A DNA stretch of 64,000 nucleotides. Origin: an uncultured virus (IMG/VR IMGVR_UViG_3300005437_000001) (taxonomy: Duplodnaviria > Heunggongvirae > Uroviricota > Caudoviricetes). Below are positions 1-64,000 of the stretch, in pieces (the first letter of the stretch is position 1; every line of letters begins with the position of its first letter). The notes beneath the pieces are model-generated. The model was given only the letters and a program-made list of their open reading frames with translations, made no database searches and had not been told where the DNA came from. The DNA is taken from IMG/VR virus record IMGVR_UViG_3300005437_000001. One strand, 5' to 3'. The position numbers and the translations under genes were made by a program.

Positions 1-58
1 TCTCCCTGCGGATCAGCGCACTGACGGCCGCCGCCTGGCTGATCGCCGAGCTTCCCAT
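1..58 (-). CDS. 5' end of a leftward gene running off the window
   Basis: ATG at 58 on the minus strand, preceded by a GGGAGGGAG RBS and the leftward promoter at 104-133; frame is open to the window edge. Confidence 0.45.
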   Translation of the reverse strand, partial: MGSSAISQAAAVSALIRRE

Positions 59-103
59 CGTGGTCTCCCTCCCGATCGGGCGCCCCACGCGCCCGAAAAG
101 ACC

Positions 104-133
104 ATCGTATCATACCCCTTGTCTCCTTGACAA
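104..133 (-). promoter_or_regulatory. Leftward sigma70-type promoter overlapped by a palindromic operator
   Basis: Minus strand reads TTGTCA-18 nt-TACGAT; operator TTGTC-TCCTT-GACAA at 119-133. Confidence 0.6.
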
Positions 134-210
134 GGGTAGGGGAGGGGTCGGCCATGATACGCTGGTTCAGCCTTCAGTATTCGATAGGGACCCGGGAGGG
201 GTGGCGCAGC

Positions 211-1824
211 GTGGCCGACGAGGACGGCGAGCTCGGCCCGGACAATCCGGACCTGATGATGGGCCTGCAGCTGATGGCCGACTCGCTGCCGGACTACCAC
301 CGCGCCGAGATGTACTACGAGGCCACCAACCCGGAGTTCTTTGCCAGCATCCGGCTGCGGCGCGCCCTGGAGCGTACGGGCATCACGTTCAGGTTCAACC
401 TGGCCAAGACCCCGGTCGACGTGATGGCGGACCGCCTGGAGATCAACGCGATCTCGATCCCCGACGACGACGAGGCCGACGCGCTGCTCAAGGACATCTG
501 GACCTACAACCAGATGCAACTGAACGCCACCGACCTGCACCGACGGGCCGGAGAGTTCGGCGACGCGTATCTGATGGTGTGGCCCGCCTCCATCCCTGAG
601 GGGGAGGACGGGCCGGGCGACGAGTCGGTGGACGAGGACCCCGGGTACACCCTGGTCGACATGTTCTACAACAGCCCCAAGACGATGCGGCTGGTGTACG
701 ACACGGAGAACCCGCGCTACAAGCGGTTCGCCATCAAGAAGTGGACGGTCCCGGCCCAGCTGGGCGTGAAGAGCAAGCCGCCGACCCGGATCAACCTGTA
801 CTATCCGGACCGGATCGAGAAGTACATCACCGTGACCAACGCCAAGGGCAACCGGCGGCGGGACTGGATGAGGTATTCCGACCAGGACGACGAGGGGTGG
901 CCGGTGGCCAACCCGTACGGCGAGATCCCGGTGTTCCACTATCGGACCGGGACGCCGTACGGCGATCCCGAGCACCGGGCCGCGTACGGGCCCCAGGACT
1001 GCATTAACAAGCTGATCATCACCCACGCGGCGACGATCGACTATCACGGCTTTCCCCAGCGCTACCTGCTGTCGGAGGCAGGCAACCGGTCGGACGAGCT
1101 GGCCGATTTCGACACCTCGGACGACATCAACCGGTTCGAGGACACCGGGCACGACAGCACCCTACGGTCCGGTCCGGGCGAGGTGTGGTGGCTGAACGGG
1201 GTCAAGCAGGCCGGGCAGTTCAACCCTCCAGATCCGGCCGTGTTCATGACGCCGCTGGACACCTACATCCGGATGATGGCCCAGGTCACCACCACTCCCG
1301 TGCACTACTTCGATCCGCAGACCTACACCCGGCTGCCTCCGTCCGGCGAGTCGATCCGGGCAGCCGAGGTGCCGCTGCTCAAGAAGGTCCAGCGTCGGCA
1401 GATCAGCTACGGATCCACTCACGTCGACGCCATGCGGTTCGCGCTGAAGATCGCCACCTGGGACGGTGAGCAGGCGGGCATCGTCGGGTCCAACATTGTA
1501 ATCCGCTGGACGCCCGGTGCCACGATCGACGATCTGCAGGGGTGGTCGATGATCAAGCTCAAGCAAGACTGCGGCGTGCCGCCCCGCCAGACACTGCTGG
1601 AAGCGGGATACCACGAGGAGCAGGTCGACGCGTGGCTGCCGTACCAGGGCGACGACCTGGGGCAGCGGGTCGACATCCTGACCAAGGTGGCCACGGCGGC
1701 TCAGGCCATGGGCGCGGCCGTGGGGCTGGGCGTGCTGGACGGCGACCAGGTGAACCAGATCATCATGGGCATCCTTAACCTGCCGGAGGAGTCCACCACC
1801 GAGTTCGACGAAGGGACAGCCTGA
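211..1824 (+). CDS. Portal protein (SPP1 gp6-like)
   Basis: About 540 aa; YY near the N-terminus, FNLAKTPVDVMADRL, GDAYLMVW, NPYGEIPVFH, FPQRY and SGESIRAAE are typical actinophage portal motifs; GTG at 211 follows GGGAGG. Confidence 0.9.
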   Translation: MADEDGELGPDNPDLMMGLQLMADSLPDYHRAEMYYEATNPEFFASIRLRRALERTGITFRFNLAKTPVDVMADRLEINAISIPDDDEADALLKDIWTYNQMQLNATDLHRRAGEFGDAYLMVWPASIPEGEDGPGDESVDEDPGYTLVDMFYNSPKTMRLVYDTENPRYKRFAIKKWTVPAQLGVKSKPPTRINLYYPDRIEKYITVTNAKGNRRRDWMRYSDQDDEGWPVANPYGEIPVFHYRTGTPYGDPEHRAAYGPQDCINKLIITHAATIDYHGFPQRYLLSEAGNRSDELADFDTSDDINRFEDTGHDSTLRSGPGEVWWLNGVKQAGQFNPPDPAVFMTPLDTYIRMMAQVTTTPVHYFDPQTYTRLPPSGESIRAAEVPLLKKVQRRQISYGSTHVDAMRFALKIATWDGEQAGIVGSNIVIRWTPGATIDDLQGWSMIKLKQDCGVPPRQTLLEAGYHEEQVDAWLPYQGDDLGQRVDILTKVATAAQAMGAAVGLGVLDGDQVNQIIMGILNLPEESTTEFDEGTA

Positions 1825-1825
1825 C

Positions 1826-2104
1826 ATGCGAGCCAGCGACGGGTACGCCAAGGCGTCGCCCAGCGACACCGACACCCTGCACGGGGCCGGACAGGGCGGC
1901 GCCGTCCTGCACTCCGGCAGCCGCCACCCCGACATCACGTCCAGCACGGCCAAGGGACCGGACGCGGGTATGACGGCCAGCCTCGGGCGCCCGCGCGCCG
2001 CCAGCGACATGTCGGGCAGCACGCCTGAGGACCACGCCGTCGCCCCCGGTCAGCGCACCGTCCTGGCCCCCAAGGGCACCATGACTCCTTCCAAGGTGTA
2101 CTGA
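1826..2104 (+). CDS. Hypothetical protein
   Basis: ORF directly follows the portal stop; GC3-rich codons. Confidence 0.5.
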   Translation: MRASDGYAKASPSDTDTLHGAGQGGAVLHSGSRHPDITSSTAKGPDAGMTASLGRPRAASDMSGSTPEDHAVAPGQRTVLAPKGTMTPSKVY

Positions 2105-2127
2105 CGCCAGCTACCGGATGGATAGAA

Positions 2128-2394
2128 ATGACTGAAACCAGCACCACCACTGAACCCAGGCACGTCTCTCGCGCCAAATTCTACTGCGCCTCGGCAAAGC
2201 GGTTCAGCGCCGACCTTGCGGTGGCGCTGACCGAGTACGAGTTCACCGCTGTGTACGATGACGGCATCGAGGAGAACAAGCGCTTCGCGCGCTACAGCCC
2301 GACCGGCAGGCTGACCATCTCGGTGGACAACCCGGACGTCGAATTTGAGATCGGCAAGTGCTACTACCTGGACTTTGTCGAAGCGAGGCAGTGA
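2128..2394 (+). CDS. Hypothetical phage protein
   Basis: 88-aa ORF (RAKF...ENKRFARYSPTGRL...YYLDF) resembling a widespread small phage family. Confidence 0.7.
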   Translation: MTETSTTTEPRHVSRAKFYCASAKRFSADLAVALTEYEFTAVYDDGIEENKRFARYSPTGRLTISVDNPDVEFEIGKCYYLDFVEARQ

Positions 2395-2645
2395 TGGCCA
2401 AGAACAAGGGCAAGAGCGGCAAGTCGGCGCTGCCGCCGTTCCTGAGCAAGAAGATGGTGGCCAAGCCGGGCAGCGCGGTCGGCGGCCCCAAGCCGGGTGA
2501 TAAGATCGTCGACCCCAAGGACAAGAAGGGCGTCGTCACCTCGGTCAAGAAGGGAAAAGTGTCCGTCGGGCACACCGACGGCACGCGCGACAGCCACGCG
2601 GCGGCGGCCGTCAAGCAGGTCTCACGCGCCCGCAAGGGCAGGTAG
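2394..2645 (+). CDS. Small Lys-rich basic protein with a KOW/SH3-like segment
   Basis: MAKNKGKSGK... with PKPGDKIV...KGVVTSV; start overlaps the upstream stop. Confidence 0.65.
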   Translation: MAKNKGKSGKSALPPFLSKKMVAKPGSAVGGPKPGDKIVDPKDKKGVVTSVKKGKVSVGHTDGTRDSHAAAAVKQVSRARKGR

Positions 2646-2693
2646 GCAGCCACGGAGCCTCTCGGGCCGGTATAATCGGGCCGGGAGGCCGAC

Positions 2694-4226
2694 GTGTCTG
2701 AGGGCAAGAGCAACTGGCGGATCTGGGACGAGCAGCACCGGGGCATCGCGCGCCTGCGCGAGCAGGTAGCCAAGCAGCGGTCTGCCGACAAGCTGGCCGC
2801 CCAGATCAAGGGCGCGCTGGGGGCCGCCGTCCCCAAGGAGATGCCCGGCCACGGGTCCGGCGGATCGGTCGTGCACCACACGACCAAGAAGGATATGAAG
2901 CGCCCGGCTCCGGTCAAGGGCGAGAAGGACCGCGCCGACTCGATGCGGACCCAGATCCGCATGGCTGCCTACCAGCGCCAGAAGTCCGGCGAGACGGCCA
3001 CTGCCCACGAGCCACCCAAGACCGAGCAGAAGGTCAACCCCCACCAGGGCCGGTCGGCCGACAAGCTGGCCGACCAGATCAAGGGCGGTCCGACAGGCGA
3101 TCGCGACAGCGGCGGCAAGTCAACCTTTGTGGCCCGGCACGGCGGGCATGTCTACACGCGAACCAGCGCCAGTCCGTATACTCACGCTGCCGTGGTACGC
3201 GACAGCCACGGACAGGAGTTCGTGGCCTCCTACCACGGCAGCGAGGCAGCCGCCCGCAAGGGCGGAGCTGGCATGCAGGTCATCGGAGTGGTCCCGCTGG
3301 AGAGACATCACCCCGGGTCGGCCGAGGCCAAGAGTGCTATAGTCTCCGACCGGGCCAGGACCAGGCAGATCATGGAGGCCAGAAAGGCGCCCGAGTCCGC
3401 CAAGCCCAGCGCGGAGAGGACGGCCAACCACTTCGCCATGGTGTCGGGGCGGGCTACGCTGGCCAGCGAGACCGCCAAGTCGGCGAGCGACCACCGGTCG
3501 GCGGCCGAGATCCACGACCGGGCGGCCCAGCTGGCGCCGACGGCTGGACTGCGGATGCAGCACCAGAACCTGGCCGCCAACCACCGGCAGGCGGCCCAGG
3601 TCGAAGACCGTGCCGAGGCGGCCCGCACCAAGGCTCGCGACGAGGCCCGGAAGGCTGCTGAGGCTCGCCACGCCGAGACCCAGGCGGCCATAGACCGCGT
3701 CAAGGCCCGCCAGGACCAGATGGAGAACCTGTCGGACCGGGCTGAGGGGGCGACGGCCAAGACCGAGCGGGAGAACACCCGTGAGGCGCACCAGGCGGCC
3801 AGCGACGCCCACCAGAGGGCCGCCGACTTTGCCCGCCAGATGGGGGCCGCGGACCGAGCCCAGCACCACCAGTACGCGGCCGGTGTCCACCAGATGGCGG
3901 CCGACGGTCCGCGCAAGCGCACCGGCCGCGCAGGCGACCGCTCCATGGACAAGTCGACCAAGACCGCCGCTCCGTCGACCAATCAGGCTCACGCCCAGCT
4001 GTACGAGACGTTCCGGCAGAAGGCTGTAGCAGCGTCGGCGACGGCCCATGACCAGGACAGCCACCACGCGGCAGCCCAGGCCCACCGGGGAGCTGCCCAG
4101 GCGGCGGTTACCTCGGCCCGGCGGATTGCCCACGAGCGCCAAGCTGCCAAGCACGATGAGCAGTCCAGGGTAACTAATTTGCCGTTGGGCAATGAGCGTC
4201 GAAAGGCGTCTGTCCCAAAAGTGTAA
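2694..4226 (+). CDS. Low-complexity Ala/His/Arg-rich protein
   Basis: 510 aa with repeated H..AA..H..AA helices and a duplicated RSADKLA.QIKG; TATAAT and GGGAGG upstream. Confidence 0.75.
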   Translation: MSEGKSNWRIWDEQHRGIARLREQVAKQRSADKLAAQIKGALGAAVPKEMPGHGSGGSVVHHTTKKDMKRPAPVKGEKDRADSMRTQIRMAAYQRQKSGETATAHEPPKTEQKVNPHQGRSADKLADQIKGGPTGDRDSGGKSTFVARHGGHVYTRTSASPYTHAAVVRDSHGQEFVASYHGSEAAARKGGAGMQVIGVVPLERHHPGSAEAKSAIVSDRARTRQIMEARKAPESAKPSAERTANHFAMVSGRATLASETAKSASDHRSAAEIHDRAAQLAPTAGLRMQHQNLAANHRQAAQVEDRAEAARTKARDEARKAAEARHAETQAAIDRVKARQDQMENLSDRAEGATAKTERENTREAHQAASDAHQRAADFARQMGAADRAQHHQYAAGVHQMAADGPRKRTGRAGDRSMDKSTKTAAPSTNQAHAQLYETFRQKAVAASATAHDQDSHHAAAQAHRGAAQAAVTSARRIAHERQAAKHDEQSRVTNLPLGNERRKASVPKV

Positions 4227-4270
4227 GCCCGGCTGATACCGGGCGCATCAAACCTGACGTGCACGACCGG

Positions 4271-4801
4271 ATGGCCAGAAACCTAAACAGGTTCGACCGG
4301 GCGGGCGGCAGGGTCCAGGTAACCAACGGCCGTAGTGCCGACTCACTGCGTGCCGAGCTACCGTCGCGTGGCTCCAACCACCGAACCGATTTTATTCACA
4401 ATGCGATCAGTCAGGCCGAAGAGCATCAGCAATTTGGCGACGCCCATCGTCTGATCATCGCCAGAGACCGCAAGGGCAAGCTAGTCGGCGCATTGTCGAT
4501 GCAGTATTCGGATCCGGAGGTTACCGGGTCCGAGCATCGGTCCGTTCATATCGATGAGGTGGGGTCGGACGGTAGCGTGCCGGGCACAGGGACGCGGCTG
4601 GCGGTCGAAGCATCCAGACGGGCAGCGGCCGAGCGTCTGCCGGTGACTGGCACCTACGCCGACCAGGACGCGGCCCGGTTCTGGAGCGGTATGGGCTGGC
4701 ACCACGACCCGATGGATGAAGGTATGAGTGTATCCGGATGGACACCAGACGAAGCGTCTGAAGTGGCTATCCGGCACGGCGGGTCCGTCCGTGGCCGATG
4801 A
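4271..4801 (+). CDS. Putative GNAT-family acetyltransferase
   Basis: VHIDEVGS...PGTGTRL (acetyl-CoA loop) and AARFWSGMGW (motif B-like). Confidence 0.6.
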   Translation: MARNLNRFDRAGGRVQVTNGRSADSLRAELPSRGSNHRTDFIHNAISQAEEHQQFGDAHRLIIARDRKGKLVGALSMQYSDPEVTGSEHRSVHIDEVGSDGSVPGTGTRLAVEASRRAAAERLPVTGTYADQDAARFWSGMGWHHDPMDEGMSVSGWTPDEASEVAIRHGGSVRGR

Positions 4802-5903
4802 CGCGGCGGGGAACGACCCGCAGGAGGCTGAGGCCGTCCGGCTGACGCTGGCGCAGAACTACGCGGCGGCGGCCGGACTGCTGGCGCTGGAGCACGAGGC
4901 ACGCAGCGCTGCTACCGCCAATCTGAGGACCCTGATACAGCGCCTGTTTCAGCAGATCGCCGGGCGGTACGTCGTGCTGGCCGGGTCGATCGAGCAGCCG
5001 TTGGACGCGGTACAGGCCCAGCAGCTGGTCGGCCAGATCGTGGCCGAGCTGGACGCGCTGCGCCGAATCGATTTCTCCACCCCCCTGGCCCACTATGCCG
5101 ATCTCGCGGTCCGGCGCGGACTGGAGTACGGCAACCGATACGTGTCGCAGCCCGTCCCGGCGGTCGGCCTCAGTCTTCCATCTTCAGTCAGCCAGGCTGT
5201 GGGAGGGGTGGCGCAGGCGGTGGCCGAACGGGTCGATGCGGCCCAGCAGATGGCGCAGTCCCTGGGCGTGTCCGAATTCAAGGACCTGACCGCCGTTCAG
5301 GCCAAGGCGCAGCAGATCTCCACCCCGGTGGACCGGGCGGTGTCGTACGCGATATCGACGGCCAACAGCCACGGGCTGGCCGTGGTGGCCGGACAGCGAG
5401 GCGGCCAGCTGCTGTGGGTGGCCGAGCGGGACGCGTGCGTGGTGTGCCTGGCCCTGTCCGGACACCTGATCGACCCCATGACCGGCGAGGGGTTCGACGA
5501 GGATGCGACCTTCGGGAAGCCGGGGTCGGCTCCGCCGATCTGGCCGCCGGAGATGCCGTTGACCGGGCCGCCCCGGCACAACTTCTGCCGCTGCCACGCC
5601 GAGCTGTGGTTCGGAATGCGCAGCGTCGAGGGCGGACCGCTGGACGGCGCGCTGTACAACCGACCCGACCTGGCGGCGCAGGTCGATCTGCCTGCAGCGC
5701 TGCGGCGCGAGGCCAAGCGGTCGGTACTGCGCGGCTGGAGCCTGCCCAGCGAGTCTCAGGCCGCACGGATCAATGCCGCCGACAGGCTGCTGCGGCGCGG
5801 CGCCGGAATGCCCAAGACGGTAGAGGACCGCGCCCGCCGACAGGTACGGAATAAGCGTTTTGATAGCCGGAGCGTACCGCGCGGTAGCGCGAGGCGCCCT
5901 TGA
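4791..5903 (+). CDS. MuF-like minor head / capsid maturation protein
   Basis: WVAERDACVVCLALSG and PPRHNFCRC motifs; lies between portal and scaffold. Confidence 0.8.
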   Translation: MADDAAGNDPQEAEAVRLTLAQNYAAAAGLLALEHEARSAATANLRTLIQRLFQQIAGRYVVLAGSIEQPLDAVQAQQLVGQIVAELDALRRIDFSTPLAHYADLAVRRGLEYGNRYVSQPVPAVGLSLPSSVSQAVGGVAQAVAERVDAAQQMAQSLGVSEFKDLTAVQAKAQQISTPVDRAVSYAISTANSHGLAVVAGQRGGQLLWVAERDACVVCLALSGHLIDPMTGEGFDEDATFGKPGSAPPIWPPEMPLTGPPRHNFCRCHAELWFGMRSVEGGPLDGALYNRPDLAAQVDLPAALRREAKRSVLRGWSLPSESQAARINAADRLLRRGAGMPKTVEDRARRQVRNKRFDSRSVPRGSARRP

Positions 5904-5965
5904 TCGGGTTGAATCGGTGCCAGCGCGCGGATGTGCGCAGGCATCAGCCCGGATGTGGAGACAGT

Positions 5966-6808
5966 ATGACCAACCGCCTGAGGTACGCCCCCAGACTGAT
6001 TCTGGGATTCGATCCGCTCGGCCGACCGATCTACAGCGTCGGCGGGGCGCAGGACGATTTCACCGTCGAGCCGGACGCCGACGACGCCGCGCCGGACGAC
6101 GACCCCGACGCCGATCCCCAGGACGACGGAGGCAAGAGCGGCAAGAAGTCGTACCAGCCGCCGGACTACGCCGAGTGGGTAAAGGTGCAGAACAGCCTGA
6201 CCAGGGCGAACGCGTCGGCCAAGGCCAGGCGAGAGGAGCTGGCGGCAGCCAACAGGCGGCTGGCCGATCTGGAGCGCAGGGAGCAGGAGCGGCAGGCCAA
6301 CGAGGAGCGCGCCCGCCTGCTCGGCCAGAACCAGCCCCAGCAGCCGACCGGCAAGCGCGGCAAGGGGGCGCAGCCGCCGACCACCCTGCCGGACAATGTG
6401 CTGACCCCGGCCCAGGTCCGCCAGCGCGAGAAGGCGGCGGCCGAGGCAGCCGAGACGGCCGCGTCCGAGAGGTACCGGGACCAGCTCGCCCGTACGGCCG
6501 CCCGCGCGGAGCTGGTCGACGCCGGAATACCCAAGGCCAGTGCCAAGCGGCTGGTGGCCTTGCTGGACATCGGCCAGATCGAGATGGACGAAGAGGGCAA
6601 CATCGTCGGCGGCATGGAGGACCAGCTGGAGCAGCTGCGCGCCGAGCTGCCGCAGCTGTTCGCGGCGCCGGAGCCCGAGAAGCCCAAGCGCACGCGCCCG
6701 GCTCCGCCGCGTATCCCGGCCGCCAACGCGGCGCCACAGGCCCCGGTCGACAACACGCCCAGGTCGTCGGCGGAGCGCCTGGCCGCCATCGCGCTGGGCA
6801 ACCGGTAG
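5966..6808 (+). CDS. Capsid scaffolding protein
   Basis: Acidic N-terminus, coiled-coil middle and ELPQLF near the C-terminus; immediately upstream of the capsid gene; GGAG RBS. Confidence 0.8.
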   Translation: MTNRLRYAPRLILGFDPLGRPIYSVGGAQDDFTVEPDADDAAPDDDPDADPQDDGGKSGKKSYQPPDYAEWVKVQNSLTRANASAKARREELAAANRRLADLERREQERQANEERARLLGQNQPQQPTGKRGKGAQPPTTLPDNVLTPAQVRQREKAAAEAAETAASERYRDQLARTAARAELVDAGIPKASAKRLVALLDIGQIEMDEEGNIVGGMEDQLEQLRAELPQLFAAPEPEKPKRTRPAPPRIPAANAAPQAPVDNTPRSSAERLAAIALGNR

Positions 6809-6939
6809 AGGGTAAGTGGCGGGCGACTGCCCTCGGTGCTAAACTGAGGGCAGCTCGCGGATGCGGGTGGTTGAGACCCAGGTGGGTCGATCGCAAAACC
6901 CATGAACTCAACCCCCAACATCTGCGGAGGACTGCGGCG

Positions 6940-7986
6940 ATGTTCCGCTCCAGCCTGCTCGCGGGACCGTCTGTTCCCGCGCGTACTCTTCTGACCATCC
7001 TGCCGGACGGGCGTCCGGTCTACGCCGTCGCGGGTGGCGCCCGCGACACGATGGAAGCGTGGATCCCCGAGGAGTTCGACTCCCAGGTGATCATGCGGGT
7101 GAACCAGATCTCGGGCGTCGAGGCGCTCGGATCCCCGGTCCCCATGAACTCGGAGACGCGCTCCGTCCCCCGCAGCGCGGGCATCGGCGTCTCGCTGGTC
7201 GCCAAGGGCGGCACGTACGGCGAGGACCAGTCGGTCAACGACGCGGTGATCCTGTCCGCCCAGAAGTTCGGCATGGCCGTCCGCATCGCGGAGGAGGACA
7301 TCGACGACGCGATCGCCGACGTCATCGCCACGAAGCAGAAGGACTGGGCGACCTCGTACGGCAAGATGTTCGACAACTCCTGCCTGGCCGTCAGCGCGGC
7401 ACCGGGCGCGGGGGTCCCGTTCGCGTCGGTGTACTACACCCTGACCCAGAGCGACAGCGCCACAGGCTACACCGCCAACGCCAACCTGACCCAGACCGGG
7501 TCCGGCGGTACGACCTACGTGACCCTGTCCAACTCCCTGGGCAACGTCGAGCGCGGCAACTACTTCGACATCTCCGAGATGGTGTGCCTGGCCCACCCGG
7601 CCTACCGCAACATCCTGCGCAACATCAAGGACACCAACCAGCGCCCGATCTTCCAGGAGTCGACGGCCGGGTTCCCGGGCGGCGGCATGGCCGCCTCGCC
7701 GGACACGATCTTCGGCATTCCGATCCACTGGTCGCTCGGCGCGATGACCTCGGCCGTCGCCACTCCGACGCCGACCGGCAGCCCGCTGATCGTCTGGGCG
7801 AACCGCAACTACATGATCGTCGGCCGCCGGTCCGGGCCGGAGTCGGTGTTCATCGACGGCCGCAACGGCCTGTCCGCGCTCACCGATGAGTCGATCCTGA
7901 AGATGCGCGCCCGACGCGCGTTCGCGGTCGGCCACGAGAACGCGTTCGCGGTGCACGAGGACAACTCGGGCAACATCCTCATCTGA
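6940..7986 (+). CDS. Major capsid protein (HK97 fold)
   Basis: WIPEEF, IKDTNQRPIF, TIFGIPI and terminal RRAFAVGHENAF motifs; strong codon bias; GGAGG RBS before ATG 6940. Confidence 0.9.
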   Translation: MFRSSLLAGPSVPARTLLTILPDGRPVYAVAGGARDTMEAWIPEEFDSQVIMRVNQISGVEALGSPVPMNSETRSVPRSAGIGVSLVAKGGTYGEDQSVNDAVILSAQKFGMAVRIAEEDIDDAIADVIATKQKDWATSYGKMFDNSCLAVSAAPGAGVPFASVYYTLTQSDSATGYTANANLTQTGSGGTTYVTLSNSLGNVERGNYFDISEMVCLAHPAYRNILRNIKDTNQRPIFQESTAGFPGGGMAASPDTIFGIPIHWSLGAMTSAVATPTPTGSPLIVWANRNYMIVGRRSGPESVFIDGRNGLSALTDESILKMRARRAFAVGHENAFAVHEDNSGNILI

Positions 7987-8051
7987 TGACGGCGGCCGGG
8001 GTTTTCAGGCGGAGCCCCGGCCGCTCCCCCACCGCCTGATCGGAGACCCGA

Positions 8052-8570
8052 ATGCCCGAAGAGACGCCGCTTCCGGCGCCGGATCAGCCGACGATCACAG
8101 ACGGCGCCAACGACGGCCCGGTCACCACCCGGGACTACACGGGCGGCCAGTTCCCGTCGCTGGACGGCAACGTCGAGGCCGAGGTGACCCAGCGCCAGCC
8201 GGAAGACCACGAGCCGGGATTCTTCACCCGGATCTTTACGGTCCACACCCGGTCGCACACGGCCGGACTGCCCGCCGAGCACGAGTACCACCGGACCAAC
8301 CTGATCGGGGTTCTGCAGGACGCCATCAACCGGGGCCTGCACCCCAAGGGCGAGCCGGAGTTCGTCGGCGAGGAGCCGCACCCGTGGGAGAAGGACACGG
8401 TGAACCTGAAGTACCGTGTCCCGGTCACCCCGTCCATCGTCGACCACGAGCCCGCCGTGACGGCCACTCCGTCCAACGAGCTGGTGCCGGACGCCCCTGC
8501 CGATGACACATCGGTTCCAGCCGAGCCCGCCGCGCCGGACCAGACCCCCGTCGAGCCGCACACCCTCTAA
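8052..8570 (+). CDS. Hypothetical protein downstream of capsid
   Basis: 172-aa ORF with GGAG RBS. Confidence 0.7.
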   Translation: MPEETPLPAPDQPTITDGANDGPVTTRDYTGGQFPSLDGNVEAEVTQRQPEDHEPGFFTRIFTVHTRSHTAGLPAEHEYHRTNLIGVLQDAINRGLHPKGEPEFVGEEPHPWEKDTVNLKYRVPVTPSIVDHEPAVTATPSNELVPDAPADDTSVPAEPAAPDQTPVEPHTL

Positions 8571-8579
8571 GGAGTCCCG

Positions 8580-10385
8580 GTGGCCGCGACCGGGTATGGT
8601 GCCCTGAGCGACCTTACCCGTGTCGCCAAGGCAGGCGACACCATGACGGGTACGCTTGTGCTGACCGGCACCGTACCCGAGCAGGTACCCGCCGGGGCCG
8701 GGTCCGGCAAGATCTGGACGTCGGACGCGCTGGGCAACGGGAGCTGGCAGGCAGCTGCCAGCTCCCTGCAGCCCTGGCAGTTCGACGTGATGGCGTACGG
8801 GGCCAAACCGGACGGCCGGTTCGTGCCGGACGGAGCGATGCAGTCGGGCAGTCCGTTGTTGAACTGCCCCAACACCACCCCGTTCACATCCGCCGATGTG
8901 GGCAAATACACCATCGTGCCGCGCGTGGGGGCGTCCGGCGTCACGTCCCTGGTCGCCCAGATCCAGGCGTACAACAGCCCGTCCCAGGTGACTCTGAACG
9001 CCAACGCCACGGTGACCGCGTCCGGTGTCCCGATGTTCTGGGGCAGCGACAACACCAGTGCGTTCACCTCCGCTGAGACGGCGGCCAACGCCTATGCCCA
9101 GGCCAACGCGTTCGGCATTGGCGCCGTCACGGGACCTCCGGGCGTTTACGGGATCTTCGGCCCGCTCAAGACCGGGGCACCGACCTTCGGCAACGCCCAG
9201 ATACCGCTGCACATCCCCGGACCCCCCGTCAACAAGGTGACGATGCATCTGAGCCCGTACAACTACGAGTACGCGGCTACCGGCGCGTTCTGGCAGCAGA
9301 CCGTGCCGCAGTGCACCGGGATGACCCTGGTGTCCGGCGGGGTGTTCTCCAGCCAGTCGGCCCAGGGCAACAACATCACAGCCAATGGGAACCCTGCTGT
9401 GATCGGCGGGCCGACGCCGACGAACGACTACGGCACCAGCCCGGATCTGAAGTACAGCAACATGAATTTCGTGATGCGCGGCGTCACGATCATCACCCCC
9501 CTGTCGGCCAACGGCTGGAACTACTGCGCGGTCGACCTGACCGGGGTGGCCCAGTGCACCATCCGGGACGTCAACATCTCGGTGACCGGCACCTACGTCG
9601 GCGGCGACTTCAACAACCCGGTGCTGCTGTCCGGCGGGTCGTCCAAGGGCCTGCTACTCCCGGCCAACGGCAACAACGATATCCTGGACATCGAGAACCT
9701 AAGCATCTGGGGCGGCTACACCTTCAACGTGATGCTGACCGAACACGCCGACGTGCGCAACCTGCGCAGCCTGTACGGTTGGGCGGCTATGGCGGTCGTC
9801 GGCAACTACTTCAACAGCGCGGGCGCCGGTCACGCCGTCAAGATCGACCAGTGCAGCGTCGAGGGGTGCATCTACAACGGCTACATCCTGGGCCTGGGCG
9901 CGGCCGGTATCGGTCCTTACATCGACATCGACCAGATGGACACGGAGTCTCCGGCACCCCGCTGGCGGGACGACAACAGTGGCGCCCTGGCCAGTGCCCG
10001 GGGAACCATCAAGATCGTCGGCCTGTACACGGCGTCCAGCATCCAGACCGACGCCAACACCGGTCTCAATATTTTGAACGGGCAGCAGGCTCAAGGGCCG
10101 GTGGCCGCCCTGTCCTACTCGCTCGGCACGCCGTTCCAAAACACCTACTGGCAGCCGGTGCGGGTGTCGCTGGCAGGCGGGAACGTGACGGCGGTCAAGA
10201 CCAGTGCCCTGATGGGCGGTCCGGGCGGAGTAGGAGTCCCGGCCCTGACCAACATGACCCCGGCCCAGTCCGGCGGCGGCGCGTTGCCCTACAGCACGTT
10301 CGACCTGGGGCCGGGCGCCTGGATGGAGATCGACGGGTCGGTGAAACCCACGACCAACCAGTGGTCGGTGGGGGTGACCGGCTGA
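8580..10385 (+). CDS. Virion spike/fibre with beta-helix (pectate-lyase-like) domain
   Basis: KAGDTMTGTL fibre repeat, FDVMAYGAKPDG beta-helix cap, and Asn/Gly/Ile-rich repeats. Confidence 0.7.
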   Translation: MAATGYGALSDLTRVAKAGDTMTGTLVLTGTVPEQVPAGAGSGKIWTSDALGNGSWQAAASSLQPWQFDVMAYGAKPDGRFVPDGAMQSGSPLLNCPNTTPFTSADVGKYTIVPRVGASGVTSLVAQIQAYNSPSQVTLNANATVTASGVPMFWGSDNTSAFTSAETAANAYAQANAFGIGAVTGPPGVYGIFGPLKTGAPTFGNAQIPLHIPGPPVNKVTMHLSPYNYEYAATGAFWQQTVPQCTGMTLVSGGVFSSQSAQGNNITANGNPAVIGGPTPTNDYGTSPDLKYSNMNFVMRGVTIITPLSANGWNYCAVDLTGVAQCTIRDVNISVTGTYVGGDFNNPVLLSGGSSKGLLLPANGNNDILDIENLSIWGGYTFNVMLTEHADVRNLRSLYGWAAMAVVGNYFNSAGAGHAVKIDQCSVEGCIYNGYILGLGAAGIGPYIDIDQMDTESPAPRWRDDNSGALASARGTIKIVGLYTASSIQTDANTGLNILNGQQAQGPVAALSYSLGTPFQNTYWQPVRVSLAGGNVTAVKTSALMGGPGGVGVPALTNMTPAQSGGGALPYSTFDLGPGAWMEIDGSVKPTTNQWSVGVTG

Positions 10386-10442
10386 CTGGTAGAATCGCGA
10401 TTCGGTATTCAGTAGGTCAATGACGATGGGAGGGGTGGTGCA

Positions 10443-11294
10443 GTGACCGTCCAGGTCAACCAGGGTCAGACAGCCGATCTGATCGTGCAGTGGTACGCCT
10501 ACCCCAACGGCCCGCTGGCGGACGTGACCGGGCTGACGATCACGGTGAACAGCGCGGCCAGCGGCTCGGCCGTGTTCGGACCGACCTCCTCCGGAGTGAT
10601 CCACCAGGCCACCGGGCTGTACACCTTCCAGTGGGCGGTGTCGACCAGTCAGGCTTCGGGCGACTACATCGCCATCTGGAACGCGACTCTGGGCGGGTCG
10701 GCGGTCCAGACCAGCGAGATCGCCACCGTCCTGCCGTATGACAACTCGGTGTTCCTCACCTGGTGTGACATCACACTGCAGGAGGACCTGATCAACGGTC
10801 AGGGCAATGTGTCGGCCGTCAACCCGGTGACGTTCACTACCAACGTTACAGGTCAAACCGTGACCGCCCAGCAGGTGACCCTGGGCCAGCAGGTGCTCAA
10901 TCAATTCAGCAACTACACCCCCGAGTCGTCCGGGTTCAACATGAACCCGAACGACCTGCACCTGCTGCGCTACGCCATGGCGTACCAGGCGGTGTGGCAG
11001 AAGAGCAAGCCCGGCCTACTGCAACAGGGAAACTACAAGCAGCTGAGCCAGGACGGGCTGTCCGTCACGCTGAACGGCGACGAGGGGGTAGACCGGGCGC
11101 TGATGCTGGCGCCGCTGGCCAGCCGGTGCCTCAAGCAGCTGTCCTGGCAGAAGAGCCGCAGCCTGCGCGTGCGCACGCCGTTCATCGACGATCAGACGCC
11201 CCTGTCCTCCGACCCGGACGCCGAGGCCAACGACCTGTACGAGCGCTGGGTGGACATGTACAGCTTCGGCTACCGTGGAAGCTCGGTGCCGTAG
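10443..11294 (+). CDS. Head-to-tail adaptor with N-terminal Ig-like domain
   Basis: Beta-rich N-terminal half (GLYTFQW, GDYIAIW); C-terminal AMAYQAVW...SQDG...LAPLASRCL; position in the operon. Confidence 0.65.
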   Translation: MTVQVNQGQTADLIVQWYAYPNGPLADVTGLTITVNSAASGSAVFGPTSSGVIHQATGLYTFQWAVSTSQASGDYIAIWNATLGGSAVQTSEIATVLPYDNSVFLTWCDITLQEDLINGQGNVSAVNPVTFTTNVTGQTVTAQQVTLGQQVLNQFSNYTPESSGFNMNPNDLHLLRYAMAYQAVWQKSKPGLLQQGNYKQLSQDGLSVTLNGDEGVDRALMLAPLASRCLKQLSWQKSRSLRVRTPFIDDQTPLSSDPDAEANDLYERWVDMYSFGYRGSSVP

Positions 11295-11707
11295 TGGGAA
11301 AGTCCGCCGACAGCATCGCCGCTCGCGAGAAGGTCTACGGCCAGCTGCGCCAGCGCTTCCCCAAGCAGGCCATCGAATGGGTCAAGCTGGTGCAGTGGGA
11401 CCCGTGTGACAAAGTCGATCTGGGCCAGTTCGATACGCAGGACGAGAAGAGCTGGGCCGCCTACCGGTCCCCCGATCACGTCGACCGGGAGATCGAGCAG
11501 TACCGGCAGGGCGACAACGACCCGATCATCGGGGTGGTGGGGCCCGGCAAGGACGCCCGGATCGAGATCATCGACGGCCACCACCGCTACCTGGCGCGGC
11601 AGCGGATGGGCAAGAGCCGGGTCGAGGCCTACGTGGGACATGTCCCCAGCGACGAGGGCCCCTGGTCGTACACCCACCTGTCGCAGAAGGGCGGCGACTC
11701 CGGATGA
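11294..11707 (+). CDS. ParB/Srx-like N-terminal domain protein
   Basis: PIIGV...IEIIDGHHRYLA motif. Confidence 0.75.
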   Translation: MGKSADSIAAREKVYGQLRQRFPKQAIEWVKLVQWDPCDKVDLGQFDTQDEKSWAAYRSPDHVDREIEQYRQGDNDPIIGVVGPGKDARIEIIDGHHRYLARQRMGKSRVEAYVGHVPSDEGPWSYTHLSQKGGDSG

Positions 11708-12033
11708 TGGCGATACCCACCACCACCGTCAGCATCTACCGGGGTACCTACACCACCCCCGCCGGAGACATCCAGGACAGCACCATCCCTCTGTACACGG
11801 GCCGACCGGCGTCGATTATGGAGCGCACTCGGTTGGGCATCGACTCGACCACCCAGACGCCCGTCCAGATCAGGTTCATCGTCGGCCGGATGGCGTCCGA
11901 CGAGGATGTGCAGATCAGCGACCGGATCCAGGACGAGACGACCGGGATATACTACGCCGTGGCCGACATCGGAAACCTGTCGAGCCCGGTCCACACCCCT
12001 GACCTGCGCCTGGATCTCAAGCGGCTTACCTGA
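11704..12033 (+). CDS. Head-to-tail stopper
   Basis: 109 aa, beta-rich, with DRIQDETTG.YY.V; position in the operon. Confidence 0.65.
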   Translation: MMAIPTTTVSIYRGTYTTPAGDIQDSTIPLYTGRPASIMERTRLGIDSTTQTPVQIRFIVGRMASDEDVQISDRIQDETTGIYYAVADIGNLSSPVHTPDLRLDLKRLT

Positions 12034-12084
12034 CCGCTGCTGTATACTTGACCCAGCCATCAGGCCAACAGAGGGAGACCCAGA

Positions 12085-12309
12085 ATGGCCACCATTCCGA
12101 ACACCGACAGCGGCAGCGACAGCTGGGGCCCCAAGGGTCCGGAGTCGGCCAGCCACGGAGTCTCTCCGGGGACCTCGGGCCAGCTGCTCAAGGGCCAGGG
12201 GGCGATCGGCGGGGCGCAGGAGGCGCACCACCAGCCCAAGGTCGTGCCGCACCCGCAGGGCCCGTTCGTCGACCGCAGCGGCAACCGCTTCAAGGTCGAC
12301 TCCTGCTGA
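12085..12309 (+). CDS. Hypothetical protein
   Basis: GAGGGAG RBS; TATACT upstream. Confidence 0.55.
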   Translation: MATIPNTDSGSDSWGPKGPESASHGVSPGTSGQLLKGQGAIGGAQEAHHQPKVVPHPQGPFVDRSGNRFKVDSC

Positions 12310-12362
12310 CCCGGCCATCCGCCTGACCTCCAGTCCGCAACGATCCGAAAGGCCCAACCAAG

Positions 12363-12803
12363 ATGCCTACACCCGGCGGCGCGGGCGACTTCGCCGAGAC
12401 CAAGGACACCTCGGCCAACGTCGACACGTATGTGTCGGCGACGGGGGAGTTCGTCGAGCAGTACGGCCTGGTCCTGGGCACCCCCCAGACCTTCACGGCG
12501 TCCGGGACCGTGCCCTCCTCGGCCTCCAACGTCGAGATCGGCGCCATCTCCGGGGCCGTCATCCTGACGCTCCCGGCGGCCAGCGCGGTGACGGCGGGCC
12601 ACATCCTGGCGATCCACGACGGCAACGGGTCGGTCAGCTCCTCGGCCACCGTGGCTATGGTCACCCCGACCGGCGGCGGCAAGATCGGCAACGTGTCGGC
12701 GGCGACCTGCTCCACCTCCGCCGCCTCGTACGCGTTCCTGAACTCCCCGTACACCGGTACGCTGCTGATCTCGAACGGCACCAACTGGAACCCGATGCGC
12801 TGA
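12363..12803 (+). CDS. Hypothetical virion protein (possible decoration protein)
   Basis: VILTLPAA...ISNGTNW pattern of small fibre/decoration domains. Confidence 0.6.
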   Translation: MPTPGGAGDFAETKDTSANVDTYVSATGEFVEQYGLVLGTPQTFTASGTVPSSASNVEIGAISGAVILTLPAASAVTAGHILAIHDGNGSVSSSATVAMVTPTGGGKIGNVSAATCSTSAASYAFLNSPYTGTLLISNGTNWNPMR

Positions 12804-12908
12804 CGGCGCCGGACCGACAACAACCGAACAGCAGGCGCCGGGCCCCGTCGGCGGGGTAGACCCGTGGGGCCCGGCACCGCGAGCCAGACGTAGAGGACGG
12901 CGCGCAAC

Positions 12909-13277
12909 ATGGCCGAGGTGGACATCGTGTTCACACCGGGCTGGGAGGATCACCTCACGGTGATCAAGAACCGCCTGGTGATGTCCACTATGTCCGACGT
13001 AAAGGCCGACGCGCAGCGCCTGGTCCCGGTGGACACCGGGGACCTCAAGGAGTCGCTGACCCTGATCCTGTACGCCCCCGGCGTCGCCCGGATCGTCAGC
13101 CACATGCCGTACTGTGCCGCAGTCGAGCTGGGGTTCCACGGCGAGGAGTGGGTCCGCCCGTATATGCGCGAGGGCCGTCCGGTTCGCGGGCACACCCGCC
13201 AGGGCAACACCCCCGCCCAGCCCTTCCTGCGACCGTCTCTGTACCGTCCGCGCACTCTGGCGATGGTGTCGCTATGA
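12909..13277 (+). CDS. HK97 gp10-like tail-completion protein
   Basis: PVDTGDLKES, Y.AAVELG and PAQPFLRPS motifs. Confidence 0.85.
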   Translation: MAEVDIVFTPGWEDHLTVIKNRLVMSTMSDVKADAQRLVPVDTGDLKESLTLILYAPGVARIVSHMPYCAAVELGFHGEEWVRPYMREGRPVRGHTRQGNTPAQPFLRPSLYRPRTLAMVSL

Positions 13278-13561
13278 CCTGGCACGAGATCGCCCACCTG
13301 ATGGGACTGGACAATCTGGCCGGATACTGGTACGGGTTCTGGTCCGGCATCGGGTCCATCTTCATCCCGCCGACGCTGACCTCCACACCGATCGTGCTGG
13401 TGATGCTGCGCAGGCACAACTGCCATCAGCATCTGTGCTGGCGTCTGGGCCGACACCCGGTCGAGGGCACCCCGTACGTGCTGTGCCGCAGGCACCACCC
13501 CGAAGTTCCCGACCAGGTGTCGGCGGAGCAGATCGCCGACGCGATGGATGGGGTGGCGTAG
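13274..13561 (+). CDS. Small membrane protein
   Basis: WYGFWSGIG hydrophobic segment and CH..CWR.G.H...C..HH tail. Confidence 0.65.
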   Translation: MTWHEIAHLMGLDNLAGYWYGFWSGIGSIFIPPTLTSTPIVLVMLRRHNCHQHLCWRLGRHPVEGTPYVLCRRHHPEVPDQVSAEQIADAMDGVA

Positions 13562-14032
13562 GTGACTGCGACATATCGGGCGAACACCGATCTGGTTATC
13601 CAGGCGTGGTTGGCCACCTTGCCCGGCATCAACGCGGGTATGGTCGGCCGGACGCTGCCGGAAGCCGTCGACACCAACGCCACCTTTCAGACCTCCGGGT
13701 TCGTCACCGCACTGGCGGTCGGCGGGGCGCCCGATATCTACGTGCCCGAGCGCCAGCCGGTGATGCAGATCGACTGCTGGGCCGGTGCGCTGGGCGGGGC
13801 CAGCCGCCGCCCGCAATGGAACGTGGCCAACGAGCTGGCCGAGACGGTTACCAACGCGGTGTACAGCACCTCGGCGTTCAACCAAGTATTGACACTTAAG
13901 CCTGGCTATCCGACCGCCCGGGTCCAGCAGGCCCATCTGCTGCAGGAGCCGCGCCCGGTGTACGGCGACCCGCGATACTTCGCCCGGTTCCACATGGATG
14001 TCCAGTTCTATTGGATCGAGTTGACCTCATGA
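13562..14032 (+). CDS. Tail terminator
   Basis: PVMQIDCWA motif and terminal ARF..DVQF; position upstream of the tail tube gene. Confidence 0.75.
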   Translation: MTATYRANTDLVIQAWLATLPGINAGMVGRTLPEAVDTNATFQTSGFVTALAVGGAPDIYVPERQPVMQIDCWAGALGGASRRPQWNVANELAETVTNAVYSTSAFNQVLTLKPGYPTARVQQAHLLQEPRPVYGDPRYFARFHMDVQFYWIELTS

Positions 14033-14349
14033 GCAATCGACGCTTCGTCCTGTACGGACCGGTCAGCCAGTCGATGCTGACGCTGAACGGCAAGATCCTG
14101 TACCACGACAGCCGCGAAGAGCTGGAGTTCCTGCTGCCCGGGGCCGAGGTCCGGGAGATGCCGGGCGTGGTCAGGGAGGCCGACTGCCTGTGGATCGGCC
14201 ACCACCCGCAGTACAAGCACGTCACGTTCCCCATCGACCGGTCCCAGTTCAAGGGAGAGATCAATGGCCAGCAAGAGCGGTGGGAGTCCGAAGCTGACGG
14301 CCGCAGCCCGGCGCCGCCTTCCTTCGTCCAGTTTCGGGCTGCCGGGTAA
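14029..14349 (+). CDS. Hypothetical protein
   Basis: ATGA-coupled to the upstream gene; 3' end overlaps the next ORF by about 86 nt. Confidence 0.55.
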   Translation: MSNRRFVLYGPVSQSMLTLNGKILYHDSREELEFLLPGAEVREMPGVVREADCLWIGHHPQYKHVTFPIDRSQFKGEINGQQERWESEADGRSPAPPSFVQFRAAG

Positions 14350-14530
14350 GGGCCAGGTCAAGGGGTCCAAGGGAGACTACCCGATCGACACCCCCGGGCG
14401 CGCCCAGAACGCGCTCGGCAAGGCCAAGAGGTTCGCCACTCCGGCCGAGCAGGCGACCATCAAGAAGCGGGTCGCCAAGAAGTACCCGGGCATGAAGGTG
14501 TCCGGAGCCAAGGGCTCCGGCAAGAAGTAA
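14264..14530 (+). CDS. Small basic protein (DUF6582-like)
   Basis: RRRLPSSSFGLP...YPIDTPGRAQNAL motif; Lys-rich. Confidence 0.7.
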   Translation: MASKSGGSPKLTAAARRRLPSSSFGLPGKGQVKGSKGDYPIDTPGRAQNALGKAKRFATPAEQATIKKRVAKKYPGMKVSGAKGSGKK

Positions 14531-14588
14531 CAGACCGTCGACGGCTGCACCGCCTGGCAGCCACGGCCCAGAGATAGAAGGGAACGAA

Positions 14589-15167
14589 GTGTCAGTCACA
14601 GTAGCCAACCTGATCCTGGGTCCGGCGACGGTCTACCAGGCGGCGTTCGGCACCACCGAGCCGGGAGACTCCAGCGTCAACATCTCCCCGCCGAACTCCG
14701 GTGTCTGGACCGACGTGGGCGGCACCCTGGGCGGGGTCACCCTGTCCGTGGACCAGACCTACACCGAGCTGATGGTCGACCAGCTGGTCGACTCGGTGGG
14801 GCGCCGCCTGACCAAGCGCGAGTTCCTGGTGTCGACCCAGCTGGCCGAGCCCACCCAGGCCAACCTGTCGCTCGCCCTGAACGGGTCCACCACGACCTCC
14901 GGCTCCATCGGCGGGTCCGGCACGTACAACACCATCGAGCCGCTGTTCGCCACGTCGGCGACCCAGCCCAACTACATCGCCCTGCTGCTGGACGGGTACG
15001 ACATCAACTCGTTCCGGCGCCGGACGATCATCCGCCGGTCGCTGTCGACCGCCAAGGTCGACTACGTGATGGCCAAGGAGAAGCAGACCGCGTTCACGGT
15101 CACCTTCAACGGCCACTACGTGTCCAGCGCGATAGCGCCCATCCACATCGTCGGCCAGGTCGCGTGA
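14589..15167 (+). CDS. Major tail (tube) protein
   Basis: NLILGPA, WTDVGGTLGGV and VDQ motifs; strong codon bias; precedes the chaperones and tape measure. Confidence 0.85.
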   Translation: MSVTVANLILGPATVYQAAFGTTEPGDSSVNISPPNSGVWTDVGGTLGGVTLSVDQTYTELMVDQLVDSVGRRLTKREFLVSTQLAEPTQANLSLALNGSTTTSGSIGGSGTYNTIEPLFATSATQPNYIALLLDGYDINSFRRRTIIRRSLSTAKVDYVMAKEKQTAFTVTFNGHYVSSAIAPIHIVGQVA

Positions 15168-15198
15168 CCCCCGGCAACAGGTAGACAAGGAATCCGCC

Positions 15199-15591
15199 GT
15201 GACCGCCTCCACCGCGAACCGCTCCAGGACCCGCACCAAGCCGCCGATCTCCCACAAGGACAAGATCGCCGGTACCTCACTGGACGTCATCGAGATGTCC
15301 AGCGACCAGCCGGAGGTCGAGCCCGAATGGGTCGAGATCTTCCGGCTGGACGGCAAATCGTACTGTGTCGACAAGAACCTGTCGGCTCAGGTGGCCCTGG
15401 AGTACCTGCACCTGGTCCGCGTCAGCGACAAGGAGGCGGCGGTTGCCTACCTGTTCGAGGAGATGCTGGGGGAGGAGGCGTACACCGCCCTGCGGTCCCA
15501 CAAGAAGATCACGCCGACTCAGATCGGTCAGGTCCTGGTCGCTCTGCAGACGGTCCTGCTCGGTAAGGACGGCATCGCCCCAAAAGCATGA
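15199..15591 (+). CDS. Tail assembly chaperone (G)
   Basis: Lies between tail tube and tape measure; ends at a slippery site. Confidence 0.8.
   Translation: MTASTANRSRTRTKPPISHKDKIAGTSLDVIEMSSDQPEVEPEWVEIFRLDGKSYCVDKNLSAQVALEYLHLVRVSDKEAAVAYLFEEMLGEEAYTALRSHKKITPTQIGQVLVALQTVLLGKDGIAPKA
15579..15585 (+). other. Programmed -1 frameshift site C-CCA-AAA
   Basis: XXXYYYZ heptamer at the end of the chaperone; the -1 frame is that of ORF 15588-16001. Confidence 0.75.
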
Positions 15592-16001
15592 CGGACCGCC
15601 TGCGGTCGGTCGCCTGGATCGTCGATCTTCTCGACGAGGTGGAGTCCGACCTCAGCGTGTTCCATCGGATAGACGACATGCTGGAGATGCCAGCAGTCCG
15701 GTTCGTGAAGTTCGCCGAGCGGCTGCCCGCGTACACGGGCGCCGTCCAGGCCAGGCTACGGATGCTGCACCCCTCACCACCCCCCACGGCGCCCGATTCA
15801 GGACTGAATATTCAGTCAGAGCCGGAGGGGGTGGCGCAGGGTGGCGCGCCGGTCGCGTGGGCCGGGACACTGGAGAACCCGCACGAGGTGGTAATGCCCG
15901 GTAAGTACCGTGACCGCAAGGATGTCACGGTGGTGCCGATGAACAGGCAAGCGCTACAGGCCTCCGAACTCAGGGAGTTTCTGAGCTTCGGATACGGATA
16001 G
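15588..16001 (+). CDS. Tail assembly chaperone, frameshift extension (T)
   Basis: ESDLSVFHRI...RLPAYTGAV motif; in the -1 frame to the upstream chaperone. Confidence 0.75.
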   Translation: MTDRLRSVAWIVDLLDEVESDLSVFHRIDDMLEMPAVRFVKFAERLPAYTGAVQARLRMLHPSPPPTAPDSGLNIQSEPEGVAQGGAPVAWAGTLENPHEVVMPGKYRDRKDVTVVPMNRQALQASELREFLSFGYG

Positions 16002-16014
16002 AGGAGGATACGCA

Positions 16015-19000
16015 GTGGCCGACGACGGACAGGGCTTCCAGATTGCCACTGCGTTCATCCAGCTGGTCGCCAAGGACGACGGCCTGAGGGAGGACATCGC
16101 CGCCCGGATCCGGGAGGCGGCACAGGGCCAGGACATCCAGGTGTCGCTGTCGGCCAAGGACCAGGGGCTGAAAGAGGAGGTAACGGCCAAGGTCCAGGAG
16201 GCTGAGGAGGGCGAGCAGCTAGAGATCCCCATGGTCTTCGAGGACGCGGACGCGGCCGAGAAGGTCAAGGTCAAGCTGGACGAGATCGGCGCCGAGTCGC
16301 ATATCGAGGTAAACCTCGATACGGGCGAGGCCGAGCTCAAGCTGGACGAGCTGGGGGTGAAGGCCGCAGCCGTCAAGGAAGAGCTCAAGTCGATGGGCGG
16401 CGAGTCCGACCTGTCGGGACTGGCCGCCTCCCTGGACGGCCTGGCTGTCAAGCTGGAGAGCCTGGGCGGCAAGAGCGACAGCAGCAGCTCCAAGCTGTAC
16501 GGGGTCGGTCAGTCGGCCAGCAGCGCAGGCAGTGCGGCCGGACAGAGCGGCGGCATGTTCTCCAACCTGTCCGGCATGATGATGCTGGGCGTGGCCGCTG
16601 CTCTCACCCTCGGTCCCGCGCTGGCCGCACTACCGACCGCGTTCGCCGGTCTGGGGCTGGGGATCGTGGCCGCCATCGGCCCGCTGAAGGACATCGTGGG
16701 GGCGCTGACGGCGTACGGCCAGGCCAACGCGGCGGCCGGGCAGTCGGCGGCCCAGTCGGCCCAGACCGCCTTCAGCAACGCTGTAGCCATCCAGAACGCC
16801 GAGCAGGCCATCGCCGACGCCAAGCGGCAGGCTGCCATCGCGGCGCAGAACTCGGCCGACTCGATCGCAGCGGCCAACCAGCAGGTGCAGCAGTCAGAAC
16901 AGTCCGAGATGTACGCGGCCCAGGCGCTGGCCCAGGCCAAGATCGACGCGTACAACCAGATCCAGGACCTGACCAATGGCGCAGCCGACGCCAACAACAG
17001 CGTGGCCGACGCTCAGCTTGGCGTGGACCAGGCGCAGCAGAACCTGACCGCCACGATGGCGAACAGCCTGTCGACAGACCTGCAGAAGAGGCAGGCCCAG
17101 CAGGCGCTGATCGACGCCGAGCAGCGGCTCACCGACGCCAAGCAGCACGCCACCGAGGCCACCCAGGCGGCCGACAAGGCCAACCAGGAGGGTGTGGACA
17201 ACTTCCCGCCGGTAGTCCAGGCGCAGCGCGCGTATGAGCAGGCCGTGCTGGCCACGGCCAACGCACAGCATCAGCTGGTGATTGCCCAGCGCAACGCCCA
17301 GGACCAGATGATCAGCTCGGCCGAGGCCATCCAGCGGGCTGAGACCAACCTGACCGACACGTTCAAGCAGCAGCAGCTGGCCGCCGCAGCGGCTGCGGCG
17401 TCCGGTGCGGGCGGGGCGAACGCGTTTCAGCAGGCGATGTCCAAGCTGACCCCTACGGGTCAGGAGATCGTCCGCATGCTGATCGGTATGGAGGGCCAGT
17501 TCGGCAAGCTGGCTCAGAACGCCTTCCTGCCCGGCGTGCTGGTGTTCCTGCAGGACATCCAGGGGGTATTTCCGCAGGTCGTCAGCATGGTCGGCCAGGC
17601 GGGTCAGGCGTTCGGCTCGTGGTTCGGCCAGCTGGGGGCGCTGTTCCAGAACACCTCCTTCGTCAACAATTTCATGACCATGCTGCAGCAGGGCGTCGGC
17701 TTCATGAACACCATCGGCGGGTCGGTCATCTCGATGATCAGCCTGATCACCAAGGCCGCCGCCGACGCCGGGCCGATCATCCAGGCCACGGCGAGCGGCA
17801 TCGGGTCGGTGCTGACCGGTATCGGGGAGCTGCTGGACGGCCTGACGGTCGGCGGTCAGGGCGCGGCCCAGACCATCTCCGCCATCCTGGGATTCGTCGG
17901 CGACCTGTTGGGCCCTCTGGGAGAGCTGGTCGGGCTGGTGTCAGGGGCGCTGGGTCCCGCGCTGACCATCCTGCGGCCGATCCTGGACCAGGTGGTCAGC
18001 GCTCTGCTGACCGGTCTGGCTCCGATCCTGCAACACCTGTCCCCGATCCTGGTCGACGTGGCCAAGCTGATCGGCGACCTGGTTCACGCCTTTATGCCGG
18101 TAGTGAACGTGGTGCTGAAGCTGATCGACGTGGTGGCGGCGGCACTGACCCCGGTGCTGGACGATCTCATGCCGATCTTCCAGCAGATCGCCGACATGAT
18201 CGCCAACTACCTGACCCAGAACTTCAACGAGTTGATGCCAGCGATCGAGTCGATCATCAACGCGGTGGTACAGTTGCTACCGATGTTGATGCCACTGATA
18301 CAGGCGTTGCTCAATATCTATTCGGCTATCGAGCCATTGGTCCCCTCCATCATCAGTCTGGCGTCTCAGATCGTCCAGATCCTGGTGCCCGCTCTGGAGG
18401 GCCTAATCCAGATACTGATGGATCTGGTCAACTATCTATTGGTGCCCGTCATCAATGCTTTTGCGTGGGTGACCAAATATATAGTCCAGTATGTCAGTGA
18501 CGCGGTAGGCGGGATAGCTGACGCCCTGGGCTGGATCCGGACCCACTGGGACGATCTCGTCCGCTGGCTGGAGAGCATCCCGGGCCGGATCGGCAGCGCA
18601 CTGGCCGGGCTGTGGGACTCGATCCCGAACGCGTTCCGCGCGGCCGTCGACATGGTCATCAACTGGTGGGACGGCATCCGGTTCACCGTGCCCAAGATTG
18701 AGGTGGCCGGGTTCACCATCTTCGGCGGCGAGACCTTCCAGATGCCGCAGATTCCGCTGCTGGCCGACGGCGGCACGATCGGGCGCGGCGGTATGGTCCG
18801 GGTGGGCGACCGGGGCGCCGAGGACGTGCTGCTGCCTGCCGGTGCCGAGGTCATCCCGCGCCGCCACGAGGGCGGCTCGGGCGGGGGCGGCGGCATCACG
18901 ATCACCAACTTCAACCTGACGATCGAGCAGAAGGGGCTGGCCGACTTCAGCAACCCGATCGCCATGGACGCCACCGCCAGGCAGTATGCTATCCAGGTAC

Positions 19001-19038
19001 GCGACGCTCTGGTACAGGTTGGGCAGGCCTACTCATGA
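16015..19038 (+). CDS. Tape measure protein
   Basis: 1007 aa; Ala/Gln coiled coils, amphipathic repeats, and C-terminal IPLLADGG...VGDRGAE. Confidence 0.92.
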   Translation: MADDGQGFQIATAFIQLVAKDDGLREDIAARIREAAQGQDIQVSLSAKDQGLKEEVTAKVQEAEEGEQLEIPMVFEDADAAEKVKVKLDEIGAESHIEVNLDTGEAELKLDELGVKAAAVKEELKSMGGESDLSGLAASLDGLAVKLESLGGKSDSSSSKLYGVGQSASSAGSAAGQSGGMFSNLSGMMMLGVAAALTLGPALAALPTAFAGLGLGIVAAIGPLKDIVGALTAYGQANAAAGQSAAQSAQTAFSNAVAIQNAEQAIADAKRQAAIAAQNSADSIAAANQQVQQSEQSEMYAAQALAQAKIDAYNQIQDLTNGAADANNSVADAQLGVDQAQQNLTATMANSLSTDLQKRQAQQALIDAEQRLTDAKQHATEATQAADKANQEGVDNFPPVVQAQRAYEQAVLATANAQHQLVIAQRNAQDQMISSAEAIQRAETNLTDTFKQQQLAAAAAAASGAGGANAFQQAMSKLTPTGQEIVRMLIGMEGQFGKLAQNAFLPGVLVFLQDIQGVFPQVVSMVGQAGQAFGSWFGQLGALFQNTSFVNNFMTMLQQGVGFMNTIGGSVISMISLITKAAADAGPIIQATASGIGSVLTGIGELLDGLTVGGQGAAQTISAILGFVGDLLGPLGELVGLVSGALGPALTILRPILDQVVSALLTGLAPILQHLSPILVDVAKLIGDLVHAFMPVVNVVLKLIDVVAAALTPVLDDLMPIFQQIADMIANYLTQNFNELMPAIESIINAVVQLLPMLMPLIQALLNIYSAIEPLVPSIISLASQIVQILVPALEGLIQILMDLVNYLLVPVINAFAWVTKYIVQYVSDAVGGIADALGWIRTHWDDLVRWLESIPGRIGSALAGLWDSIPNAFRAAVDMVINWWDGIRFTVPKIEVAGFTIFGGETFQMPQIPLLADGGTIGRGGMVRVGDRGAEDVLLPAGAEVIPRRHEGGSGGGGGITITNFNLTIEQKGLADFSNPIAMDATARQYAIQVRDALVQVGQAYS

Positions 19039-20303
19039 CACAGTTCGGCGTTATCAATCTCGGCCGTATGAACCTGGTCGAGTACCCGACCCAGGTGGCC
19101 AGCCTGGCCTCCGGGGCGAGCGCCACAAACTCCCCGACCAACCGGACCATGGCCCTGGGCGGCCAGGAGTCGGTGCCGTCGGCCAACACGGTGAACACCA
19201 CCGCCGTGCAGCTGACGGCACTGCAAGAGGACCTGCACGGCCAGGCGGGCTCGTTCGTTCCGGTGCTGTTCTCGGACAAGTCCGAGCTTAATGGGTACTA
19301 CCTGGTGATGGACGCGTCGGCCGACCTGCAGAACTGGGAGCAGGAGTCCGTCACACTGACCTGGAAGGCCGACCTGTCCCGGGTCGGCACGGACTTCGAG
19401 ATCGACATCGAGTCCAGGCTGACCGGCGGCATCCGCAACTCCAGCTTCGCCATATCGGCCAACGGGGTACGCTGGCACAGCCCGGCCATCGGCCACTACG
19501 CGTACTACTCCGCCAGCGGCAACGCGCCGTCCCAGCTGGTCCGCAAGAGCTCGGACGGCAACCAGGTGGTGTACCTGGGGCTGCCCCTGGTCGGCCAGGT
19601 CATTCCGCGCTGGGGATGCGCCGTGACCAACTACCTGTCCGGCCGCACCAGGTTCCTGGACAGCAACGGCATCGAGCGGTCCGGCACCCAGTTCAAGACC
19701 AGCAACGCGTCCTCGTGGACCATCGGCAACGGGTTGCTACAGGTTCAGCCGCTGTCGTCCAGCGGCGTACTCAATGTGTCGTCGTGGGCCTCCGGCTCGT
19801 CCACGTTCCGCCCCAAGAGCTGGGACCTGCAATACAATGGAGCGTCCCTGGGCACCCCCTTGGGCATCAGCCTGCTACGCAATGAGCCCGAGATCCTGGT
19901 GGCCCGGCTGATCTGGTCGTCCGCCGCGTCGGGCCGTGTCACCGTGGATCTGACGCTGCGGCGCGGGTCCCGCTTCCTGGAGCTGTACTACCAGTCCCAG
20001 CTGGCCGGGATTCTGAAGGTGGTCAGGCCCACCGCCGAGGCCGGGTCCAACGGGGGGTCCGGAGCCTACGTGTTCGCCACCTCCAACGACGCGGATGGCA
20101 ACAAGTACGTGGTGGGCAGCGCCCTGACCAACATTCAGGACCTGTCCAACGGCGGCATCTCGGTATCGGCGGCGGTGGCCCTGGACGCCTTCATCGGAGT
20201 CGCCGTGGGCGGTGCGTCGGCCCCCGCCGGAGACGCCCCGGCGGACCTGTGGAACCAGTACATCGCTGCCCCGGCCGAGCTGGTCCAGGGGATCCGCCGA
20301 TGA
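19035..20303 (+). CDS. Minor tail protein
   Basis: 422-aa beta-rich ORF coupled to the tape measure gene. Confidence 0.75.
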   Translation: MTQFGVINLGRMNLVEYPTQVASLASGASATNSPTNRTMALGGQESVPSANTVNTTAVQLTALQEDLHGQAGSFVPVLFSDKSELNGYYLVMDASADLQNWEQESVTLTWKADLSRVGTDFEIDIESRLTGGIRNSSFAISANGVRWHSPAIGHYAYYSASGNAPSQLVRKSSDGNQVVYLGLPLVGQVIPRWGCAVTNYLSGRTRFLDSNGIERSGTQFKTSNASSWTIGNGLLQVQPLSSSGVLNVSSWASGSSTFRPKSWDLQYNGASLGTPLGISLLRNEPEILVARLIWSSAASGRVTVDLTLRRGSRFLELYYQSQLAGILKVVRPTAEAGSNGGSGAYVFATSNDADGNKYVVGSALTNIQDLSNGGISVSAAVALDAFIGVAVGGASAPAGDAPADLWNQYIAAPAELVQGIRR

Positions 20304-20341
20304 CGGTTCAGTCGGACACGCTGGCGGAGGGGGTGGCGTAG

Positions 20342-23218
20342 GTGCCGGTCACACAGACGCTCATGGCGGTCGGCTCGTGGTCGATCAGCCTGAAGCCGGA
20401 CACTCCCCGGTCCATCGTCGACGCGCTGTCCAACGGCTACTTCGGACACCTGGTGGTAGCCACCGGCCGCCAGGACCCGCGCGTCGCGGGAGACTCCCTG
20501 TTCGCCGCCGGACGGTTCACCGGGGTCATGACGGGGGCCAACTTCCAGACCCTGGCCCCGGGCAAGGGACCGGTGATCTCGGGGGACGGCCTGGCCACCT
20601 GGCTGGGTACGCCCAGCGGCGTCGGCCCGGTGATCGAAAACGCCACCCTGTTCACCTCGGCCAACGTCGGCGCCGTGATCGGCACACTGCGCCCGGCGGC
20701 GGTCGGCGCGGGCACGCTGTACTCGCTGCCCGGCAGCGGCCTGTACACGGGAACCTTCGTCTGGAAGACGCCGCGCGACGCGCTGACCTCGTACGCCCAG
20801 CAGGTCAGCACCGGTCCGCTGCCGACACAGACCGTCGAGTGGCGGGTGAATAACAACAACACCCTTGATTTCGGCCCGGTCGCCAGCATGTACGTTACCT
20901 CCCCCAGCACGGCCGTGGTGTCGCGCAGCTGGGGCGTGGACATGAAGGTCAGGGCCCTGCAGGGCACCGGGCAGCTCACCGAGGATGTCAAGGACTTCAC
21001 CTCCAGGCTGGTCGTGCTGGCCCAGGGGAACGGGGCGTCGACGGCGGTAGGCGTGGCCAACCTGGCCGACATCGGCGCCGCCAACCCGTACTACGACTTC
21101 TTCGGCAACCAGGTGTCGATGACCCGCGTGGTCAGCGCGTCCTCCGTGTCCAGTTTCAACGCCACGGCAGCCGCGCAGACGGCGCTGGCCCCGTATTCGG
21201 TGCCGCGCGATCAGATCAAGCTGTCGACACAGGACTACGATATCGATGGTCAGCTGCAGGTGGGCGACTACCTGTGGGTGTACGACCCGGACGCCGGTCT
21301 GATCGATTACGGCAACGAGATCGTGTTCAGGGGCCAGCGAATCAACCCGGTCAAGCTCCGGGCGATTGAGGTCACCTGGCCGGTGGTCGAGGACATGACG
21401 GTCGCGTTCCGCACTCCCAAGACACCGACCAATCCCACGGGCACCTGGATCGACCTGACCGACTACGTGATCTGGGAGACGGGCGACACCACCCTGGTCG
21501 TGGGCGGCTACAACCGCAACCTGGTGCCCACCTCCGAGCCGGTCGGCCCGCGCCCGCAGCCGGACACTACCATCCCGGGTGTACCCGTGTTCGGCGCGTT
21601 CTCCACCAGCAGCTATCTGAGCAGCTCCAACGGGCACACCCGGTCCCAGATCCAGGCGACCTGGTCCACGCCGTCGAACACCGACGGCACCACCATGACG
21701 GACCTGGACCACTACGAGGTCCGGTACCGCCCCGACGTCAACATCACCGGCATCAACCCGACCTGGAACGCGCTCAACTCCGGCGGCTACACCTGGAACT
21801 TTCTGAACACCAGCGGCGGCACCTGGAACCAGCTGCTGTCCCTGCCGACCACCGACTGGAAGGTGACATTCGTAGCCGGTGGCATCAACATCCTGCTGGT
21901 ACAGGAGCTGACGCCCGGCATCACCTACGACTTTCAGATCAGGGCGGCCGACACGGCGCAGCCCCCCAACATCGGGGCATGGTCTCCCACCACCACGTTT
22001 CTGGCGTCGGTCGACACCATACCGCCGCCGACACCGGACCCTCCCACCGTGGCGGCCGGGATGGCGGCGGTCCAGATCTCGTGGGACTGCGGCAGCGCGA
22101 GCGGGGGCGTGTTCAACCAGGCGTCGGACCTGAACCATATCGAGGTACACGGCAACCTGGACCCGCTGTTCGCGCCGACCAACGCCACCAAGCTGGGCAA
22201 CGTTATAGCCAACATCGGCAACATCCTGGGCCAGATCCCGGTGGTCGCCACCCTGACCATCCCGCCCGGCCAGCCACCGGCCCAGAATCTGTTCATCAAG
22301 ATCATCGCGGTCGACAACAGCGGCAACAAGTCCAACCCCAGCGTGTCGGCCGGTGCCACGGCTACGCTGTGGAGCAACGCCTACATCAGTGACCTGAGTG
22401 TCAGCAAGTTGACCGCCGGTACGATCACGGCGTCGGTCATCCTGGGTGCCCAGATCGGGACGGCGTTGTCCGGCCAGCGGGTCGCCATGGACTCCACCGG
22501 GCTGCATGCCTACGACGCCAACGGCAACAAGATCTTCGACGTGAGCAGCTCCACCCCGGTCCTGGTGCTGGGCAAGAACGGCACCTCCGGCTCGTCGATC
22601 ACCCTGGACACGTCCAAGTCCAACCCGGTCATCTCCATGAGCGACGGGGTCAACACCCCGGGCAACATCACCTACGCCGGTAACGCCACCTACGGCAGCG
22701 TGGGCATGGAGGTGAACAGCGGGTCGTACACTCCCACCAACCCGGTGTCCACCAGCTCGAACGCCCAGCTGGCCGTAGTCGGAGACGGCGGCACCACTGC
22801 GCTGCAGATCGTCGATGTCACCACCCGGGTTCCGTACTCGGCGGTCACCGTGGCCAGCGACCAGGTCCGCATGGTGGTCAGCGACCTGCTGGGCAACACG
22901 GTGGGCGCACTGCGGGTCGGCGACGACGGCAACTTCTACGGTACCGGCAACTTTATCGACTTCTTTGCCCTGTCCGGCACCGACCTATGGTTCAGCGGCC
23001 AGACCGGCGGGTTGGCCGGATTCAGCGGTACCGCCATCACCTACGGCGTGACCATGGCCGGAGTCATCCAGCCGGTCCCGGGGGTATTGGACACCACGGG
23101 CGGCACGGCCACCCGGGGGTGCTACCTGAGCGCTTCGTCCAGTACCGGATTCACGATATCCTGGGGAACCACGACGGTCAGCCGGTGCCAGTGGTGGGCG
23201 CCCAGGTGGGGCAACTAG
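20342..23218 (+). CDS. Minor tail / baseplate hub protein with fibronectin-III domains
   Basis: W..P...Y.VRYR...LTPG.TY.FQIRA.D FN3 pattern; ISDLSVSKLTAGTI fibre repeat. Confidence 0.8.
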   Translation: MPVTQTLMAVGSWSISLKPDTPRSIVDALSNGYFGHLVVATGRQDPRVAGDSLFAAGRFTGVMTGANFQTLAPGKGPVISGDGLATWLGTPSGVGPVIENATLFTSANVGAVIGTLRPAAVGAGTLYSLPGSGLYTGTFVWKTPRDALTSYAQQVSTGPLPTQTVEWRVNNNNTLDFGPVASMYVTSPSTAVVSRSWGVDMKVRALQGTGQLTEDVKDFTSRLVVLAQGNGASTAVGVANLADIGAANPYYDFFGNQVSMTRVVSASSVSSFNATAAAQTALAPYSVPRDQIKLSTQDYDIDGQLQVGDYLWVYDPDAGLIDYGNEIVFRGQRINPVKLRAIEVTWPVVEDMTVAFRTPKTPTNPTGTWIDLTDYVIWETGDTTLVVGGYNRNLVPTSEPVGPRPQPDTTIPGVPVFGAFSTSSYLSSSNGHTRSQIQATWSTPSNTDGTTMTDLDHYEVRYRPDVNITGINPTWNALNSGGYTWNFLNTSGGTWNQLLSLPTTDWKVTFVAGGINILLVQELTPGITYDFQIRAADTAQPPNIGAWSPTTTFLASVDTIPPPTPDPPTVAAGMAAVQISWDCGSASGGVFNQASDLNHIEVHGNLDPLFAPTNATKLGNVIANIGNILGQIPVVATLTIPPGQPPAQNLFIKIIAVDNSGNKSNPSVSAGATATLWSNAYISDLSVSKLTAGTITASVILGAQIGTALSGQRVAMDSTGLHAYDANGNKIFDVSSSTPVLVLGKNGTSGSSITLDTSKSNPVISMSDGVNTPGNITYAGNATYGSVGMEVNSGSYTPTNPVSTSSNAQLAVVGDGGTTALQIVDVTTRVPYSAVTVASDQVRMVVSDLLGNTVGALRVGDDGNFYGTGNFIDFFALSGTDLWFSGQTGGLAGFSGTAITYGVTMAGVIQPVPGVLDTTGGTATRGCYLSASSSTGFTISWGTTTVSRCQWWAPRWGN

Positions 23219-23225
23219 GAGAGCC

Positions 23226-23687
23226 ATGAATGACAAGACCATGGTCCTGATCCAGGACGTACAGCACGACCCGGTGTCGCGCTGCTGGAGGATCGCCCAG
23301 CTGATCACCGCGCCGGACGGCGCCTCTCACCGGATCCTGCACCAGATCCCGGACTACGCTGCCGTCAACCGGGCGGCCGAGTACGATCTCGACCCCCAGG
23401 ACAGCAGGCTGCTGATCGACTGGATGCTGCACGAGCGGTTCGCCCCGCAGGACGACCAATCCCTGCTGTGCCCGTACCTGAATCATCCAGGGGTGGCGTG
23501 GGACCGCCACCGGTCCAGGCTGGTGGAGATCAAGTCACGCATAGAGATCGCCGACCCCGGCGGGCACCTGGAGCGGATCCACTCGGTCCACCGGCCCGGC
23601 CAGGCGGAGATCCTGGCCGCCCGGTCTCGGGTCGCCGCCGTACGCGCCCAGGTGGCCCACGTCGCCGGAAGGACAGGATCCAGGTGA
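23226..23687 (+). CDS. Hypothetical tail-region protein
   Basis: AGGAG RBS; coupled to the next gene. Confidence 0.65.
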   Translation: MNDKTMVLIQDVQHDPVSRCWRIAQLITAPDGASHRILHQIPDYAAVNRAAEYDLDPQDSRLLIDWMLHERFAPQDDQSLLCPYLNHPGVAWDRHRSRLVEIKSRIEIADPGGHLERIHSVHRPGQAEILAARSRVAAVRAQVAHVAGRTGSR

Positions 23688-24790
23688 GCGACTCTCTCAG
23701 CCCCAATATCGGCCTGCTGATCGCGGACCCGAACGATGTGGTCACCTACACCACCCACATCGGCAACAACTTTACCCGGACAGACACCTTCCTGGGCATG
23801 GTCGACTGCCTTTCCACCTCCCGGCCCACCACCACGTTCAAGGGTCAGGGAATTTACGAGGAGGACAGCAAGCGCTACGCCCAGAACCTGGGCACCAGCG
23901 CCTCCCCCAACTGGGTCTACATGAGCCACCAGGCCATGACCGGTACGGCCGCCTCCCGGCCCACCTCCGGGTTGACGGCCGGTGAGCTAATGTACGAGAC
24001 CGACACCCACATCACTCGGTCCCGGGGCGCGGCGGCCTGGAACCCGGTACTGGCCACCTTCTCGTCCGGGTCGCTGCCCGCCAGTGCCACCTCCCTTCAG
24101 GGCGACTTCGCGTACGCCAGCGACAAGCAGGCCACGGCTGCGTTCAACGGCACCAGCTGGTTCTACACCAGCCCCGTCATCTGCACCAGCAGCACCCACC
24201 CGTCGTCCAACGTGCAGGACGGCACCCAGATATTCGAGACCGACACCAACCTGTTCGCCAACAGCAACGGGGCAGGCGGCTGGCTGTACCCGGTCCAGCA
24301 GGCCGCCCTGACCCAGGTCCTGGGGTCCACCACGGCCTCGGTGACCTTCTCGGGCCTCCCCGCCGTGTCTCGAATAATGCTGGCCTGGCGAGTCCGCTCC
24401 AGCGCGTCTGGTGGTGTGTTCGTCCAGATGCAGATCGACGGCAACACCGGCAGCGTGTACCTGTGGAATAAGAACTCCGCGTCCGCCGGTACGGCGTCGA
24501 ACGCGCACTCCGGCGCCCTGGTCACCGCCATCAACATCGGAGTATCAGACGGCAACACGGCCAGCTACTTCGGCAACGGATACACCGTCATCGACGGATG
24601 GGGCAGCGCCACCGGATTCGCGTCCTGCTGCGGGTCGTTCACCAACTTCGCCACCACGACGGCCGACGATATCGGTAACGCCGGAGGCCTGTACACCGGG
24701 GCGGTCGGCCCGCACACCTCTGTCAAGATGTTCCTGTCGGCCAACTCCTTCGTATCCGGCTCCCAGTTCAGCGTGTACGTCATCCCCTGA
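23684..24790 (+). CDS. Minor tail / fibre protein
   Basis: Repeated S.RP...G...YETDT units; C-terminal GSQFSVY beta domain. Confidence 0.75.
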   Translation: MSDSLSPNIGLLIADPNDVVTYTTHIGNNFTRTDTFLGMVDCLSTSRPTTTFKGQGIYEEDSKRYAQNLGTSASPNWVYMSHQAMTGTAASRPTSGLTAGELMYETDTHITRSRGAAAWNPVLATFSSGSLPASATSLQGDFAYASDKQATAAFNGTSWFYTSPVICTSSTHPSSNVQDGTQIFETDTNLFANSNGAGGWLYPVQQAALTQVLGSTTASVTFSGLPAVSRIMLAWRVRSSASGGVFVQMQIDGNTGSVYLWNKNSASAGTASNAHSGALVTAINIGVSDGNTASYFGNGYTVIDGWGSATGFASCCGSFTNFATTTADDIGNAGGLYTGAVGPHTSVKMFLSANSFVSGSQFSVYVIP

Positions 24791-24804
24791 GGTAGAATAC
24801 CCCT

Positions 24805-25038
24805 ATGGCGAGAAACGAAGAGGATCGACCGGTCCACCTGGTTATCGACGTGTCCAAGAACACCAGCACCGAGGTGCCGGTGACCGACGAGGAGTGGGAC
24901 GAGTTGGAGCGGGCCGGGCAGGAGAACCTGGCCGCCCAACAGGCGGCTGCGGCCGACGACGACGCCCTGCGCGCGGCGGTCCAGGGTCACCCCGACCCGG
25001 TGGTGCAGGCCCTGGCCAGGCGGGCGGGCCTGGTATGA
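24805..25038 (+). CDS. Small tail-associated protein
   Basis: VIDVS...EVPVTDEE pattern. Confidence 0.6.
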   Translation: MARNEEDRPVHLVIDVSKNTSTEVPVTDEEWDELERAGQENLAAQQAAAADDDALRAAVQGHPDPVVQALARRAGLV

Positions 25039-25223
25039 GTGTATTGACAGCCAACGCCGACGAGGTGTGCCGCCGGTATGAGGCGCAGATATCCTCCCTG
25101 AACCGGCAGGTGACCATCCAGGAGGTGGTCATCGAGGAGCTGCGCGAGGAGAACGCCCGCCTGCGCGGTCAGCTGGCCCTGCCGTCGGCGGCGCCGCCCG
25201 AGCCCCCGACGGCCACCCCCTGA
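25035..25223 (+). CDS. Small coiled-coil protein
   Basis: ATGA-coupled; IEELREENARL. Confidence 0.55.
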   Translation: MSVLTANADEVCRRYEAQISSLNRQVTIQEVVIEELREENARLRGQLALPSAAPPEPPTATP

Positions 25224-25274
25224 CACGAACCGGCCCGGTCTTCCCCCACGCCGAGGACCAGGCCGGTTCGTGTC
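25222..25274. terminator. Bidirectional terminator hairpin
   Basis: GACACGAACCGGCC...GGCCGGTTCGTGTC inverted repeat between convergent genes. Confidence 0.75.
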
Positions 25275-25281
25275 TCAGTAT

Positions 25282-25542
25282 TCAGTCGGAACCGGTGGGG
25301 GTGGCGGCGGGCGCCGCGAACATGGCGGCCTTCATGGCCTCCATCTGGGCGCGCAGCTCGGCGTTGTCCCGGGTCAACGCGTCCAATGCCGCTTCCAGGG
25401 TGGCGTTCTCGTACACCAGGGTACTGACCAGTTTGGAATTCTTCTGCTGGAGCAGCTCGGCCACCACGCCGGGGTCCAGCTGGACCTGCAGGGGCTGCGG
25501 TTGCTCCGCCTGGGTCGGCTTGGTTTCAGTCTCGGTCGTCAC
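25282..25542 (-). CDS. Small coiled-coil protein
   Basis: AAGGAG RBS; last gene of the reverse cassette. Confidence 0.65.
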   Translation of the reverse strand: MTTETETKPTQAEQPQPLQVQLDPGVVAELLQQKNSKLVSTLVYENATLEAALDALTRDNAELRAQMEAMKAAMFAAPAATPTGSD

Positions 25543-26399
25543 GAGGTCTGCTCCTTGGCGATGCGTCGGTACCTGTCGAGGATGTCGGTCTTGTGCACCT
25601 CGTCACGCTGCGGACTGAAGGTGTAGTGTGATACCAGGGCGTCGCCGACGATGTTGTTGATCTTGCCGACGATGGCGGGCCGGTGGACCGTGATCCAGTG
25701 CTCCTCCTCCGGGAAGTCGAGCACCCCTGGTGTCGGCAGGGTCATGAAGTCCTGGCCGTCGATCACGTGGCACGACACGCTGAACTGCTGGCGCGGCGCG
25801 AGCGGGTAGTCCTGATACAAGTAGGCTTTCTCCGGTTCGCCGTCCTCGATCCACCCTAGCAGCAGGTTGTGGATCTTGACGGCGAACAGGCCGTCGGCCC
25901 AGCCGACCGGGTCCATGCAGAACGGCTGCTGGACGATGCCGTACTCCTTGGGGATCACGCCCGCCTGCTGCATGTACCAGCTGACGATGGCATTGTTCCA
26001 CATCAGGGCGAAGCTGGCCAGGGTGCCCGGCTGCAGCAGCTTGGACCGCACCGTGTTCTCGACAGCGTCCTGGTGCACGTACACGATGTCGTCATCGAAC
26101 CGGAAGAACACCGCGTCCGGATCGGTCATGTACCGGTAGGCGTACCCGGTGTTGCGCTGCTTGGGACGCTGGCGCGGCAGTCCCGCCGGACGCTCCAGGA
26201 TCCGTATCCACTTGTGGGTCTGGGCCAGCCGGTACGCGTAGACCAGGTCGGACACCTGGCCGTCGTCCGTGTTCAGGTACAGCCACCACTCGTCGACCAG
26301 GCCGCGCTCATGGTCTCGGCGCAGGTACTCCAGCAGGATCGACACCGTGGTCTCCCGCCCGTACGGAGTCCAGGCGACGACCTTCTTGCCACCGATCAC
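25539..26399 (-). CDS. Glycosyltransferase, GT-A fold
   Basis: N-terminal TPYGR and FRFDDDIVY (DxD) motif. Confidence 0.75.
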   Translation of the reverse strand: MIGGKKVVAWTPYGRETTVSILLEYLRRDHERGLVDEWWLYLNTDDGQVSDLVYAYRLAQTHKWIRILERPAGLPRQRPKQRNTGYAYRYMTDPDAVFFRFDDDIVYVHQDAVENTVRSKLLQPGTLASFALMWNNAIVSWYMQQAGVIPKEYGIVQQPFCMDPVGWADGLFAVKIHNLLLGWIEDGEPEKAYLYQDYPLAPRQQFSVSCHVIDGQDFMTLPTPGVLDFPEEEHWITVHRPAIVGKINNIVGDALVSHYTFSPQRDEVHKTDILDRYRRIAKEQTS

Positions 26400-27394
26400 A
26401 GTGTGAACCCCTTGATTCTACCGAACAGTACGGACTCCCACAGGTGGGCGTACTTCTCGACGGTGTGTTCGGCCGCCTGCTGGCGGGCCGCCTCGCCCAT
26501 CTCCTCGCGCATGTCCGCGTCCGAGATCAGCATTCTGATATACTCGTGCCAGTCGGCTTCGGTCCTGGCGATGAACCCTGTGACCCCGTGCCGGACGAAC
26601 TGCACATAAGGGTCCGTATCTGAACAGATGATCGGGATTCCCAGGAACGCGGCCTCCAGGGCCTTGGTGGGGAACTTGGCGCCGTTGTACACGGTGTGCC
26701 GGTACGGCGCCACCCACACGTCGAACTCGATGGCCTCCAGGTACCGTTCGGTCTGCACCCACGACGTATGGCGCATGCCGGGTACGGTCAGCCGGGACCG
26801 GCGCATGTGCGCGTAAGGTATGCCGACCGTCTGCGCCACCCCCCCGTATTCCGATACCCTACTGAACGCGGACCACGCGATCGGCAGTTCGGGCAGGGTC
26901 GAGGACGATCCGACCCAGCCGACGACAGGCTTGGGGTTATCCGGACGGGGGCGCGACAGCAGCGATTCGGGCAGCCCGTTCGGGATGACCACCACACGGC
27001 TGCTGACCGAGCGGAACAGCTCGGCCAGCCGCTCGGTGGCCACGGTCACCACGCTGGCCGTGTAAGAGTTGCCCATCAGCCGGGCTCGCACGGTCCGGCG
27101 TGCGTACTCCTGGTAGGCCAGATAGTTGGACGGATCCATGTGGAAGTAGTCGTCGTCCGCGTCGAACACCGTGCGCCGCCGCTGGTCGAAACACCAGCGG
27201 GCCCACTGGGTCGTCGCTCCGTGGTTGTGCACCCGCTGGCCGACGACAGGCAGCGTGTCGTCGGCCAACTGCTCGTCGGTCATCTCCATGGACACCGAGA
27301 TCTCGTGCCCCCGGTCGCGCAGGGCCTGCGCGGGCAGCTGGCACCTGTACCAGGCGCAGCCTCCCTCGTCGGCGGCCCAGAAGAAGGCCTTCAC
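26396..27394 (-). CDS. Glycosyltransferase, GT-B fold (GT4-like)
   Basis: GCAWYR, VFDADDD, VVIPNG, VGWVGS, KALEAAFLGIPIICSD and HGVTGF. Confidence 0.88.
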   Translation of the reverse strand: MKAFFWAADEGGCAWYRCQLPAQALRDRGHEISVSMEMTDEQLADDTLPVVGQRVHNHGATTQWARWCFDQRRRTVFDADDDYFHMDPSNYLAYQEYARRTVRARLMGNSYTASVVTVATERLAELFRSVSSRVVVIPNGLPESLLSRPRPDNPKPVVGWVGSSSTLPELPIAWSAFSRVSEYGGVAQTVGIPYAHMRRSRLTVPGMRHTSWVQTERYLEAIEFDVWVAPYRHTVYNGAKFPTKALEAAFLGIPIICSDTDPYVQFVRHGVTGFIARTEADWHEYIRMLISDADMREEMGEAARQQAAEHTVEKYAHLWESVLFGRIKGFTL

Positions 27395-28395
27395 CGGGTC
27401 TTCAGCTCCCGCAGGTACTCGGGCAGCCAGTTGTCCGCGTACCACTTGGCCGTGTCGGCGATGCCGGTCTCCAGGGGGATCAGCTCCGCCGAGTCCATGC
27501 CGATAAGGTGCAAGGTGCTGTTGTCGGCGGTCACCCGGGCGTTCGGCGTCTCCCCCGGACGCATCGGCAGGTTGACGATCGCCGGTTCCGGCTGGGAGAA
27601 TCCCAGGTCCGTGGCCGCCCGCTGGACCTGCTGCGCCACGTACCGCACGGCCGTGTGATCGGACGGGCCGATCTCGACCACCTCGGGCACCACCCCGCCC
27701 GACGCCGCGTGCTCCAGCGACTTGACCAGCGCCCTGGCCACGTCGGCGACGTGGACGCAGTCGGACACCTGCATCCCATCGCCATAGACCTCAATCGGGG
27801 ACCCGGTCAGGGATCGTCCGATGAACGCGGGCATGATCTTGCGGACCTTGCCCGGACCGTACGGCGCCGCCATCAGCTGGCGCGGCCCGTAGGCGTTGAC
27901 CACCCGCACCTGGTTGATCCTGGTGCCCCGGTCGCGCCGGTACATGTGTCCGAGCGACTCGACACACGTCTTGGACGCCGAGTAGGGGTTGGACATTCCG
28001 GCGTTGCCGACGCAGATATTGACCATCGGAAGCCGGTACTGGGTCGCCGCCTCCATCACGTTCATCCCGGCGACCACGTTGGTCATCACGGCCGGACGCG
28101 GGTTGAACACGGTCTCCTGGGTCCCCAGGACGCTGGCCAGGTGGATGACGCCCTCGACGTGGGCCGCCAGCTCGACCACGGCCGTCTCATCCCGCGCGTC
28201 GCCCAACATGACGGGCACCATCAGGTTCTCATTGTGGTGGATCTTCATCCACTTCCTGCCGGAGGGATCGCCGCCGACGGACATGAAGCTGCGGGCTCGG
28301 TGGTCGAAGATGACCGGCTCGTGTCCCCGCCGGATCAGCTCGTCGACCACGTGGCCGCCGATGAAACCGGCACCGCCGGTAACGCCCACCTTCAT
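27391..28395 (-). CDS. NAD-dependent nucleotide-sugar epimerase/dehydratase
   Basis: TGGAGFIG, HLA, YSASK (YxxxK), NAYGPRQ and VYGDG.Q..D..HV.D. Confidence 0.92.
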   Translation of the reverse strand: MKVGVTGGAGFIGGHVVDELIRRGHEPVIFDHRARSFMSVGGDPSGRKWMKIHHNENLMVPVMLGDARDETAVVELAAHVEGVIHLASVLGTQETVFNPRPAVMTNVVAGMNVMEAATQYRLPMVNICVGNAGMSNPYSASKTCVESLGHMYRRDRGTRINQVRVVNAYGPRQLMAAPYGPGKVRKIMPAFIGRSLTGSPIEVYGDGMQVSDCVHVADVARALVKSLEHAASGGVVPEVVEIGPSDHTAVRYVAQQVQRAATDLGFSQPEPAIVNLPMRPGETPNARVTADNSTLHLIGMDSAELIPLETGIADTAKWYADNWLPEYLRELKTR

Positions 28396-28486
28396 TGGGA
28401 CTCCAATTCGTCAGAACCTCGGACTGCGGCAAGCCTAGCATGTCCGGTCATCCGTCTACTACTGATCCGATGATACAATGCCGGAC

Positions 28487-28759
28487 ATGGCAGCCATCGA
28501 GTTCAGTGATCCGCCCGTACAGAGCCGGGCGAACTCCTTGACGACCGAGGACCCCACCAAGAACTCTGAGCGGGACGACCTGATCGAGGCGCTGCGCCAG
28601 CATCCCGGACGCTGGGCCGTCGTCAGCAGGCACACCAGCCGTCCGGCCGCGTCCAAGGTCGCCCGCATGCTCCGGCTCAAACATGCCGACTTCAGTTTTC
28701 AGGCGGCTCGGAGCGAGGATGGAGGGGTGGTGCACGCCCGGTTCGACGGCGTCCGATGA
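28487..28759 (+). CDS. Hypothetical (possible DNA-binding) protein, probably leaderless
   Basis: LRQHPGRWAVV motif; TACAAT lies 7 nt upstream of ATG 28487. Confidence 0.6.
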   Translation: MAAIEFSDPPVQSRANSLTTEDPTKNSERDDLIEALRQHPGRWAVVSRHTSRPAASKVARMLRLKHADFSFQAARSEDGGVVHARFDGVR

Positions 28760-28816
28760 ACACGCATCTGACTGACAGACAGATTAGGAGGGGTTCAGCT
28801 GTCTGCCGCCACCATA

Positions 28817-29197
28817 GTGCTGAGCTGGCCGTTGCCGACCGTGGGGCTGGGGTCCCTCGTCGTCGGCATAGTGGCCGCCGTTCTCAGAGGAAAGTTACAG
28901 ACCAAGGGACAGGTGGACGCCGTCCGCCAGGACTACCGAGATCAGATCAAGTCCCTTCGGGAGGACCACCAGGCCCAGCTGGCCGGTCAGGCCGAGGATC
29001 ACAGGCGACGCGAGGACCAGTTGGTCGCTCAGGGCGACGCCTGGAAGGCCGCCTATTTCAGCGAGACACAGGTCAGCAGCCTGTCGCGGCAACAGCTGGC
29101 CCAGCTGTTCGAGCTGGCCAGGATGACCGAGGTCACCATGCGCAAAGCCATTGAAGCTCAACCACCTGAGAGGTCCGGCAATGCAGCAGATCAGTGA
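28817..29197 (+). CDS. Putative holin / lysis membrane protein
   Basis: N-terminal transmembrane segment followed by a coiled coil; upstream of the endolysin. Confidence 0.6.
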   Translation: MLSWPLPTVGLGSLVVGIVAAVLRGKLQTKGQVDAVRQDYRDQIKSLREDHQAQLAGQAEDHRRREDQLVAQGDAWKAAYFSETQVSSLSRQQLAQLFELARMTEVTMRKAIEAQPPERSGNAADQ

Positions 29198-29360
29198 GTT
29201 GCAGATGGCCCTGCGGGCGGGCCACAGGTCGCAGCAGCGCGCCACGGCGGTCCGCAACCGGGCGCCGGAGGTCAACCGGGTGGTCCAGTCCCTGCGCGAG
29301 ATGGGGGCAGTCCTGGGACTGTGCGACCCGCCCGACGAGAAGGAGGACACCGAATCGTGA
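29181..29360 (+). CDS. Small lysis-cassette protein
   Basis: Lies between the holin-like gene and endolysin, overlapping both. Confidence 0.5.
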   Translation: MQQISELQMALRAGHRSQQRATAVRNRAPEVNRVVQSLREMGAVLGLCDPPDEKEDTES

Positions 29361-30283
29361 TCGCCGGAGCGGTACGCATCGGCTACGACGCCTCGTCCCC
29401 GCCGCCGGACCCGCACCTGGACGTATGCGGGTTCTACATCGGTGGCGACACCCCGCACGTGTGGACCGACGCGGAGATCGCGGGCCAGTCGGCGCGCTGG
29501 CGTCTGCCGATCTACGTATGCGACAACCCCGCCCGTCGCGACCCTGTCTCGGACGCCGGGGACGCGGTCGGCTGGATGCGCGCCCACCACGTCCCGGCGG
29601 GCTGTGCGCTGGCTCTCGACTACGAGATGGCCAAGGACGCGACCTATCTCGAACAGTTCGACAGCGTGGTGCGCGCCGCCGGGTGGACTGTGCTGCTGTA
29701 CGGGTCACAGTCCACCGTCGAGCAGAACCCGCGCCCGTCGGCCGGTTATTGGACCGCATCTTGGACCCAGGCGCCGCACCTGGACTCCGGCGCCGCCATG
29801 ACCCAGTACGCCAGCGACGCCCAGCTCGGCCGCCCGTACGACCTGTCCGTGGTCTCCGACAGCCTGGTGCTGTGGGACACCCGGCCGCCCGCCCCCGCAC
29901 CGACTCCATCGGGAGACAATATGCCCGCCTTCCAGACCGGCCCGGTCGACTCCGGATTCTACGAGGACCAGTCCGGCACCGTGTTCCCCAGCAACACCAC
30001 CGAGCTGTGCGTGCCGCCCGCGAATGGCGGCGCGGCCGGGTGGGGTAACGCCTGGCTGTCGCTGGGCTGCGACTTCGCCCCGGTGCAGCTGCGCATCGCG
30101 GTCAAGTCCGACGGCCAGGCGGGATGGTCGGTCAGCCTGCACACGATCCGGCCGACCGACGACCGGCTGTCCATCCCGTTGCCCACCAACGTGGGCAAGA
30201 TCTCCATCGGCCGGGTGGCTCAGTCTCCCTCCGACAGCCCGGCCACCCCCTGCGCCTGGCTGCTGGAGTACCGGGCCGTATAA
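29357..30283 (+). CDS. Endolysin (GH25/DUF1906-like muramidase plus C-terminal domain)
   Basis: GYDAS, ALDYE, LLYGS, YWTASW and QY...YDLS motifs; Pro/Thr linker. Confidence 0.8.
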   Translation: MIAGAVRIGYDASSPPPDPHLDVCGFYIGGDTPHVWTDAEIAGQSARWRLPIYVCDNPARRDPVSDAGDAVGWMRAHHVPAGCALALDYEMAKDATYLEQFDSVVRAAGWTVLLYGSQSTVEQNPRPSAGYWTASWTQAPHLDSGAAMTQYASDAQLGRPYDLSVVSDSLVLWDTRPPAPAPTPSGDNMPAFQTGPVDSGFYEDQSGTVFPSNTTELCVPPANGGAAGWGNAWLSLGCDFAPVQLRIAVKSDGQAGWSVSLHTIRPTDDRLSIPLPTNVGKISIGRVAQSPSDSPATPCAWLLEYRAV

Positions 30284-30297
30284 ACCCGGATATGGAG

Positions 30298-30327
30298 TAG
30301 ACAGGCTGTCAAGTCCGGTGGTACAGT
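30298..30327 (+). promoter_or_regulatory. Promoter and operator of the HTH gene
   Basis: TAGACA-18-TACAGT; operator TAGAC-AGGCT-GTCAA; ATG 7 nt after the -10 (leaderless). Confidence 0.65.
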
Positions 30328-30333
30328 AGTGGC

Positions 30334-30639
30334 ATGGATACTCCGGCAGAGACCAACGGCGGGTTCGAGGAGAAGGTGGGCGTGGACTTCACGACCGCCT
30401 CCCGCTACCGCAACGGCGACCGGGTTCCGTCCACTCGGACCGCCCAGAAGATCGCCGACGCCTACGGCCTGGATGTGGCAGAGATGCTGCGGGCCATAGC
30501 GGGCGGGCGCGAAGAGTTCGGCTACTACATCCGTACCCGTGTGTTCGGACCCGAGGACATCGACCAGGATCGGTGGCAGGCCGAGCTGGCGGCCCGGGAC
30601 GAACGCGCGTCCAAGAAGGGATCTCGGGCAGCGGCATGA
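30334..30639 (+). CDS. Xre/Cro-like HTH regulator
   Basis: VGVDFTTASRYRNGDRVPS....KIADAYGL. Confidence 0.85.
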   Translation: MDTPAETNGGFEEKVGVDFTTASRYRNGDRVPSTRTAQKIADAYGLDVAEMLRAIAGGREEFGYYIRTRVFGPEDIDQDRWQAELAARDERASKKGSRAAA

Positions 30640-30935
30640 CCGAAGAGATGAAGGATCTGGAGGCCGTCCGGAACGACTTCGTGCGGCAAGTCAGCGACCG
30701 ATCGGTGTTCGAGGAGCTACGCCCGTACCGGCAGTGGCGCCACCTGCCCTCCGGCATGATCGTCGAGGCCGGGTCGGTCTACGGCGAGCTGCATATCAAG
30801 TCGTGGTCTCCGGAGCACGGCAAGCACAGCCCTACTCTGGACCTGCGCGTTCTCAACGTCAACGCTTGGAGCGCGTACTCCGGGTTCCTCACCCAATTCG
30901 ACTTGACGGCGGACCTGGACCCGGCCGTCGTCTGA
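30636..30935 (+). CDS. Hypothetical protein
   Basis: ATGA-coupled to the HTH gene. Confidence 0.6.
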   Translation: MTEEMKDLEAVRNDFVRQVSDRSVFEELRPYRQWRHLPSGMIVEAGSVYGELHIKSWSPEHGKHSPTLDLRVLNVNAWSAYSGFLTQFDLTADLDPAVV

Positions 30936-31000
30936 TCCCCGAGCCCGCCACTATCCGGATCGACACGCCGGGTAGCGGCGGGCTCGGCCGTCTCCGGTAC

Positions 31001-31030
31001 TTGACAGCCGGGCAATCCTAGTGGTGTACT
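31001..31030 (+). promoter_or_regulatory. Promoter and operator
   Basis: TTGACA-18-TGTACT; operator TTGAC-AGCCG-GGCAA. Confidence 0.6.
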
Positions 31031-31070
31031 GGTCGTACAAGGCTTGGTTTCGGGTCGGGAGGGGGCAGAG

Positions 31071-31877
31071 ATGGCGGTCCTACTGAGGGGTCGGGCAGTC
31101 AGCGAGAAGGATGTCAAGGAGATCCGGCGCATGGTCAAGGAGGCGCTGGATGTGCACCGCGAGGAGGGCACCCTGGACTCTGCGGCGGCCAAGGGCCTGT
31201 CCGCCTATCTGGACGACATCAAGTCGGCCAAGTTGATCAACGTGTCCGTGCCGTTCGTGCCGGACGAGCCCGCCGACGACACCCCGGCGCCGTCCGGCGC
31301 GCCCGGCCGGACCGGCGAGCGCCCGGCTGCGGCGGCCAGCATCGACGCCACGCCCAGGCAGTACGAGTTCATCCGCAACCTGCTGCGCGACCGGGACTGG
31401 TCCGGGCTGGCGCCGCTGCTGCACGGCACGGCCGCCCGCGTGTTCGGCGGCGGCCAGGTGGACAGGCGGACCGCATCCGACCTGATCGACGCCCTGAAGA
31501 AGTGCCCCTGGAAGCGCTCGCGCGACCTGCACGCCGCGCCCGCACCGGTTCCGGCTGCGCCCCGGCGCTCCGAGCCGGTCGGCGAGGGGTTCTACAAGCT
31601 GGATGACCTTTACGTCAAGGTCATTCTGAACCAGGATGGCACCCGGACCTACGCCAAGGCGTGGGACGGGTCGTCCTGGGACTACGAGCTTGCGCGCTCG
31701 GTGGGCGCCTACCGCAAGCTCACCCCGGCCATGAAGCTGACGCCCGAGCAGGCGTCCGAGTTCGGCCACCTGTACGGCCAGTGCATCTTCAAGGGATGCA
31801 GGCTGACCCACGAGATCAGCATCCGGCTCGGATACGGACCGGTCTGCGCCGAGAAGCACGGGATGCCCTGGGGCTGA
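31071..31877 (+). CDS. DUF6011-like Zn-binding protein
   Basis: C-terminal C...C.LT...SI..GYGPVC; AT.RQ..FI..L...A.DLID.L domain. Confidence 0.75.
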   Translation: MAVLLRGRAVSEKDVKEIRRMVKEALDVHREEGTLDSAAAKGLSAYLDDIKSAKLINVSVPFVPDEPADDTPAPSGAPGRTGERPAAAASIDATPRQYEFIRNLLRDRDWSGLAPLLHGTAARVFGGGQVDRRTASDLIDALKKCPWKRSRDLHAAPAPVPAAPRRSEPVGEGFYKLDDLYVKVILNQDGTRTYAKAWDGSSWDYELARSVGAYRKLTPAMKLTPEQASEFGHLYGQCIFKGCRLTHEISIRLGYGPVCAEKHGMPWG

Positions 31878-31937
31878 GCACGACCCATCCGCCGGAGGGC
31901 GGCCAGCCCCCCGGCCCTGCCACGTAAGGAACCTGAT

Positions 31938-32690
31938 ATGACCGTCAACACCGAGAGCCCGGCCCGTCGCGGCGTGACCGTGGTCCCGCACATTCTTGAA
32001 GGCAACGAGGAGTGGCCGGACAGCGTCGCGGTGATGCACCCTAACGGTGCCCTGATGATCTGGCACCTGAGCCAGTACGGCCGACCCGGCACGCTGCCCA
32101 CCAAGATCTACGCGGCCGGGTCCTGGCGCGACGTGACCCACTACGGCGACTTCATGGCGCCGCCGATGCCTTCCTCCCGGCCCGCCCACGAGGTCGGCGC
32201 CGACCAGCAACGGGCGACGGCCGAATTCGTCGAGGAGATGGCGTCCCGAGACCCGCAGGAACTGGAGCGCGATCGGCGCCGAGCCTACACCGACCCGATC
32301 GAGGAGCTGTCGCCCGAGCGGCTGGACGACACCAACGGCGACGTGCGCGGCCAGCAGAGCATGGGCGTCATCCCCCGGCCGCAGCGGCCGATCATCAAGT
32401 CCGAGCCGGGCGCCCGGCACGGCGTGGAGCCGCCCCCTTTCGACGAGCAGGACGACACCGACGACCGCGCGTCAGTGTTCAGTCGGGCCGTGGGAGGGGT
32501 GGCGAAGGCGGCCGGTCGCGTCCGGTCCCGCGCCCGGGACGGCGTCGGCCAGTTCTCAGCCAGCCTGCCCCCGAGTACCTCCTACGGACCGTCCGTCCGG
32601 GCACTGGCCCGGCCGACATCGCCCGAATCCTGGTGGGTGTGGGCCGTCCTCCTGTCGGTTTTGCCTGTCGTCTGGATGATCCTGAGCTGA
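31938..32690 (+). CDS. Hypothetical protein with C-terminal transmembrane anchor
   Basis: AAGGA RBS; hydrophobic C-terminus. Confidence 0.65.
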   Translation: MTVNTESPARRGVTVVPHILEGNEEWPDSVAVMHPNGALMIWHLSQYGRPGTLPTKIYAAGSWRDVTHYGDFMAPPMPSSRPAHEVGADQQRATAEFVEEMASRDPQELERDRRRAYTDPIEELSPERLDDTNGDVRGQQSMGVIPRPQRPIIKSEPGARHGVEPPPFDEQDDTDDRASVFSRAVGGVAKAAGRVRSRARDGVGQFSASLPPSTSYGPSVRALARPTSPESWWVWAVLLSVLPVVWMILS

Positions 32691-32749
32691 CCGCCCCCGT
32701 ATTGAGATCCATCCCGGTCCACCCCTTCACGTAGATAGGGACAGCTACG

Positions 32750-33538
32750 ATGTCTGCCACCATCACCGCCCCCAAGACCGATGTTCAGGGGCACGCCCCC
32801 GGCGTCGCCTACGACGACGGTCCGAACTGGGCCACCCCGTGCGAGTGCGGGCGCAGGTTCACGGCCAAGTCGCCGTCCGCGTCCAAGGCCCGGCACACCG
32901 CCCACGCCGAGCAGGAGGCCAAGAAGGCGGCCCGCCAGCCGAAGACCGGCGACCAGCCCGACCCGGAGTCGGAGCAGTCCCCGTCAACCTTCTCGGGACG
33001 CATCAAGATCTGCGGGTGCGGCTGCGGCGGGCAGCTGGCGCGGCGCGCTGGCGGAGTGTTCCTGTCCGGACACGACGCCCGGTTCAAGAGCATCCTGGCC
33101 AAGGCGCACATGGCCGGGCTGGAGGTCCGCCACCCGAAGTCAGGTGAGATGGACAAGCCGCTGGTCATCGCCGCCTGGCTGGACGACCGGCGCGGCAACG
33201 GCAGCACCTTCTGGCAGGACAAGGTGTCGGCCGGAGTCAAGATCACCGAGCCCAAGGCCCCCCGCGTCCGGGTCGAGCGGACGATGACCGACGAGGAGAT
33301 CGGCCAGCTGAAGGCCCAGCGGCTGATCGACATGCTCGACAACCGCCACCCGGTGTCAGGGGACGAGGGTACGCTGACCATGCGCAGCGGCACCGTCTGC
33401 CGCGCCCGGGTGCTGCGGCGCCAGGGTGACGGCAGCATCCAGGTCAGGATACTGACGGGCCAGTCCGCCGGTACCGACGTGGTTGTGCCCGACATCCGGT
33501 TCGCCAAGGACCGGCGGTCTACCAACCAATACACATGA
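32750..33538 (+). CDS. Zn-binding hypothetical protein
   Basis: CECG..H..H and CGCGCG...FLSGHDARF motifs. Confidence 0.7.
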   Translation: MSATITAPKTDVQGHAPGVAYDDGPNWATPCECGRRFTAKSPSASKARHTAHAEQEAKKAARQPKTGDQPDPESEQSPSTFSGRIKICGCGCGGQLARRAGGVFLSGHDARFKSILAKAHMAGLEVRHPKSGEMDKPLVIAAWLDDRRGNGSTFWQDKVSAGVKITEPKAPRVRVERTMTDEEIGQLKAQRLIDMLDNRHPVSGDEGTLTMRSGTVCRARVLRRQGDGSIQVRILTGQSAGTDVVVPDIRFAKDRRSTNQYT

Positions 33539-34416
33539 GGACACGAATGCCGACAGATCCGATCGTTGTCTCGTACTCCGAGATCGCGTCGTTCCGCCAG
33601 TGCCCGCATCAGCACAAGCTGGGCTACAAGGAGAGGTGGGCCGGTCCGACCACCTCTCCGGCCCTGCTGAAGGGCACCCTGTGGCACAAGGTGCTGGAAT
33701 GGCACTACCGGTGGCTGAAGGACCAGCCGGGAGACCTGGACGGCGCCGTCCGCGCGGGGCGGCAGCAGATCGTGCAGGCCCGGCGCGAGGGATTCGACGA
33801 GGTTGCCGACCTGGTGGAGTGGATGTACGCCGGTTACATCGATATGTACGGCGCCGACAAGGACTGGGAGATCCTGGCGGTCGAGCAGAAGATCGAAGTG
33901 CCGCTGCTGACCGCCCGGGGCCACCGCTCCCGGTTCCGCCTGAAGATGCAGATCGACCTGTTGGTCAGGGACGCCGCGATGCGGGGTAAGCTGGTGATGG
34001 TCGACCACAAGTCCGGCCAGAACCTGCCGTCCGAGGCGGAGCTGGACATGGCCGACCAGTTCGGCCTGTACATCTGGGGTCTGAAGCATGTTGGGTACGA
34101 CATGTTCGCCGGGTTGTGGAACGGCGCCCGGACCCAGCGCAACAAGACTGCCGGGCAGACCCTGGAGTCCCGGTTCCGCAGGTTCCCGCTGGCGCGCACC
34201 GACTTCGAGCTGAACACGATCGCGACCGAGGCGTACGCCACGGCCCGCAAGATGTGGGCGGCCGGTGAGCTGGCCGAGCGGCACCCGGACAAGGATCGGT
34301 GCAAGTGGATGTGCCAGTTCCGGGACGCCTGCCTGCTCGGTCGCAAGACCGGCGAGGACCGCGAGCGCAGGTACCTGCTGGACACCGGATGGTCACCCGG
34401 AGCAGAGAGGCACTGA
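33535..34416 (+). CDS. Cas4/RecB-like PD-(D/E)XK exonuclease with Fe-S cysteines
   Basis: SYSE...F.QCP, GT.WH..LE, IDL...VDHKS and C.WMC.F...C. Confidence 0.88.
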   Translation: MRTRMPTDPIVVSYSEIASFRQCPHQHKLGYKERWAGPTTSPALLKGTLWHKVLEWHYRWLKDQPGDLDGAVRAGRQQIVQARREGFDEVADLVEWMYAGYIDMYGADKDWEILAVEQKIEVPLLTARGHRSRFRLKMQIDLLVRDAAMRGKLVMVDHKSGQNLPSEAELDMADQFGLYIWGLKHVGYDMFAGLWNGARTQRNKTAGQTLESRFRRFPLARTDFELNTIATEAYATARKMWAAGELAERHPDKDRCKWMCQFRDACLLGRKTGEDRERRYLLDTGWSPGAERH

Positions 34417-34417
34417 C

Positions 34418-34615
34418 ATGTCCGAACAGGTGTTCAAGCACTACGTCACCGGGGAGGGGGTATCGGACTACCTCGATGAGGCGGACCGCCTGATCAACTC
34501 CGTGGATGCGGGCGGGGATTCCCGGATACAGGCCTTGGCGGGCGCGGTTAAGCAGATCCGGGACGCCCTGGCCATGTTCGTGGAGGAGGTACGGGAGGCC
34601 CAGCGGGACTGGTAA
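34418..34615 (+). CDS. Hypothetical protein
   Basis: GAGG RBS; 65 aa. Confidence 0.55.
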   Translation: MSEQVFKHYVTGEGVSDYLDEADRLINSVDAGGDSRIQALAGAVKQIRDALAMFVEEVREAQRDW

Positions 34616-34731
34616 CCCGGGGATTGTCTGCCGGACAACCGGTATGGTGGGATACGATCGTACGGCGGCGGGGGCGGCCCGAGCCCCCGCCGCTGGCTCC
34701 GCCGATCGGGCAGGATCAGAGATGAGAATCA

Positions 34732-35646
34732 ATGACTGAAACCGTCGCACCACCTCGGCCGCAGGCCACACTGGACGACATGCCCGAGTTCGCCAACGTG
34801 CTGTACTACGGTGAGCCCGGATCCGGCAAGACCTCCGCCGCCGCCGGGATGGCCCGCCTGGGCCGGGTGTACCTGGTGGACACGGAGTCCGGCGCCAAGG
34901 CCCGGCCGCTGCGCCGTCTGGGCATCCCGGTCGAGAACATCATCCCGGCCCGGGACGACCGGGGCAAGCCGATCACCACCTACTCCCAGCTGGACGCCTT
35001 CTACTGGCGGATCAAGGCTGAGCTGGACGACGACCCCGACTCGGTGGCCGGTGTCATCTTCGACTCGATGACCGAGCTACACCAGATGCTGCTGCGCGAG
35101 GAGGTCGACGTTCGTCACGCTAAGGCAGTGCGCAAGGCCACCGACAAGAACGGCGTCCTGCTGATGGAGGTGGAGGATTCCGAATTCGACGTCGACGTAC
35201 GTGAGCACGGCGTGGTGACCGAGAAGCTGCGCGTCATCGCGCGCCGATTCCGGGACCTGCCCTGCCACACGGCGTTTGTCTGCCTGGCCAAGCGGGAGGT
35301 GGACAAGGAGTCCGGCACCGGCCTGGTCATGCTGCCGCAGCTGTCCCCCAAGTTCGGCGTTAATCTGATGGGGTACGTCGACCTGATCGCGTACACCAGC
35401 AAGGTCCCCGGCGTCGAGGACGCCAGCGGATACCTGGGGGTGTTCCGCGATACGGGCAAGTACAAGGGCAAGGACCGGCTGGGCGGCACGCCGTCCGTGC
35501 TGGCCGACCCCTCGTTCGACCGGCTCGTCGCCCTGGTGTTCCAAGACTGGCCCCTGGACGACGACCCTGCGCAGCAGGACTACCTGGACCGGGTACGGGC
35601 GAAGACCAGCCCGGCCGAGTCCGCCCCCCCGGCGGACAGCAAGTAG
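34732..35646 (+). CDS. AAA ATPase (Sak4-like recombinase family)
   Basis: YGEPGSGKT Walker A, LVDTE and IFDSMTE; lies between exonuclease and SSB. Confidence 0.85.
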   Translation: MTETVAPPRPQATLDDMPEFANVLYYGEPGSGKTSAAAGMARLGRVYLVDTESGAKARPLRRLGIPVENIIPARDDRGKPITTYSQLDAFYWRIKAELDDDPDSVAGVIFDSMTELHQMLLREEVDVRHAKAVRKATDKNGVLLMEVEDSEFDVDVREHGVVTEKLRVIARRFRDLPCHTAFVCLAKREVDKESGTGLVMLPQLSPKFGVNLMGYVDLIAYTSKVPGVEDASGYLGVFRDTGKYKGKDRLGGTPSVLADPSFDRLVALVFQDWPLDDDPAQQDYLDRVRAKTSPAESAPPADSK

Positions 35647-35715
35647 CGGGGCGCGGCCGTCTCCGCGCAGAAGACAAAACAACACGCACACGCAGACACA
35701 GACAAGGACACTGAT

Positions 35716-36183
35716 ATGCCGAAGCTCAGCGCCGACGTGGCGGCCGAGGTCGAGAAGGCGGAGGGCCAGGATTTCGAGGCCATCGACGAGGGCATCTACC
35801 GCGCCGTCCTGGAGGGCGAGGTCGAGGTCAAGGACGGCGCCAACGGCATCTACTGGCGGTGGGTGTTCAAGCTCACCGACGAGGGGTTTACCTCCCGCAA
35901 GATGTTCCTGAACACCTCCCTGTCCGAGGCGGCCCGCTGGCGCCTGAACGAGGTCTTCAAGGCGTTCGGCGTCCCGGCCGACACCGACACCGACGAGCTG
36001 ATCGGCAAGCCGGTGCGCCTCTACATCGTGCAGCGCATCATCCAGGGCGGCGTACGCAAGGGCGACATGGGCAACGACATCAAGCAGGTGCTCCCGCCCG
36101 AGGACGGCGCCCCTGAGGGCGCTGCTCCCGCGACGGCCGGTGGCGGTGCCAAGACCAAGCCGGAGGATGTGCCGCTGTTCTAG
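35716..36183 (+). CDS. Single-stranded DNA-binding protein (DUF669-like)
   Basis: F..I.EG.Y, DTDELIGK; acidic/Pro tail ending PLF. Confidence 0.8.
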   Translation: MPKLSADVAAEVEKAEGQDFEAIDEGIYRAVLEGEVEVKDGANGIYWRWVFKLTDEGFTSRKMFLNTSLSEAARWRLNEVFKAFGVPADTDTDELIGKPVRLYIVQRIIQGGVRKGDMGNDIKQVLPPEDGAPEGAAPATAGGGAKTKPEDVPLF

Positions 36184-36311
36184 GACCGCGCACGCGCGAA
36201 GCGCGCGGATCGGACCCGTCGCCCTGTACCAAGGGCGGCGGGTCCGCCCGTCCCCCGGGGGACTACACTGTGTGAGTACGTCCGTATGTGTAGAGGCAAG
36301 GAGCACCTGCG

Positions 36312-38822
36312 TTGTCCGACGGCACGGTTCGGGGGGAATGGGAGAGACTGGCGGCCGAGGGGCTGTACGTCTTCCCGTTGCCCGAGGGCGGAAAGAATCC
36401 GGGCGATCTCGGTGTCAAGTGGCGCAGCACCTGGGTCGCCAAGCGCATGCAGCCCTGGCCCAGGCTGGCGTTCGCCAAGGGCGACGAGGCCAAGGGGCTG
36501 TGGCTGGCCACGGGCCAGATCAGCAGGCGGGTGGTCCTGGATATCGACAGCGACCAGGCCGAGCAGCGCTGGCGCGAGGTGCTGGGAGATCTATACGACA
36601 GGGCGCTCAAGGTCACCACCGGACGCGGCGTCCATCTGCACTTCCGCATCCCCGACACGGACGAGCGGGAGTGGCCGGGGCATTCGGACAACGATCTGGG
36701 GTACGACTTCCGTGGGGACGGTGGGGGGGTGGTGATACCGCCGTCGGTCCACGCCACCGGCCGCCGGTACGAGTGGGCGGGGGGCGATCTGCTGGACGCC
36801 CCGGAGTGCCTGCGCCACCCCCTCCGGTCCGATAAGCCTACTGAAGATTCAAACGTTGTCGAACTGAAGCCCAGCAACGCCAGCAGGCCGAGCAGCGCAC
36901 ACAAGCGTCAGAATAGCAACGTAAAATCCCTGCTGCGCAATCTGATCGAGAGCCCGCCGTCCTCCGAGGGCGACGGCCGCAACAACTGGCTGACCCAGGT
37001 GGCTGGTCACCTGGCCAAGCTGTTCCCGGCGCCGATGCAGGACGGCTACACCGCGCTGGTGCGCCACCTGGGCACGACCCTGGACGACCCTCTCGACGAG
37101 GCCGAGGCCCTGAAGGTCGCCGACTCCATCTGGGCCAAGCAGCACTCCGGCGCCGGGCTGATCTTCGAGGCCGACAGCGGATTCCTGGCCGCCCGGGACG
37201 GCAGGCTGTACACCACCGTCAAGGGTGAGGACGGCCTGGTCCGGGTGGCCGAGTGGTCCGACTTCGAGCTGCGCGCCCGCCGGATCGTGCAGGACGACGA
37301 CGAGCGCACGTTCTACGTGGACCTGGTCACCGGCCACACCATCTACGAGAACGAGCCGCTCCCGGCCGACATCCTGGGCAACATCTACAGGCTCACGGTC
37401 TGGCTGACCGCCCACCACGCCAGCATCGCTCCCCCGGCCAACGACTCGTGCAAGGTGTCGTCCAACACCCGGCTGCTTAGGTACCTGATGTCCCAGGACG
37501 CCCCGGCCGCTGAGCAGACCCCCCACTACGGACACCAGGCCGACGGCAGTTTCGTGATTCCGGAGGGCATCCTGGGAGGGGGTGGCGTAGAGCCGCATGG
37601 CGCGCTGGTCCCGGCCGACTATCTGCGCGGGCATGTGCGGTACCGGTACGGGATGGCGGATCGCGGCACGGCGCGCGAGATCCTGCGCGAGGTGCTGACC
37701 TTCCAGGACGAGACGGTGGCCAGCGTGTTCGGGTCCTGGTGGGCCATGGCCCTGCTCAAGGGCCGGTACCCCTGCTCGATGTTCCCGTTCATGATGCTGG
37801 ACGCGGGCAGCGAGTCCGGCAAGACCACGGGATTCTTCGCCATGATGGTCGCCCTGGCCGGGTCGATGGACGGCGCCGGGCAGCACACTCCGGCCAGTTT
37901 CCGCGACGCGGTGGCCGCGCACCGCAACGGCATCGCCTGGCTGGACGACATGACCGACGTCAAGGTGTCCCAGATAGCCGATGTGGTCCGGCAGGCCACC
38001 TCCGAGGGCAGCCGGGGCAAGAAGGACGCGGACAACGTCGGCACCACCAACCAGCAGCTGATCAGCCCGATCATGATCTCGGGCGAGGGCAGCGGCACCA
38101 TGATGTCCGAGAAGGCGATGCGCGACCGGGCGGTCCGGCTGGAGTTCTCCACCCCCCGGGACCGCCGCAGCCTGATCGACCCGTCCCGTCTGCAGTGGGA
38201 CGATATCGTGGCCCTGACCGCCAAATACGGCGGCCGAGTGGGCGGGCTGACCGACCTGGCCGGGTCGGTCGTATCCCTGATCCTGGACGCGGGCACGCCC
38301 GTCCTGTCCCAGATGCCCGACCTCAAGGACACCGGGGGGCGCCACGCCGACAAGCTCAGCATCCTGCGCACGGGCGCTCGCGTGCTGGAGGCGGTCACCG
38401 GAGACATCGGCCACGCCGCACTGGTCGACAAGTGGTGTTCCGAGAGGTTCGACGAGGGGGCGGCTAACCTCGCGGTGAGCGAGATCCTGCCGTGGGTGCT
38501 GCGCGCCGCTAGCTCCGGAGGGGTGCCCACCAGCGCCAAGGGCTGGTCCCCGGTGTTCTGGGACAGCACCCGGCGCACCCTGTGGGTCTCGGTGGAGCAG
38601 ACGGCGGACCTGTGGCGCGAGCGCAAGAACCTGACCGACCGCGAGCAGCAGCTCGGCACGGCCGACTCGATCCGCAAGGAACTCAAGGCCATCGGATGCG
38701 AGGGCAGCCGGATGCGCGAGGTCGGCAGGTCCCTGCTGGGCAAGGCCGAGGGACGCCGGTACTGGGAGCTACCGCCCGAGTGGTCACAGCGAGTAGTGTC
38801 ATCGTCCGGCTACGACCTGTAG
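36312..38822 (+). CDS. Bifunctional primase-polymerase / helicase
   Basis: VFPL..GGKNP, VVLDID, TGRGVHLHF, DFRG.GG.VV.PPS; GRNNWL (PriCT); GSESGKTT Walker A. Confidence 0.9.
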   Translation: MSDGTVRGEWERLAAEGLYVFPLPEGGKNPGDLGVKWRSTWVAKRMQPWPRLAFAKGDEAKGLWLATGQISRRVVLDIDSDQAEQRWREVLGDLYDRALKVTTGRGVHLHFRIPDTDEREWPGHSDNDLGYDFRGDGGGVVIPPSVHATGRRYEWAGGDLLDAPECLRHPLRSDKPTEDSNVVELKPSNASRPSSAHKRQNSNVKSLLRNLIESPPSSEGDGRNNWLTQVAGHLAKLFPAPMQDGYTALVRHLGTTLDDPLDEAEALKVADSIWAKQHSGAGLIFEADSGFLAARDGRLYTTVKGEDGLVRVAEWSDFELRARRIVQDDDERTFYVDLVTGHTIYENEPLPADILGNIYRLTVWLTAHHASIAPPANDSCKVSSNTRLLRYLMSQDAPAAEQTPHYGHQADGSFVIPEGILGGGGVEPHGALVPADYLRGHVRYRYGMADRGTAREILREVLTFQDETVASVFGSWWAMALLKGRYPCSMFPFMMLDAGSESGKTTGFFAMMVALAGSMDGAGQHTPASFRDAVAAHRNGIAWLDDMTDVKVSQIADVVRQATSEGSRGKKDADNVGTTNQQLISPIMISGEGSGTMMSEKAMRDRAVRLEFSTPRDRRSLIDPSRLQWDDIVALTAKYGGRVGGLTDLAGSVVSLILDAGTPVLSQMPDLKDTGGRHADKLSILRTGARVLEAVTGDIGHAALVDKWCSERFDEGAANLAVSEILPWVLRAASSGGVPTSAKGWSPVFWDSTRRTLWVSVEQTADLWRERKNLTDREQQLGTADSIRKELKAIGCEGSRMREVGRSLLGKAEGRRYWELPPEWSQRVVSSSGYDL

Positions 38823-39044
38823 CGACAACCGCCCCCCACCTGTTGTAGGACCGGGGGGCGGTGTTGTATGTACGAGGAGTCACGCACAGTGACATCCAGT
38901 AACTATGATAGTGATGTAACAATCACGAAGAGCCACTGCCGCTGCAGTCTTTCAATCCCCACAACACATGCTCTCTCTCACAACAGAGAGAACAACATGT
39001 GTTCCGTTGTCGTCCGTATATGCCATGACCGGCGCTTCCGTACT

Positions 39045-39169
39045 CCCACAACGCCACAACGCCTCCGGGAAATACGCCCCTCGTACGTGTACGCGTCCGT
39101 CCGCGTCCGCGCGTCCGTGCTACGTGTGTATGTGGGGTGTCTGCTCGGGAGGCGTTGTGCCGTTGTGGG
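39045..39169. repeat. Long imperfect inverted repeat in a non-coding gap (candidate origin)
   Basis: CCCACAACGCCACAACGCCTCC pairs with GGAGGCGTTGTGCCGTTGTGGG; many ACAAC/GTTGT units across 38820-39170. Confidence 0.7.
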
Positions 39170-39208
39170 CGCTGGACGGCCGGTCAAGGGGCATGGTGGA
39201 CTGCGCCC

Positions 39209-39406
39209 ATGGCAGACGAGAGGCACCACTACCACCGCGCCGAGCGGTACCTAGCCGAGAGCGAGCTGGTGCGCGGGACGTCCCGGGAGACCGCTCTGCT
39301 TATCCGGGCACTGTCCCACGCCACTCTGGCCCAGGTGGCCCTCCAGGCCAAGCAGGTAGATAGCAAGACGCACCGCTGCCTGCTGTCGCCGCCGGACGAG
39401 ATCTGA
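39209..39406 (+). CDS. Hypothetical protein
   Basis: HY..AE..L...A..HATLA motif. Confidence 0.55.
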   Translation: MADERHHYHRAERYLAESELVRGTSRETALLIRALSHATLAQVALQAKQVDSKTHRCLLSPPDEI

Positions 39407-39419
39407 CGGCCTCCGGCCC

Positions 39420-39449
39420 TTGACACCCTGACAAATCGGACGATAGACT
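39420..39449 (+). promoter_or_regulatory. Promoter and operator of the helicase gene
   Basis: TTGACA-18-TAGACT; operator TTGAC-ACCCT-GACAA; ATG 7 nt downstream. Confidence 0.75.
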
Positions 39450-39455
39450 ACTCCT

Positions 39456-41402
39456 ATGACTTCCATTCAGAGCTGGCACGAGGCCGAAGCGGCCCTGACC
39501 GAGCAGTGGCCCGGGTTCTCCGTGCGTCCGCAGCAACGTCGGATGGCTGAGGCCGTGCAGCTGACCGTCCGGGGCGAGGCCAAGCACCGAGTCCTGCTGG
39601 CGCAGGCAGGCTGCGGCGTCGGCAAGAGCCTGGGCTACCTGATCCCCATCATCGCGCAGGCCCTGCGCGTCCGCAAGCGCGTGGTCGTCAGCGTCAGCAC
39701 CAAGGCGCTGCAGGACCAGATCGCGGGCAAGGACCTGCCGACCCTGCGCGATACGCTGTTCCCCGAGCTGACCTTCGCCGTTCTGAAGGGGCGCAGCAAC
39801 TACGTCTGCCTGCGCGAGGCCGACAAGAACGGCGGCGCCTACGTCAAGGAGGGCACCGACGGCGAGCGGCAGGACCTGGTGCAGCCGGTCGACGACCGCG
39901 AGTGGCGCGAGCTGACCACCGACGCCGAGGGCTGCATCGGGCGCAAGCGCTGCCCGTTCGGCCGGGAGTGCTACTCGGAGCGGGCCAAGTCCCGCGCTCT
40001 GCGCGCCACGGTCCTGGTCGTGAACACCAGCCTATTGACCCAGGACCTGCGTCTGCGCGCGATGACCAACGGCGCGGCCGGAATCCTGGGCGAGTACGAC
40101 TACCTGGTGGTGGACGAGGCCCACGAGATGCCCTCCATCGTCGCCGACGGACTGACGGTGTCGGTCACCCTGGGACGAATCCTGAACACCTGCTCCCGGA
40201 TCGAGGGCCACTACCCGGACGCAGCCCAGAAGGCGGTCGACGAGCTGCGCGACCGGGCCGCCACCTGGTTCGGCCGCCTGCAGCGATTCTTCGAGGACAA
40301 CCCCAAGTCCCGCACGGCCGAGCTGGACGTCGACGACCAGGCCGAGGCCGCCCGCCTGACCGACCTGCTGCGCACGATCGACACGGCGGCCCAGGACGCC
40401 GACTGCCGGTGCGAGGACCCCGAGCCGGACGAGGACGGCGAGATCGACCGCGTCTGCGAGTTCGCGCGCCGGGTGGACGGGCTGACGGCGGACATGTCCG
40501 GCTTCAGTCGGAACACGGACCATGGGGGGGTGACGTGGATGGAGGCAGGGCGCGGCGGCCGGGTCGAGATGAAGATCGCCCCGGTCGAGGTCGGCGGCTT
40601 CCTGCACGCGGCCGTGTGGGAGCTGGGCAAGCCGACCGTCCTGACCAGCGCCACCCTGGGCATAAACGGCGACGTGACCTACGTGGCCCGCCGGGCCGGA
40701 CTGTCCAAGTACGACAGCCTGGATGTCGGCACGCCCTTCGACTACTCGAAGCAGGCCCGGCTGATGCTGCCCCCGTCGGACGCCCCGATGCCCAGGGACC
40801 CGCACTGGCGCGGATGGGCCCAGGACCAGATGTACGACCTGGTCCTGGTGTCGGGCGGCGGCGCGCTGCTGCTGTTCACCAGCACCTCGGCCATGCGCGA
40901 GGCGCACGACGCGCTGCGCCCCCGGCTGGGCAGGCACGGGCTCCCGGTATTCCTGCAGGGCGCCGGTACGCCCAACCGTGAGCTGGCCCGCCAGTTCGCC
41001 GATCACGCCGACTCGGTCCTGTTCGCCACCCGCAGCTTCTTCACGGGCGTCGACTTCGCCGGGGACACCTGCCGCCTGGTCGTGATCGACAAGATGCCGT
41101 TCCCCGTCCCGGACGACCCGGTGTTCAAGGCCCGGTGCGCCCTTACGGTCAAGCGGTTCGGCAAGGGGTCGGACTTCCGCCGGGTCAGCATCCCCGAGAT
41201 GTCGCTGGTCCTGATCCAGGCGTTCGGCCGCCTAATCCGGTCGGTCGACGACGCCGGAGCGGTCGCCATCCTGGACCCGCGCATGCGGGCCGGGTGGGCG
41301 TCGGCGGTACGCCGCGCCCTGCCCCCCGCCCCGCTGGTGTCGTCGGTGGACGAGGTCGCCGCCTTCTTCGCCGGGCTGCGCTCGGCGCGGGGTGCGGACT
41401 GA
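39456..41402 (+). CDS. dinG: DinG/YoaA-family Fe-S SF2 helicase
   Basis: RPQQ Q-motif, AGCGVGKS, KGRSNYVC, Fe-S cysteines, DEAH, TSATL, LFTS and QAFGRLIR. Confidence 0.92.
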   Translation: MTSIQSWHEAEAALTEQWPGFSVRPQQRRMAEAVQLTVRGEAKHRVLLAQAGCGVGKSLGYLIPIIAQALRVRKRVVVSVSTKALQDQIAGKDLPTLRDTLFPELTFAVLKGRSNYVCLREADKNGGAYVKEGTDGERQDLVQPVDDREWRELTTDAEGCIGRKRCPFGRECYSERAKSRALRATVLVVNTSLLTQDLRLRAMTNGAAGILGEYDYLVVDEAHEMPSIVADGLTVSVTLGRILNTCSRIEGHYPDAAQKAVDELRDRAATWFGRLQRFFEDNPKSRTAELDVDDQAEAARLTDLLRTIDTAAQDADCRCEDPEPDEDGEIDRVCEFARRVDGLTADMSGFSRNTDHGGVTWMEAGRGGRVEMKIAPVEVGGFLHAAVWELGKPTVLTSATLGINGDVTYVARRAGLSKYDSLDVGTPFDYSKQARLMLPPSDAPMPRDPHWRGWAQDQMYDLVLVSGGGALLLFTSTSAMREAHDALRPRLGRHGLPVFLQGAGTPNRELARQFADHADSVLFATRSFFTGVDFAGDTCRLVVIDKMPFPVPDDPVFKARCALTVKRFGKGSDFRRVSIPEMSLVLIQAFGRLIRSVDDAGAVAILDPRMRAGWASAVRRALPPAPLVSSVDEVAAFFAGLRSARGAD

Positions 41403-41600
41403 TGCGCCGGTCTGACGCCAGATTCATACGGACGCTGGCGGGCATGCGGCTCACGGGCCAGTTCGCCGAGTACCGGTTCCGCCGTCGGCGCCGCAACCTG
41501 GAGTGCGACCTGTTCAACATGGGCCAGGTCACGCTGTGGCACAGCGTCAAGGAGGAGAACGACCGTCTCGGAGTCTGGCCCCGAAGGAGGAGGAGCAGGC

Positions 41601-41951
41601 GTGGCTGAGATCGTCGCCACCGACGTGCCCGGCGTGCTGGAGATCCGCACGCCCGAGCTGGCCCGCACCGAGGTCAATCTGTTGCGCCGGATCTACCGCG
41701 AGGCGTCTCTGCGCTTTCGCAGCGAGCGCAACACGGATCGGTACATCCATCAGGTCAGGATGTCCGTACACGTCAACGAGCACGGGGCGTGGCGGATCTC
41801 GGACGGGTCCATCACTGCTGCCAGCAGCCTGACGTTCGTCCGGCTGATGCACCGGGACCTGATCGGTATCCAGATGCGGCCGGGCCGCGTCACGGTCCAG
41901 CTGACCGAGCAGGGCGTCCGTCACGCCTCGCTTAGGTGGCCCGATGTCTGA
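41601..41951 (+). CDS. Hypothetical protein
   Basis: AGGAGGAGG RBS. Confidence 0.55.
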   Translation: MAEIVATDVPGVLEIRTPELARTEVNLLRRIYREASLRFRSERNTDRYIHQVRMSVHVNEHGAWRISDGSITAASSLTFVRLMHRDLIGIQMRPGRVTVQLTEQGVRHASLRWPDV

Positions 41952-42198
41952 GGTCAGGGATCTGACCCGCACGGAGGCCGCCCTGTTGCGCTATCTGCAG
42001 AAGCGGACCCGCCACACGGGGGAGCGGATCCTGGTCTACCAGACCAACCGCCAGTTCTGGCGCCCCGGCGGCCGGACGGGTCCGGGCTGGAACCCGGCCA
42101 CGTTCCACGCCCTGGTCCGGGCACGGCTGGCCGCGTACCACCGGGGCGACTACGGCGGTACATTCATCTCACTCACACCGGAAGGGATCAGGACATGA
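41944..42198 (+). CDS. Hypothetical (winged-helix-like) protein
   Basis: LT..E..LL ... T..ALV.A.L ... LT.EG. Confidence 0.55.
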   Translation: MSEVRDLTRTEAALLRYLQKRTRHTGERILVYQTNRQFWRPGGRTGPGWNPATFHALVRARLAAYHRGDYGGTFISLTPEGIRT

Positions 42199-42689
42199 GC
42201 ACCCCCACCAACGAGGGCCGGGGCACGGTGATCACCCACGGCCCCTGGACCACCACCCCCTCCAGCCGGGTCGTCATCGAGCTGGAGGGGGTGGCCCACC
42301 TGGACGTCAAGGAGGGCGAGCACTGGGTCACCGTGGTCGACGGCTACGTCCTGCCGGACAACTCGACCCGGTTCGTCCTCCGCTACGAGGGCAACGTCAC
42401 CGCCGTCGACGGCGGCAGCACGGACGGGGGCGACGAGCCTGCCGCCGAGTTTTTCAAGCCGGGTCGGGACTACGTCGAAAACAAGCCCTTTCGGGCGCCC
42501 GAGCTGATACGGACCTTCCGCTGCACCCACGTCGCGGCCGTGCCGGACGGCAGCGAGCTGATGGCCATGGGATTCGGCAGGCAGGGCCCGCACGGACCGT
42601 GGCGCCCGGTATGCTTCGAATCCGGCGCGGCCACGGTCTACACCGACGACGCGGACTGGGTGGAGAAGGTCGATGACCCGGGCGAGTAG
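42195..42689 (+). CDS. Hypothetical protein
   Basis: ATGA-coupled ORF with typical codon usage. Confidence 0.6.
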   Translation: MSTPTNEGRGTVITHGPWTTTPSSRVVIELEGVAHLDVKEGEHWVTVVDGYVLPDNSTRFVLRYEGNVTAVDGGSTDGGDEPAAEFFKPGRDYVENKPFRAPELIRTFRCTHVAAVPDGSELMAMGFGRQGPHGPWRPVCFESGAATVYTDDADWVEKVDDPGE

Positions 42690-42693
42690 GGGA

Positions 42694-43014
42694 ATGTACT
42701 TGCCCGACACCCAGCGCAAGGCGCTGCACGACATCCGCCGGACGGTGGACGCCGTGGCCCGGGACGATCAGCGCTACAGCGACATCCCGGTGGTGGCCGA
42801 CACCCGGGACCACCGGCGCTGCACCTTCGGCGCGGCCGGGAAGTCCTACAGCTGCACCATGCTGATGTTCAAGCGGCTGGCCCAGAACGGCATGATCACC
42901 CTGCACGTCGGCAGGCGACCGGCCACGCACGAGATCCGGCTGACCCCCCAGGGCGTCCGGCGGACCACGGTCAGTGTTCAGTCGGAAGCGGACGCGGGAG
43001 GGGTGGCGCAGTGA
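42694..43014 (+). CDS. Hypothetical (winged-helix-like) protein
   Basis: L...Q..AL ... RL..NG.I ... RLTPQG. Confidence 0.5.
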   Translation: MYLPDTQRKALHDIRRTVDAVARDDQRYSDIPVVADTRDHRRCTFGAAGKSYSCTMLMFKRLAQNGMITLHVGRRPATHEIRLTPQGVRRTTVSVQSEADAGGVAQ

Positions 43015-43160
43015 GGCGGCTGCTGTGCGCGCTGATCGGCCACCCGGACCGGAAGATGGCCAGCTGGTCGGGCGGGTCCGGAGGCACGTGGATCAAGTCC
43101 TATGCGTGCCCGCGCTGCGGCGCCTGGGTGCTCCGGATCGTCCAGCGGCGGTCGCTGTGA
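43011..43160 (+). CDS. Small Cys/His protein (not in the ORF track)
   Basis: RLLCALIGH...CPRCG; GTGA-coupled at both ends. Confidence 0.55.
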   Translation: MRRLLCALIGHPDRKMASWSGGSGGTWIKSYACPRCGAWVLRIVQRRSL

Positions 43161-43404
43161 GGTGGTCGCAGGAGGCGGCCGGGCGGATCGCCCGAGGTGA
43201 GAGCACCTATCGCCAGGAGGCCGAGGAGATGATGCGTCGCACAGTCGAGGCGCTGCCCCGGATGACCCCGGAGCAGGCCGCGCAGGCGGCTCACCTGGGC
43301 AACCTGCTGATGCAGGAGGTCGAGGCTATCGAGACGCTGTCCAAACTGGGCGAGATGTTCAAGACAGTCGAGGGCGACACGCTCGCCCGGATAGAGGAGG
43401 GGAC

Positions 43405-43779
43405 ATGGACCAGCACGAGCGGCAGCGGCCCGTCACCGAGCTGATCGCCCAGGTGCAGGACGATCTGGGCCGGGCGCTGCCGAACGGCAGCGGCGAGCTG
43501 GTGCACGACCTGGCCGCGCGGATCACGCGCGGCGGGACGGCGTTCGCCGAGCTGGTGGCCGACCGGATCCGGCTGAGCCGGGCGGCGTCCGCGCACAACG
43601 ACCGGGCGCACGACCTGGAGAAGCAGCTGGCCGACCTGCAGGACAAGGCCGATATGTACGAGAGCGACCGCGACGCGGCCGTCCACGCGCTGAGCGAGAT
43701 CATCCAGGCGCTGGCCGACAACGACAACCGGGCCGTGGCTCGCGCGATCGCCGACTGGAACCGCAGCCAAGAGATCTGA
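43405..43779 (+). CDS. Hypothetical coiled-coil protein
   Basis: GAGGAGG RBS. Confidence 0.6.
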   Translation: MDQHERQRPVTELIAQVQDDLGRALPNGSGELVHDLAARITRGGTAFAELVADRIRLSRAASAHNDRAHDLEKQLADLQDKADMYESDRDAAVHALSEIIQALADNDNRAVARAIADWNRSQEI

Positions 43780-43814
43780 CCCGTACCGTCAAATCAATCA
43801 GCAGGAGGGGAACC

Positions 43815-44288
43815 ATGCAGTACCAGGACGAGAACGGCGACACTGTGACCACATTCTCAGCGGCCGACCGTCAGGCCCAGCTCAGGCGGCGACGCGCCGC
43901 CGCCGAGAGCCGCTCCCGCCGGATCTTCTGGATCGGGACGGCCACGCTGGCGGCGATTGTCGCCGCAGCGGTTGTGATCGGGTTCAACGTGTGGAACGGT
44001 ACCAAGCGCGATGTGACCATCACGGTGACCGACAAGAACCGGGTGTGCGACAGCACCGGCAAGAGCGTCAGCTGCTACTACCTGATCTACACCACCTCGG
44101 GCACGTTCAAGGACACGGATAGCCTGCTCAACGGCAAGTTCGCCAGCTCCGACCTGTACGGCCAGCTGCGGCGCGGCGGGCAGTACGAGGTCGAGGCCCA
44201 GGGGTGGCGCATCCCCTGGATGTCCGAGTACCCCAACATCGTCCGCATCGTTAAGGTTGTGAAGGAGGGCAGCGATGGCGGCAACTGA
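43815..44288 (+). CDS. Membrane-anchored protein
   Basis: One transmembrane segment, then YLIYT..GTF...DS...GWRIP..S.YPNI. Confidence 0.75.
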   Translation: MQYQDENGDTVTTFSAADRQAQLRRRRAAAESRSRRIFWIGTATLAAIVAAAVVIGFNVWNGTKRDVTITVTDKNRVCDSTGKSVSCYYLIYTTSGTFKDTDSLLNGKFASSDLYGQLRRGGQYEVEAQGWRIPWMSEYPNIVRIVKVVKEGSDGGN

Positions 44289-44592
44289 CGAGCAGGTGAC
44301 CGCCGCCTACATCCGGCAGGAGATCCGCAAGAGGGCCCGCAGGCACAGCCGCGTCGGCAACGTTCTGCTGATCAACACGGTCGCGTGCTGCCTATTCGCG
44401 GCCGGGGGCGGCCGGTATTTCGCCGAGTGGGTGACCGGCGCGGTGTTCTCGTTCATGTTCGCCGTCATCCAGTTCACAGCGTCCAACTACATGCGCGATC
44501 CCGAGAACCTGCCCGAGCTGACCCAGTTCTTCATCGACCGGGCGATCATCAGGTCCGCCCGCAAGCGGCAGAAGGAGTCCGCCGATGGCTGA
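44275..44592 (+). CDS. Two-TM membrane protein
   Basis: Two hydrophobic segments. Confidence 0.6.
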   Translation: MAATDEQVTAAYIRQEIRKRARRHSRVGNVLLINTVACCLFAAGGGRYFAEWVTGAVFSFMFAVIQFTASNYMRDPENLPELTQFFIDRAIIRSARKRQKESADG

Positions 44593-45799
44593 GCACGAGC
44601 TGCTGGCCAGTGCCGCCGCCGCCACCGACCAGGCCGAGCAGGCCGTTCAGCGGGCCGGGGTCCCGGCCGCCAGCCGCGACAGACTGGTGGCCCTGGCCAC
44701 GGCCGACACCTACGCCAACCTGGCCGCCGCCTACGCCCTGCGCGCCATGGCTGAGGCCGACATGGACGGTGTGGTCGCCGGGAACGCATTCCGGTGCGAG
44801 GCGTGCAGATGCTGCGTCGGCACGTACAAGAACTACCGGGACCAGCAGCTGTGCACCGAGTGCGCCGACGGCGAGGTCTGTCCCCGCCAGCAGGCGGCCA
44901 GGATCAGAACCGAGCGAGTGGCCGCCAAGGCTCGGCGCGAGGCCGACGACGCTGCGGCCGAACTCAACCGAGGCCACACCTCCCCCAACCTGGACGACCG
45001 CCAGCGCGTCGACCTGCTGTCCCTGCGGCTGCTGTTGTCCGCGTGCAACCGGATGCGCGACGACTGGGCCGAGTCCGGCGAGGAGCGCCGGGCCGAGCTG
45101 TGGACGGCGGTCCACACCGAGGCGGACAACGTGTTCGACCGGTACCACGAGCGCATGTCCTTCCTGAACCGCATCGACTGGGCCGACAAGATGGCCCCCC
45201 TCGACCCGCGCCGTACGACGACGGCCGACCTGCTGACGGTGCACAGCGTCTCCTACGGCGATCTGCCCCGGGGCTCCCGATTCATCGTCGAGGGGGACGG
45301 CCACGTGCGGGTCCGGGTGGTGACCAGCAACCGTACGCGGGAGTCCATCCGCAGGCTGGCGGTCCCGCCCGGCAGCACGCTGGACCAGATGCTCACTCCC
45401 GCGCCGCTGCCCCCGCAGCATCCGGTCGAGGACGCCAGACAGTTCGTGGGCCACTACGGCGGCAGTGCCGACCTGGTCAACAGGGCGGCCGACTACGTGA
45501 CCGAGTACCACACCGAGCCCGCCCCGGTCAATACGGGCGACAGCGTCACCGACACGGTGATCCGGCTGCTGGACACCCGGCGCGAGCACGGTACCTTCAA
45601 GTACGGGTCCGAGCTGCGCACGTACAACGGCCGGGACCCGATGAAGGACCTGCAAGAGGAGCTGGCCGACGCCCTGTGCTACGTCACCCAGCAGCTGATG
45701 CGGGACGACGAGGCCAAGCTGGTCGGACACGATCAAAACGGCTTCACCATCCGAGAGGGCGGCGGCCGGTACATCCACCTGCCGCACCCCGACAACTAG
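44585..45799 (+). CDS. Multidomain protein with C-terminal MazG-like (all-alpha NTP-PPase) domain
   Basis: RREHG..KYG..L...NGRD...DLQEELADALCY; N-terminal CxxC motifs. Confidence 0.6.
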   Translation: MAEHELLASAAAATDQAEQAVQRAGVPAASRDRLVALATADTYANLAAAYALRAMAEADMDGVVAGNAFRCEACRCCVGTYKNYRDQQLCTECADGEVCPRQQAARIRTERVAAKARREADDAAAELNRGHTSPNLDDRQRVDLLSLRLLLSACNRMRDDWAESGEERRAELWTAVHTEADNVFDRYHERMSFLNRIDWADKMAPLDPRRTTTADLLTVHSVSYGDLPRGSRFIVEGDGHVRVRVVTSNRTRESIRRLAVPPGSTLDQMLTPAPLPPQHPVEDARQFVGHYGGSADLVNRAADYVTEYHTEPAPVNTGDSVTDTVIRLLDTRREHGTFKYGSELRTYNGRDPMKDLQEELADALCYVTQQLMRDDEAKLVGHDQNGFTIREGGGRYIHLPHPDN

Positions 45800-45814
45800 A
45801 AGGGCTGACCCGAC

Positions 45815-46705
45815 ATGCCGTGGATCGGAGCCAAAGAATACCAGGACCTGGTCGAGCGCGTCCGCCACCTGTGCGTCGCGGCGGGCGACCTGGACCCGGA
45901 CGGGACCGAGGAGGCCGTGCCCGACCAGTACCTGGACCGGATCGACCGATTGGTTCGCGCCAACGACGGCGTCCGCGAGTGGCTGGTCACGTACGACGGG
46001 GACACGGTCGTCCAGCCGACCCCCGCCGAGGCGGCGCCCCGCCTGACCGAGTCCATGCGCCAGCTCGGCGAGGGTTTGGCCCGCATCGGCCACGCGTACC
46101 AGCAGGGCCAGCAGGCCTATCGCGACGAGAGTGTCCGGCTGGCTGTACAGGGGTCGACCGGCGACGAGACCCGGGAGACCGTCTCCGAAGCCACGCGAGC
46201 GCGGGACCTGGCCTACACCGAGAGGGCGCGTCTCGTGGCCGTCCTGGCGGCCGTCTGGGACTCGTGGTGGGCGCCGGACCCCAAGACCCCGGACTATCGG
46301 GTCGTCTACGTGAAGTCTCCCGCCGGGCAGCTGTCCTGGCACATCCACCAGGACGACTGGCACCTGTTCGAGCACGTCGCCCCGGCCCGGCACGCCCGTC
46401 CCACGTGGGACGGACACAGCACCGAGGAGAAGAATGCCCGGCTGGCCGCGCTGACTCAGATGGGCGATCTGCCGACCCGTGCAGTCCGGTACCCGTCCAC
46501 CGTGGCTTCTGTCAAACTGTTCGGTCAGTTCTCGTGCGACGAGGGCGGCTGGTTCGTCCTGAGCCGGGACGAGGACGGGTACAAACTGCTGCGGGCCGAC
46601 GAGGTGTCGGGCGCGGCCAATCCGTCCACCACGTTCTGGCTGGACCGGGGCCAGACTGCCACCCATGTCCGGCTGACCCGATACCGCGACCAGCCCGGCC
46701 GCTGA
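45815..46705 (+). CDS. WDGH-motif phage protein
   Basis: P.GQLSWH...D..LF....WDGHSTEEK..RL. Confidence 0.7.
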   Translation: MPWIGAKEYQDLVERVRHLCVAAGDLDPDGTEEAVPDQYLDRIDRLVRANDGVREWLVTYDGDTVVQPTPAEAAPRLTESMRQLGEGLARIGHAYQQGQQAYRDESVRLAVQGSTGDETRETVSEATRARDLAYTERARLVAVLAAVWDSWWAPDPKTPDYRVVYVKSPAGQLSWHIHQDDWHLFEHVAPARHARPTWDGHSTEEKNARLAALTQMGDLPTRAVRYPSTVASVKLFGQFSCDEGGWFVLSRDEDGYKLLRADEVSGAANPSTTFWLDRGQTATHVRLTRYRDQPGR

Positions 46706-46915
46706 TGGTGAGCCACAGGATCGAGATCCGGTCGGCCGGAGTGTCGTGCCCATGCGGCACCCCGGCCGACCGGATCGTACTGGACTGTGTGGTGACGCGG
46801 GAGGCGCCGGACTCGGTAGTCTTCGAGATGTTGTACACGGCCGCCCTGGAGCCGTGCGGGCACCGGTTCGTCGCCAGGGACTACAGCCGGGTGGTTCGCG
46901 GATGGATCTGGCGTC

Positions 46916-46945
46916 TTGACCGCCGGGCAAGCCGGATGGTGGGGT
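46916..46945 (+). promoter_or_regulatory. Promoter and operator upstream of the polA operon
   Basis: TTGACC-18-TGGGGT; operator TTGAC-CGCCG-GGCAA; ATG 7 nt later. Confidence 0.5.
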
Positions 46946-46951
46946 GACCCC

Positions 46952-47389
46952 ATGACCACACCCGATCCGGATGGCACCCGCCCCAAGCCCCAGACCCAGG
47001 CCGAGCACGCCGACGCCCGCCAGGCCCAGACCGCCCTGTGGGCGCTGTTCGTCGGCGGCCCGCTCGACGGCCAGGTCCGCGAGATGGACGCGTCCGGCAG
47101 ATGGATCCGGTACGAGGCCGTATGGCCCTGGCAGGTCGACAGTCTGGATTTTCTCAAGAACCTGTCGATGACCCCGGACGAGATGCTGCTGGCGTACCGC
47201 AATCCGAACGTGCGCTACGAGTTCTCCCGCTGGCAGATCGGCCCTCTCTACGCAAACTTGATGCTCCCTGACACCTGGCTGTACGGGTACCAGCCGGAGA
47301 ATCCGGTGACACCCGACAAGATCAAGGCGGCCGTCATCCGGGCGGTCGTGGCCACCGCCGACGTCACCGACATCACGAGGATCTCATGA
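46952..47389 (+). CDS. Hypothetical protein
   Basis: LFVGGPLDG motif common in small phage proteins. Confidence 0.65.
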   Translation: MTTPDPDGTRPKPQTQAEHADARQAQTALWALFVGGPLDGQVREMDASGRWIRYEAVWPWQVDSLDFLKNLSMTPDEMLLAYRNPNVRYEFSRWQIGPLYANLMLPDTWLYGYQPENPVTPDKIKAAVIRAVVATADVTDITRIS

Positions 47390-47760
47390 CTGAGGTCAAA
47401 CCGGGTACGCCGCTGACCGACCGTGAGGCCCAGGTCCTGTACGCCGTGGCGGAACTGGGCAACAGCGCCGAGGCCGTCGGCCTGCGGCTGTACATGATGC
47501 CCAGCACGGTCAAGACCCACCTGCGGCGCGCCGCCATCCGGCTGGGTACCCAGAAGACCCGGCCGGGGCACGACGCACGCGGCACGACCACGGCCTGGAC
47601 CCTGGCCGAGGCCATCCGCCGGGGCTACATCGTGCTGGAGCCGCTGGGCCAGGGCCGGGTCGTGCGGGGCAGCACGGGTCTGGGCAGCATGAGCGTCCAG
47701 GCCCGCTGGGACAAGCGACAGCGTATCAACCAGTTGGCTATCGAGGGGCAGAGACGATGA
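47386..47760 (+). CDS. LuxR-type HTH regulator
   Basis: LTDREAQVL..VAE.G.S...VG.RLY...STVKTHL. Confidence 0.8.
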   Translation: MTEVKPGTPLTDREAQVLYAVAELGNSAEAVGLRLYMMPSTVKTHLRRAAIRLGTQKTRPGHDARGTTTAWTLAEAIRRGYIVLEPLGQGRVVRGSTGLGSMSVQARWDKRQRINQLAIEGQRR

Positions 47761-50006
47761 GCGGGACAACGGTTCAGTCGGACATGGTGGTGGGTGGGGT
47801 GGCGCTGCCGGACCTGCCGCCCGGGTGGCCGGTGTTGTTCGACACCGAGGGCTCCGGCCTGCACCCCGACGGCGACCCCGGTACCGACACCAACATGCAG
47901 AAGAGCAGTCCACCGGCCCGGGTCAGTGCGGCGAGCGTGGCGTGGATGGACCCCGACACGGGCGAGATCCACAGCCACGCCTGGCCGTTCGACCAGGGCC
48001 CCATGGTCGGCAAGCCGGGCCGGATCCGCCGTCCGAGGGACGGCGGGGGGTACCCGCTGCTGACCCAGGAGGATGTCGACAAGATCTTGTCGAAGTTCCG
48101 CGTCCCCGGGGACGCGGTACCGGCGCCGGGGGAGGACATGGTCGGCGAGGTGCCGGACCGGCCGATGACCTACGAGGAGGCCTGCCCCAACCTGGGGCTG
48201 GAACACTGGATCAACCTGCTGCGGTGGCTGCGGGCGCGCGACTACATCGTGATGCACAACGCCAAGCACGACCTGACCGTGGCCACGGTGGGCCCGCGCG
48301 AGGAGATCGCCCGGGACCAGTGGCTGCACAACCCCCGGCTGCGCGCCGAGTTCAGCCCGCAGGCCCAGCAGGCGATCGACCCGATCCTGTGGGGAGACGA
48401 CCCGCTCGGCCCCGTATTCGGGCTGGACATCGACAAGCACTGCCCCAATACCAAGCTGGCCGACACGATGCTGATCCAGGCGCTGCTGGATCCGCTGCAC
48501 CCGGTGGCCCTGAAGCGGACCGCCCGCCGGATCTGGGGCGAGGACAGCACCCGGGAGGAGGAGGAGCTGGCCGCCGCGCTCAAGAAACTGGGCGTCGGCC
48601 TGACCAAGCGGTACGACCTGATCCCCTGGCCGATCATCGGCCCATACGCGGCCCGGGACGCAGAGCTTGCCCTGATGCTGCTGTACCGCCAGATCGCCCG
48701 GATCGAGCAGGGCGACGCCCCGCCCGGGGCCTGGGACCAGATCGACAAGGACATCGACCTGATGCGGGTGCTGTATCGGATGCAGCGCCGGGGCATGAGC
48801 TACGACGCCAAGACCAGCATGCAGGCGGCGGCCGACCTCCAGGCCGAGATGGACAACATCGCCCGAGATCTGCCGTTCGACCCGGCCAAGGTCCAGGAGG
48901 TCGGCCGGTACTACTTCGGGGCCAAGGAGGACGGCGGGCGCGGGCTGACGCCCATCAAGGTCACCGACAAGCGCCGGGACCCGTGCGTGGACGAGGCCCA
49001 GATCCGGCTGCTGGTCCAGGACGGCGAGCCGTACGCGGCCGAGTACGACGACTGGTCGCACTGCAAGAGCGCGCTGGGCAAGTGGTACCGGGGCTGGGCG
49101 ATGCGGACCGGCCCGGACGGACGGCTGCGCACCGACTTCATGCAGACCGCCATCGAGTCGGACCGGCCCGGCGCCCCCAAGGGCGGGGCGATCTCCGGCC
49201 GCCTGGCCGTCTCCCGGGTCCAGCTGCAGGCTATCCCCCACTTCAATCAGCTGCCCGACGTGGTCAAGGACCGACCGGTCCGGGGCCTGATCGGCGCGCG
49301 GCCCGGCTACGCCTTGTGGGAGATGGACCTGCCCCAGGGCGAGGTCCGTATCGCGACGGTGGTGACCGGCTGCTCTGCCATGTGGGACGTGATCGACTCG
49401 GGCGAGGACCTGCACGGCGCCAACGCCAAGCGGATCTGGGGGATCCTGGAGACCGACCCCACCTTCCAGGACCTGCGGGGCGTCGGCAAGCGGGTCACAT
49501 TCGGCACCATGTACGGCGCTGGTATCGACACGCTGCGCGCCCAGATCCTGGAGTACACGGGCCTGGAGTACAGCCGCAGGGAGACGGCCGAGGCACGCGA
49601 CGCGTTCTACGCCCAGTTCCCCGAGTTCCGCACCGTGCCGTACCGGATCCAGTGCAAGGCCGACAAGGGGCTGGGCGGAGTCGGCTACGTCACCCTGATC
49701 GACGGGCGGCGCCGCTGGTTCGGTCCGGACGAGCACACGCATAAGGCGTTCAACGCGGTCATCCAGGGCGACCTGGCCCAGACCGGCAAGACCTGGATGA
49801 TCCAGGTCGAGCGGGAGCTGCCGGGCATCCAGGTGCTGGCCATCCACGACAGCATGGTGGTCGAGGTGCCGGACACCGACGCGGGCTACTCTCTCGCCCA
49901 GCAGGCGGCGGCCATCGGCACGGAGATCTACGAGCGCGACTACTCGGTCCGTGGCCGCAAGATGTCCTTCCCGATCGTCCCCGAGCGCTGGAAGGCCACC
50001 AAGTGA
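47757..50006 (+). CDS. Family A DNA polymerase with 3'-5' exonuclease (candidate DpoZ)
   Basis: Exo motifs FDTEG, HNAKHD and YAARDA; polymerase motifs SGRL, DLPQGEVR (A), RGVGKRVTFGTMYG (B) and IHDS (C). Confidence 0.92.
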   Translation: MSGTTVQSDMVVGGVALPDLPPGWPVLFDTEGSGLHPDGDPGTDTNMQKSSPPARVSAASVAWMDPDTGEIHSHAWPFDQGPMVGKPGRIRRPRDGGGYPLLTQEDVDKILSKFRVPGDAVPAPGEDMVGEVPDRPMTYEEACPNLGLEHWINLLRWLRARDYIVMHNAKHDLTVATVGPREEIARDQWLHNPRLRAEFSPQAQQAIDPILWGDDPLGPVFGLDIDKHCPNTKLADTMLIQALLDPLHPVALKRTARRIWGEDSTREEEELAAALKKLGVGLTKRYDLIPWPIIGPYAARDAELALMLLYRQIARIEQGDAPPGAWDQIDKDIDLMRVLYRMQRRGMSYDAKTSMQAAADLQAEMDNIARDLPFDPAKVQEVGRYYFGAKEDGGRGLTPIKVTDKRRDPCVDEAQIRLLVQDGEPYAAEYDDWSHCKSALGKWYRGWAMRTGPDGRLRTDFMQTAIESDRPGAPKGGAISGRLAVSRVQLQAIPHFNQLPDVVKDRPVRGLIGARPGYALWEMDLPQGEVRIATVVTGCSAMWDVIDSGEDLHGANAKRIWGILETDPTFQDLRGVGKRVTFGTMYGAGIDTLRAQILEYTGLEYSRRETAEARDAFYAQFPEFRTVPYRIQCKADKGLGGVGYVTLIDGRRRWFGPDEHTHKAFNAVIQGDLAQTGKTWMIQVERELPGIQVLAIHDSMVVEVPDTDAGYSLAQQAAAIGTEIYERDYSVRGRKMSFPIVPERWKATK

Positions 50007-50248
50007 CCGGCTCCCGGCAGCAGCTGTTCGAACTGGTCCGCCAGACGCTGTTCGATACCGCCCACGGACGGTTCGAGTGGCCCCAGACCGACAACCCCGG
50101 AGTGTTGGCCGCAGCCGTGGTCGACGCTCTGGCCGACGGCTGGTTGGTCAAGGGCCCACAGGCGTGGAAGGTCCAGGAGATCGACTGGAGAGGACCCGAC
50201 GCGTCCGGCGATAGCGTGGAGATCGTGGCCTACGTTGATCCGTCTTGA
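50003..50248 (+). CDS. Hypothetical protein
   Basis: GTGA-coupled to polA. Confidence 0.5.
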   Translation: MTGSRQQLFELVRQTLFDTAHGRFEWPQTDNPGVLAAAVVDALADGWLVKGPQAWKVQEIDWRGPDASGDSVEIVAYVDPS

Positions 50249-50274
50249 CAGGAAGTCAAGTGGTAGGGTAGTGT
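50245..50274 (+). promoter_or_regulatory. Promoter with perfect operator
   Basis: TTGACA-18-TAGTGT; operator TTGAC-AGGAA-GTCAA. Confidence 0.75.
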
Positions 50275-50298
50275 ACCGGGGACGAGGAGGTAGACACG

Positions 50299-51042
50299 AT
50301 GAGCAAGGCACTCATCCCGCACGCGTTCCCCGAGGTCGACCGGATCGACGCAGCGGTCGGCGGCGGCCGGTACACCCGGATCAGCGCCCGGCCGCCGGTC
50401 GAGGTGCGGGTCCCGTGGACCCGCACCGGGTACGCCCGGTACCAGGCGTATCCGCTGGTTGACTGGGACGCGGGCAGGATCCGGTACGTGATCCCCCGGA
50501 TGCACGACGGTATCGTCCAGGTCGGCTGGGCCGACTGGAGCGAGCCGCTGTCCGACCAGGTCCTGGAGATCTGGCTGGGGCGTCCGCCGGAAACCGGGAC
50601 GGCCCGGGACCGACTGCGCGCCAGCGTACATATGCCCGAGGTCAACAACCAGATCGTGATCGGCCGCGCGGTGCTGCCGGTGGAGCGGGTCGGTGCGGGC
50701 AGGGGCTGGCTGCAGGTCGACAAGTGGGACGCCCGGGTGGATGGATCGTCCAACTACGCCCCGGCCACGCCCAAGACGGCCGCCCTGGTCGAGGACGTGG
50801 TGTACCGGCTGGTGCGCTGGCACTTCCTGAGCTGGGGCGGCCGTACCGACCTGTATCGGGCGTTCGACCGCCATCGCGCCATCCGGCGCCTGCGCGAGTC
50901 GGACGCCGAGCAGCGGCGGCTGGGCGCCGAGATCGGCAGACTGCAGGACAGGCTGGCCCAGGAGCGCGCCTATCGTCCGGCTCTGGCCGAGGTAGCCAAC
51001 CGGCCGCCGGTCCAGCCCTGGGACCAGGTGGTGCTCGGATGA
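50299..51042 (+). CDS. Hypothetical protein
   Basis: GAGGAGG RBS; 247 aa. Confidence 0.7.
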   Translation: MSKALIPHAFPEVDRIDAAVGGGRYTRISARPPVEVRVPWTRTGYARYQAYPLVDWDAGRIRYVIPRMHDGIVQVGWADWSEPLSDQVLEIWLGRPPETGTARDRLRASVHMPEVNNQIVIGRAVLPVERVGAGRGWLQVDKWDARVDGSSNYAPATPKTAALVEDVVYRLVRWHFLSWGGRTDLYRAFDRHRAIRRLRESDAEQRRLGAEIGRLQDRLAQERAYRPALAEVANRPPVQPWDQVVLG

Positions 51043-51434
51043 GCTTCATCAACCCGGAAGACTACGCACCCGGCGCGCGGCCCCAGCGGGTGCAGATCGG
51101 GCGCAAGAATCCAGAGGGACTGGTCCTGATCGGAGAATTCGGCGGTCAGACTGCCGTGGCGGGGCTGGACTGGAACGGCGTACACGCGTTGATAGCGGAC
51201 CTGAATCAGGCACTGTGGGAGAGGGGAAGGTGGCTGCAGGATGAGCGGCGGCGCGCACAGACAGATCTTGACGGAGAGCAGTCCGGGAGGGGTGGTGCTG
51301 TTCCGTTCGGACCTGAGCGAGCAGCTGACCCTGGACTGGGACGAGGTGTTCAAGCTGGTGGGTCTGCTGGCTGACGAGTCGCGCAAGCGCAAGGATATGC
51401 TGGAGCGGGAGCTGGCCCGGTGGGTGAGGCAGGG

Positions 51435-51854
51435 ATGATGACCGTCACCGACCGGATGCTCAAGCAGATGGCCGATCATGCCGCCGACGAGTACCCCCGT
51501 GAGTGCTGCGGCGCGCTGGCCGGGCCGATCGGGTCGAGCACGGTCACCGAGATGGTGCGCTGCCGTAACGAGGCGGCCGACCCCCGATCGTTCTACGAGA
51601 TCGGCGCCGAGCGGCTGATCGGGCTGTACGGCGAGCTGGGCGCGCGCGGGCTGGAGCCGGTGGCCTGGTACCACAGCCACCCGTCCGGTCCGCCACTGCC
51701 CAGCCGTACCGACATCAACTACATGGCCGACCCCCGGGTCAGGTATCTGATCCTGGGCAAGGTCGACGACAGCATGGTGGCAACCTGCTGGCGCGTCAAC
51801 CCCATGACAGGCCAGCCGTACGAGGAGGAGGTCGACGTTGTCAGAACCGCGTGA
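51435..51854 (+). CDS. JAB/MPN+ (M67) metalloprotease
   Basis: YPRECCG and YHSHP...P.PS..D (JAMM motif). Confidence 0.9.
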   Translation: MMTVTDRMLKQMADHAADEYPRECCGALAGPIGSSTVTEMVRCRNEAADPRSFYEIGAERLIGLYGELGARGLEPVAWYHSHPSGPPLPSRTDINYMADPRVRYLILGKVDDSMVATCWRVNPMTGQPYEEEVDVVRTA

Positions 51855-52182
51855 TCGGGGCGACTACGGGCCGCCCGGCTGGATGGAGCCGTTCCTGGGC
51901 CTGCTCGGCGGCCGGGACGAGGTCGTCCGGCTGATGAGCGGCAAGCCCGCCAGGGTAGACGTGAATGCCCCGCTGGCACTCATGCAGGTCCAGATGGCCG
52001 CCCAGATCCAGATGCTGCGGTACCTGCGGCGCGACGGCCTGCTGCTGCGACCCGGCGACAGGGAGACTGTACTGGAGGCGGTCGACGCGCACCTGGACCA
52101 CATCCACCGGGACGACCACGCGTTCGTTGTCGGCGGGCTGCGGGACTGGCTCAGGCCCGCCGACAAGGCAGAGGAGGACTGA
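51838..52182 (+). CDS. Hypothetical protein, paralog A
   Basis: Similar to the next ORF. Confidence 0.65.
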   Translation: MSEPRDRGDYGPPGWMEPFLGLLGGRDEVVRLMSGKPARVDVNAPLALMQVQMAAQIQMLRYLRRDGLLLRPGDRETVLEAVDAHLDHIHRDDHAFVVGGLRDWLRPADKAEED

Positions 52183-52183
52183 T

Positions 52184-52441
52184 ATGACCAAGCACGCCAG
52201 ACATCAGGACCCGTACGGCCGGTACCAGGTGCCGCCGTGGCTGGCTCCGTATCTGGACCTGCTCGGCGGGGAGATGGAGGTGGTGCGCCTGATGAGCGGC
52301 CCGCGCGCCGTGTCCACCAGGGACCCGGCGCTGGCGATCGCCCAGGAGCGCATATCGGCCAAGGTGGACGTGATCCGGGGGCTGCACGAGTCGGGGCGGC
52401 TGGCGCCGTTCCCGGGCGCACAGGGAGCGGCCGGTGTTTAA
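52184..52441 (+). CDS. Hypothetical protein, paralog B
   Basis: PW..P.L.LLGG..EVVRLMSG shared with paralog A; GAGGAGG RBS. Confidence 0.65.
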   Translation: MTKHARHQDPYGRYQVPPWLAPYLDLLGGEMEVVRLMSGPRAVSTRDPALAIAQERISAKVDVIRGLHESGRLAPFPGAQGAAGV

Positions 52442-52907
52442 CCGCCCGCCGGACCTGGACGAGATCCGGGAGCGCAGCAACAGGCGGTTCGGCAACCGCC
52501 GGGAGATGCTGTACATCCCGCCCACGCCGACCGAGCACCACGTCAGGGCCCTGCTGAAGTATGTCGACGAGCTGGAACAGGACCTGCACTTCTCCCGCTT
52601 GCGTGAGGAGGGCAACCGACGGGGCGTGCGGGTGGAGTACGCCCTGCCGCGCGGATGCGCCGTGCCGGACGAGCGCAACCCGAAGGTCCCGGCCGTCCCC
52701 GGGCCGATCAGACACCACGTCAGCCCGCCTGCCGAGGGGTCGCCCGTCCAGGTCGGTGGCCAGTCGTTCGTGGTCAAGTCGCTGGCGTGGTTCATCGACC
52801 CGGCCGACCCCCGCAACGACTCGGTCCGGGTCAACCTGTGGGGCGTGCGCGAGTACGCCCGGTGGCGCAACCGGGAGAGGAAGGCGGGACGATGGGTGGC
52901 AAAGTAG
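52434..52907 (+). CDS. Hypothetical protein
   Basis: DLDEIRER...HVRALL.YVDEL pattern. Confidence 0.55.
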   Translation: MFNRPPDLDEIRERSNRRFGNRREMLYIPPTPTEHHVRALLKYVDELEQDLHFSRLREEGNRRGVRVEYALPRGCAVPDERNPKVPAVPGPIRHHVSPPAEGSPVQVGGQSFVVKSLAWFIDPADPRNDSVRVNLWGVREYARWRNRERKAGRWVAK

Positions 52908-53296
52908 TGCTGTGGCTCAGCGTGACGGTCCGTGCCAGTTCGTTCGGCGCGGGCGGCATGCTGCTGGTCCGCGAGGTGCAGATGGGGTTTCTGCCGGACC
53001 TGGGCGACGCGGACACGATGGAGCTGTACTCCCGCCCGGAGGGGTCCGGAGAGGGTCCGATGTGGGGGTTCAGGCGCCGATACTGGGACTTCGACGGTAC
53101 CTGCAACCTGGAGATGCAGCAGATGCACATCGACCCTCAGGGGCCGCTGCGCGACCACCTGGAGCGGCGCACGGTCGGTCCGCCCCGTCGCGACCGGGTC
53201 TGGTGGACCGACCAAGACGGCGACCCCGTTCCGACGCTGCTGGCCAGCGGGTGGCGAACCTACGAGGGATGGAAGGCGGAGCGGTGGCCAGGCTAG
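52892..53296 (+). CDS. Hypothetical protein
   Basis: Overlaps neighbours in operon fashion. Confidence 0.55.
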   Translation: MGGKVVLWLSVTVRASSFGAGGMLLVREVQMGFLPDLGDADTMELYSRPEGSGEGPMWGFRRRYWDFDGTCNLEMQQMHIDPQGPLRDHLERRTVGPPRRDRVWWTDQDGDPVPTLLASGWRTYEGWKAERWPG

Positions 53297-53850
53297 CCAG
53301 TCATGACTACACCGAGCTTCCCGGCACTTGGTGGAGCGTGGACCCGGGCGACGTTCACGTCGGGCTGGCCGAGTGGCGCGGAGCGGTGTGCGTGGCGGCT
53401 ACCGAGACCTCGCCCACCCTGTTCGAGGACCGGCTCATGGAGGTGTGTCGCGGGACACCTAGAGCGGTTCAATGGGCCGAGGCGGTGGGAGGGGTGGCGC
53501 TGCCGGACCTGGTGATCATCGAGCGGTTCGCCCTGCGGGGCGAGTTCATGGCCCAGCAGCAGGGCAGCGAGTTCCTGACCAGCCAGATGATCGGGTCCAC
53601 CCGGTTCATCTGCCGCTGGTTCGGCAAGCCGCTGGTCATCCAGACTCCCGACCAGCACAAGCTGGTACTGAAGCGCGACCCGTGGCGGGACTGGCCGCAG
53701 CGCAGGTTCAAGTCCTACGGACACGGCCCGCACGCCAAGTCGGCCGAGCTGCACGGGTACTTCTTCATAGAGAGCGTCCTGCGCAGGCAGGGGGCGGCGG
53801 CACTGGAGGCGTGGAAGCGGACGATACGTCCGGCGCCCCGCACCGGATAG
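53284..53850 (+). CDS. RuvC-like (RNase H fold) resolvase
   Basis: SVDPG..HVGLA, DLVIIE.F and SQMIG; C-terminal H...A..H. Confidence 0.7.
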   Translation: MARLASHDYTELPGTWWSVDPGDVHVGLAEWRGAVCVAATETSPTLFEDRLMEVCRGTPRAVQWAEAVGGVALPDLVIIERFALRGEFMAQQQGSEFLTSQMIGSTRFICRWFGKPLVIQTPDQHKLVLKRDPWRDWPQRRFKSYGHGPHAKSAELHGYFFIESVLRRQGAAALEAWKRTIRPAPRTG

Positions 53851-53875
53851 GCGGGAGTGCGCAGGACGCGCGCTC

Positions 53876-53905
53876 TTGACCGGCGGCCAAGCAGGGTGGG
53901 ATACT
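53876..53905 (+). promoter_or_regulatory. Promoter and operator of the purZ module
   Basis: TTGACC-18-GATACT; operator TTGAC-CGGCG-GCCAA. Confidence 0.6.
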
Positions 53906-53946
53906 ACTGCCCAGATGGCCGGACAGCCAACCAAAGGGAGGACATC

Positions 53947-55098
53947 TTGCAAGGCAAGCTGTATGTGGTGGTCGGCGGACAGTTCGGAAGTGAGGGCAAG
54001 GGCGCGGTGGCCGGTCGGCTGGCCGCAGACCTGGAGAACCGGAGCCACACCGTGGTCGGCGTCCGAGTCGGCGGACCCAACGCCGGGCACACGGTGCTGG
54101 GCCACTGTCCGGCCGACTGCGACGAGCAGGACCACCAGCCGACCGGGACGCACCCGTGCGGCAGGCACCCGTGGCGGCTGCGGCAGGTCCCGGTGTCGGC
54201 GGTCACGGCGCCGCTGTCGGACCTGGTGATCGCCGAGGGCAGCGAGATCGATCCCGACGTGCTGGTGCACGAGGTCCGGCAGCTGGACAGCGCCGGGTAC
54301 AAGGTGACCGAGCGGCTGCTGATCGACGCCACGACCACCGTGATCGAGCCGCACCACCGGCAGGCCGAGCGGCTGGTGCTGCGCGACCGGATCGGGTCGA
54401 CGGCCAAGGGTATCGGTGCGGCGCGGTCGGCCCGGACGCTGCGCGAAGCCCACCTGTGGGGCAAGGTTCACTCGCAGTACGACCTGGGCTGCACCTACGG
54501 GACGGCCCGGATGCTGGACGGACAGCTCAGGTCGCCGAACGGCGCGGTGGTGATCGAGGGCACCCAGGGGTACGGGCTGGGCCAGCATGCCGGGTACTAC
54601 CCGTTCTGTACGTCGGGCGACTGCCGGGCGACCGACTTCCTGGCCCAGGCCGGGGTCGGTCTGTGGCCGTGGCGCGGCAGCCGGATCCGTGTCCTGGTCT
54701 GCATGCGCCCGTACCCGATCCGCGTCGCCGGGAGCAGCGGCCCGCTGAAGGGGGAGACCAGCTGGGAGACGCTGGGCCTGCCGCAGGAGCTGACCACGGT
54801 CACCCAGAAGGTCCGCCGGGTCGGAAGATGGGACGCCGAGCTGGCCGCCGAGGCGTTCAAGGCCAACGGCGCGCCCAGCGACAGCGTCCTGCTGGCCGCC
54901 ACCATGTTCGACCAGATCGAGTCGGAGGTGGCCGGATCGAATGCCACCGGGTCCAGTATCTTCCCCCGGCTCGACGTGCTGTCGTACACGGCCCGGTTCA
55001 AACTGGCCCGGATGGCGCAGGACTGCCTGGACTCGACCGTGGCGTACGTGGGCACCGGGCCGGACACGGCCATGGTGGACGAGAGGATCTACGAGTGA
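53947..55098 (+). CDS. purZ: 2-aminoadenylosuccinate (dSMP) synthetase, PurZ0-type
   Basis: GGQFGSEGKG (Ser in place of the PurA Asp), GPNAGH, GSTAKGIG, EGTQGYGL, PIRVAGSSG, TTVT.K.RRVG and GTGP; TTG start after GGGAGG. Confidence 0.88.
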   Translation: MQGKLYVVVGGQFGSEGKGAVAGRLAADLENRSHTVVGVRVGGPNAGHTVLGHCPADCDEQDHQPTGTHPCGRHPWRLRQVPVSAVTAPLSDLVIAEGSEIDPDVLVHEVRQLDSAGYKVTERLLIDATTTVIEPHHRQAERLVLRDRIGSTAKGIGAARSARTLREAHLWGKVHSQYDLGCTYGTARMLDGQLRSPNGAVVIEGTQGYGLGQHAGYYPFCTSGDCRATDFLAQAGVGLWPWRGSRIRVLVCMRPYPIRVAGSSGPLKGETSWETLGLPQELTTVTQKVRRVGRWDAELAAEAFKANGAPSDSVLLAATMFDQIESEVAGSNATGSSIFPRLDVLSYTARFKLARMAQDCLDSTVAYVGTGPDTAMVDERIYE

Positions 55099-55772
55099 CC
55101 GGCAACGGAGAGCACCGCAGGCCCAAGGTCCAGGGCACGATGGACCAGACCGCCGTGCTGCCCGCCGTCTTCGACGATGGGCAGCGGGAGCCGGGCACCG
55201 ATCCGGAGCCGACCGGGGCGCTGGCGGTCGGCGGAGTGGTCGATCCGGCCCGCGCCCCCCGGATCTTCGACCCGGTGGCACCGGGTGCGCCGATCCCCAC
55301 TCCGCAGCAGGCTGCCCTGCTGCCGCCGCGCGTGACCGAGGTCAGGGTCAATGAGGCCGACGCCCGTCCGAGCCCGCCGCGCGAGTGGACGGGGGTGGCA
55401 ACCGGGCTGCTGCACGCCGAGCAGGTGCACGAGCTGCAGGGCCGCGAGACCGCCGGGCCCGCACCCGACCTGGAGGCGTGGTGGGTGTCGATCGCCCGGG
55501 GCGACGCACACGCGGCGGCTATCAAGGCGGCGGCCTACGGCAGCAACAGCCTGATGGAGGAGGGGCGCAAGGTCGCCAAGCTGCAGGGCCGCGAGGTCAC
55601 CGACGACGAAGCGCTGGAGCTGGGCTGCTGGAACTACATCACCGGCAAGTCCGGACGGTGGAGCGACGCCGTCCTGCGCGGCGAGCGGGTCGGCGACGAT
55701 ACGCTGCTGGACATCGTGACCTACGCCATGATGGCTCGGCGGATCCGAGCGGCCGGAAACTGGCCGGGTTGA
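55095..55772 (+). CDS. Putative MazG-like / nucleotide-modification-associated protein
   Basis: C-terminal helical domain K...YG...GK..R...DTLLDIVTYAMM; coupled to purZ. Confidence 0.6.
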   Translation: MTGNGEHRRPKVQGTMDQTAVLPAVFDDGQREPGTDPEPTGALAVGGVVDPARAPRIFDPVAPGAPIPTPQQAALLPPRVTEVRVNEADARPSPPREWTGVATGLLHAEQVHELQGRETAGPAPDLEAWWVSIARGDAHAAAIKAAAYGSNSLMEEGRKVAKLQGREVTDDEALELGCWNYITGKSGRWSDAVLRGERVGDDTLLDIVTYAMMARRIRAAGNWPG

Positions 55773-56068
55773 GCAGGCCCACCGTGGCCGAGCTGCAGTC
55801 GTCGGCGGCCCAGCTGAGCCAGCAGCTGAACTGGCTCAGCAGCAGGAACCGCGCCCGGCTCAGGACGGCCTATGTCCAGCTGCTGATGGACCACCACACC
55901 CGGCGGGGTACCGATCCGGCCATCCTCGTATCGGGTGTGGTGATCTGGCTGGCGACCGGCGGCGACAGGTCCGGCGACCCGGTCAACCAGCTGTGGTACG
56001 CCGTCGACCTGGTGGCCAACCAGGTCAAGAGCCGGTACTACGACCTGTCGGAGGTGACAGAACATTGA
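55769..56068 (+). CDS. Hypothetical protein
   Basis: TTGA-coupled within the purZ operon. Confidence 0.5.
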   Translation: MSRPTVAELQSSAAQLSQQLNWLSSRNRARLRTAYVQLLMDHHTRRGTDPAILVSGVVIWLATGGDRSGDPVNQLWYAVDLVANQVKSRYYDLSEVTEH

Positions 56069-56970
56069 TGGTGTATCTGGCCAGGCCGATCGATCTGGCC
56101 GACGGGCTGCCCAACTGGCTGTACGACGCGGCCAGCATGGTCGAGGACGAGCTGGTGCTGGGGCAGCACGACGTGTACCGCCCCGCCCACGCGTTCCGGG
56201 CCGGTGAGGTGAGCGCGGCCATCCAGCATGTGAACGAGTTCGCGCTTGCGTCGGCCCGAGGGGGGGTGGCGCTGTTGCCTGCCGGGGTGCCGACCCTGGG
56301 GACGCCGGACGAGATCGCCCAGCTGGTCCGGTCGGCCCGGCCGTCCCTGATCGTGACCGACATCGAGGTGTCGGCCGTCCTGCGGTCCTGGGAGCGGTGG
56401 ACCCACGTCAAGGTGGTGTACCCGGACGTGGGCGAGATCAAGGCGGGCGCCGCGTGGATGCTGGAGCAGCTGGCCCTGCTGGAGCGATTCGACGGCGACC
56501 GCCGCCCGCTGGTGTTCGAGCCGGTGGCTACCGACACGCTGACCCAGGTGTCCGAGGTCGGCGGGACGCTGCGGTCCCTGCTGCCGGTGCGCGGGTACCC
56601 GGACGACGCCGGGCTGGACCTGATCGTGAGCACCGACACCGAGGTACCGGCGGGCGCGTTCGTCGACGTGCCCAGCGGAGTCAAGGTGGACCTGCCGCAC
56701 GGGACGTGGGCGATGATCACCGGTCGCTCGTCGTCGCTGCGGCGCCGGAACCTGCTGGTCAGCACCGGAGTCATCGACGCCGGGTGGACCGGCGAGCTGT
56801 TCGCCGGGGTCAAGAACCTAGGCGATACGGACACCGTGCTGGCGGCGGGCGACCGGATCGCCCAGCTGATCCTGCTGCCCGCGCCGGTCGTGGACTACGT
56901 GCCGCGCTGGGGGCAGGTCCGCACCGACAAGTCGCGCGGCGTCAACGGATTCGGGTCGAGCGGTGCCTGA
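56068..56970 (+). CDS. Nucleoside deoxyribosyltransferase-like domain fused to trimeric dUTPase domain
   Basis: N-terminal VYLARPID...TLGTPDEI; C-terminal DAGLDL, GRSS, GVIDAGWTGE, DRIAQL and RG.NGFGSSG. Confidence 0.8.
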   Translation: MVYLARPIDLADGLPNWLYDAASMVEDELVLGQHDVYRPAHAFRAGEVSAAIQHVNEFALASARGGVALLPAGVPTLGTPDEIAQLVRSARPSLIVTDIEVSAVLRSWERWTHVKVVYPDVGEIKAGAAWMLEQLALLERFDGDRRPLVFEPVATDTLTQVSEVGGTLRSLLPVRGYPDDAGLDLIVSTDTEVPAGAFVDVPSGVKVDLPHGTWAMITGRSSSLRRRNLLVSTGVIDAGWTGELFAGVKNLGDTDTVLAAGDRIAQLILLPAPVVDYVPRWGQVRTDKSRGVNGFGSSGA

Positions 56971-57175
56971 CCAGACTCCGCCTGCGGGCCCCGGACCTCA
57001 GGGTCCGGGGCCCGACCCGTCGCGTCGGCCACGGCGCGACGAGCTGTGGCGGCGCGACCGGGTGATGAGCGTGATAAGATGTCGGGCATGTGCGGCCAAG
57101 GGCCGCACCACCGCGATGTGGGACGTAGTCGACGTACACATATTACTGTGTCTGATCTGCGACCGTGTGGTCTGA
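56963..57175 (+). CDS. Small CxxC...CxxC protein
   Basis: CRAC...CLIC. Confidence 0.45.
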   Translation: MPDQTPPAGPGPQGPGPDPSRRPRRDELWRRDRVMSVIRCRACAAKGRTTAMWDVVDVHILLCLICDRVV

Positions 57176-57188
57176 AAAACATCGGCCT

Positions 57189-57226
57189 TTGACAGCTTGA
57201 CAAGAGTAGTCTACGGGTGGTTTAAT
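57189..57226 (+). promoter_or_regulatory. Strong promoter and operator
   Basis: TTGACA-18-TTTAAT; operator TTGAC-AGCTT-GACAA. Confidence 0.75.
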
Positions 57227-57278
57227 TTTCTTAGTGGGGCCGACAGGCGGCCCCGAGAGAAACCCGAGGAGACCCGAG

Positions 57279-57821
57279 ATGGCCGCCAAGACGATCACCG
57301 CCCAGACCCCTGAGGCCCAGGCCGAGAAGCCCTGCCTGTGCGGCGCGTACGAGCTGGAGATCGGTAGCGACGCCGAGACGATGGAGTACGCCGACACCGG
57401 CTGCCGGTCGCACACCACCCGCGACTTCGCCCCCGGCCACGACGCGAAGCTGAAGGCCCTGCTGATCCGGGCGGGCGTCGAGGACCGCAGCGTGCGGGTC
57501 AACACGGGCGGAGTGGTCCGCGTGACCACGGCCGAGGACGCCGCCGCCGCGTTCCCGTTCGCCTACATGGTGACCAACGGCATCAAGAACGGCAGGGAGA
57601 AGGCGGCGGCCCGCGCCGCGCGCAAGGCCGAGCGGGACGCCCGCAAGGCCGACGCCCCGGCCAAGACCCCCCGCCCCCGCAAGGCCAAGGTGACCGAGGC
57701 CACCATCAAGATCGGGCGCTGGGTGTACGCGGCCAAGATCGACGCCAGTGGCAACGCGACCTATGAGACCTCCGGCGGCGAGGTGCGCACCTCTCCGGCG
57801 GACAAGTACAAGATCGTGTGA
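57279..57821 (+). CDS. Highly expressed Zn-binding hypothetical protein
   Basis: CLCG...C...T.R.FAPGHDAKLK; extreme codon bias; followed by a GC hairpin. Confidence 0.75.
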   Translation: MAAKTITAQTPEAQAEKPCLCGAYELEIGSDAETMEYADTGCRSHTTRDFAPGHDAKLKALLIRAGVEDRSVRVNTGGVVRVTTAEDAAAAFPFAYMVTNGIKNGREKAAARAARKAERDARKADAPAKTPRPRKAKVTEATIKIGRWVYAAKIDASGNATYETSGGEVRTSPADKYKIV

Positions 57822-57917
57822 ACCGGTCGGACCGGCCGGGTCGGACCGGGCCCCGAACAGGGGGTCCGGCACCGGCCCAGTCGGGCCGTCCGGCCCGGCG
57901 TATGAGAGGAGACGTCA

Positions 57918-58151
57918 ATGGCTTCCGGATCTCGGTTGGCAAGGTTCCTGCGCAGGGTGGACGCCGCGCTGTCGGGGGACGCGACCCCGGCCAACCGCAA
58001 CGGGCGCGGGTTCCAGGGGTTCAAGCCGCTGGAGGACGACGGCGGGATGTGGGCGCGCTGCAGCGTGTGCGGAGATCTGGACCGGGTGCGGACCGAGTCG
58101 GCCAAGCACTCCCTGGAGAAGGGACACTGGGACCGTGAACACGCGGGTTAG
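57918..58151 (+). CDS. Small Zn-finger-like protein
   Basis: ARCSVCG...H....H; GAGGAG RBS. Confidence 0.55.
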   Translation: MASGSRLARFLRRVDAALSGDATPANRNGRGFQGFKPLEDDGGMWARCSVCGDLDRVRTESAKHSLEKGHWDREHAG

Positions 58152-58222
58152 ACCGGCATCAACCCCTGAAGGCTTGACCGCCTGGCAAGAGGGGGGTGTA
58201 CTGGCGGAGGAGGTGGTCGCAC

Positions 58223-58573
58223 ATGGTGGTGCGCCGAGGGTACCTGGTGGCCAGCACCGTCCGGCAGCTGGTGGGGTACGTGCTAAAGGTCGACTACGAC
58301 ATGGTGCAGGTTCAGCCGATGTCGGTGTCGGGCCGGTGGGAGCCGGAGGACGTCCTGCTGTCCGACCTGGTGGTGGTCGGCCCGGTGTTCGCGCCGGGGG
58401 AGCTGGTCTGTCCGGCGGAGGACAGGAACGAGGAGCGGCCCCGCTGGGGACGGGTGCTGGCGCCGGGAGACAGCTGCCTGGTGCTGTGGTCGGACGACTC
58501 GCACACGGTCAGCGTCGAGGCCGTCCGGCTACGTTCTCTGACTATCTGGCAATCGGTCGCGCTGGGCGTCTAG
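58223..58573 (+). CDS. Hypothetical protein
   Basis: GGAGGAGG RBS; promoter and operator at 58174-58202. Confidence 0.55.
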   Translation: MVVRRGYLVASTVRQLVGYVLKVDYDMVQVQPMSVSGRWEPEDVLLSDLVVVGPVFAPGELVCPAEDRNEERPRWGRVLAPGDSCLVLWSDDSHTVSVEAVRLRSLTIWQSVALGV

Positions 58574-58951
58574 GTATCTGGATGCTGGTTCCGATCGCGC
58601 TGGCGGGCGGGTTCTCGTGCAGCTCCATCCTCAGCCTGCACTACCCGCCCGGCCCGGTGCTGTCCCAGAACGCGGCCCTGTTCTGCGCGCTGTCGGTGCT
58701 GGCGGTCGGCCAGTGGTGGGCCGCCGAGCTGCGCCGCCGGTACTGGGCGCACCGGGTTCCGTCCAGCCAGGCGGTCCGGCGGCGGTCTCGGTGAACTGGG
58801 TGCATGGGGCGCTGTTCGCCGCTGCCGTCGGGGCAGCCGCCGATCAGGCGGGAGTGTGGGCATTCTACGCGTGGCGGGGGTGGCTGCTGTTCCGCAAGGT
58901 GTACCGGTTCAACAGGGAGCAGGTCCGGGCCGACCGGGCGCGCCGAGGGGG

Positions 58952-58980
58952 TTGACAGACGGTCAAGGTCCTGGTTTAAT
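58952..58980 (+). promoter_or_regulatory. Strong promoter with perfect operator
   Basis: TTGACA-17-TTTAAT; operator TTGAC-AGACG-GTCAA. Confidence 0.78.
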
Positions 58981-59025
58981 TTTAAGTGTGGGGCCGACGG
59001 GCGGCCCCCGCGAGAGGAGGCCGAC

Positions 59026-59382
59026 ATGGGCGAGAACGAGCTGAGTCGGGACCAGGTCGAGTGGGCGTGCGGGACGTACTTCACCAACCTGACCATGACC
59101 AGGGCGCGCGTGGCCGACGAGCTGGCGCGCGGGCAGATGGTCAGCTCGCATAACCTGGGCTCGCTGCTCAAGGCCCAGGCCGATTGGAAGCTGTACGGCA
59201 AGCTGCAGTCCGATGAGGCCTACCGGTACGATCTGGTGGGTGCCCTGCGCGAGACGGTGAAGGAGGCCAGCCGGATCCTGCGGAATACCGGCCGCCACAC
59301 CGACGCGGTGGACCGGGCGCAGGCCGAGTTCGAGCGCCACGCGGCGGCAGCGTTCCTGAACACGTGGGAGCAGTACCTGTAG
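59026..59382 (+). CDS. Hypothetical protein
   Basis: GAGGAGG RBS. Confidence 0.65.
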   Translation: MGENELSRDQVEWACGTYFTNLTMTRARVADELARGQMVSSHNLGSLLKAQADWKLYGKLQSDEAYRYDLVGALRETVKEASRILRNTGRHTDAVDRAQAEFERHAAAAFLNTWEQYL

Positions 59383-59391
59383 AGCATAGAC

Positions 59392-59433
59392 GGCGGCGCC
59401 CCGGACCCGTGGTGGGAGGTCTGGGGCGCCGCC
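59392..59433. terminator. Hairpin between convergent genes
   Basis: GGCGGCGCCCC.GACC...GGTC.GGGGCGCCGCC. Confidence 0.65.
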
Positions 59434-59461
59434 TTGCCGGTCTCTGGGCGGTACCAGTGTA

Positions 59462-59644
59462 TCAGTCGGAGACGACCAGCGTGAGCTTGCCCTTGGTGAT
59501 CTTGCGGATGTCGGCCACCTGCAGGCCGTTCTGCGAGAACGCGGCCTCCAGGGCGGTCTGCATGCCCTCGGCGGTGTAGGGCTCGCCGTACAGGGCGGTG
59601 TCCTTCTCGTCGTCGGTCTCCACGACGATGGCGAATCTGGCCAC
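59462..59644 (-). CDS. Hypothetical protein
   Basis: AGGAGG RBS and GTG start; minus-strand promoter and operator at 59687-59715. Confidence 0.65.
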   Translation of the reverse strand: MARFAIVVETDDEKDTALYGEPYTAEGMQTALEAAFSQNGLQVADIRKITKGKLTLVVSD

Positions 59645-60072
59645 GGTGTCCTCCTGGTGTGGTAGTGAGTGCCGCTGCACAGGACCACGGTACACTACCC
59701 TTGTCAGTCTGGCAAGTCTCCCGGGCCGTCCGCGCACGGCTGCACGATGGTCCGGCCGCGCGGGGGCGGCGGTACGTCGGCGTCCTCGCGGGCGGCACAG
59801 CGCAGGGCGGCACGCGCGGACCGCCAGGTCGCCGCCGCCGCGTGGGCCATCACGTCCGGATCCAGGGTGGACTCCCCCCTGACGTCCAGCTGGTCGGCGA
59901 CGACCTCGACGCGGGGGCCGGAGTCGGACTCGTAGATCTTGACGGCGATCAAGAGACCTCGATTCAGTGGTCGATATGGCATGGGAGGGGTGGCGCAGGA
60001 CGGGCGCCACCCCACCACACTCCTTGCGCGGTCGTCCAGTGCTACCCACCGTGCGGCTGGTACCATGGGAGC

Positions 60073-60522
60073 ATGGCAGCCAAGCCGACATCAGCCAAGC
60101 TGTACCAGACGCCGCAGGACTCCGGGCAGTCGCAGAGCGGCCCGGTGTACGGCGCGGTACCCGCGCCGCAACCCTCTCAAGCCATGACCTTCGACCAGAG
60201 GTACCACCCGCACGCGGCGGCCGAGATGAACAGCGACATGCCGCTGCCACCGACCGACCCCGACCCGCGCGTGCCGCCGGTAGGCGCCCGCGTGGTGCAC
60301 CGCACGTCGGGTCAGGAGGGCGTGGTGACCGGGCACCGGCCGCACGGGTACTCCGGCACGGCCGTGCCCCAGGTCGTGTGGGCGGGCGAGGATATGTCGT
60401 GGCCGCAAGGTGTGAGCGCCAACGCGTTGAGGGTGCAAGGGTCCGAGCCCTCCGATCTGTACACCGGGACCCAGTCGGCGGCGTCGATCCGGCCGCGCAA
60501 CCGGAACACTGGAGCGCTGTGA
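60073..60522 (+). CDS. SH3/KOW-like family paralog 1
   Basis: PPVGARVVHRTSGQEGVV.G...GYS...P.V.W.G; TACCAT lies 7 nt upstream. Confidence 0.6.
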   Translation: MAAKPTSAKLYQTPQDSGQSQSGPVYGAVPAPQPSQAMTFDQRYHPHAAAEMNSDMPLPPTDPDPRVPPVGARVVHRTSGQEGVVTGHRPHGYSGTAVPQVVWAGEDMSWPQGVSANALRVQGSEPSDLYTGTQSAASIRPRNRNTGAL

Positions 60523-60794
60523 TGTCGAATCCCGCATACTCCCCGGACGGCGGCGCCAGCGTGCCCAGGTCCAGCCGGGACAGCGAGCGGCAGACGCCCC
60601 GGGGGGTGGGCGGTACCGCGCTGCCCGCCATCGGGTCCCGCGTGCGGCACCGCCTGAGCGGACAGACCGGCCAGCTGGTGGACTACCAGCGCGACCCGTT
60701 CCTGAAGGACGTGGCGCACGGTATCGTCAACTGGACCGGCGACGGCGACGGGTTCGGCCAGGGCTACGCCGACACCAACCTGATCAAGTTCTGA
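60522..60794 (+). CDS. SH3/KOW-like family paralog 2
   Basis: LPAIGSRVRHRLSGQTG...VNW.G. Confidence 0.6.
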   Translation: MSNPAYSPDGGASVPRSSRDSERQTPRGVGGTALPAIGSRVRHRLSGQTGQLVDYQRDPFLKDVAHGIVNWTGDGDGFGQGYADTNLIKF

Positions 60795-60940
60795 GGGTTG
60801 GTTTCACGGGAAACGCGGTTGCGCTGCCGGGAAGCGGCGCGCTAGAGTGGTGGCAGATGGGGAAGGACCGGGCGCTGTGGCAGGCGCTCAGGCCGCGACC
60901 CCCGCACCTGGCACGGTGCGGGGGTCGCAGTGTATCCGGG

Positions 60941-61231
60941 TCAGAGCAGGTCGTACAGCTTGTCGGACAGGCCGGTCAGCTCGCGGCTGGCGCCGAAATC
61001 GCGGTCTGTCGACGCGCGCCCGATCGCAGCCAGCAGCAACCGGATATCGGTGTTGGTCAGGTCGATGGACATGGTGGCGTCCGGGTGGGCGACTGCCAGC
61101 AGGCTGCTGATGATCTCGCCCCGGTTGCGGCGCCACCACTCGTCAAAGTCGGGGCAGTTGTCCATCTGCTCGTCCCGGTGGTCCCCTCCGGCGTCGAACG
61201 CTCGCTCCATGATGTCGCGCAGGGTGCTCAT
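60941..61231 (-). CDS. Hypothetical protein
   Basis: AAGGAG RBS; coupled to the upstream gene. Confidence 0.6.
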   Translation of the reverse strand: MSTLRDIMERAFDAGGDHRDEQMDNCPDFDEWWRRNRGEIISSLLAVAHPDATMSIDLTNTDIRLLLAAIGRASTDRDFGASRELTGLSDKLYDLL

Positions 61232-61524
61232 GCCGATTGCTCCTTGATCCACTGGTTGACGGTGTCGTAAGAGAACAGGACGCCCGCACGGCGCTCACCC
61301 TCGGGGTGGGCGTCCCACCACGCGGTCAGCCGCTCGTTGTGCAGGTCCATGACCACCCGGAACACCCGGTCCAGGGCGCCGTCCAGGGTGCGGGCCCGGC
61401 CGATCGCGGCGGAGATCTGCGCGTCGGTCAGGTCGGCCAGGCTGGCGCAACCGATGCTCCAGCGTCCGAGGTTCTCGGCGACGTGGTCCTTGACCTGCTG
61501 GGTGAGTTCCTGCTGCCGGGTCAT
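61228..61524 (-). CDS. Hypothetical protein
   Basis: GAGGGAG RBS. Confidence 0.6.
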   Translation of the reverse strand: MTRQQELTQQVKDHVAENLGRWSIGCASLADLTDAQISAAIGRARTLDGALDRVFRVVMDLHNERLTAWWDAHPEGERRAGVLFSYDTVNQWIKEQSA

Positions 61525-61553
61525 CGTCGTCTCCCTCAGTCCGTGAGTCGGGC

Positions 61554-61790
61554 TCACCAGCGGGCCCACAGCACCTTCAGGGTCTTGACGCTGGCGCGGT
61601 GGTCCTTGGGGTCCACCTCGGCCGTGTTCAGCGACCCGCTGTAGAGGTTGGTCAGCTGCAGCCGGGCCTCGACCATGGCGTCCTGGATCGTCTCGTAGCC
61701 GCCAGTCGTCCGGCAGCCCGCGAACACCCAGCGCCCGCCCGGGTTGTTGAAGCTGACCTCGGTGCCCTCGATCGTCCTGGTCTCGGCCAT
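61554..61790 (-). CDS. Hypothetical protein
   Basis: First gene after the leftward promoter. Confidence 0.65.
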   Translation of the reverse strand: MAETRTIEGTEVSFNNPGGRWVFAGCRTTGGYETIQDAMVEARLQLTNLYSGSLNTAEVDPKDHRASVKTLKVLWARW

Positions 61791-61834
61791 CGCCCTGTCC
61801 CTTCGTCCGGCGGCCGGTCGGCCGCTCTATTACT

Positions 61835-61863
61835 AGTAAACCACCCCCTTGACCGTCTGTCAA
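61835..61863 (-). promoter_or_regulatory. Leftward promoter with perfect operator
   Basis: TTGACA-17-TTTACT; operator is the exact reverse complement of 58952-58966. Confidence 0.78.
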
Positions 61864-62029
61864 GTTCAAGGTTGACGTTGGTCAGGACCACTTGCGCCCC
61901 TGCGAAGCGGCGGGGTACGGTGGGTGTGTGCCCGGTCCGGCGGCCTCCCCGATCCGCCGGGGGCACGGCCCGCCAGCAGGCGGCCGGACGGCGCCACCCC
62001 CCCGCCCCGTCCGGCCGCCGGTCTGGCAG

Positions 62030-62113
62030 GGGAGCTGTGGCGCAGCGGCCAGCGCGTCGAGCCAACAAGCGGTAAAGGCTCGAAGGTCCCGGGTTCGAAC
62101 CCCGGCGCTCCCA
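62030..62113 (+). tRNA. tRNA-like RNA with non-canonical anticodon arm
   Basis: Cloverleaf: D stem GCGC/GCGC, T arm CCGGG-TTCGAAC-CCCGG, acceptor GGGAGC(T)G/CGCTCCC; anticodon arm is 7 bp with a 13-nt loop. Confidence 0.75.
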
Positions 62114-62437
62114 CCGTTCGACAGCAGGAGGCAGCAGCCTGGACGCGTAACCGTGGTCGCACACACGGCGATAGTCTGGCCGGGCACCACACCGGTCTGC
62201 GAACGAGTACCCGGCCCGGTGCTGCCGAGAGGCGCACCGGGCCGGTGTCATCCGCGCTGGGAGGTGCGCCGTGAGACCGAATGTCCGACCGTGGCCGGTG
62301 ATGGTCGTGTGGCTGATGCTGCTGGGCAGCTGGTGGGTCGTGCGGGTCCTGTGCTGGGAGCTGCCCCGGCTGGCGTGGGACCTCGTATCCGCCCGGTGGG
62401 ATTGTCAGGCGGTCAAGCCGCGTGATGGAGTTCCGGC

Positions 62438-63010
62438 ATGGACGAGATCATACCCGGAGACGAGAGAGAGTGGGTCGCCGCCGCACAGGCGGGGGACCCT
62501 GACGCGTTCGGCCGGATCTACAGCGCCACTGTCGGGCGGGTGCGCGGGTACGTGCGGGTGCGGTGTCGGACCCCGGCCGACGCCGAGGACACGGTACAGG
62601 ACGTTTACCTCAAGGCGTGGCGCAGTATCGGTTCGTATTCGCATGAGCGGCCGATCGTCGCGTGGCTGGTGACGATAGCACACAACCGCCTGGCCGACCA
62701 GGCCCGGGTGGGCGCGCGCCGCCGGGCGATCGCGGACGTGGCGGTGGGGCTGGAGGGGGTCGAAGTCGAGCTGGTGTCGGACCGGTGTCCGGGGCCGGAG
62801 GATAGGATGCTGATGCGCGAGGAGGCGTCGGCCGCCGTGTCGCTGCTGCGGGGGATACCGCTGCGGCGGGCGGCCGTAGTGGCGATGACGGCCGACGGAT
62901 GGTCGACCGAGGAGATAGCGCAGGCGGTGGGGTGCAGCGAGAGCGGAGTCAGGGGTCTGAGATTCAGGGCGGTCGAGGCGGTGCGCGCCCGTGTCCAGAC
63001 GGTGGTGTGA
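62438..63010 (+). CDS. ECF-type RNA polymerase sigma factor
   Basis: GD.DAF..IY, DAED.VQDVYLKAW and AWL.TIAHN; region 4 EIA..VG.S...VR. Confidence 0.9.
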   Translation: MDEIIPGDEREWVAAAQAGDPDAFGRIYSATVGRVRGYVRVRCRTPADAEDTVQDVYLKAWRSIGSYSHERPIVAWLVTIAHNRLADQARVGARRRAIADVAVGLEGVEVELVSDRCPGPEDRMLMREEASAAVSLLRGIPLRRAAVVAMTADGWSTEEIAQAVGCSESGVRGLRFRAVEAVRARVQTVV

Positions 63011-63239
63011 GCAGACCGGCAAGTACAAGTACCCGACCGAGCTGGAGGCCCAGCTGGCGCTGCTGGACATACACTTCAGGCTGCGCAACGAGGATCAGAA
63101 GATCGAGCGGGTGACCTGTGCGACGCATCCGTGCGATCACTGCGGCCTGTGGCATCTGACCGGCAATAAGCCGGACGGCAAGTACCGGAGGGGATTGGGC
63201 GATGCCATCCGCCCGGACTGGCGTCCGGGCGGGGGGTAA
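62991..63239 (+). CDS. Small Zn-binding protein
   Basis: C..TGK..Y....A...C.HCG.WHLT. Confidence 0.7.
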   Translation: MSRRWCEQTGKYKYPTELEAQLALLDIHFRLRNEDQKIERVTCATHPCDHCGLWHLTGNKPDGKYRRGLGDAIRPDWRPGGG

Positions 63240-63296
63240 ACTGGGGACATGATCACTACCGATTGCACCCCGCGCCTCACAGCGGAGCTGTGAGGC

Positions 63297-63596
63297 GTGG
63301 ACACTGGTGACAGCCTGGCCTACGACTCGTACCTGGGCGGGATGAACCCGGGGTCCAGTTACAGCGGCCAGCCGAACATCAAACCGACCGACCGCGCCGA
63401 CATGGCGCTGCCGAAAGTGGGCGCGAGCGTGCGCCACGCCAAGAGCGGCGAGAGCGGCACGGTTGTCGGGCACGTGCGCCACGGCTACTCGGCCGAGCGG
63501 CTGCCCGTGGTGAAGTGGAACGGCCAGCCGGGCGGTCCCGGGGACGCTCCCCCGTCGCAGGGGTACTCGCTCGACAGTTTGACAAACCCGACATGA
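63297..63596 (+). CDS. SH3/KOW-like family paralog 3
   Basis: LPKVGASVRHAKSGESGTVVGH..HGYS...PVV.W.G. Confidence 0.65.
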   Translation: MDTGDSLAYDSYLGGMNPGSSYSGQPNIKPTDRADMALPKVGASVRHAKSGESGTVVGHVRHGYSAERLPVVKWNGQPGGPGDAPPSQGYSLDSLTNPT

Positions 63597-64000
63597 CAGC
63601 GAGTCAAATAGTAGTGTCCTGGTAGCAGTACTCGGTCCGGTGTATACTGGCAGGACCAGCTTCAGGCTGTGGGGAAGCAGCCGGGGCCGGAGCGGCCCAG
63701 AGTGCGCGCATGCCGGATGCCGACCTGTGGCCGGGACGACGGTCAGGAGACTGGTCGAGGCGGGACAGCCCGCAAGTCGAGACCCCCGGTGGCCGAAAGC
63801 ACGGGGGCCTCGGCGCTATAATGACGGAGTGAGATACCCCTTTGACGAGTGGCTGGACGGCCGGGAGTGGACCCTGGTCCGGCCGCGCGACTTCACCGGT
63901 CCGGCCGAGACGATGGTCCACAGGCTCAGGAGTGCCGCCGCCGCCCGGGGCCGCACTCTGACCGCCGACATCCAGCCCGGCGGCAAGTTCATCACGATAA

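Follow-up and report, generated by a model that had tools for sequence, protein, structure and literature searches.

A strand-polar, regularly spaced G-rich element in an actinophage genome and its relatives

Background

Start-associated sequences (SAS) and extended SAS (ESAS) occur in Cluster K mycobacteriophages and Cluster EF Microbacterium phages (PMC3203893, PMC7302621). According to the sections of these reports that deal with them, an SAS is a conserved, asymmetric sequence 13-16 nt long that contains a Shine-Dalgarno core and is present in 10-19 copies that nearly all share one orientation; virtually all copies are found 3-7 bp upstream of a start codon and in the non-structural arm only, function is unassigned, and the Cluster K ESAS consists of two imperfect inverted repeats of 17 bp separated by a spacer of variable length (PMC3203893, PMC7302621). 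The element described here, found in a 64,000-nt stretch of phage DNA (the whole of which is referred to as the window), resembles SAS in its asymmetry, its Shine-Dalgarno core, its single prevailing orientation, its occasional overlap with an upstream stop codon and the presence of a second element just upstream. It differs in that only 5 of 19 copies precede a start codon, in its genome-wide span and in the 11 copies that lie within genes; its upstream box is a single hexamer whose distance is fixed at 17-18 nt, unlike the paired repeats of the Cluster K ESAS, and those sections report neither regular spacing nor transcription-independent polarity for SAS.

Other systems share some of these properties. 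The stoperators of Cluster A mycobacteriophages are 13-bp asymmetric sites with a lineage-specific consensus, found in tens of copies near gene boundaries; their orientation follows transcription, and a temperate phage's immunity repressor reads them. The present element is likewise asymmetric, multi-copy and lineage-specific in consensus, but in relatives its sites keep to one strand even where gene blocks are transcribed the opposite way, and the window and 12 kb outside it yielded neither an integrase nor a recognisable immunity repressor. Chi and the FtsK-orienting KOPS are host motifs of 5-8 nt that are abundant on the chromosome, flip at the origin and are read by a DNA-tracking machine. 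They share with the phage element a G-rich, strand-polar, over-represented sequence that is tolerated in genes, whereas the phage motif is 12-16 nt long (36 nt with its second box), phage-specific, unenriched in 301 bacterial genomes and does not flip.

Among priming signals, T7 primase sites are very frequent and 3-5 nt long, and ssi signals (ssiA and ssiB of RSF1010, with the RepB′ primase) are structured hairpins found once or twice per origin. The likeness here lies in a strand-specific sequence and in an archaeo-eukaryotic-type primase encoded in the phage module; the sites themselves differ in being long, unstructured, dispersed and evenly spaced, and no priming sites of that kind are known to us or came to light in literature searches. 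Finally, lambda Q loading sites and the ops elements of RfaH occur once per operon and close to the promoter, where a polymerase pause lets a processivity factor load. The phage element similarly places a -10-like or G-rich non-template sequence in transcribed DNA, but does so in many copies, and no Q-, RfaH- or NusG-like gene was detected.

Composition and spacing of the element

The window makes up most of the ~76 kb, high-GC genome of an uncultured actinophage, among whose genes is a replication module with PrimPol, PolA and PurZ. Along it, an element of ~36 bases recurs every 4-5 kb on a nearly constant strand, and consists of TTCAGT, a spacer of 17-18 nt and GGGAGGGGTGGCGCAG (the G-box). 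There are 15 bipartite copies (13 on the plus strand and two on the minus strand), which with four G-box-only copies bring the total to 19 (Table 1). Every position given in the preliminary description contains a copy; in detail, the core at 40503 is GGGGTGA rather than GGGGTGG, the upstream box at 53468 is TTCAAT, and the exact TTCAGT of the copy placed at 28698 begins at 28691. Literature searches yielded no described motif that matches the element, which had not been recognised earlier either.

The distance between boxes is 17-26 nt over the 15 copies and 23-24 nt in 10 of them, that is, one hexamer plus 17-18 nt. Three short distances (17, 17 and 18 nt) are accompanied by an extra box-like hexamer 7-8 nt further upstream (CTCAGT, GTCAGT and CTGAAT), from which the distance becomes 24-25 nt. 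When folded as RNA, 14 copies had no structure in common, and z fell below -2 in only one.

With up to three mismatches, GGGAGGGGTGGCGCAG has 21 matches in the window (16 plus, 5 minus), as compared with 3.87 expected and a maximum of 10 in 100 dinucleotide shuffles. Synonymous-codon shuffles (n = 100) covered all called genes and kept intergenic DNA unchanged; they gave a mean of 5.9 and a maximum of 9 G-boxes with up to two mismatches against 13 observed, and a mean of 4.6 and a maximum of 7 bipartite patterns against 15 observed, so that the proposed co-occurrence of the two boxes holds up against codon-preserving shuffles. Linkage is strongest on the plus strand, where GGGGTGR lies 15-28 nt after 11 of 14 TTCAGT, versus 3 of 10 on the minus strand. 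The 13 plus-strand bipartite copies are separated by a mean gap of 4982 nt with a CV of 0.28, the first five gaps being 5007, 5227, 5396, 4502 and 4968 nt, and none of 20000 random placements was equally regular, which confirms the previously noted ~5-kb periodicity. Pattern-defined plus-strand sets in three related genomes, G002, G003 and G004, have CVs of 0.72, 0.59 and 0.57, respectively (P = 0.008, 0.001 and 0.0004). Shuffle excess, linkage, spacing, conservation and rare codons all support the earlier view that the copies form a system of cis-acting sites on which selection acts at the level of nucleic acid.

Table 1. Copies of the element and phage genes discussed in the text (positions in the window)
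Feature	Position	Strand	Context
Bipartite	173..209	+	Divergent intergenic region ahead of portal gene; GTG start 211; orthologues use same start codon
Bipartite	5183..5216	+	Within gene 4791-5903; peptide SVSQAVGGVAQ; L037 counterpart at identical codons, G002 counterpart ~100 nt upstream
Bipartite	10408..10443	+	G-box is putative ribosome-binding site of gene 10443-11294; G002 G-box at same start
G-box only	13546..13561	+	Overlaps stop of gene 13274-13561, precedes GTG 13562; box and G-box here in L037
Bipartite	15811..15839	+	Tail-chaperone region, ~190 nt ahead of tape-measure gene; strong hairpin with upstream CCACCCC (z = -3.5); G002 site at comparable distance ahead of its tape-measure gene
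Bipartite	20307..20341	+	Between stop 20303 and GTG 20342 (958-aa tail gene); G-box at this start also in G002, G003, G004
Bipartite	25281..25309	+	Convergent junction past late operon, just beyond inverted repeat; points into minus-strand block
Bipartite	26831..26866	-	Within minus-strand glycosyltransferase gene, sense
Bipartite	28691..28735	+	TTCAGT then TTCAGG; leader of rightward early region; ATG 28756
Bipartite	32478..32507	+	Within gene 31938-32690
Bipartite	36810..36845	-	Within PrimPol gene, antisense
G-box only	37575..37590	+	Within PrimPol gene
Bipartite	40503..40538	+	Within helicase gene; core GGGGTGA
Bipartite	42977..43011	+	G-box ahead of GTG 43011 (49-aa ORF)
Bipartite	47773..47807	+	Within first codons of PolA gene
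G-box only	51285..51300	+	G-box matches
Bipartite (TTCAAT)	53468..53502	+	Within gene 53338-53850; 21 nt in common with 47796 copy
G-box only	56259..56274	+	Within dUTPase-domain gene; G004 G-box at same codons
Bipartite	59963..59998	+	TTCAGT is -10 of predicted host-type promoter; G-box pairs with 60004-60013 as hairpin
Replication/recombination genes	33547..41402	+	Exonuclease, Sak4-like annealase, PrimPol, helicase; presence tracks motif across relatives
PolA	47757-50006		Same replication/recombination set
PurZ-like	53947-55098		Same replication/recombination set
ECF-type sigma	62438-63010		Phage-encoded
HTH_3 protein	30334-30639		Phage-encoded

Genes, codons and start sites

The statement that most copies lie inside genes stands by a narrow margin: 11 of 19 are intragenic, 5 immediately precede a start codon and 3 occupy non-coding DNA (leaders or junctions). 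In-gene copies encode (V)GGVA(Q/L) with rare codons. Among serine codons AGT makes up 3.7% and TCA 2.6%, GTT accounts for 3.7% of valine codons, and GGA and GGG for 11% and 23% of glycine codons; these values bear out the suggestion that the element forces GGVA peptides and atypical codons.

In the 5 start-adjacent copies the start codon lies 11-13 nt past the first G of GGGGTGG, and the G-box appears also to act as the Shine-Dalgarno sequence of at least 5 genes, a role that the preliminary description had missed. This placement, together with a core that presumably can pair with the 3′-end of 16S rRNA, would be expected if the G-box were an extended Shine-Dalgarno sequence or a 30S-binding mRNA stabiliser, the copies within genes being secondary. 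Start-adjacent sites in G002-G004 are enriched 3-5 times relative to random positions, L037 has GGGGAGGTGGCGCA before two orthologous starts, and in G006 plain GGGAGGTG replaces the G-box of other phages. Under a strict test, however, few sites are start-adjacent (3/31 in the window, 7/67 in G002, 8/42 in G003 and 3/44 in G004), the major capsid gene has no copy upstream, and the conserved CGCAG or TGTAG falls outside any 16S rRNA pairing. Neither the regular spacing nor the plus polarity within minus-strand blocks is expected of a translation signal, and we regard such a primary function as improbable.

Polarity and conservation in related phages

In G002-G004 there is a G-box variant, GGGCGGGGGTGGTGTAG, at 33-58 sites in each genome. 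It stands without the TTCAGT box, a TTCA-like hexamer being present 21-27 nt upstream of just 4 of 130 sites. This single-box version, which had escaped earlier notice, is far commoner in the related phages. At a PWM score of at least 16, 105 sites lie on the plus strand and 25 on the minus strand. The bias is independent of transcription: plus and minus sites number 57 and 14 within plus-strand genes, 10 and 1 within minus-strand genes, and 6 and 0 between two minus-strand genes, so that 16 of 17 sites in minus-strand gene blocks are on the plus strand (Fisher test, P = 8e-6 for genes alone and P = 5e-9 with those intergenic sites included). The test rests on these relatives, as the window itself has two relevant copies, one sense within a minus-strand gene (26842) and one antisense (25298).

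This polarity, the main evidence added here, argues against ordinary promoters and against stoperator-like operators, that is, scattered asymmetric repressor sites that block elongating polymerase. Copy number and asymmetry do match those of Cluster A stoperators, two G002 sites flank, by eye, a leftward sigma-70-like promoter ahead of the portal gene, and the phage encodes an HTH_3 protein; yet orientation in relatives ignores transcription, regular spacing is not a stoperator feature, and, as noted above, neither an integrase nor a recognisable repressor was found; we regard this account as highly improbable. The list of functions first offered was broad. The polarity leaves either DNA-level options (priming, nicks, packaging or translocation) or elongation-control sites read by a transcript that encircles the genome.

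Among relatives ~77% identical to G002, full conservation is seen at 18 of 30 aligned sites, versus 16-19% of all 9-mers (binomial P = 1.5e-7). Despite a protein identity of ~50%, the window and G002-G004 have sites in common at the gene starts 10443 and 20342, ahead of the tape-measure gene, at the convergent junction and in the early leader. Hairpins of inverted G-box pairs at convergent junctions resemble terminators. Gene content follows the motif: both it and the window's replication module are present in G002, G003 and G004, while G005 and a 65 kb MAG contig, whose virion genes are similar (portal 65-74% identical), have other replication modules in place of that one and no sites at a PWM score of at least 16.

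Likeness to transcription signals

TTCAGT resembles the phage's own -10 hexamers (TACAGT, TTTAAT and TTTACT), a likeness not previously remarked on, and forms the -10 of a canonical promoter at 59939-59968 (TTGACG, 18 nt, TTCAGT). It also aligns with TGgTTCAAT upstream of the portal gene, which is conserved in G002, G003 and G006 (TGaTTCAAT in G004). The element might on these grounds be a phage-specific promoter and ribosome-binding cassette, in which TTCAGT and the G-box are the two promoter elements or TTCAGT is a -10 by itself; RNA polymerase, perhaps with the phage ECF-type sigma, would start transcripts every few kb, and the G-box would serve as leader and Shine-Dalgarno sequence. A hexamer plus 17-18 nt is promoter geometry, three copies lie in operon-leading intergenic regions, and no sigma-70-type promoter with A at position 2 was found along the 25 kb late operon on its plus strand. 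What makes a promoter cassette unlikely is that no -35 is conserved upstream of TTCAGT in an alignment of 15 copies, the 59963 copy alone pairing it with a TTGACA-like hexamer (5/6 match) at 16-19 nt; that the G-box of G002-G004 lacks the upstream box and in minus-strand blocks is antisense in 16 of 17 cases; that the sigma gene is missing from G002 and G004, the genomes richest in sites; and that the 25281 copy would fire into an antisense block and the 36810 copy is antisense. We also know of no sigma consensus that matches GGGGTGG as a -10.

Alternatively, the copies could control elongation, for example as sigma-dependent pause sites or antiterminator reload sites. The non-template -10-like hexamer would pause polymerase, the G-box would recruit or retain a processivity factor, and the repeats would let one long rightward transcript encircle the genome. 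Most copies are indeed a -10-like box without a -35 in transcribed DNA, with an asymmetric G-rich 12-16-mer on the non-template strand; they recur regularly along the 25 kb operon, one lies just beyond a terminator-like hairpin, and plus polarity would be expected if late transcription crosses minus-strand blocks. Such read-through must, however, pass the terminator-like hairpins at convergent junctions, sites in G002-G004 have no -10-like box, and no candidate factor of the NusG, RfaH or Q type was detected, so we consider this quite unlikely. The element may still act in transcription, as a promoter, a pause site or an antitermination site, and the Shine-Dalgarno-like core and the -10 likeness of TTCAGT hint at roles at the level of expression.

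Scarcity in bacterial genomes

GGGGTGGYG is not over-represented in a 6.7 Mb MAG that holds a related phage contig (355 versus 267 for the control), nor is the motif over-represented in any of 301 Actinomycetes genomes. Among those with at least 50 matches, GGGGGTGGTG reached at most ~2.4 times the control and ~1 per 33 kb, as compared with 55 in the 77 kb of G002 (control, 2). The motif is phage-specific and is not a motif of host genomes.

These data bear on Chi-like or nuclease-control sites, at which a host- or phage-encoded helicase-nuclease would be switched from degradation to recombination after entering from a free end, either the end of a permuted genome that is injected first or the tail of a rolling circle. 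Overlaps of 64-123 nt close the assembled contigs into circles, and sites of a single genome-wide polarity are spread so evenly that any permuted end would lie near one. The G-rich core contains GGTGG, like E. coli Chi, and a PD-(D/E)XK exonuclease and a DinG-like helicase are among the proteins of the module whose presence goes with the motif. Such sites are nonetheless improbable, given the bacterial counts, the much shorter length of known Chi sites and a second box that has no parallel in Chi. Programmed single-strand nicks in virion DNA, of the T5 type, in which a phage enzyme cuts one strand, would account for sites that are strand-specific, fixed in position and long and asymmetric in consensus, but known nick systems have few, irregularly placed sites and no nickase candidate was recognised; we rate them as very improbable. 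We therefore do not take the element for a mere start-associated sequence, a stoperator or a host Chi site.

A possible role in replication or recombination

Plus polarity in relatives, even spacing and the lack of enrichment in 301 actinobacterial genomes make the G-box a phage-specific, strand-polar, regularly spaced signal. Our preferred reading, which is tentative and may well be wrong, is a strand-specific DNA site for the phage replication or recombination machinery, for example for priming or reloading, that serves as a Shine-Dalgarno sequence at gene starts. The G-box would have been inherited with the replication/recombination module (PrimPol-helicase, second helicase, PolA, exonuclease, Sak4-like annealase and PurZ), the proteins of which are candidate readers. 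This machinery would recognise one strand of the site and start or restart DNA synthesis there, through priming or reloading of the replisome on the strand whose synthesis is invariably discontinuous in rolling-circle replication. Fragment starts would then be fixed in the genome at intervals of about 4-5 kb in the window phage and 1.5-2.5 kb in relatives. If plus-strand placement at set intervals is required, the site may have settled where its cost is least, namely at ribosome-binding sites (where a GGAGG-like core could double as Shine-Dalgarno sequence), at gene junctions and in one tolerant reading frame (Gly-Gly-Val-Ala). The lineage of the window phage may have acquired a second contact, TTCAGT, 17-18 nt upstream, making the site longer and the copies fewer and more regular.

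It is with low confidence that we infer action on DNA, a reader encoded in the replication module and priming as the act. The link with the module may reflect one evolutionary event and is thus weak evidence of a functional tie, and we know of no lagging-strand primase that requires a site of at least 12 nt. The minimum of cumulative GC skew falls near 28-32 kb, and a region resembling an origin is found at 38.8-39.2 kb; were replication bidirectional from there, the left arm's plus-strand sites would sit on the wrong template for priming of the lagging strand. In Streptomyces phage Hiyaa, whose PrimPol, PolA and PurZ module is similar, the dispersed G-box is absent, and a G-rich repeat, GGGGGTAAC, clusters at two loci instead.

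Composition and spacing of the motif

The 16-nt G-box consensus, which holds GGAGG-like cores of the Shine-Dalgarno type, matches the window at 21 places when up to three mismatches are allowed (16 on the plus and 5 on the minus strand), as against a mean of 3.9 and a maximum of 10 in shuffled sequence. There are 15 bipartite copies (13 plus, 2 minus) and four with the G-box alone; each stands where the preliminary description had placed it, once minor details at 28691, 40527 and 53468 are corrected. GGGGTG(G/A) lies 15-28 nt downstream of 11 of the 14 plus-strand occurrences of TTCAGT, and TTCAGT and GGGGTGG stand 23-24 nt apart in 10 of the 15 bipartite copies, or 17-18 nt when measured from the end of the hexamer. 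The three copies with shorter spacing each have another box-like hexamer 7-8 nt farther upstream; counted from that one, the distance is again 24-25 nt, and all 15 gaps then fall within 16-20 nt. The upstream box reads TTCAGT(c)GG, and some copies carry a direct partial repeat of it 7 nt further upstream.

The counts also exceed those of codon-preserving shuffles, the comparison on which the preliminary description had staked the motif. With codons shuffled synonymously and intergenic DNA kept unchanged, the G-box was found on average 5.9 times (maximum 9; 13 observed) and the bipartite pattern 4.6 times (maximum 7; 15 observed). A protein-level cause was rejected, since in-gene copies vanish under this shuffling. 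These copies read (V)GGVA(Q/L) and are written in rare codons (AGT 3.7%, TCA 2.6%, GTT 3.7%, GGA 11%). The same 21 bases (GGGGTGGCGCTGCCGGACCTG) stand at 47796-47816 and 53491-53511 and encode the peptide GVALPDL, once in PolA and once in a 170-aa protein unrelated to it. A shared RNA structure was also considered and set aside: among 14 folded copies z ranged from -3.5 to +1.7, only one fell below -2, and a common fold was absent.

The regular spacing of about 5 kb held up as well. The 13 plus-strand copies have a coefficient of variation (CV) of 0.28, none of 20000 random placements was as even, and the first five gaps measure 4.5-5.4 kb. In the 12 kb outside the window, two further plus-strand bipartite copies and one G-box-only copy follow at similar intervals.

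The phage genome

The near-identical IMG/VR contig G001 joins both ends of the window in a circular map of about 76 kb, and the window is therefore most of one phage genome, with a G+C content of 66-71%. The contig 'repeats' were considered as true terminal repeats, which would mark the genome ends, and rejected, being assembly overlaps of 64-123 nt within genes. Genes were called with a GC3-based caller made for this analysis, and their start codons are approximate (see table). The closest GenBank phages are distant Streptomyces phages, with PolA 37-38% identical to that of Hiyaa and Keanu and the capsid protein 51% identical to that of Zuko; PolA and capsid queries returned only distant Streptomyces and Microbacterium phages, and Megablast and one tblastn query returned nothing from GenBank phages.

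Genes and promoters of the window, with (-) marking minus-strand promoters
Feature	Coordinates	Orientation	Remarks
Portal	211-1824		siphovirus-type virion operon
Scaffold			virion operon
Major capsid protein	7051-7986		virion operon
Tail tube			virion operon
Tape measure			virion operon; 1007 aa
Glycosyltransferase, NAD-dependent epimerase, conserved unknown gene	25282-28395	leftward, minus strand	block after virion operon
PD-(D/E)XK exonuclease	33547-34416	rightward	early and replication region
Sak4-like annealase		rightward	early and replication region
PrimPol	36312-38822	rightward	early and replication region
DinG-type helicase	39456-41402	rightward	early and replication region
LuxR-like protein	47386-47760	rightward	early and replication region
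PolA	47757-50006	rightward	early and replication region
PurZ-type adenylosuccinate synthetase	53947-55098	rightward	phrog_1211 match, E = 2e-76
dUTPase-domain protein		rightward	early and replication region
ECF-type sigma factor	62438-63010	rightward	early and replication region
Host-type promoters	109(-), 30300, 39420, 50245, 57200, 58950, 59692(-), 59940, 61840(-)		about nine, all intergenic

The glycosyltransferase and epimerase block is kept in all relatives examined that have homologous regions. The PurZ-type protein has PolA, PrimPol and the dUTPase-domain gene as neighbours, and the phage DNA probably carries 2-aminoadenine in place of adenine. A Prok-JAB (MPN) protein is encoded at 51435-51854, and a Multiubiquitin-domain protein in the 12 kb beyond the window (G001, L070:1218-1799); together they may form a ubiquitin-like phage system. 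The PrimPol gene is followed by about 390 nt of non-coding DNA (38822-39210) with CACAAC direct and inverted repeats and hairpins, which is likely a replication origin. The G-box was rejected as an origin iteron, as this stretch has the CACAAC repeats and no G-box.

Position of the copies among the genes

The preliminary description had most copies inside genes, which is narrowly right (11 of 19); of the other eight, five precede starts and three lie in non-coding DNA. In the five, a GTG start lies 11-13 nt past the first G of GGGGTGG (portal 211, 10443, 13562, 20342 and 43011); the three occupy the convergent junction (25298), the early leader (28724) and a leader at 59987. The intragenic copies comprise ten in sense and one in antisense orientation (36821), and coding through those at 5205, 47796 (the first PolA codons), 53491, 56263 and 26842 is supported by orthologues. 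Six copies lie in the portal-to-tail operon.

The G-box clearly doubles as a ribosome-binding site at some genes. At orthologous gene starts where the window has a G-box, the related locus L037 has GGGGAGGTGGCGCA and G006, a related phage genome, has plain GGGAGGTG. Under a strict test, start-adjacent sites make up 3 of 31 in the window, and 7 of 67, 8 of 42 and 3 of 44 in the related phage genomes G002, G003 and G004. A motif that is there for translation, which the start-adjacent copies and the Shine-Dalgarno core would suit, is improbable as a general account.

The motif in related phages

Relatives were drawn from an IMG/VR portal search (portal identity 65-78%). L037 (portal 78%) has copies at four orthologous places, with TTGACT, TTGAAT or CTGAAT as first box and GGGGGGGTGGCGCAG or GGGGAGGTGGCGCA as G-box; a G-box variant there with a Shine-Dalgarno-type core is GGGGAGGTGG. 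G002, G003 and G004 (about 75-77 kb each) carry GGGCGGGGGTGGTGTAG at 33-58 sites per genome (PWM score at least 16), and a conserved upstream box was looked for in these three without success. The 10-mer GGGGGTGGTG occurs 55, 28 and 36 times in the three genomes, and its reverse 2, 0 and 1 times. Their plus-strand sites are spaced more evenly than chance (CV 0.57-0.72, P = 0.0004-0.008); the evenness is weaker when both strands are counted (P = 0.013-0.058).

Several positions are common to the window and its relatives, namely the orthologue starts at 10443 and 20342, the convergent junction, the early leader and a site 160-190 nt upstream of the tape-measure gene. The G002 orthologue of the gene at 4791-5903 also has a site, displaced by about 100 nt from that of the window, in the same neighbourhood and in other codons. 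In relatives with about 77% identity to G002, 30 sites could be aligned and 18 of them are conserved in full, compared with 16-19% of all 9-mers; at two more distant loci the figure is 0 of 8. A scan of viral sequences with PolA for further relatives of the window type yielded only near-identical or G002-type contigs. Among the at least 120 loci listed in a metagenome pattern scan, filtered for phage type by GC above 0.62 and a G-rich context, none qualified except L189, which looks like chance.

Strand polarity

G002-G004 together have 105 plus-strand and 25 minus-strand sites. Within plus-strand genes the sites number 57 plus and 14 minus, within minus-strand genes 10 plus and 1 minus, and between two minus-strand genes 6 plus and 0 minus, so that 16 of the 17 sites in minus-strand blocks are antisense. 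Fisher's test gives P = 8e-6, or 5e-9 when these intergenic sites are counted. Minus-strand genes oppose the sense bias that coding tolerance would produce, and the motif therefore keeps to one genome strand regardless of local transcription. One minus-block site, G002 34538, is also present in the motif-free 65 kb contig from an Actinocrinis metagenome-assembled genome (MAG) and is probably merely a conserved His-His-Pro coding stretch; dropping it leaves the result unchanged. The evidence for polarity is that of G002-G004, as the window holds too few minus-strand genes and copies to tell.

Motif-free relatives and host genomes

The window and G002-G004 have in common the exonuclease, the Sak4-like protein, PrimPol, the helicase, PolA, the PurZ-like protein, the dUTPase-domain protein and several unknowns; for two unannotated genes of this module the Protein Atlas gave nothing usable. 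The virion genes of G005 (a complete genome) and of the Actinocrinis-MAG contig are equally similar; the replication genes just listed are absent from both, as are G-box sites. G006 (75% complete) is represented by a contig without the replication module and has two sites. The correlation between motif and module could stem from one event. A similar module occurs in Hiyaa, where no dispersed G-box accompanies it, so PurZ by itself can do without the motif.

The motif shares strand polarity with Chi, and a Chi-like recombination signal of the host was weighed on that ground. Over-representation in the host chromosome was not found in the genomes sampled, outside which the true host may lie: GGGGTGGYG occurs 355 times in the Actinocrinis MAG as against 267 for the control, and, among 301 Actinomycetes genomes, those with at least 50 matches reach at most about 2.4 times the control and at most about one match per 33 kb. 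Eight of the 301 are flagged as unpublished (G269, G013, G042, G036, G049, G038, G030 and G021); they entered only as motif counts, and the conclusion holds without them. With no enrichment in these bacteria, a Chi site of the host is disfavoured; a Chi-like role in general is improbable.

The first box and the promoters of the phage

Most host-type promoters of the window have the -35 hexamer within a palindrome (cTTGACA, 4-5 nt, TCAAG) that may be an operator, and in three a short GC hairpin follows in the leader. Among the -10 hexamers of the whole set are TGgTTTAAT (twice), TTTACT, TACAGT and TTCAGT. In the promoter at 59939-59968 (TTGACG, 18 nt, TTCAGT) the TTCAGT is itself the first box of the 59963 copy; upstream of the portal gene, TGgTTCAAT is conserved in G002, G003 and G006 (TGaTTCAAT in G004), where the window has TGgTTCAGccTTCAGT; and about 18 Hiyaa promoters follow the pattern TTGCGC, 18 nt, TGnTTTAAT. 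TTCAGT thus looks like a -10 hexamer of this phage group rather than a -35. Across the 15 bipartite copies no conserved -35 was found upstream of TTCAGT, and only the 59963 copy has a TTGACA-like hexamer at promoter distance.

The two boxes, 17-18 nt apart in 10 of 15 copies, are spaced like those of a sigma-dependent promoter (16-19 nt); they match no known sigma consensus. GGGGTGG is not known to resemble any -10 element, that of ECF sigma factors among them. The phage's own sigma factor was rejected as the general reader, as its gene is absent from G002 and G004.

T rather than A stands at the second -10 position in TGgTTTAAT, TTTACT and TTCAGT (57221, 58975, 59963 and 61840(-)), and likewise in the approximately 18 promoters of Hiyaa, itself a PurZ phage (loci L077 and L078). 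Such hexamers may reflect promoter adaptation to 2-aminoadenine DNA.

Comparison with described actinophage motifs

The closest described elements are the start-associated sequences (SAS) and ESAS of Cluster K and EF actinophages, which share with this motif an asymmetric sequence with a Shine-Dalgarno core and a second, upstream element. Repeated asymmetric motifs are familiar from actinophages (SAS/ESAS, stoperators), most of them, SAS and ESAS included, without a known function. SAS are defined by their place 3-7 bp ahead of a start codon in the non-structural arm, which nearly all copies occupy (PMC3203893, PMC7302621), whereas only 5 of the 19 window copies adjoin a start and six lie in the portal-to-tail operon. 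The Cluster K ESAS consists of two imperfect inverted repeats of 17 bp separated by a variable spacer, unlike the one TTCAGT(c)GG box found here, whose distance is fixed at 17-18 nt. Cluster A stoperators follow transcription, in contrast to the antisense sites of the minus-strand blocks in G002-G004; Pfam, PHROGs and NCBIfam revealed one small HTH_3 protein (30334-30639) and no integrase or recognisable repressor, with many ORFs left unannotated. In the literature searched on start-associated sequences, Hiyaa, PurZ and promoters, and strand-biased phage motifs, no description of the motif was found. It belongs among the repeated asymmetric actinophage motifs, of which no described member is reported to show periodicity, genome-wide polarity or a link to a replication module.

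A signal possibly read in one direction

A start-associated sequence, an ordinary promoter and a stoperator are all disfavoured by the one-strand rule seen in the relatives, by the evenness of the spacing and by a placement that ignores coding context. To what is known of repeated actinophage motifs this one adds three properties measurable in sequence, namely near-periodic spacing, adherence to one strand despite opposite genes and co-inheritance with the PrimPol, PolA and PurZ module, and these point to a machine travelling the whole genome one way. The best fit is a signal in the DNA for such a machine, which the co-inherited module would encode.

If that machine is the replisome, the site would serve strand-specific priming or replisome reloading as replication rolls round the circle, would be parked at the least costly positions and, through its Shine-Dalgarno-like core, could double as a ribosome-binding site. 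This role in rolling-circle replication is the favoured reading, at low confidence. Against it, the GC-skew minimum near 30 kb and the origin-like region at 38.8-39.2 kb would accord with bidirectional replication, to which the one-strand pattern is ill suited, and the -10-like first box points to RNA polymerase. The wider proposition, that the clade encodes the starts of discontinuous synthesis or replisome reloading in long, strand-specific, regular sites read by its own PrimPol-helicase module and merged with Shine-Dalgarno sequences, is less probable. Were it correct, one motif would serve both replication and translation and there would be a sequence-coded Okazaki pattern, which is not known from any replicon. 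A role as programmed nick sites is improbable.

The transcription-level readings, even taken together, are less likely than not. The -10-like first box speaks for them, and a pause or antitermination role would be rescued if a long rightward transcript reads through the minus-strand blocks. With the replisome as reader the signal would amount to a new organisation of lagging-strand synthesis, and with RNA polymerase to a distributed processivity signal of a new kind, and either finding would aid the annotation of a large group of uncultured soil phages.

Other repeats and hairpins

Hiyaa has two clusters of GGGGGTAAC iterons (L077 36861-37198 and L078, record 79821-80178), one of them directly 3' of the primase gene. 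These iterons, clustered and not dispersed, are probably two origins. The Actinocrinis-MAG contig has a cluster of about ten palindromic TGACCGGAACTCCAGTTCCGGTCA iterons (L079-L082, approximately 34.55-34.80 kb in the orientation used here), and in G005 copies of a motif around TGTGACTATCTGTCA are scattered about equally over both strands (8-12 per 9-mer). In the window, the G-box and a nearby CCACCCC form a strong hairpin at 59987-60013 and at 15777-15835. Convergent gene junctions of G002-G004 carry inverted pairs of G-boxes that form long hairpins and probably act as terminators.

What the first reader, a model, noticed from the sequence alone, without database searches (positions are those of the whole stretch)
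53947..56970. Z-genome (2-aminoadenine) operon with PurZ0 but no recognisable DatZ
Seen: a PurA-fold enzyme with Ser in place of the catalytic Asp (GSEGKG), plus RPYPIRVAG and MFDQ, which from memory match the GTP-using PurZ0 of actinophages. It is translationally coupled to a MazG-like ORF, a small ORF and an NDT-dUTPase fusion, under its own operator-bearing promoter. Established: Z-phages combine PurZ with dATP/dGTP hydrolases (DatZ, MazZ) and/or a selective PolA (DpoZ). I see no HD-domain DatZ in this window. Inference: this phage replaces A with Z and uses a different enzyme set to supply dGMP and deplete dATP.
Basis: partly seen in the sequence, partly recalled or inferred. Interest (0 to 1): 0.8.

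Follow-up and report, generated by a model that had tools for sequence, protein, structure and literature searches.

The report
Actinophage PurZ0 2-aminoadenine DNA gene module
This phage carries the already published gene set that actinobacterial phages use to replace adenine by 2-aminoadenine in their DNA, so the missing DatZ is ordinary, but one of the four genes belongs to an unnamed family that nearly always sits beside PurZ0.

Summary
Window 53947-56970 has four translationally coupled + strand genes. They encode a PurZ0-type succino-aminodeoxyadenylate synthetase, a 225-aa protein with a conserved C-terminal helical domain, a 99-aa lineage-specific protein, and an NDT-like/dUTPase fusion.

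PurZ0 assignment is solid. The best solved structure is 7VF6 (E 2.8e-71). In a tree the protein sits on the PurZ0 side of a 100/100 split. It has the GSEGKG Ser-for-Asp loop and keeps the Asp of TMFDQ.

The fusion keeps all five residues shown by mutagenesis to matter in Ghobes DmtZ, plus a dUTPase domain. No DatZ/HD, MazG, DUF550, DUF5664 or PurB gene was found in the roughly 76-kb genome.

The "alternative route" is not new. Poubanne et al. (NAR 2026, PMC12884076) showed that PurZ0 phages use DutZ and DmtZ, usually fused, in place of DatZ/MazZ. This is a new member of a known kind. Other windows of this scan reached the same comparison.

One part is not in the papers I could read. The second gene's domain matches no Pfam or PHROG model. 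It lies directly after purZ0 in 77 of 78 IMG/VR loci, and DUF5664 takes that slot in the other one. It is fused to PurZ0 in 7 of 120 homologues. "MazG-like" was not confirmed. No chemistry was measured.

The parts
47757..50006 (+). Family A DNA polymerase, DpoZ-1-like. It lies outside the finding's coordinates but belongs to the system.
   Evidence: PF00476 E 1.7e-27. It is 30% identical over 758 columns to the phage Wayne polymerase (E 2e-76). By genus count, 136 of the 148 phage records that match at E<=1e-20 are PurZ0 phages.
53774..53869 (.). Perfect 12-bp inverted repeat (arms 53774-53785 and 53858-53869) spanning the end of the upstream gene. The right arm lies just upstream of the -35 hexamer, which starts at 53876.
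   Evidence: As RNA, 53765-53880 folds at -58.8 kcal/mol, z -3.0. 1 of 300 shuffles reach 12 bp, but 9 of 255 genome windows do. Its role is unknown.
53876..53905 (+). Promoter-like site TTGACC-18 nt-GATACT with a TG extension.
   Evidence: it is the only match in 53200-57400, against 0.1 expected from shuffles. This is a consensus match only.
53947..55098 (+). purZ0: GTP-type N6-succino-2-amino-2'-deoxyadenylate synthetase, 383 aa.
   Evidence: It carries a clade-specific CPxxC...H...HPW insertion at residues 52-75.
55095..55772 (+). ORF2, 225 aa. The N-terminal ~120 residues are Pro-rich and variable. Residues ~124-225 (nt 55464-55769) form the conserved PurZ0-associated helical domain.
55769..56068 (+). 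ORF3, 99 aa, a lineage-specific small protein.
   Evidence: GC3 is 0.91. It has no phage-database match. Homologues of 32-35% identity occur only in the three closest IMG/VR relatives. In two of them the homologous stretch lies in the same open frame as the ORF2-type domain.
56068..56970 (+). dmtZ-dutZ fusion, 300 aa. The NDT-like DmtZ domain covers about nt 56068-56520 and the dUTPase-fold DutZ domain about nt 56581-56964.

Best explanation
The window is most of a ~76-kb actinophage genome, and 53947-56970 is its 2-aminoadenine (Z) nucleotide module of the PurZ0 type.

1. The DutZ domain hydrolyses dATP and dGTP to dAMP and dGMP. This removes the competitor of dZTP and feeds the pathway.
2. 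The fused DmtZ domain cleaves dAMP to adenine and deoxyribose 5-phosphate. It may also move that sugar phosphate onto free Z base.
3. PurZ0 condenses dGMP with aspartate, most likely with GTP as phosphate donor.
4. The phage has no PurB, so host PurB and host kinases finish dZTP.
5. The DpoZ-1-like PolA 4 kb upstream incorporates dZTP.

ORF2's helical domain is a fourth, near-universal partner of PurZ0. My best guess (about 45%) is a nucleotide-handling enzyme that fills the slot held by MazG, DUF550 or DUF5664 pyrophosphohydrolases in other Z phages and supplies dGMP to PurZ0.

Shown here: gene identities, signature residues, synteny, and the absence of DatZ, MazG, DUF5664 and PurB. Inferred only: every activity, and the presence of Z in the DNA.
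For: PurZ0:
- The best solved relative is 7VF6 at E 2.8e-71. P. horikoshii PurA scores 8.5e-33, phiVC8 PurZ 2e-25 and S-2L PurZ 2.1e-20. The paper names 7VF6 as PurZ0 of phage Archimedes.
- Of 204 phage records matching by tblastn, actinophage ones are 40-54% identical and proteobacterial PurZ ones 25-33%.
- In a 31-row ML tree the PurZ/PurZ0 split has 100/100 support. The window lies on the PurZ0 side, in an 11-row clade that is otherwise all metagenomic (100/99).
- Signatures: GGQFGSEGKG, against D[LM]QFGSTGKG in PurZ; the Asp of TMFDQ is kept, against NFxNY in PurZ; the PurZ insertion after PIRVAG is absent.

DmtZ-DutZ:
- Y6, D12, P57, N77 and E103 (Ghobes numbering) are invariant in the 5-sequence alignment that includes the window. 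The paper found these residues critical by mutagenesis.
- PF00692 E 1.9e-23. The protein is 41% identical over its whole length to Galactica gp67.
- 110 phage records match over at least 80% of its length.

Published frame: all 98 PurZ0 genomes have dutZ, 85 have dmtZ, and 77 of those 85 are fused. The activities are in section 20.

No DatZ, MazG, DUF5664 or PurB was found: with positive controls.

ORF2 domain:
- It lies directly downstream of purZ0 in 77 of 78 non-self IMG/VR loci. The one exception has DUF5664 there.
- The order PurZ0, domain, DmtZ, DutZ holds in 61 of 61 loci that have all four.
- It occurs in 31 phage records, exactly the non-Arthrobacter PurZ0 genera.
- 7 of the 120 best PurZ0 homologues carry it as a C-terminal fusion, and so does P0063.
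- In PurZ phages the gene after purZ is a MazG/PRA-PH protein (ZP6) or DUF5664-DUF550 (DMU1). In Wayne it is DUF5664.
Against: - No nucleoside analysis and no enzyme assay exists for this phage or its closest relatives. The nearest assayed PurZ0-phage enzymes come from phages whose PurZ0 is only 41-46% identical.
- This PurZ0 clade has a 24-residue Cys/His insertion that is absent from the solved and assayed enzymes. Its effect is unknown.
- GTP use is read from one conserved Asp. The NAR paper's own sentence assigns ATP to PurZ0 and GTP to PurZ. That is opposite to the preprint's account and to my recollection of Tong et al. 2023, which I could not read.
- For ORF2, no test links it to any pyrophosphohydrolase. 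Pfam and PHROGs gave nothing. hhalign against Wayne DUF5664 gave E 0.45 and against ZP6 MazG E 0.18. Foldseek against the PDB had a best E of 1.4.
- Ghobes has an ORF2-type gene, yet its DutZ alone fully hydrolysed dATP and dGTP in vitro. A second pyrophosphohydrolase is therefore not obviously needed.
Confidence: 0.85

Rival explanations
1. ORF2's domain is not an enzyme. It is a non-catalytic subunit or regulator that binds PurZ0, for stabilisation, oligomerisation or allosteric nucleotide sensing. The rest of the module works as in the best explanation.
For: Fusion to the C-terminus of PurZ0 recurs: 7 of 120 homologues plus P0063. The domain is small and all-helical, about 100 aa in four helices, with pLDDT 87.5. 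It has no detectable catalytic-family match. The Ghobes DutZ already covers dATP and dGTP hydrolysis.
Against: Eight polar residues are invariant or nearly so in 76 sequences (K45, Y49, E76, K86, R89, D103, D107, Y111). That is more typical of a ligand or metal site than of a pure interface. The same slot is filled by true pyrophosphohydrolases in other Z phages. Binding could not be tested.
Confidence: 0.3
2. The PurA-like gene is an ordinary auxiliary adenylosuccinate synthetase (IMP to AMP) and the phage DNA is canonical. The dUTPase fusion merely sanitises dUTP.
For: The fold and most substrate-site motifs are shared with PurA. Wayne's fusion enzyme still favours dUTP by kcat.
Against: The catalytic Asp is replaced by Ser. 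According to the paper, that holds for 100% of the 147 phage PurZ-group sequences, while Asp13 is 99% conserved in true PurA. The protein nests inside the PurZ0 clade. The DmtZ catalytic residues are intact. The polymerase is of the type found almost only in PurZ0 phages.
Confidence: 0.04
3. The module is active but gives only partial A-to-Z replacement, or it serves mainly to drain host dATP and dGTP pools (a take-over or anti-defence role) rather than to build a fully substituted genome.
For: The phage lacks its own PurB, whereas 23 of 78 related loci encode one. It also lacks DUF5664. No chemistry is available.
Against: Ghobes and Wayne also show no PurB in the regions I fetched, and the paper treats them as Z-DNA phages. 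The complete PurZ0, DmtZ-DutZ and DpoZ-1-like set is present.
Confidence: 0.08

Closest known systems
PurZ0 / DutZ / DmtZ (+DpoZ-1) Z-DNA system of actinophages: Gordonia phages Ghobes and Archimedes, Arthrobacter phage Wayne (Tong et al. 2023, recalled and not readable here; Poubanne et al. NAR 2026, PMC12884076, sections read)
   Same: The gene order is the same: polymerase ... purZ0, small protein(s), dmtZ/dutZ. PurZ0 has the same Ser-for-Asp loop and retained Asp. DmtZ and DutZ are fused as in Wayne, with all five critical DmtZ residues. DatZ and MazZ are absent.
   Different: PurZ0 is only 41-46% identical to the proteins of those phages. It belongs to a separate clade, otherwise all metagenomic, with a CPxxC...H...HPW insertion. 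The genome is ~76 kb rather than 43-45 kb. The protein after purZ0 is the unnamed helical-domain protein (as in Ghobes gp51) and not Wayne's DUF5664-1. A lineage-specific ORF3 is added.
Hiyaavirus Streptomyces phages (Galactica, Hiyaa, Keanu, Spocter)
   Same: These are the closest named phages. PurZ0 is 50-54% identical, PolA 36-38%, and the DmtZ-DutZ fusion 41-43%. They share the same Cys-rich PurZ0 insertion and an ORF2-type domain 57% identical over 100 aa. Their genome size is similar, 81-83 kb.
   Different: Galactica encodes a PurB-like lyase and this phage does not. There is no nucleotide-level similarity (megablast found no match). The N-terminal part of the ORF2-type protein differs, and Galactica has no ORF3 homologue.
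PurZ / DatZ / MazZ (or DUF5664-DUF550) / DpoZ-2 system of phiVC8, S-2L and SH-Ab 15497-like phages
   Same: The overall logic is the same: remove dATP, supply dGMP, make dSMP with a PurA paralogue, and use a selective PolA.
   Different: The synthetase subfamily differs (100/100 split), and the Asp of the TMxD motif is Asn in PurZ. The HD-domain DatZ and MazG-type MazZ of that system are absent here.
DUF6378 (PF19905) / Nmad1-DUF1599 (PF07659) phage helical domains, of unknown function
   Same: After its own family, these are the nearest structural neighbours of the ORF2 domain in BFVD: 17 DUF6378 and 4 Nmad1 rows among ranks 8-50. The protein language model search points the same way. The conserved residues follow in the same order with near-identical spacing: K/R-x3-Y ... 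E ... K-x2-R ... D-x3-D-x3-Y.
   Different: This is not significant by sequence. hhalign gave E 0.063 and probability 0.9%. The PF19905 model finds nothing in five PurZ0 phage records at E<=10. Of 76 family members, only 1 touches PF19905, at E 0.066.

Membership tests
PurZ0 (GTP-type PurZ subfamily) | Adenylosuccinate synthetase fold | tested here: met
   PF00709 E 4.2e-30. 7VF6 aligns over residues 5-332.
PurZ0 (GTP-type PurZ subfamily) | Catalytic Asp13 (E. coli PurA numbering) replaced by Ser | tested here: met
   The loop is GQFGSEGKG. The criterion comes from PMC12884076 section 24.
PurZ0 (GTP-type PurZ subfamily) | Groups with PurZ0, not PurZ, in phylogeny | tested here: met
   The split has 100/100 support in a 31-row tree that holds 7 named PurZ0 and 5 PurZ sequences. 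No PurA outgroup was included.
PurZ0 (GTP-type PurZ subfamily) | GTP rather than ATP as phosphate donor | not testable with these tools
   The only proxy is the Asp of TMFDQ. It is kept as in P. horikoshii PurA (TMLDK) and in all 26 PurZ0-side rows, and it is Asn in all 5 PurZ rows. The role of that Asp in guanine binding is recalled from the PurA literature.
PurZ0 (GTP-type PurZ subfamily) | dGMP + Asp gives dSMP | not testable with these tools
   This needs an enzyme assay.
DmtZ (NDT-superfamily dAMP hydrolase/transferase) | Homology to Ghobes/Wayne DmtZ, with Tyr6 and nucleophile Glu103 plus Asp12, Pro57 and Asn77 | tested here: met
   All five residues are invariant in alignment A2. The residue list comes from the paper's section 23. 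Pfam's NDT model does not reach the window protein. It reaches Galactica's at 3.1e-4.
DutZ (dATP/dGTP-hydrolysing dUTPase clade) | Trimeric dUTPase fold, and closest to the Dut proteins of PurZ0 phages | tested here: met
   PF00692 E 1.9e-23. PurZ0-phage proteins score 1e-25 to 5e-51, against 1e-6 to 3e-13 for other phage dUTPases. No tree was built.
DutZ (dATP/dGTP-hydrolysing dUTPase clade) | dATP and dGTP accepted as substrates | not testable with these tools
   This needs an enzyme assay.
DatZ (HD-domain dATP triphosphohydrolase) | A YfbR-like/HD_3 domain protein encoded by the phage | tested here: not met
   No such hit appeared among the 100 ORFs scanned. tblastn with VP2 DatZ had a best E of 0.38. 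The controls hit. The genome is judged whole only from one overlapping IMG/VR record.
MazG / MazZ / DUF550 / DUF5664 all-alpha NTP pyrophosphohydrolases (for ORF2) | A profile match or fold match to the family | tested here: inconclusive
   There was no Pfam hit. hhalign gave E 0.45 against Wayne DUF5664 and E 0.18 against ZP6 MazG. iMazG 2Q73 matches only at Z 5.1, rmsd 3.4, 54 residues, which is within the noise for helical models.
DUF6378 / Nmad1 (for ORF2) | A profile match to PF19905 or PF07659 | tested here: inconclusive
   The structural and motif-level resemblance is consistent, but the sequence statistics fall below significance.
DpoZ-1 (Z-selective PolA of PurZ0 phages) | A family A polymerase closest to those of PurZ0 phages | tested here: met
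   Z-over-A selectivity is not testable here.

The most novel reading that the evidence does not exclude
The C-terminal helical domain of ORF2 defines an unnamed protein family. It has 748 clusters at 50% identity and no Pfam or PHROG model. It would be a fourth core component of the PurZ0 pathway. It is encoded directly after purZ0 in essentially all PurZ0 phages except the Arthrobacter ones, it is repeatedly fused to PurZ0, and DUF5664-1 replaces it at the same position. It would be either a new kind of dNTP/dNDP-hydrolysing enzyme that channels dGMP into PurZ0, or an obligatory PurZ0 subunit. In the papers I could read, Pfam-based surveys and the biochemical work do not mention it.
Probability: 0.5. 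Interest if true: 0.6.

Novelty: new member of a known kind. Interest (0 to 1): 0.4.

Why it matters
As submitted, the finding repeats what was published in 2023-2026: PurZ0 phages do without DatZ because DutZ and DmtZ do that job. Its value is as one more, fairly divergent, large-genome member from a clade that is otherwise all metagenomic.

The useful by-product is the ORF2-type domain. If it takes part in dZTP synthesis, the published PurZ0 pathway is incomplete. Attempts to transplant that pathway for Z-DNA or XNA production would then be missing a part. Pfam-based association studies cannot see this family, because it has no model.

Tried and rejected
- Megablast of 53800-57000 against phages found no match, so comparison had to be made at protein level.
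- Assigning ORF2 led nowhere by these routes: Pfam down to E 10; PHROGs; all 76 family members against Pfam; a profile against PDB sequences (0 hits at E<=10); Foldseek against the PDB (best E 1.4); VIA-align over 48,161 chains (best Z 6.7, only a two-helix hairpin aligned); and VIA-align over Foldseek's list (best Z 6.0; iMazG at Z 5.1, rmsd 3.4, 54 residues aligned).
- hhalign of the family profile gave nothing usable: E 0.45 against Wayne DUF5664, E 0.18 against ZP6 MazG, and E 0.063 against a 10-sequence DUF6378 alignment.
- The PF19905 model found nothing in G001 or in four PurZ0 phage records.
- I asked for a complex prediction of PurZ0 with the ORF2 domain.
- ORF3 has no phage-database match and no Pfam or PHROG hit.
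- The window's own assembly is not held. Completeness therefore rests on IMG/VR record G001, which bridges the window's end to its start.
- Tong et al. 2023 is not held. The one NAR 2026 supplement held as text (4,281 characters) does not mention the ORF2-type gene. Figures and other supplements, which I could not see, may show it.
- I rejected the 'operator' reading. The inverted repeat is real, but repeats of that length are not rare in this genome.
- Searches for print mentions of the domain: 'PurZ0'/'Z-genome', 'DUF6378'/'DUF1599'/'Nmad1', 'Nmad-1...' and 'Ghobes'+'aminoadenine'. None described it.
Full report
**What the window is.** The window is 65-72% GC throughout. It reads as a tailed-phage genome. 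It has an SPP1-type portal at 127-1824, a scaffold protein, a tail tube protein, and a leftward glycosyltransferase/epimerase pair. The replication block has a PD-(D/E)XK nuclease, an AAA_24 protein, a primase-polymerase, a DEAD/Helicase_C_2 helicase and a family A polymerase at 47757-50006. The window's own assembly is not held. An IMG/VR record, G001 (42,127 bp), carries a PurZ-like protein identical to the window's. Its stretch over the module is 99.98% identical to the window, and its stretches at the window's two ends are 100% identical. It runs from window position 64000 through 12,350 further bases into window position 1. The genome is therefore about 76.35 kb, which agrees with a 76,491-bp contig reported for the same proteins.

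**The observation.**
- purZ0 starts at TTG 53947, 6 nt after AAAGGGAGG, and ends at 55098.
- ORF2 (55095-55772) overlaps it by GTGA. ORF3 (55769-56068) overlaps ORF2 by TTGA. The last gene (56068-56970) overlaps ORF3 by TGATG.
- All four ORFs have GC3 of 0.89-0.94, with the frame pattern of real genes.
- One sigma-70-like match (TTGACC, 18 nt, GATACT) lies in the 96-bp gap upstream, against 0.1 expected.
- The only 'operator' candidate is a perfect 12-bp inverted repeat. One arm lies in the end of the upstream gene and the other just before the -35. It was reached by 1 of 300 shuffles, but 9 of 255 same-sized windows of this genome hold one as long. I do not accept the operator claim.

**PurZ0.**
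- Pfam gives PF00709. PHROGs gives phrog_1211 '2-aminooxy adenylosuccinate synthetase' at 2.4e-76.
- Against PDB sequences the best match is 7VF6 (E 2.8e-71). After it come P. horikoshii PurA (8.5e-33), phiVC8 PurZ (2e-25) and S-2L PurZ (2.1e-20). PMC12884076 names 7VF6 as PurZ0 of Gordonia phage Archimedes.
- tblastn finds 204 phage records in two bands. Actinophages are 40-54% identical (E 1e-58 to 3e-98) and proteobacterial PurZ phages are 25-33%.
- I built an ML tree of 31 rows: the window, 7 named PurZ0, 5 PurZ and 18 metagenomic homologues, chosen by me from 120 listed plus P0063. No PurA outgroup was included. It separates PurZ from the rest at 100/100. The window falls in an 11-row clade that is otherwise all metagenomic (100/99), with a nearest neighbour at 63% identity.
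- Three signatures separate the groups, and the window has the PurZ0 state of each. The loop is GGQ[FY]GSE[GA]KG, against D[LM]QFGSTGKG in PurZ. The Asp in [TS]MxD is kept, against NFxNY. The PurZ insertion after PIRV[AG] is absent.
- The kept Asp aligns with the Asp of TMLDK in the archaeal GTP-dependent PurA. By recalled PurA biochemistry this residue reads the guanine, so GTP use is likely.
- The sources disagree on this point. The NAR paper's sentence assigns ATP to PurZ0 and GTP to PurZ. The preprint describes ATP/dATP use as the derived state of PurZ, as I recall from Tong et al. 2023.

**DmtZ-DutZ.**
- The 300-aa product has a C-terminal dUTPase domain (PF00692; phrog_135).
- Its N-terminal half aligns with Ghobes DmtZ, the Wayne fusion, Galactica gp67 and Archimedes gp53. 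Y6, D12, P57, N77 and E103 are invariant. The paper found that changing these residues abolished or altered activity.
- Full-length matches occur in 110 phage records.
- The paper shows that Ghobes DutZ converts dATP and dGTP to dNMPs. The Wayne fusion turns dATP mainly into adenine. DmtZ hydrolyses dAMP and transfers deoxyribose 5-phosphate to Z base.
- It also reports dutZ in all 98 PurZ0 genomes and dmtZ in 85, fused in 77 of those.
- It contrasts DutZ/DmtZ/DUF5664-1 in PurZ0 phages with DatZ/MazZ/DUF550 in PurZ phages.

**Absences.**
- Pfam scans of 100 ORFs gave no HD, YfbR-like, MazG, DUF550, DUF5664 or lyase domain.
- I ran tblastn of VP2 DatZ, ZP6 MazG, Wayne DUF5664, Galactica PurB and three DMU1 proteins against the window plus the closing 12 kb. 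Nothing scored better than E 0.38.
- The same Pfam library does recognise DatZ in VP2 and DMU1, MazG in ZP6, and DUF5664-DUF550 in DMU1.

**Polymerase.** The PolA is 30% identical to Wayne's polymerase over its length. Of the 148 phage records matching at E<=1e-20, 136 belong to the PurZ0 genera. This fits the paper's DpoZ-1 group.

**ORF2 distribution.** This gene has no Pfam or PHROG hit.
- Its last ~100 residues are 57% identical to the end of Galactica gp66 and 47% to Ghobes gp51.
- tblastn finds this domain in 31 phage records: Microbacterium 18, Gordonia 6, Streptomyces 5, Curtobacterium 1 and Micrococcus 1. For the first three genera the counts equal those of the PurZ0 search.
- In the six records whose annotation I opened, the gene lies directly after purZ0.
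- In Wayne the same slot holds DUF5664 (PF18909, 3.5e-32).
- A full HMMER search of 1.84 billion representatives finds 748 clusters at E<=1e-3 and 423 at E<=1e-10.
- The 80 best of the 545 IMG/VR stretches related to PurZ0 were kept as loci, and 78 of them are non-self. Of these 78, 77 encode the domain just downstream of purZ0, with a median gap of 51 nt. The remaining one, a 43,357-bp record, has DUF5664 there.
- The order PurZ0, domain, DmtZ, DutZ holds in 61 of 61 loci that have all four.
- DutZ is found in 70 of the 78 loci. Seven of the eight misses have less than 1.81 kb of downstream DNA. DmtZ is found in 67 and PurB in 23.
- None of the 78 loci is a fusion. However, 7 of the 120 best PurZ0 homologues carry the domain at their C-terminus (E 4e-42 to 1.4e-51), and so does P0063.

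**ORF2 fold and relatives.**
- An AlphaFold2 model built from 76 sequences has pLDDT 87.5 and pTM 0.75. It shows four main helices.
- Searches against solved structures give nothing above noise.
- Against predicted viral structures, ranks 1-7 are the family itself. Of ranks 8-50, 17 rows are labelled DUF6378 and 4 'nucleotide modification associated domain' (E 0.04-0.8).
- The protein-language-model search also points to clusters partly labelled DUF1599 (10-14% of members).
- hhalign against a DUF6378 alignment is not significant (E 0.063). Still, it lines up the same conserved positions: the family's K45, Y49, E76, K86, R89, D103, D107 and Y111 against R15, Y19, E47, K56, R59, D70, D74 and Y78.
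- I rate remote kinship to DUF6378/Nmad1 as likely but unproven. 'MazG-like' stays a guess, backed only by position.

**ORF3.** Homologues (32-35% identity, E 3e-10 to 3e-14) occur only in three 74-77-kb IMG/VR contigs, which are the closest relatives. In two of them the homologous stretch lies in the same open frame as the ORF2-type domain. ORF3 is therefore best seen as a detachable C-terminal module of the ORF2 protein in this lineage.

**Literature and earlier notes.**
- The NAR 2026 main text never mentions a further conserved gene. 'Hypothetical' and 'unknown' have 0 occurrences, and the only 'uncharacterized' is generic.
- Its one held supplement is silent on this.
- The metaGPA preprint works with Pfam domains, so it cannot see a family without a model.
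- Earlier notes of this scan on other genomes name the same paper as the closest known system. None concerns this domain.

**Verdict.** This is a real, intact PurZ0-type Z-DNA module and a new member of a published kind. The missing DatZ is ordinary for this kind. The open question worth a bench test is the PurZ0-associated helical domain.

Noticed in passing
window 54100-54171 (PurZ0 residues 52-75): PurZ0 carries a Cys/His-rich insertion, GHCPADC...H...C..HPW. It is shared by Galactica and by at least 90% of 72 aligned homologues (C54, P55, C58, H74 and P75 are nearly invariant). It is absent from Archimedes (7VF6), Ghobes, Wayne, the Microbacterium, Micrococcus and Curtobacterium phages, and all PurZ. 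It may be a small metal-binding knuckle.
   Followed up: partly
PMC12884076, section 24: [quoted passage not shown] This conflicts with its own introduction (PurZ uses ATP) and with the preprint 10.1101/2025.10.22.683976. It is probably a slip.
   Followed up: partly
L024 5705-6442 and L101 5794-6552: In two of the three closest relatives, the ORF2-type domain and the ORF3-like stretch lie in one open frame. In the window they are two ORFs, offset by one frame and coupled by TTGA.
   Followed up: partly
IMG/VR loci L045, L062, L068-L096: 23 of 78 PurZ0 loci encode a PurB-like lyase. It often sits between the ORF2-type gene and dmtZ. This phage has none.
   Followed up: partly
window 51420-51854; L004 10218-10799 (G001 21218-21799, minus strand): The phage encodes a prokaryotic JAB/MPN deubiquitinase-like protein (PF14464, 1.3e-22). 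Beyond the window's end it also encodes a Multiubiquitin-domain protein (PF14452, 7.1e-10). Together these hint at a ubiquitin-like conjugation or anti-defence function.
   Followed up: no
window 25539-28395, minus strand: A leftward block between the tail genes and the replication genes holds a GT1-family glycosyltransferase and an NAD-dependent epimerase/dehydratase, next to an unassigned 286-aa ORF.
   Followed up: no
window 62438-63010: This ORF encodes a sigma-70 family (ECF-like) sigma factor, with regions 2 and 4.
   Followed up: no
window 53293-53850: The gene just upstream of the module matches only phrog_5202 (unknown function, E 1.8e-10). A 116-nt stretch across its end folds unusually well as RNA (z -3.0).
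   Followed up: partly
window 1-10506 and 62857-64000 against G001: IMG/VR record G001 joins the window's right end to its left end through 12,350 bp. That stretch holds a GDSL lipase-like gene, a VIT-family membrane protein and a 556-aa ORF with no Pfam hit. The genome assembles as circular or circularly permuted.
   Followed up: partly
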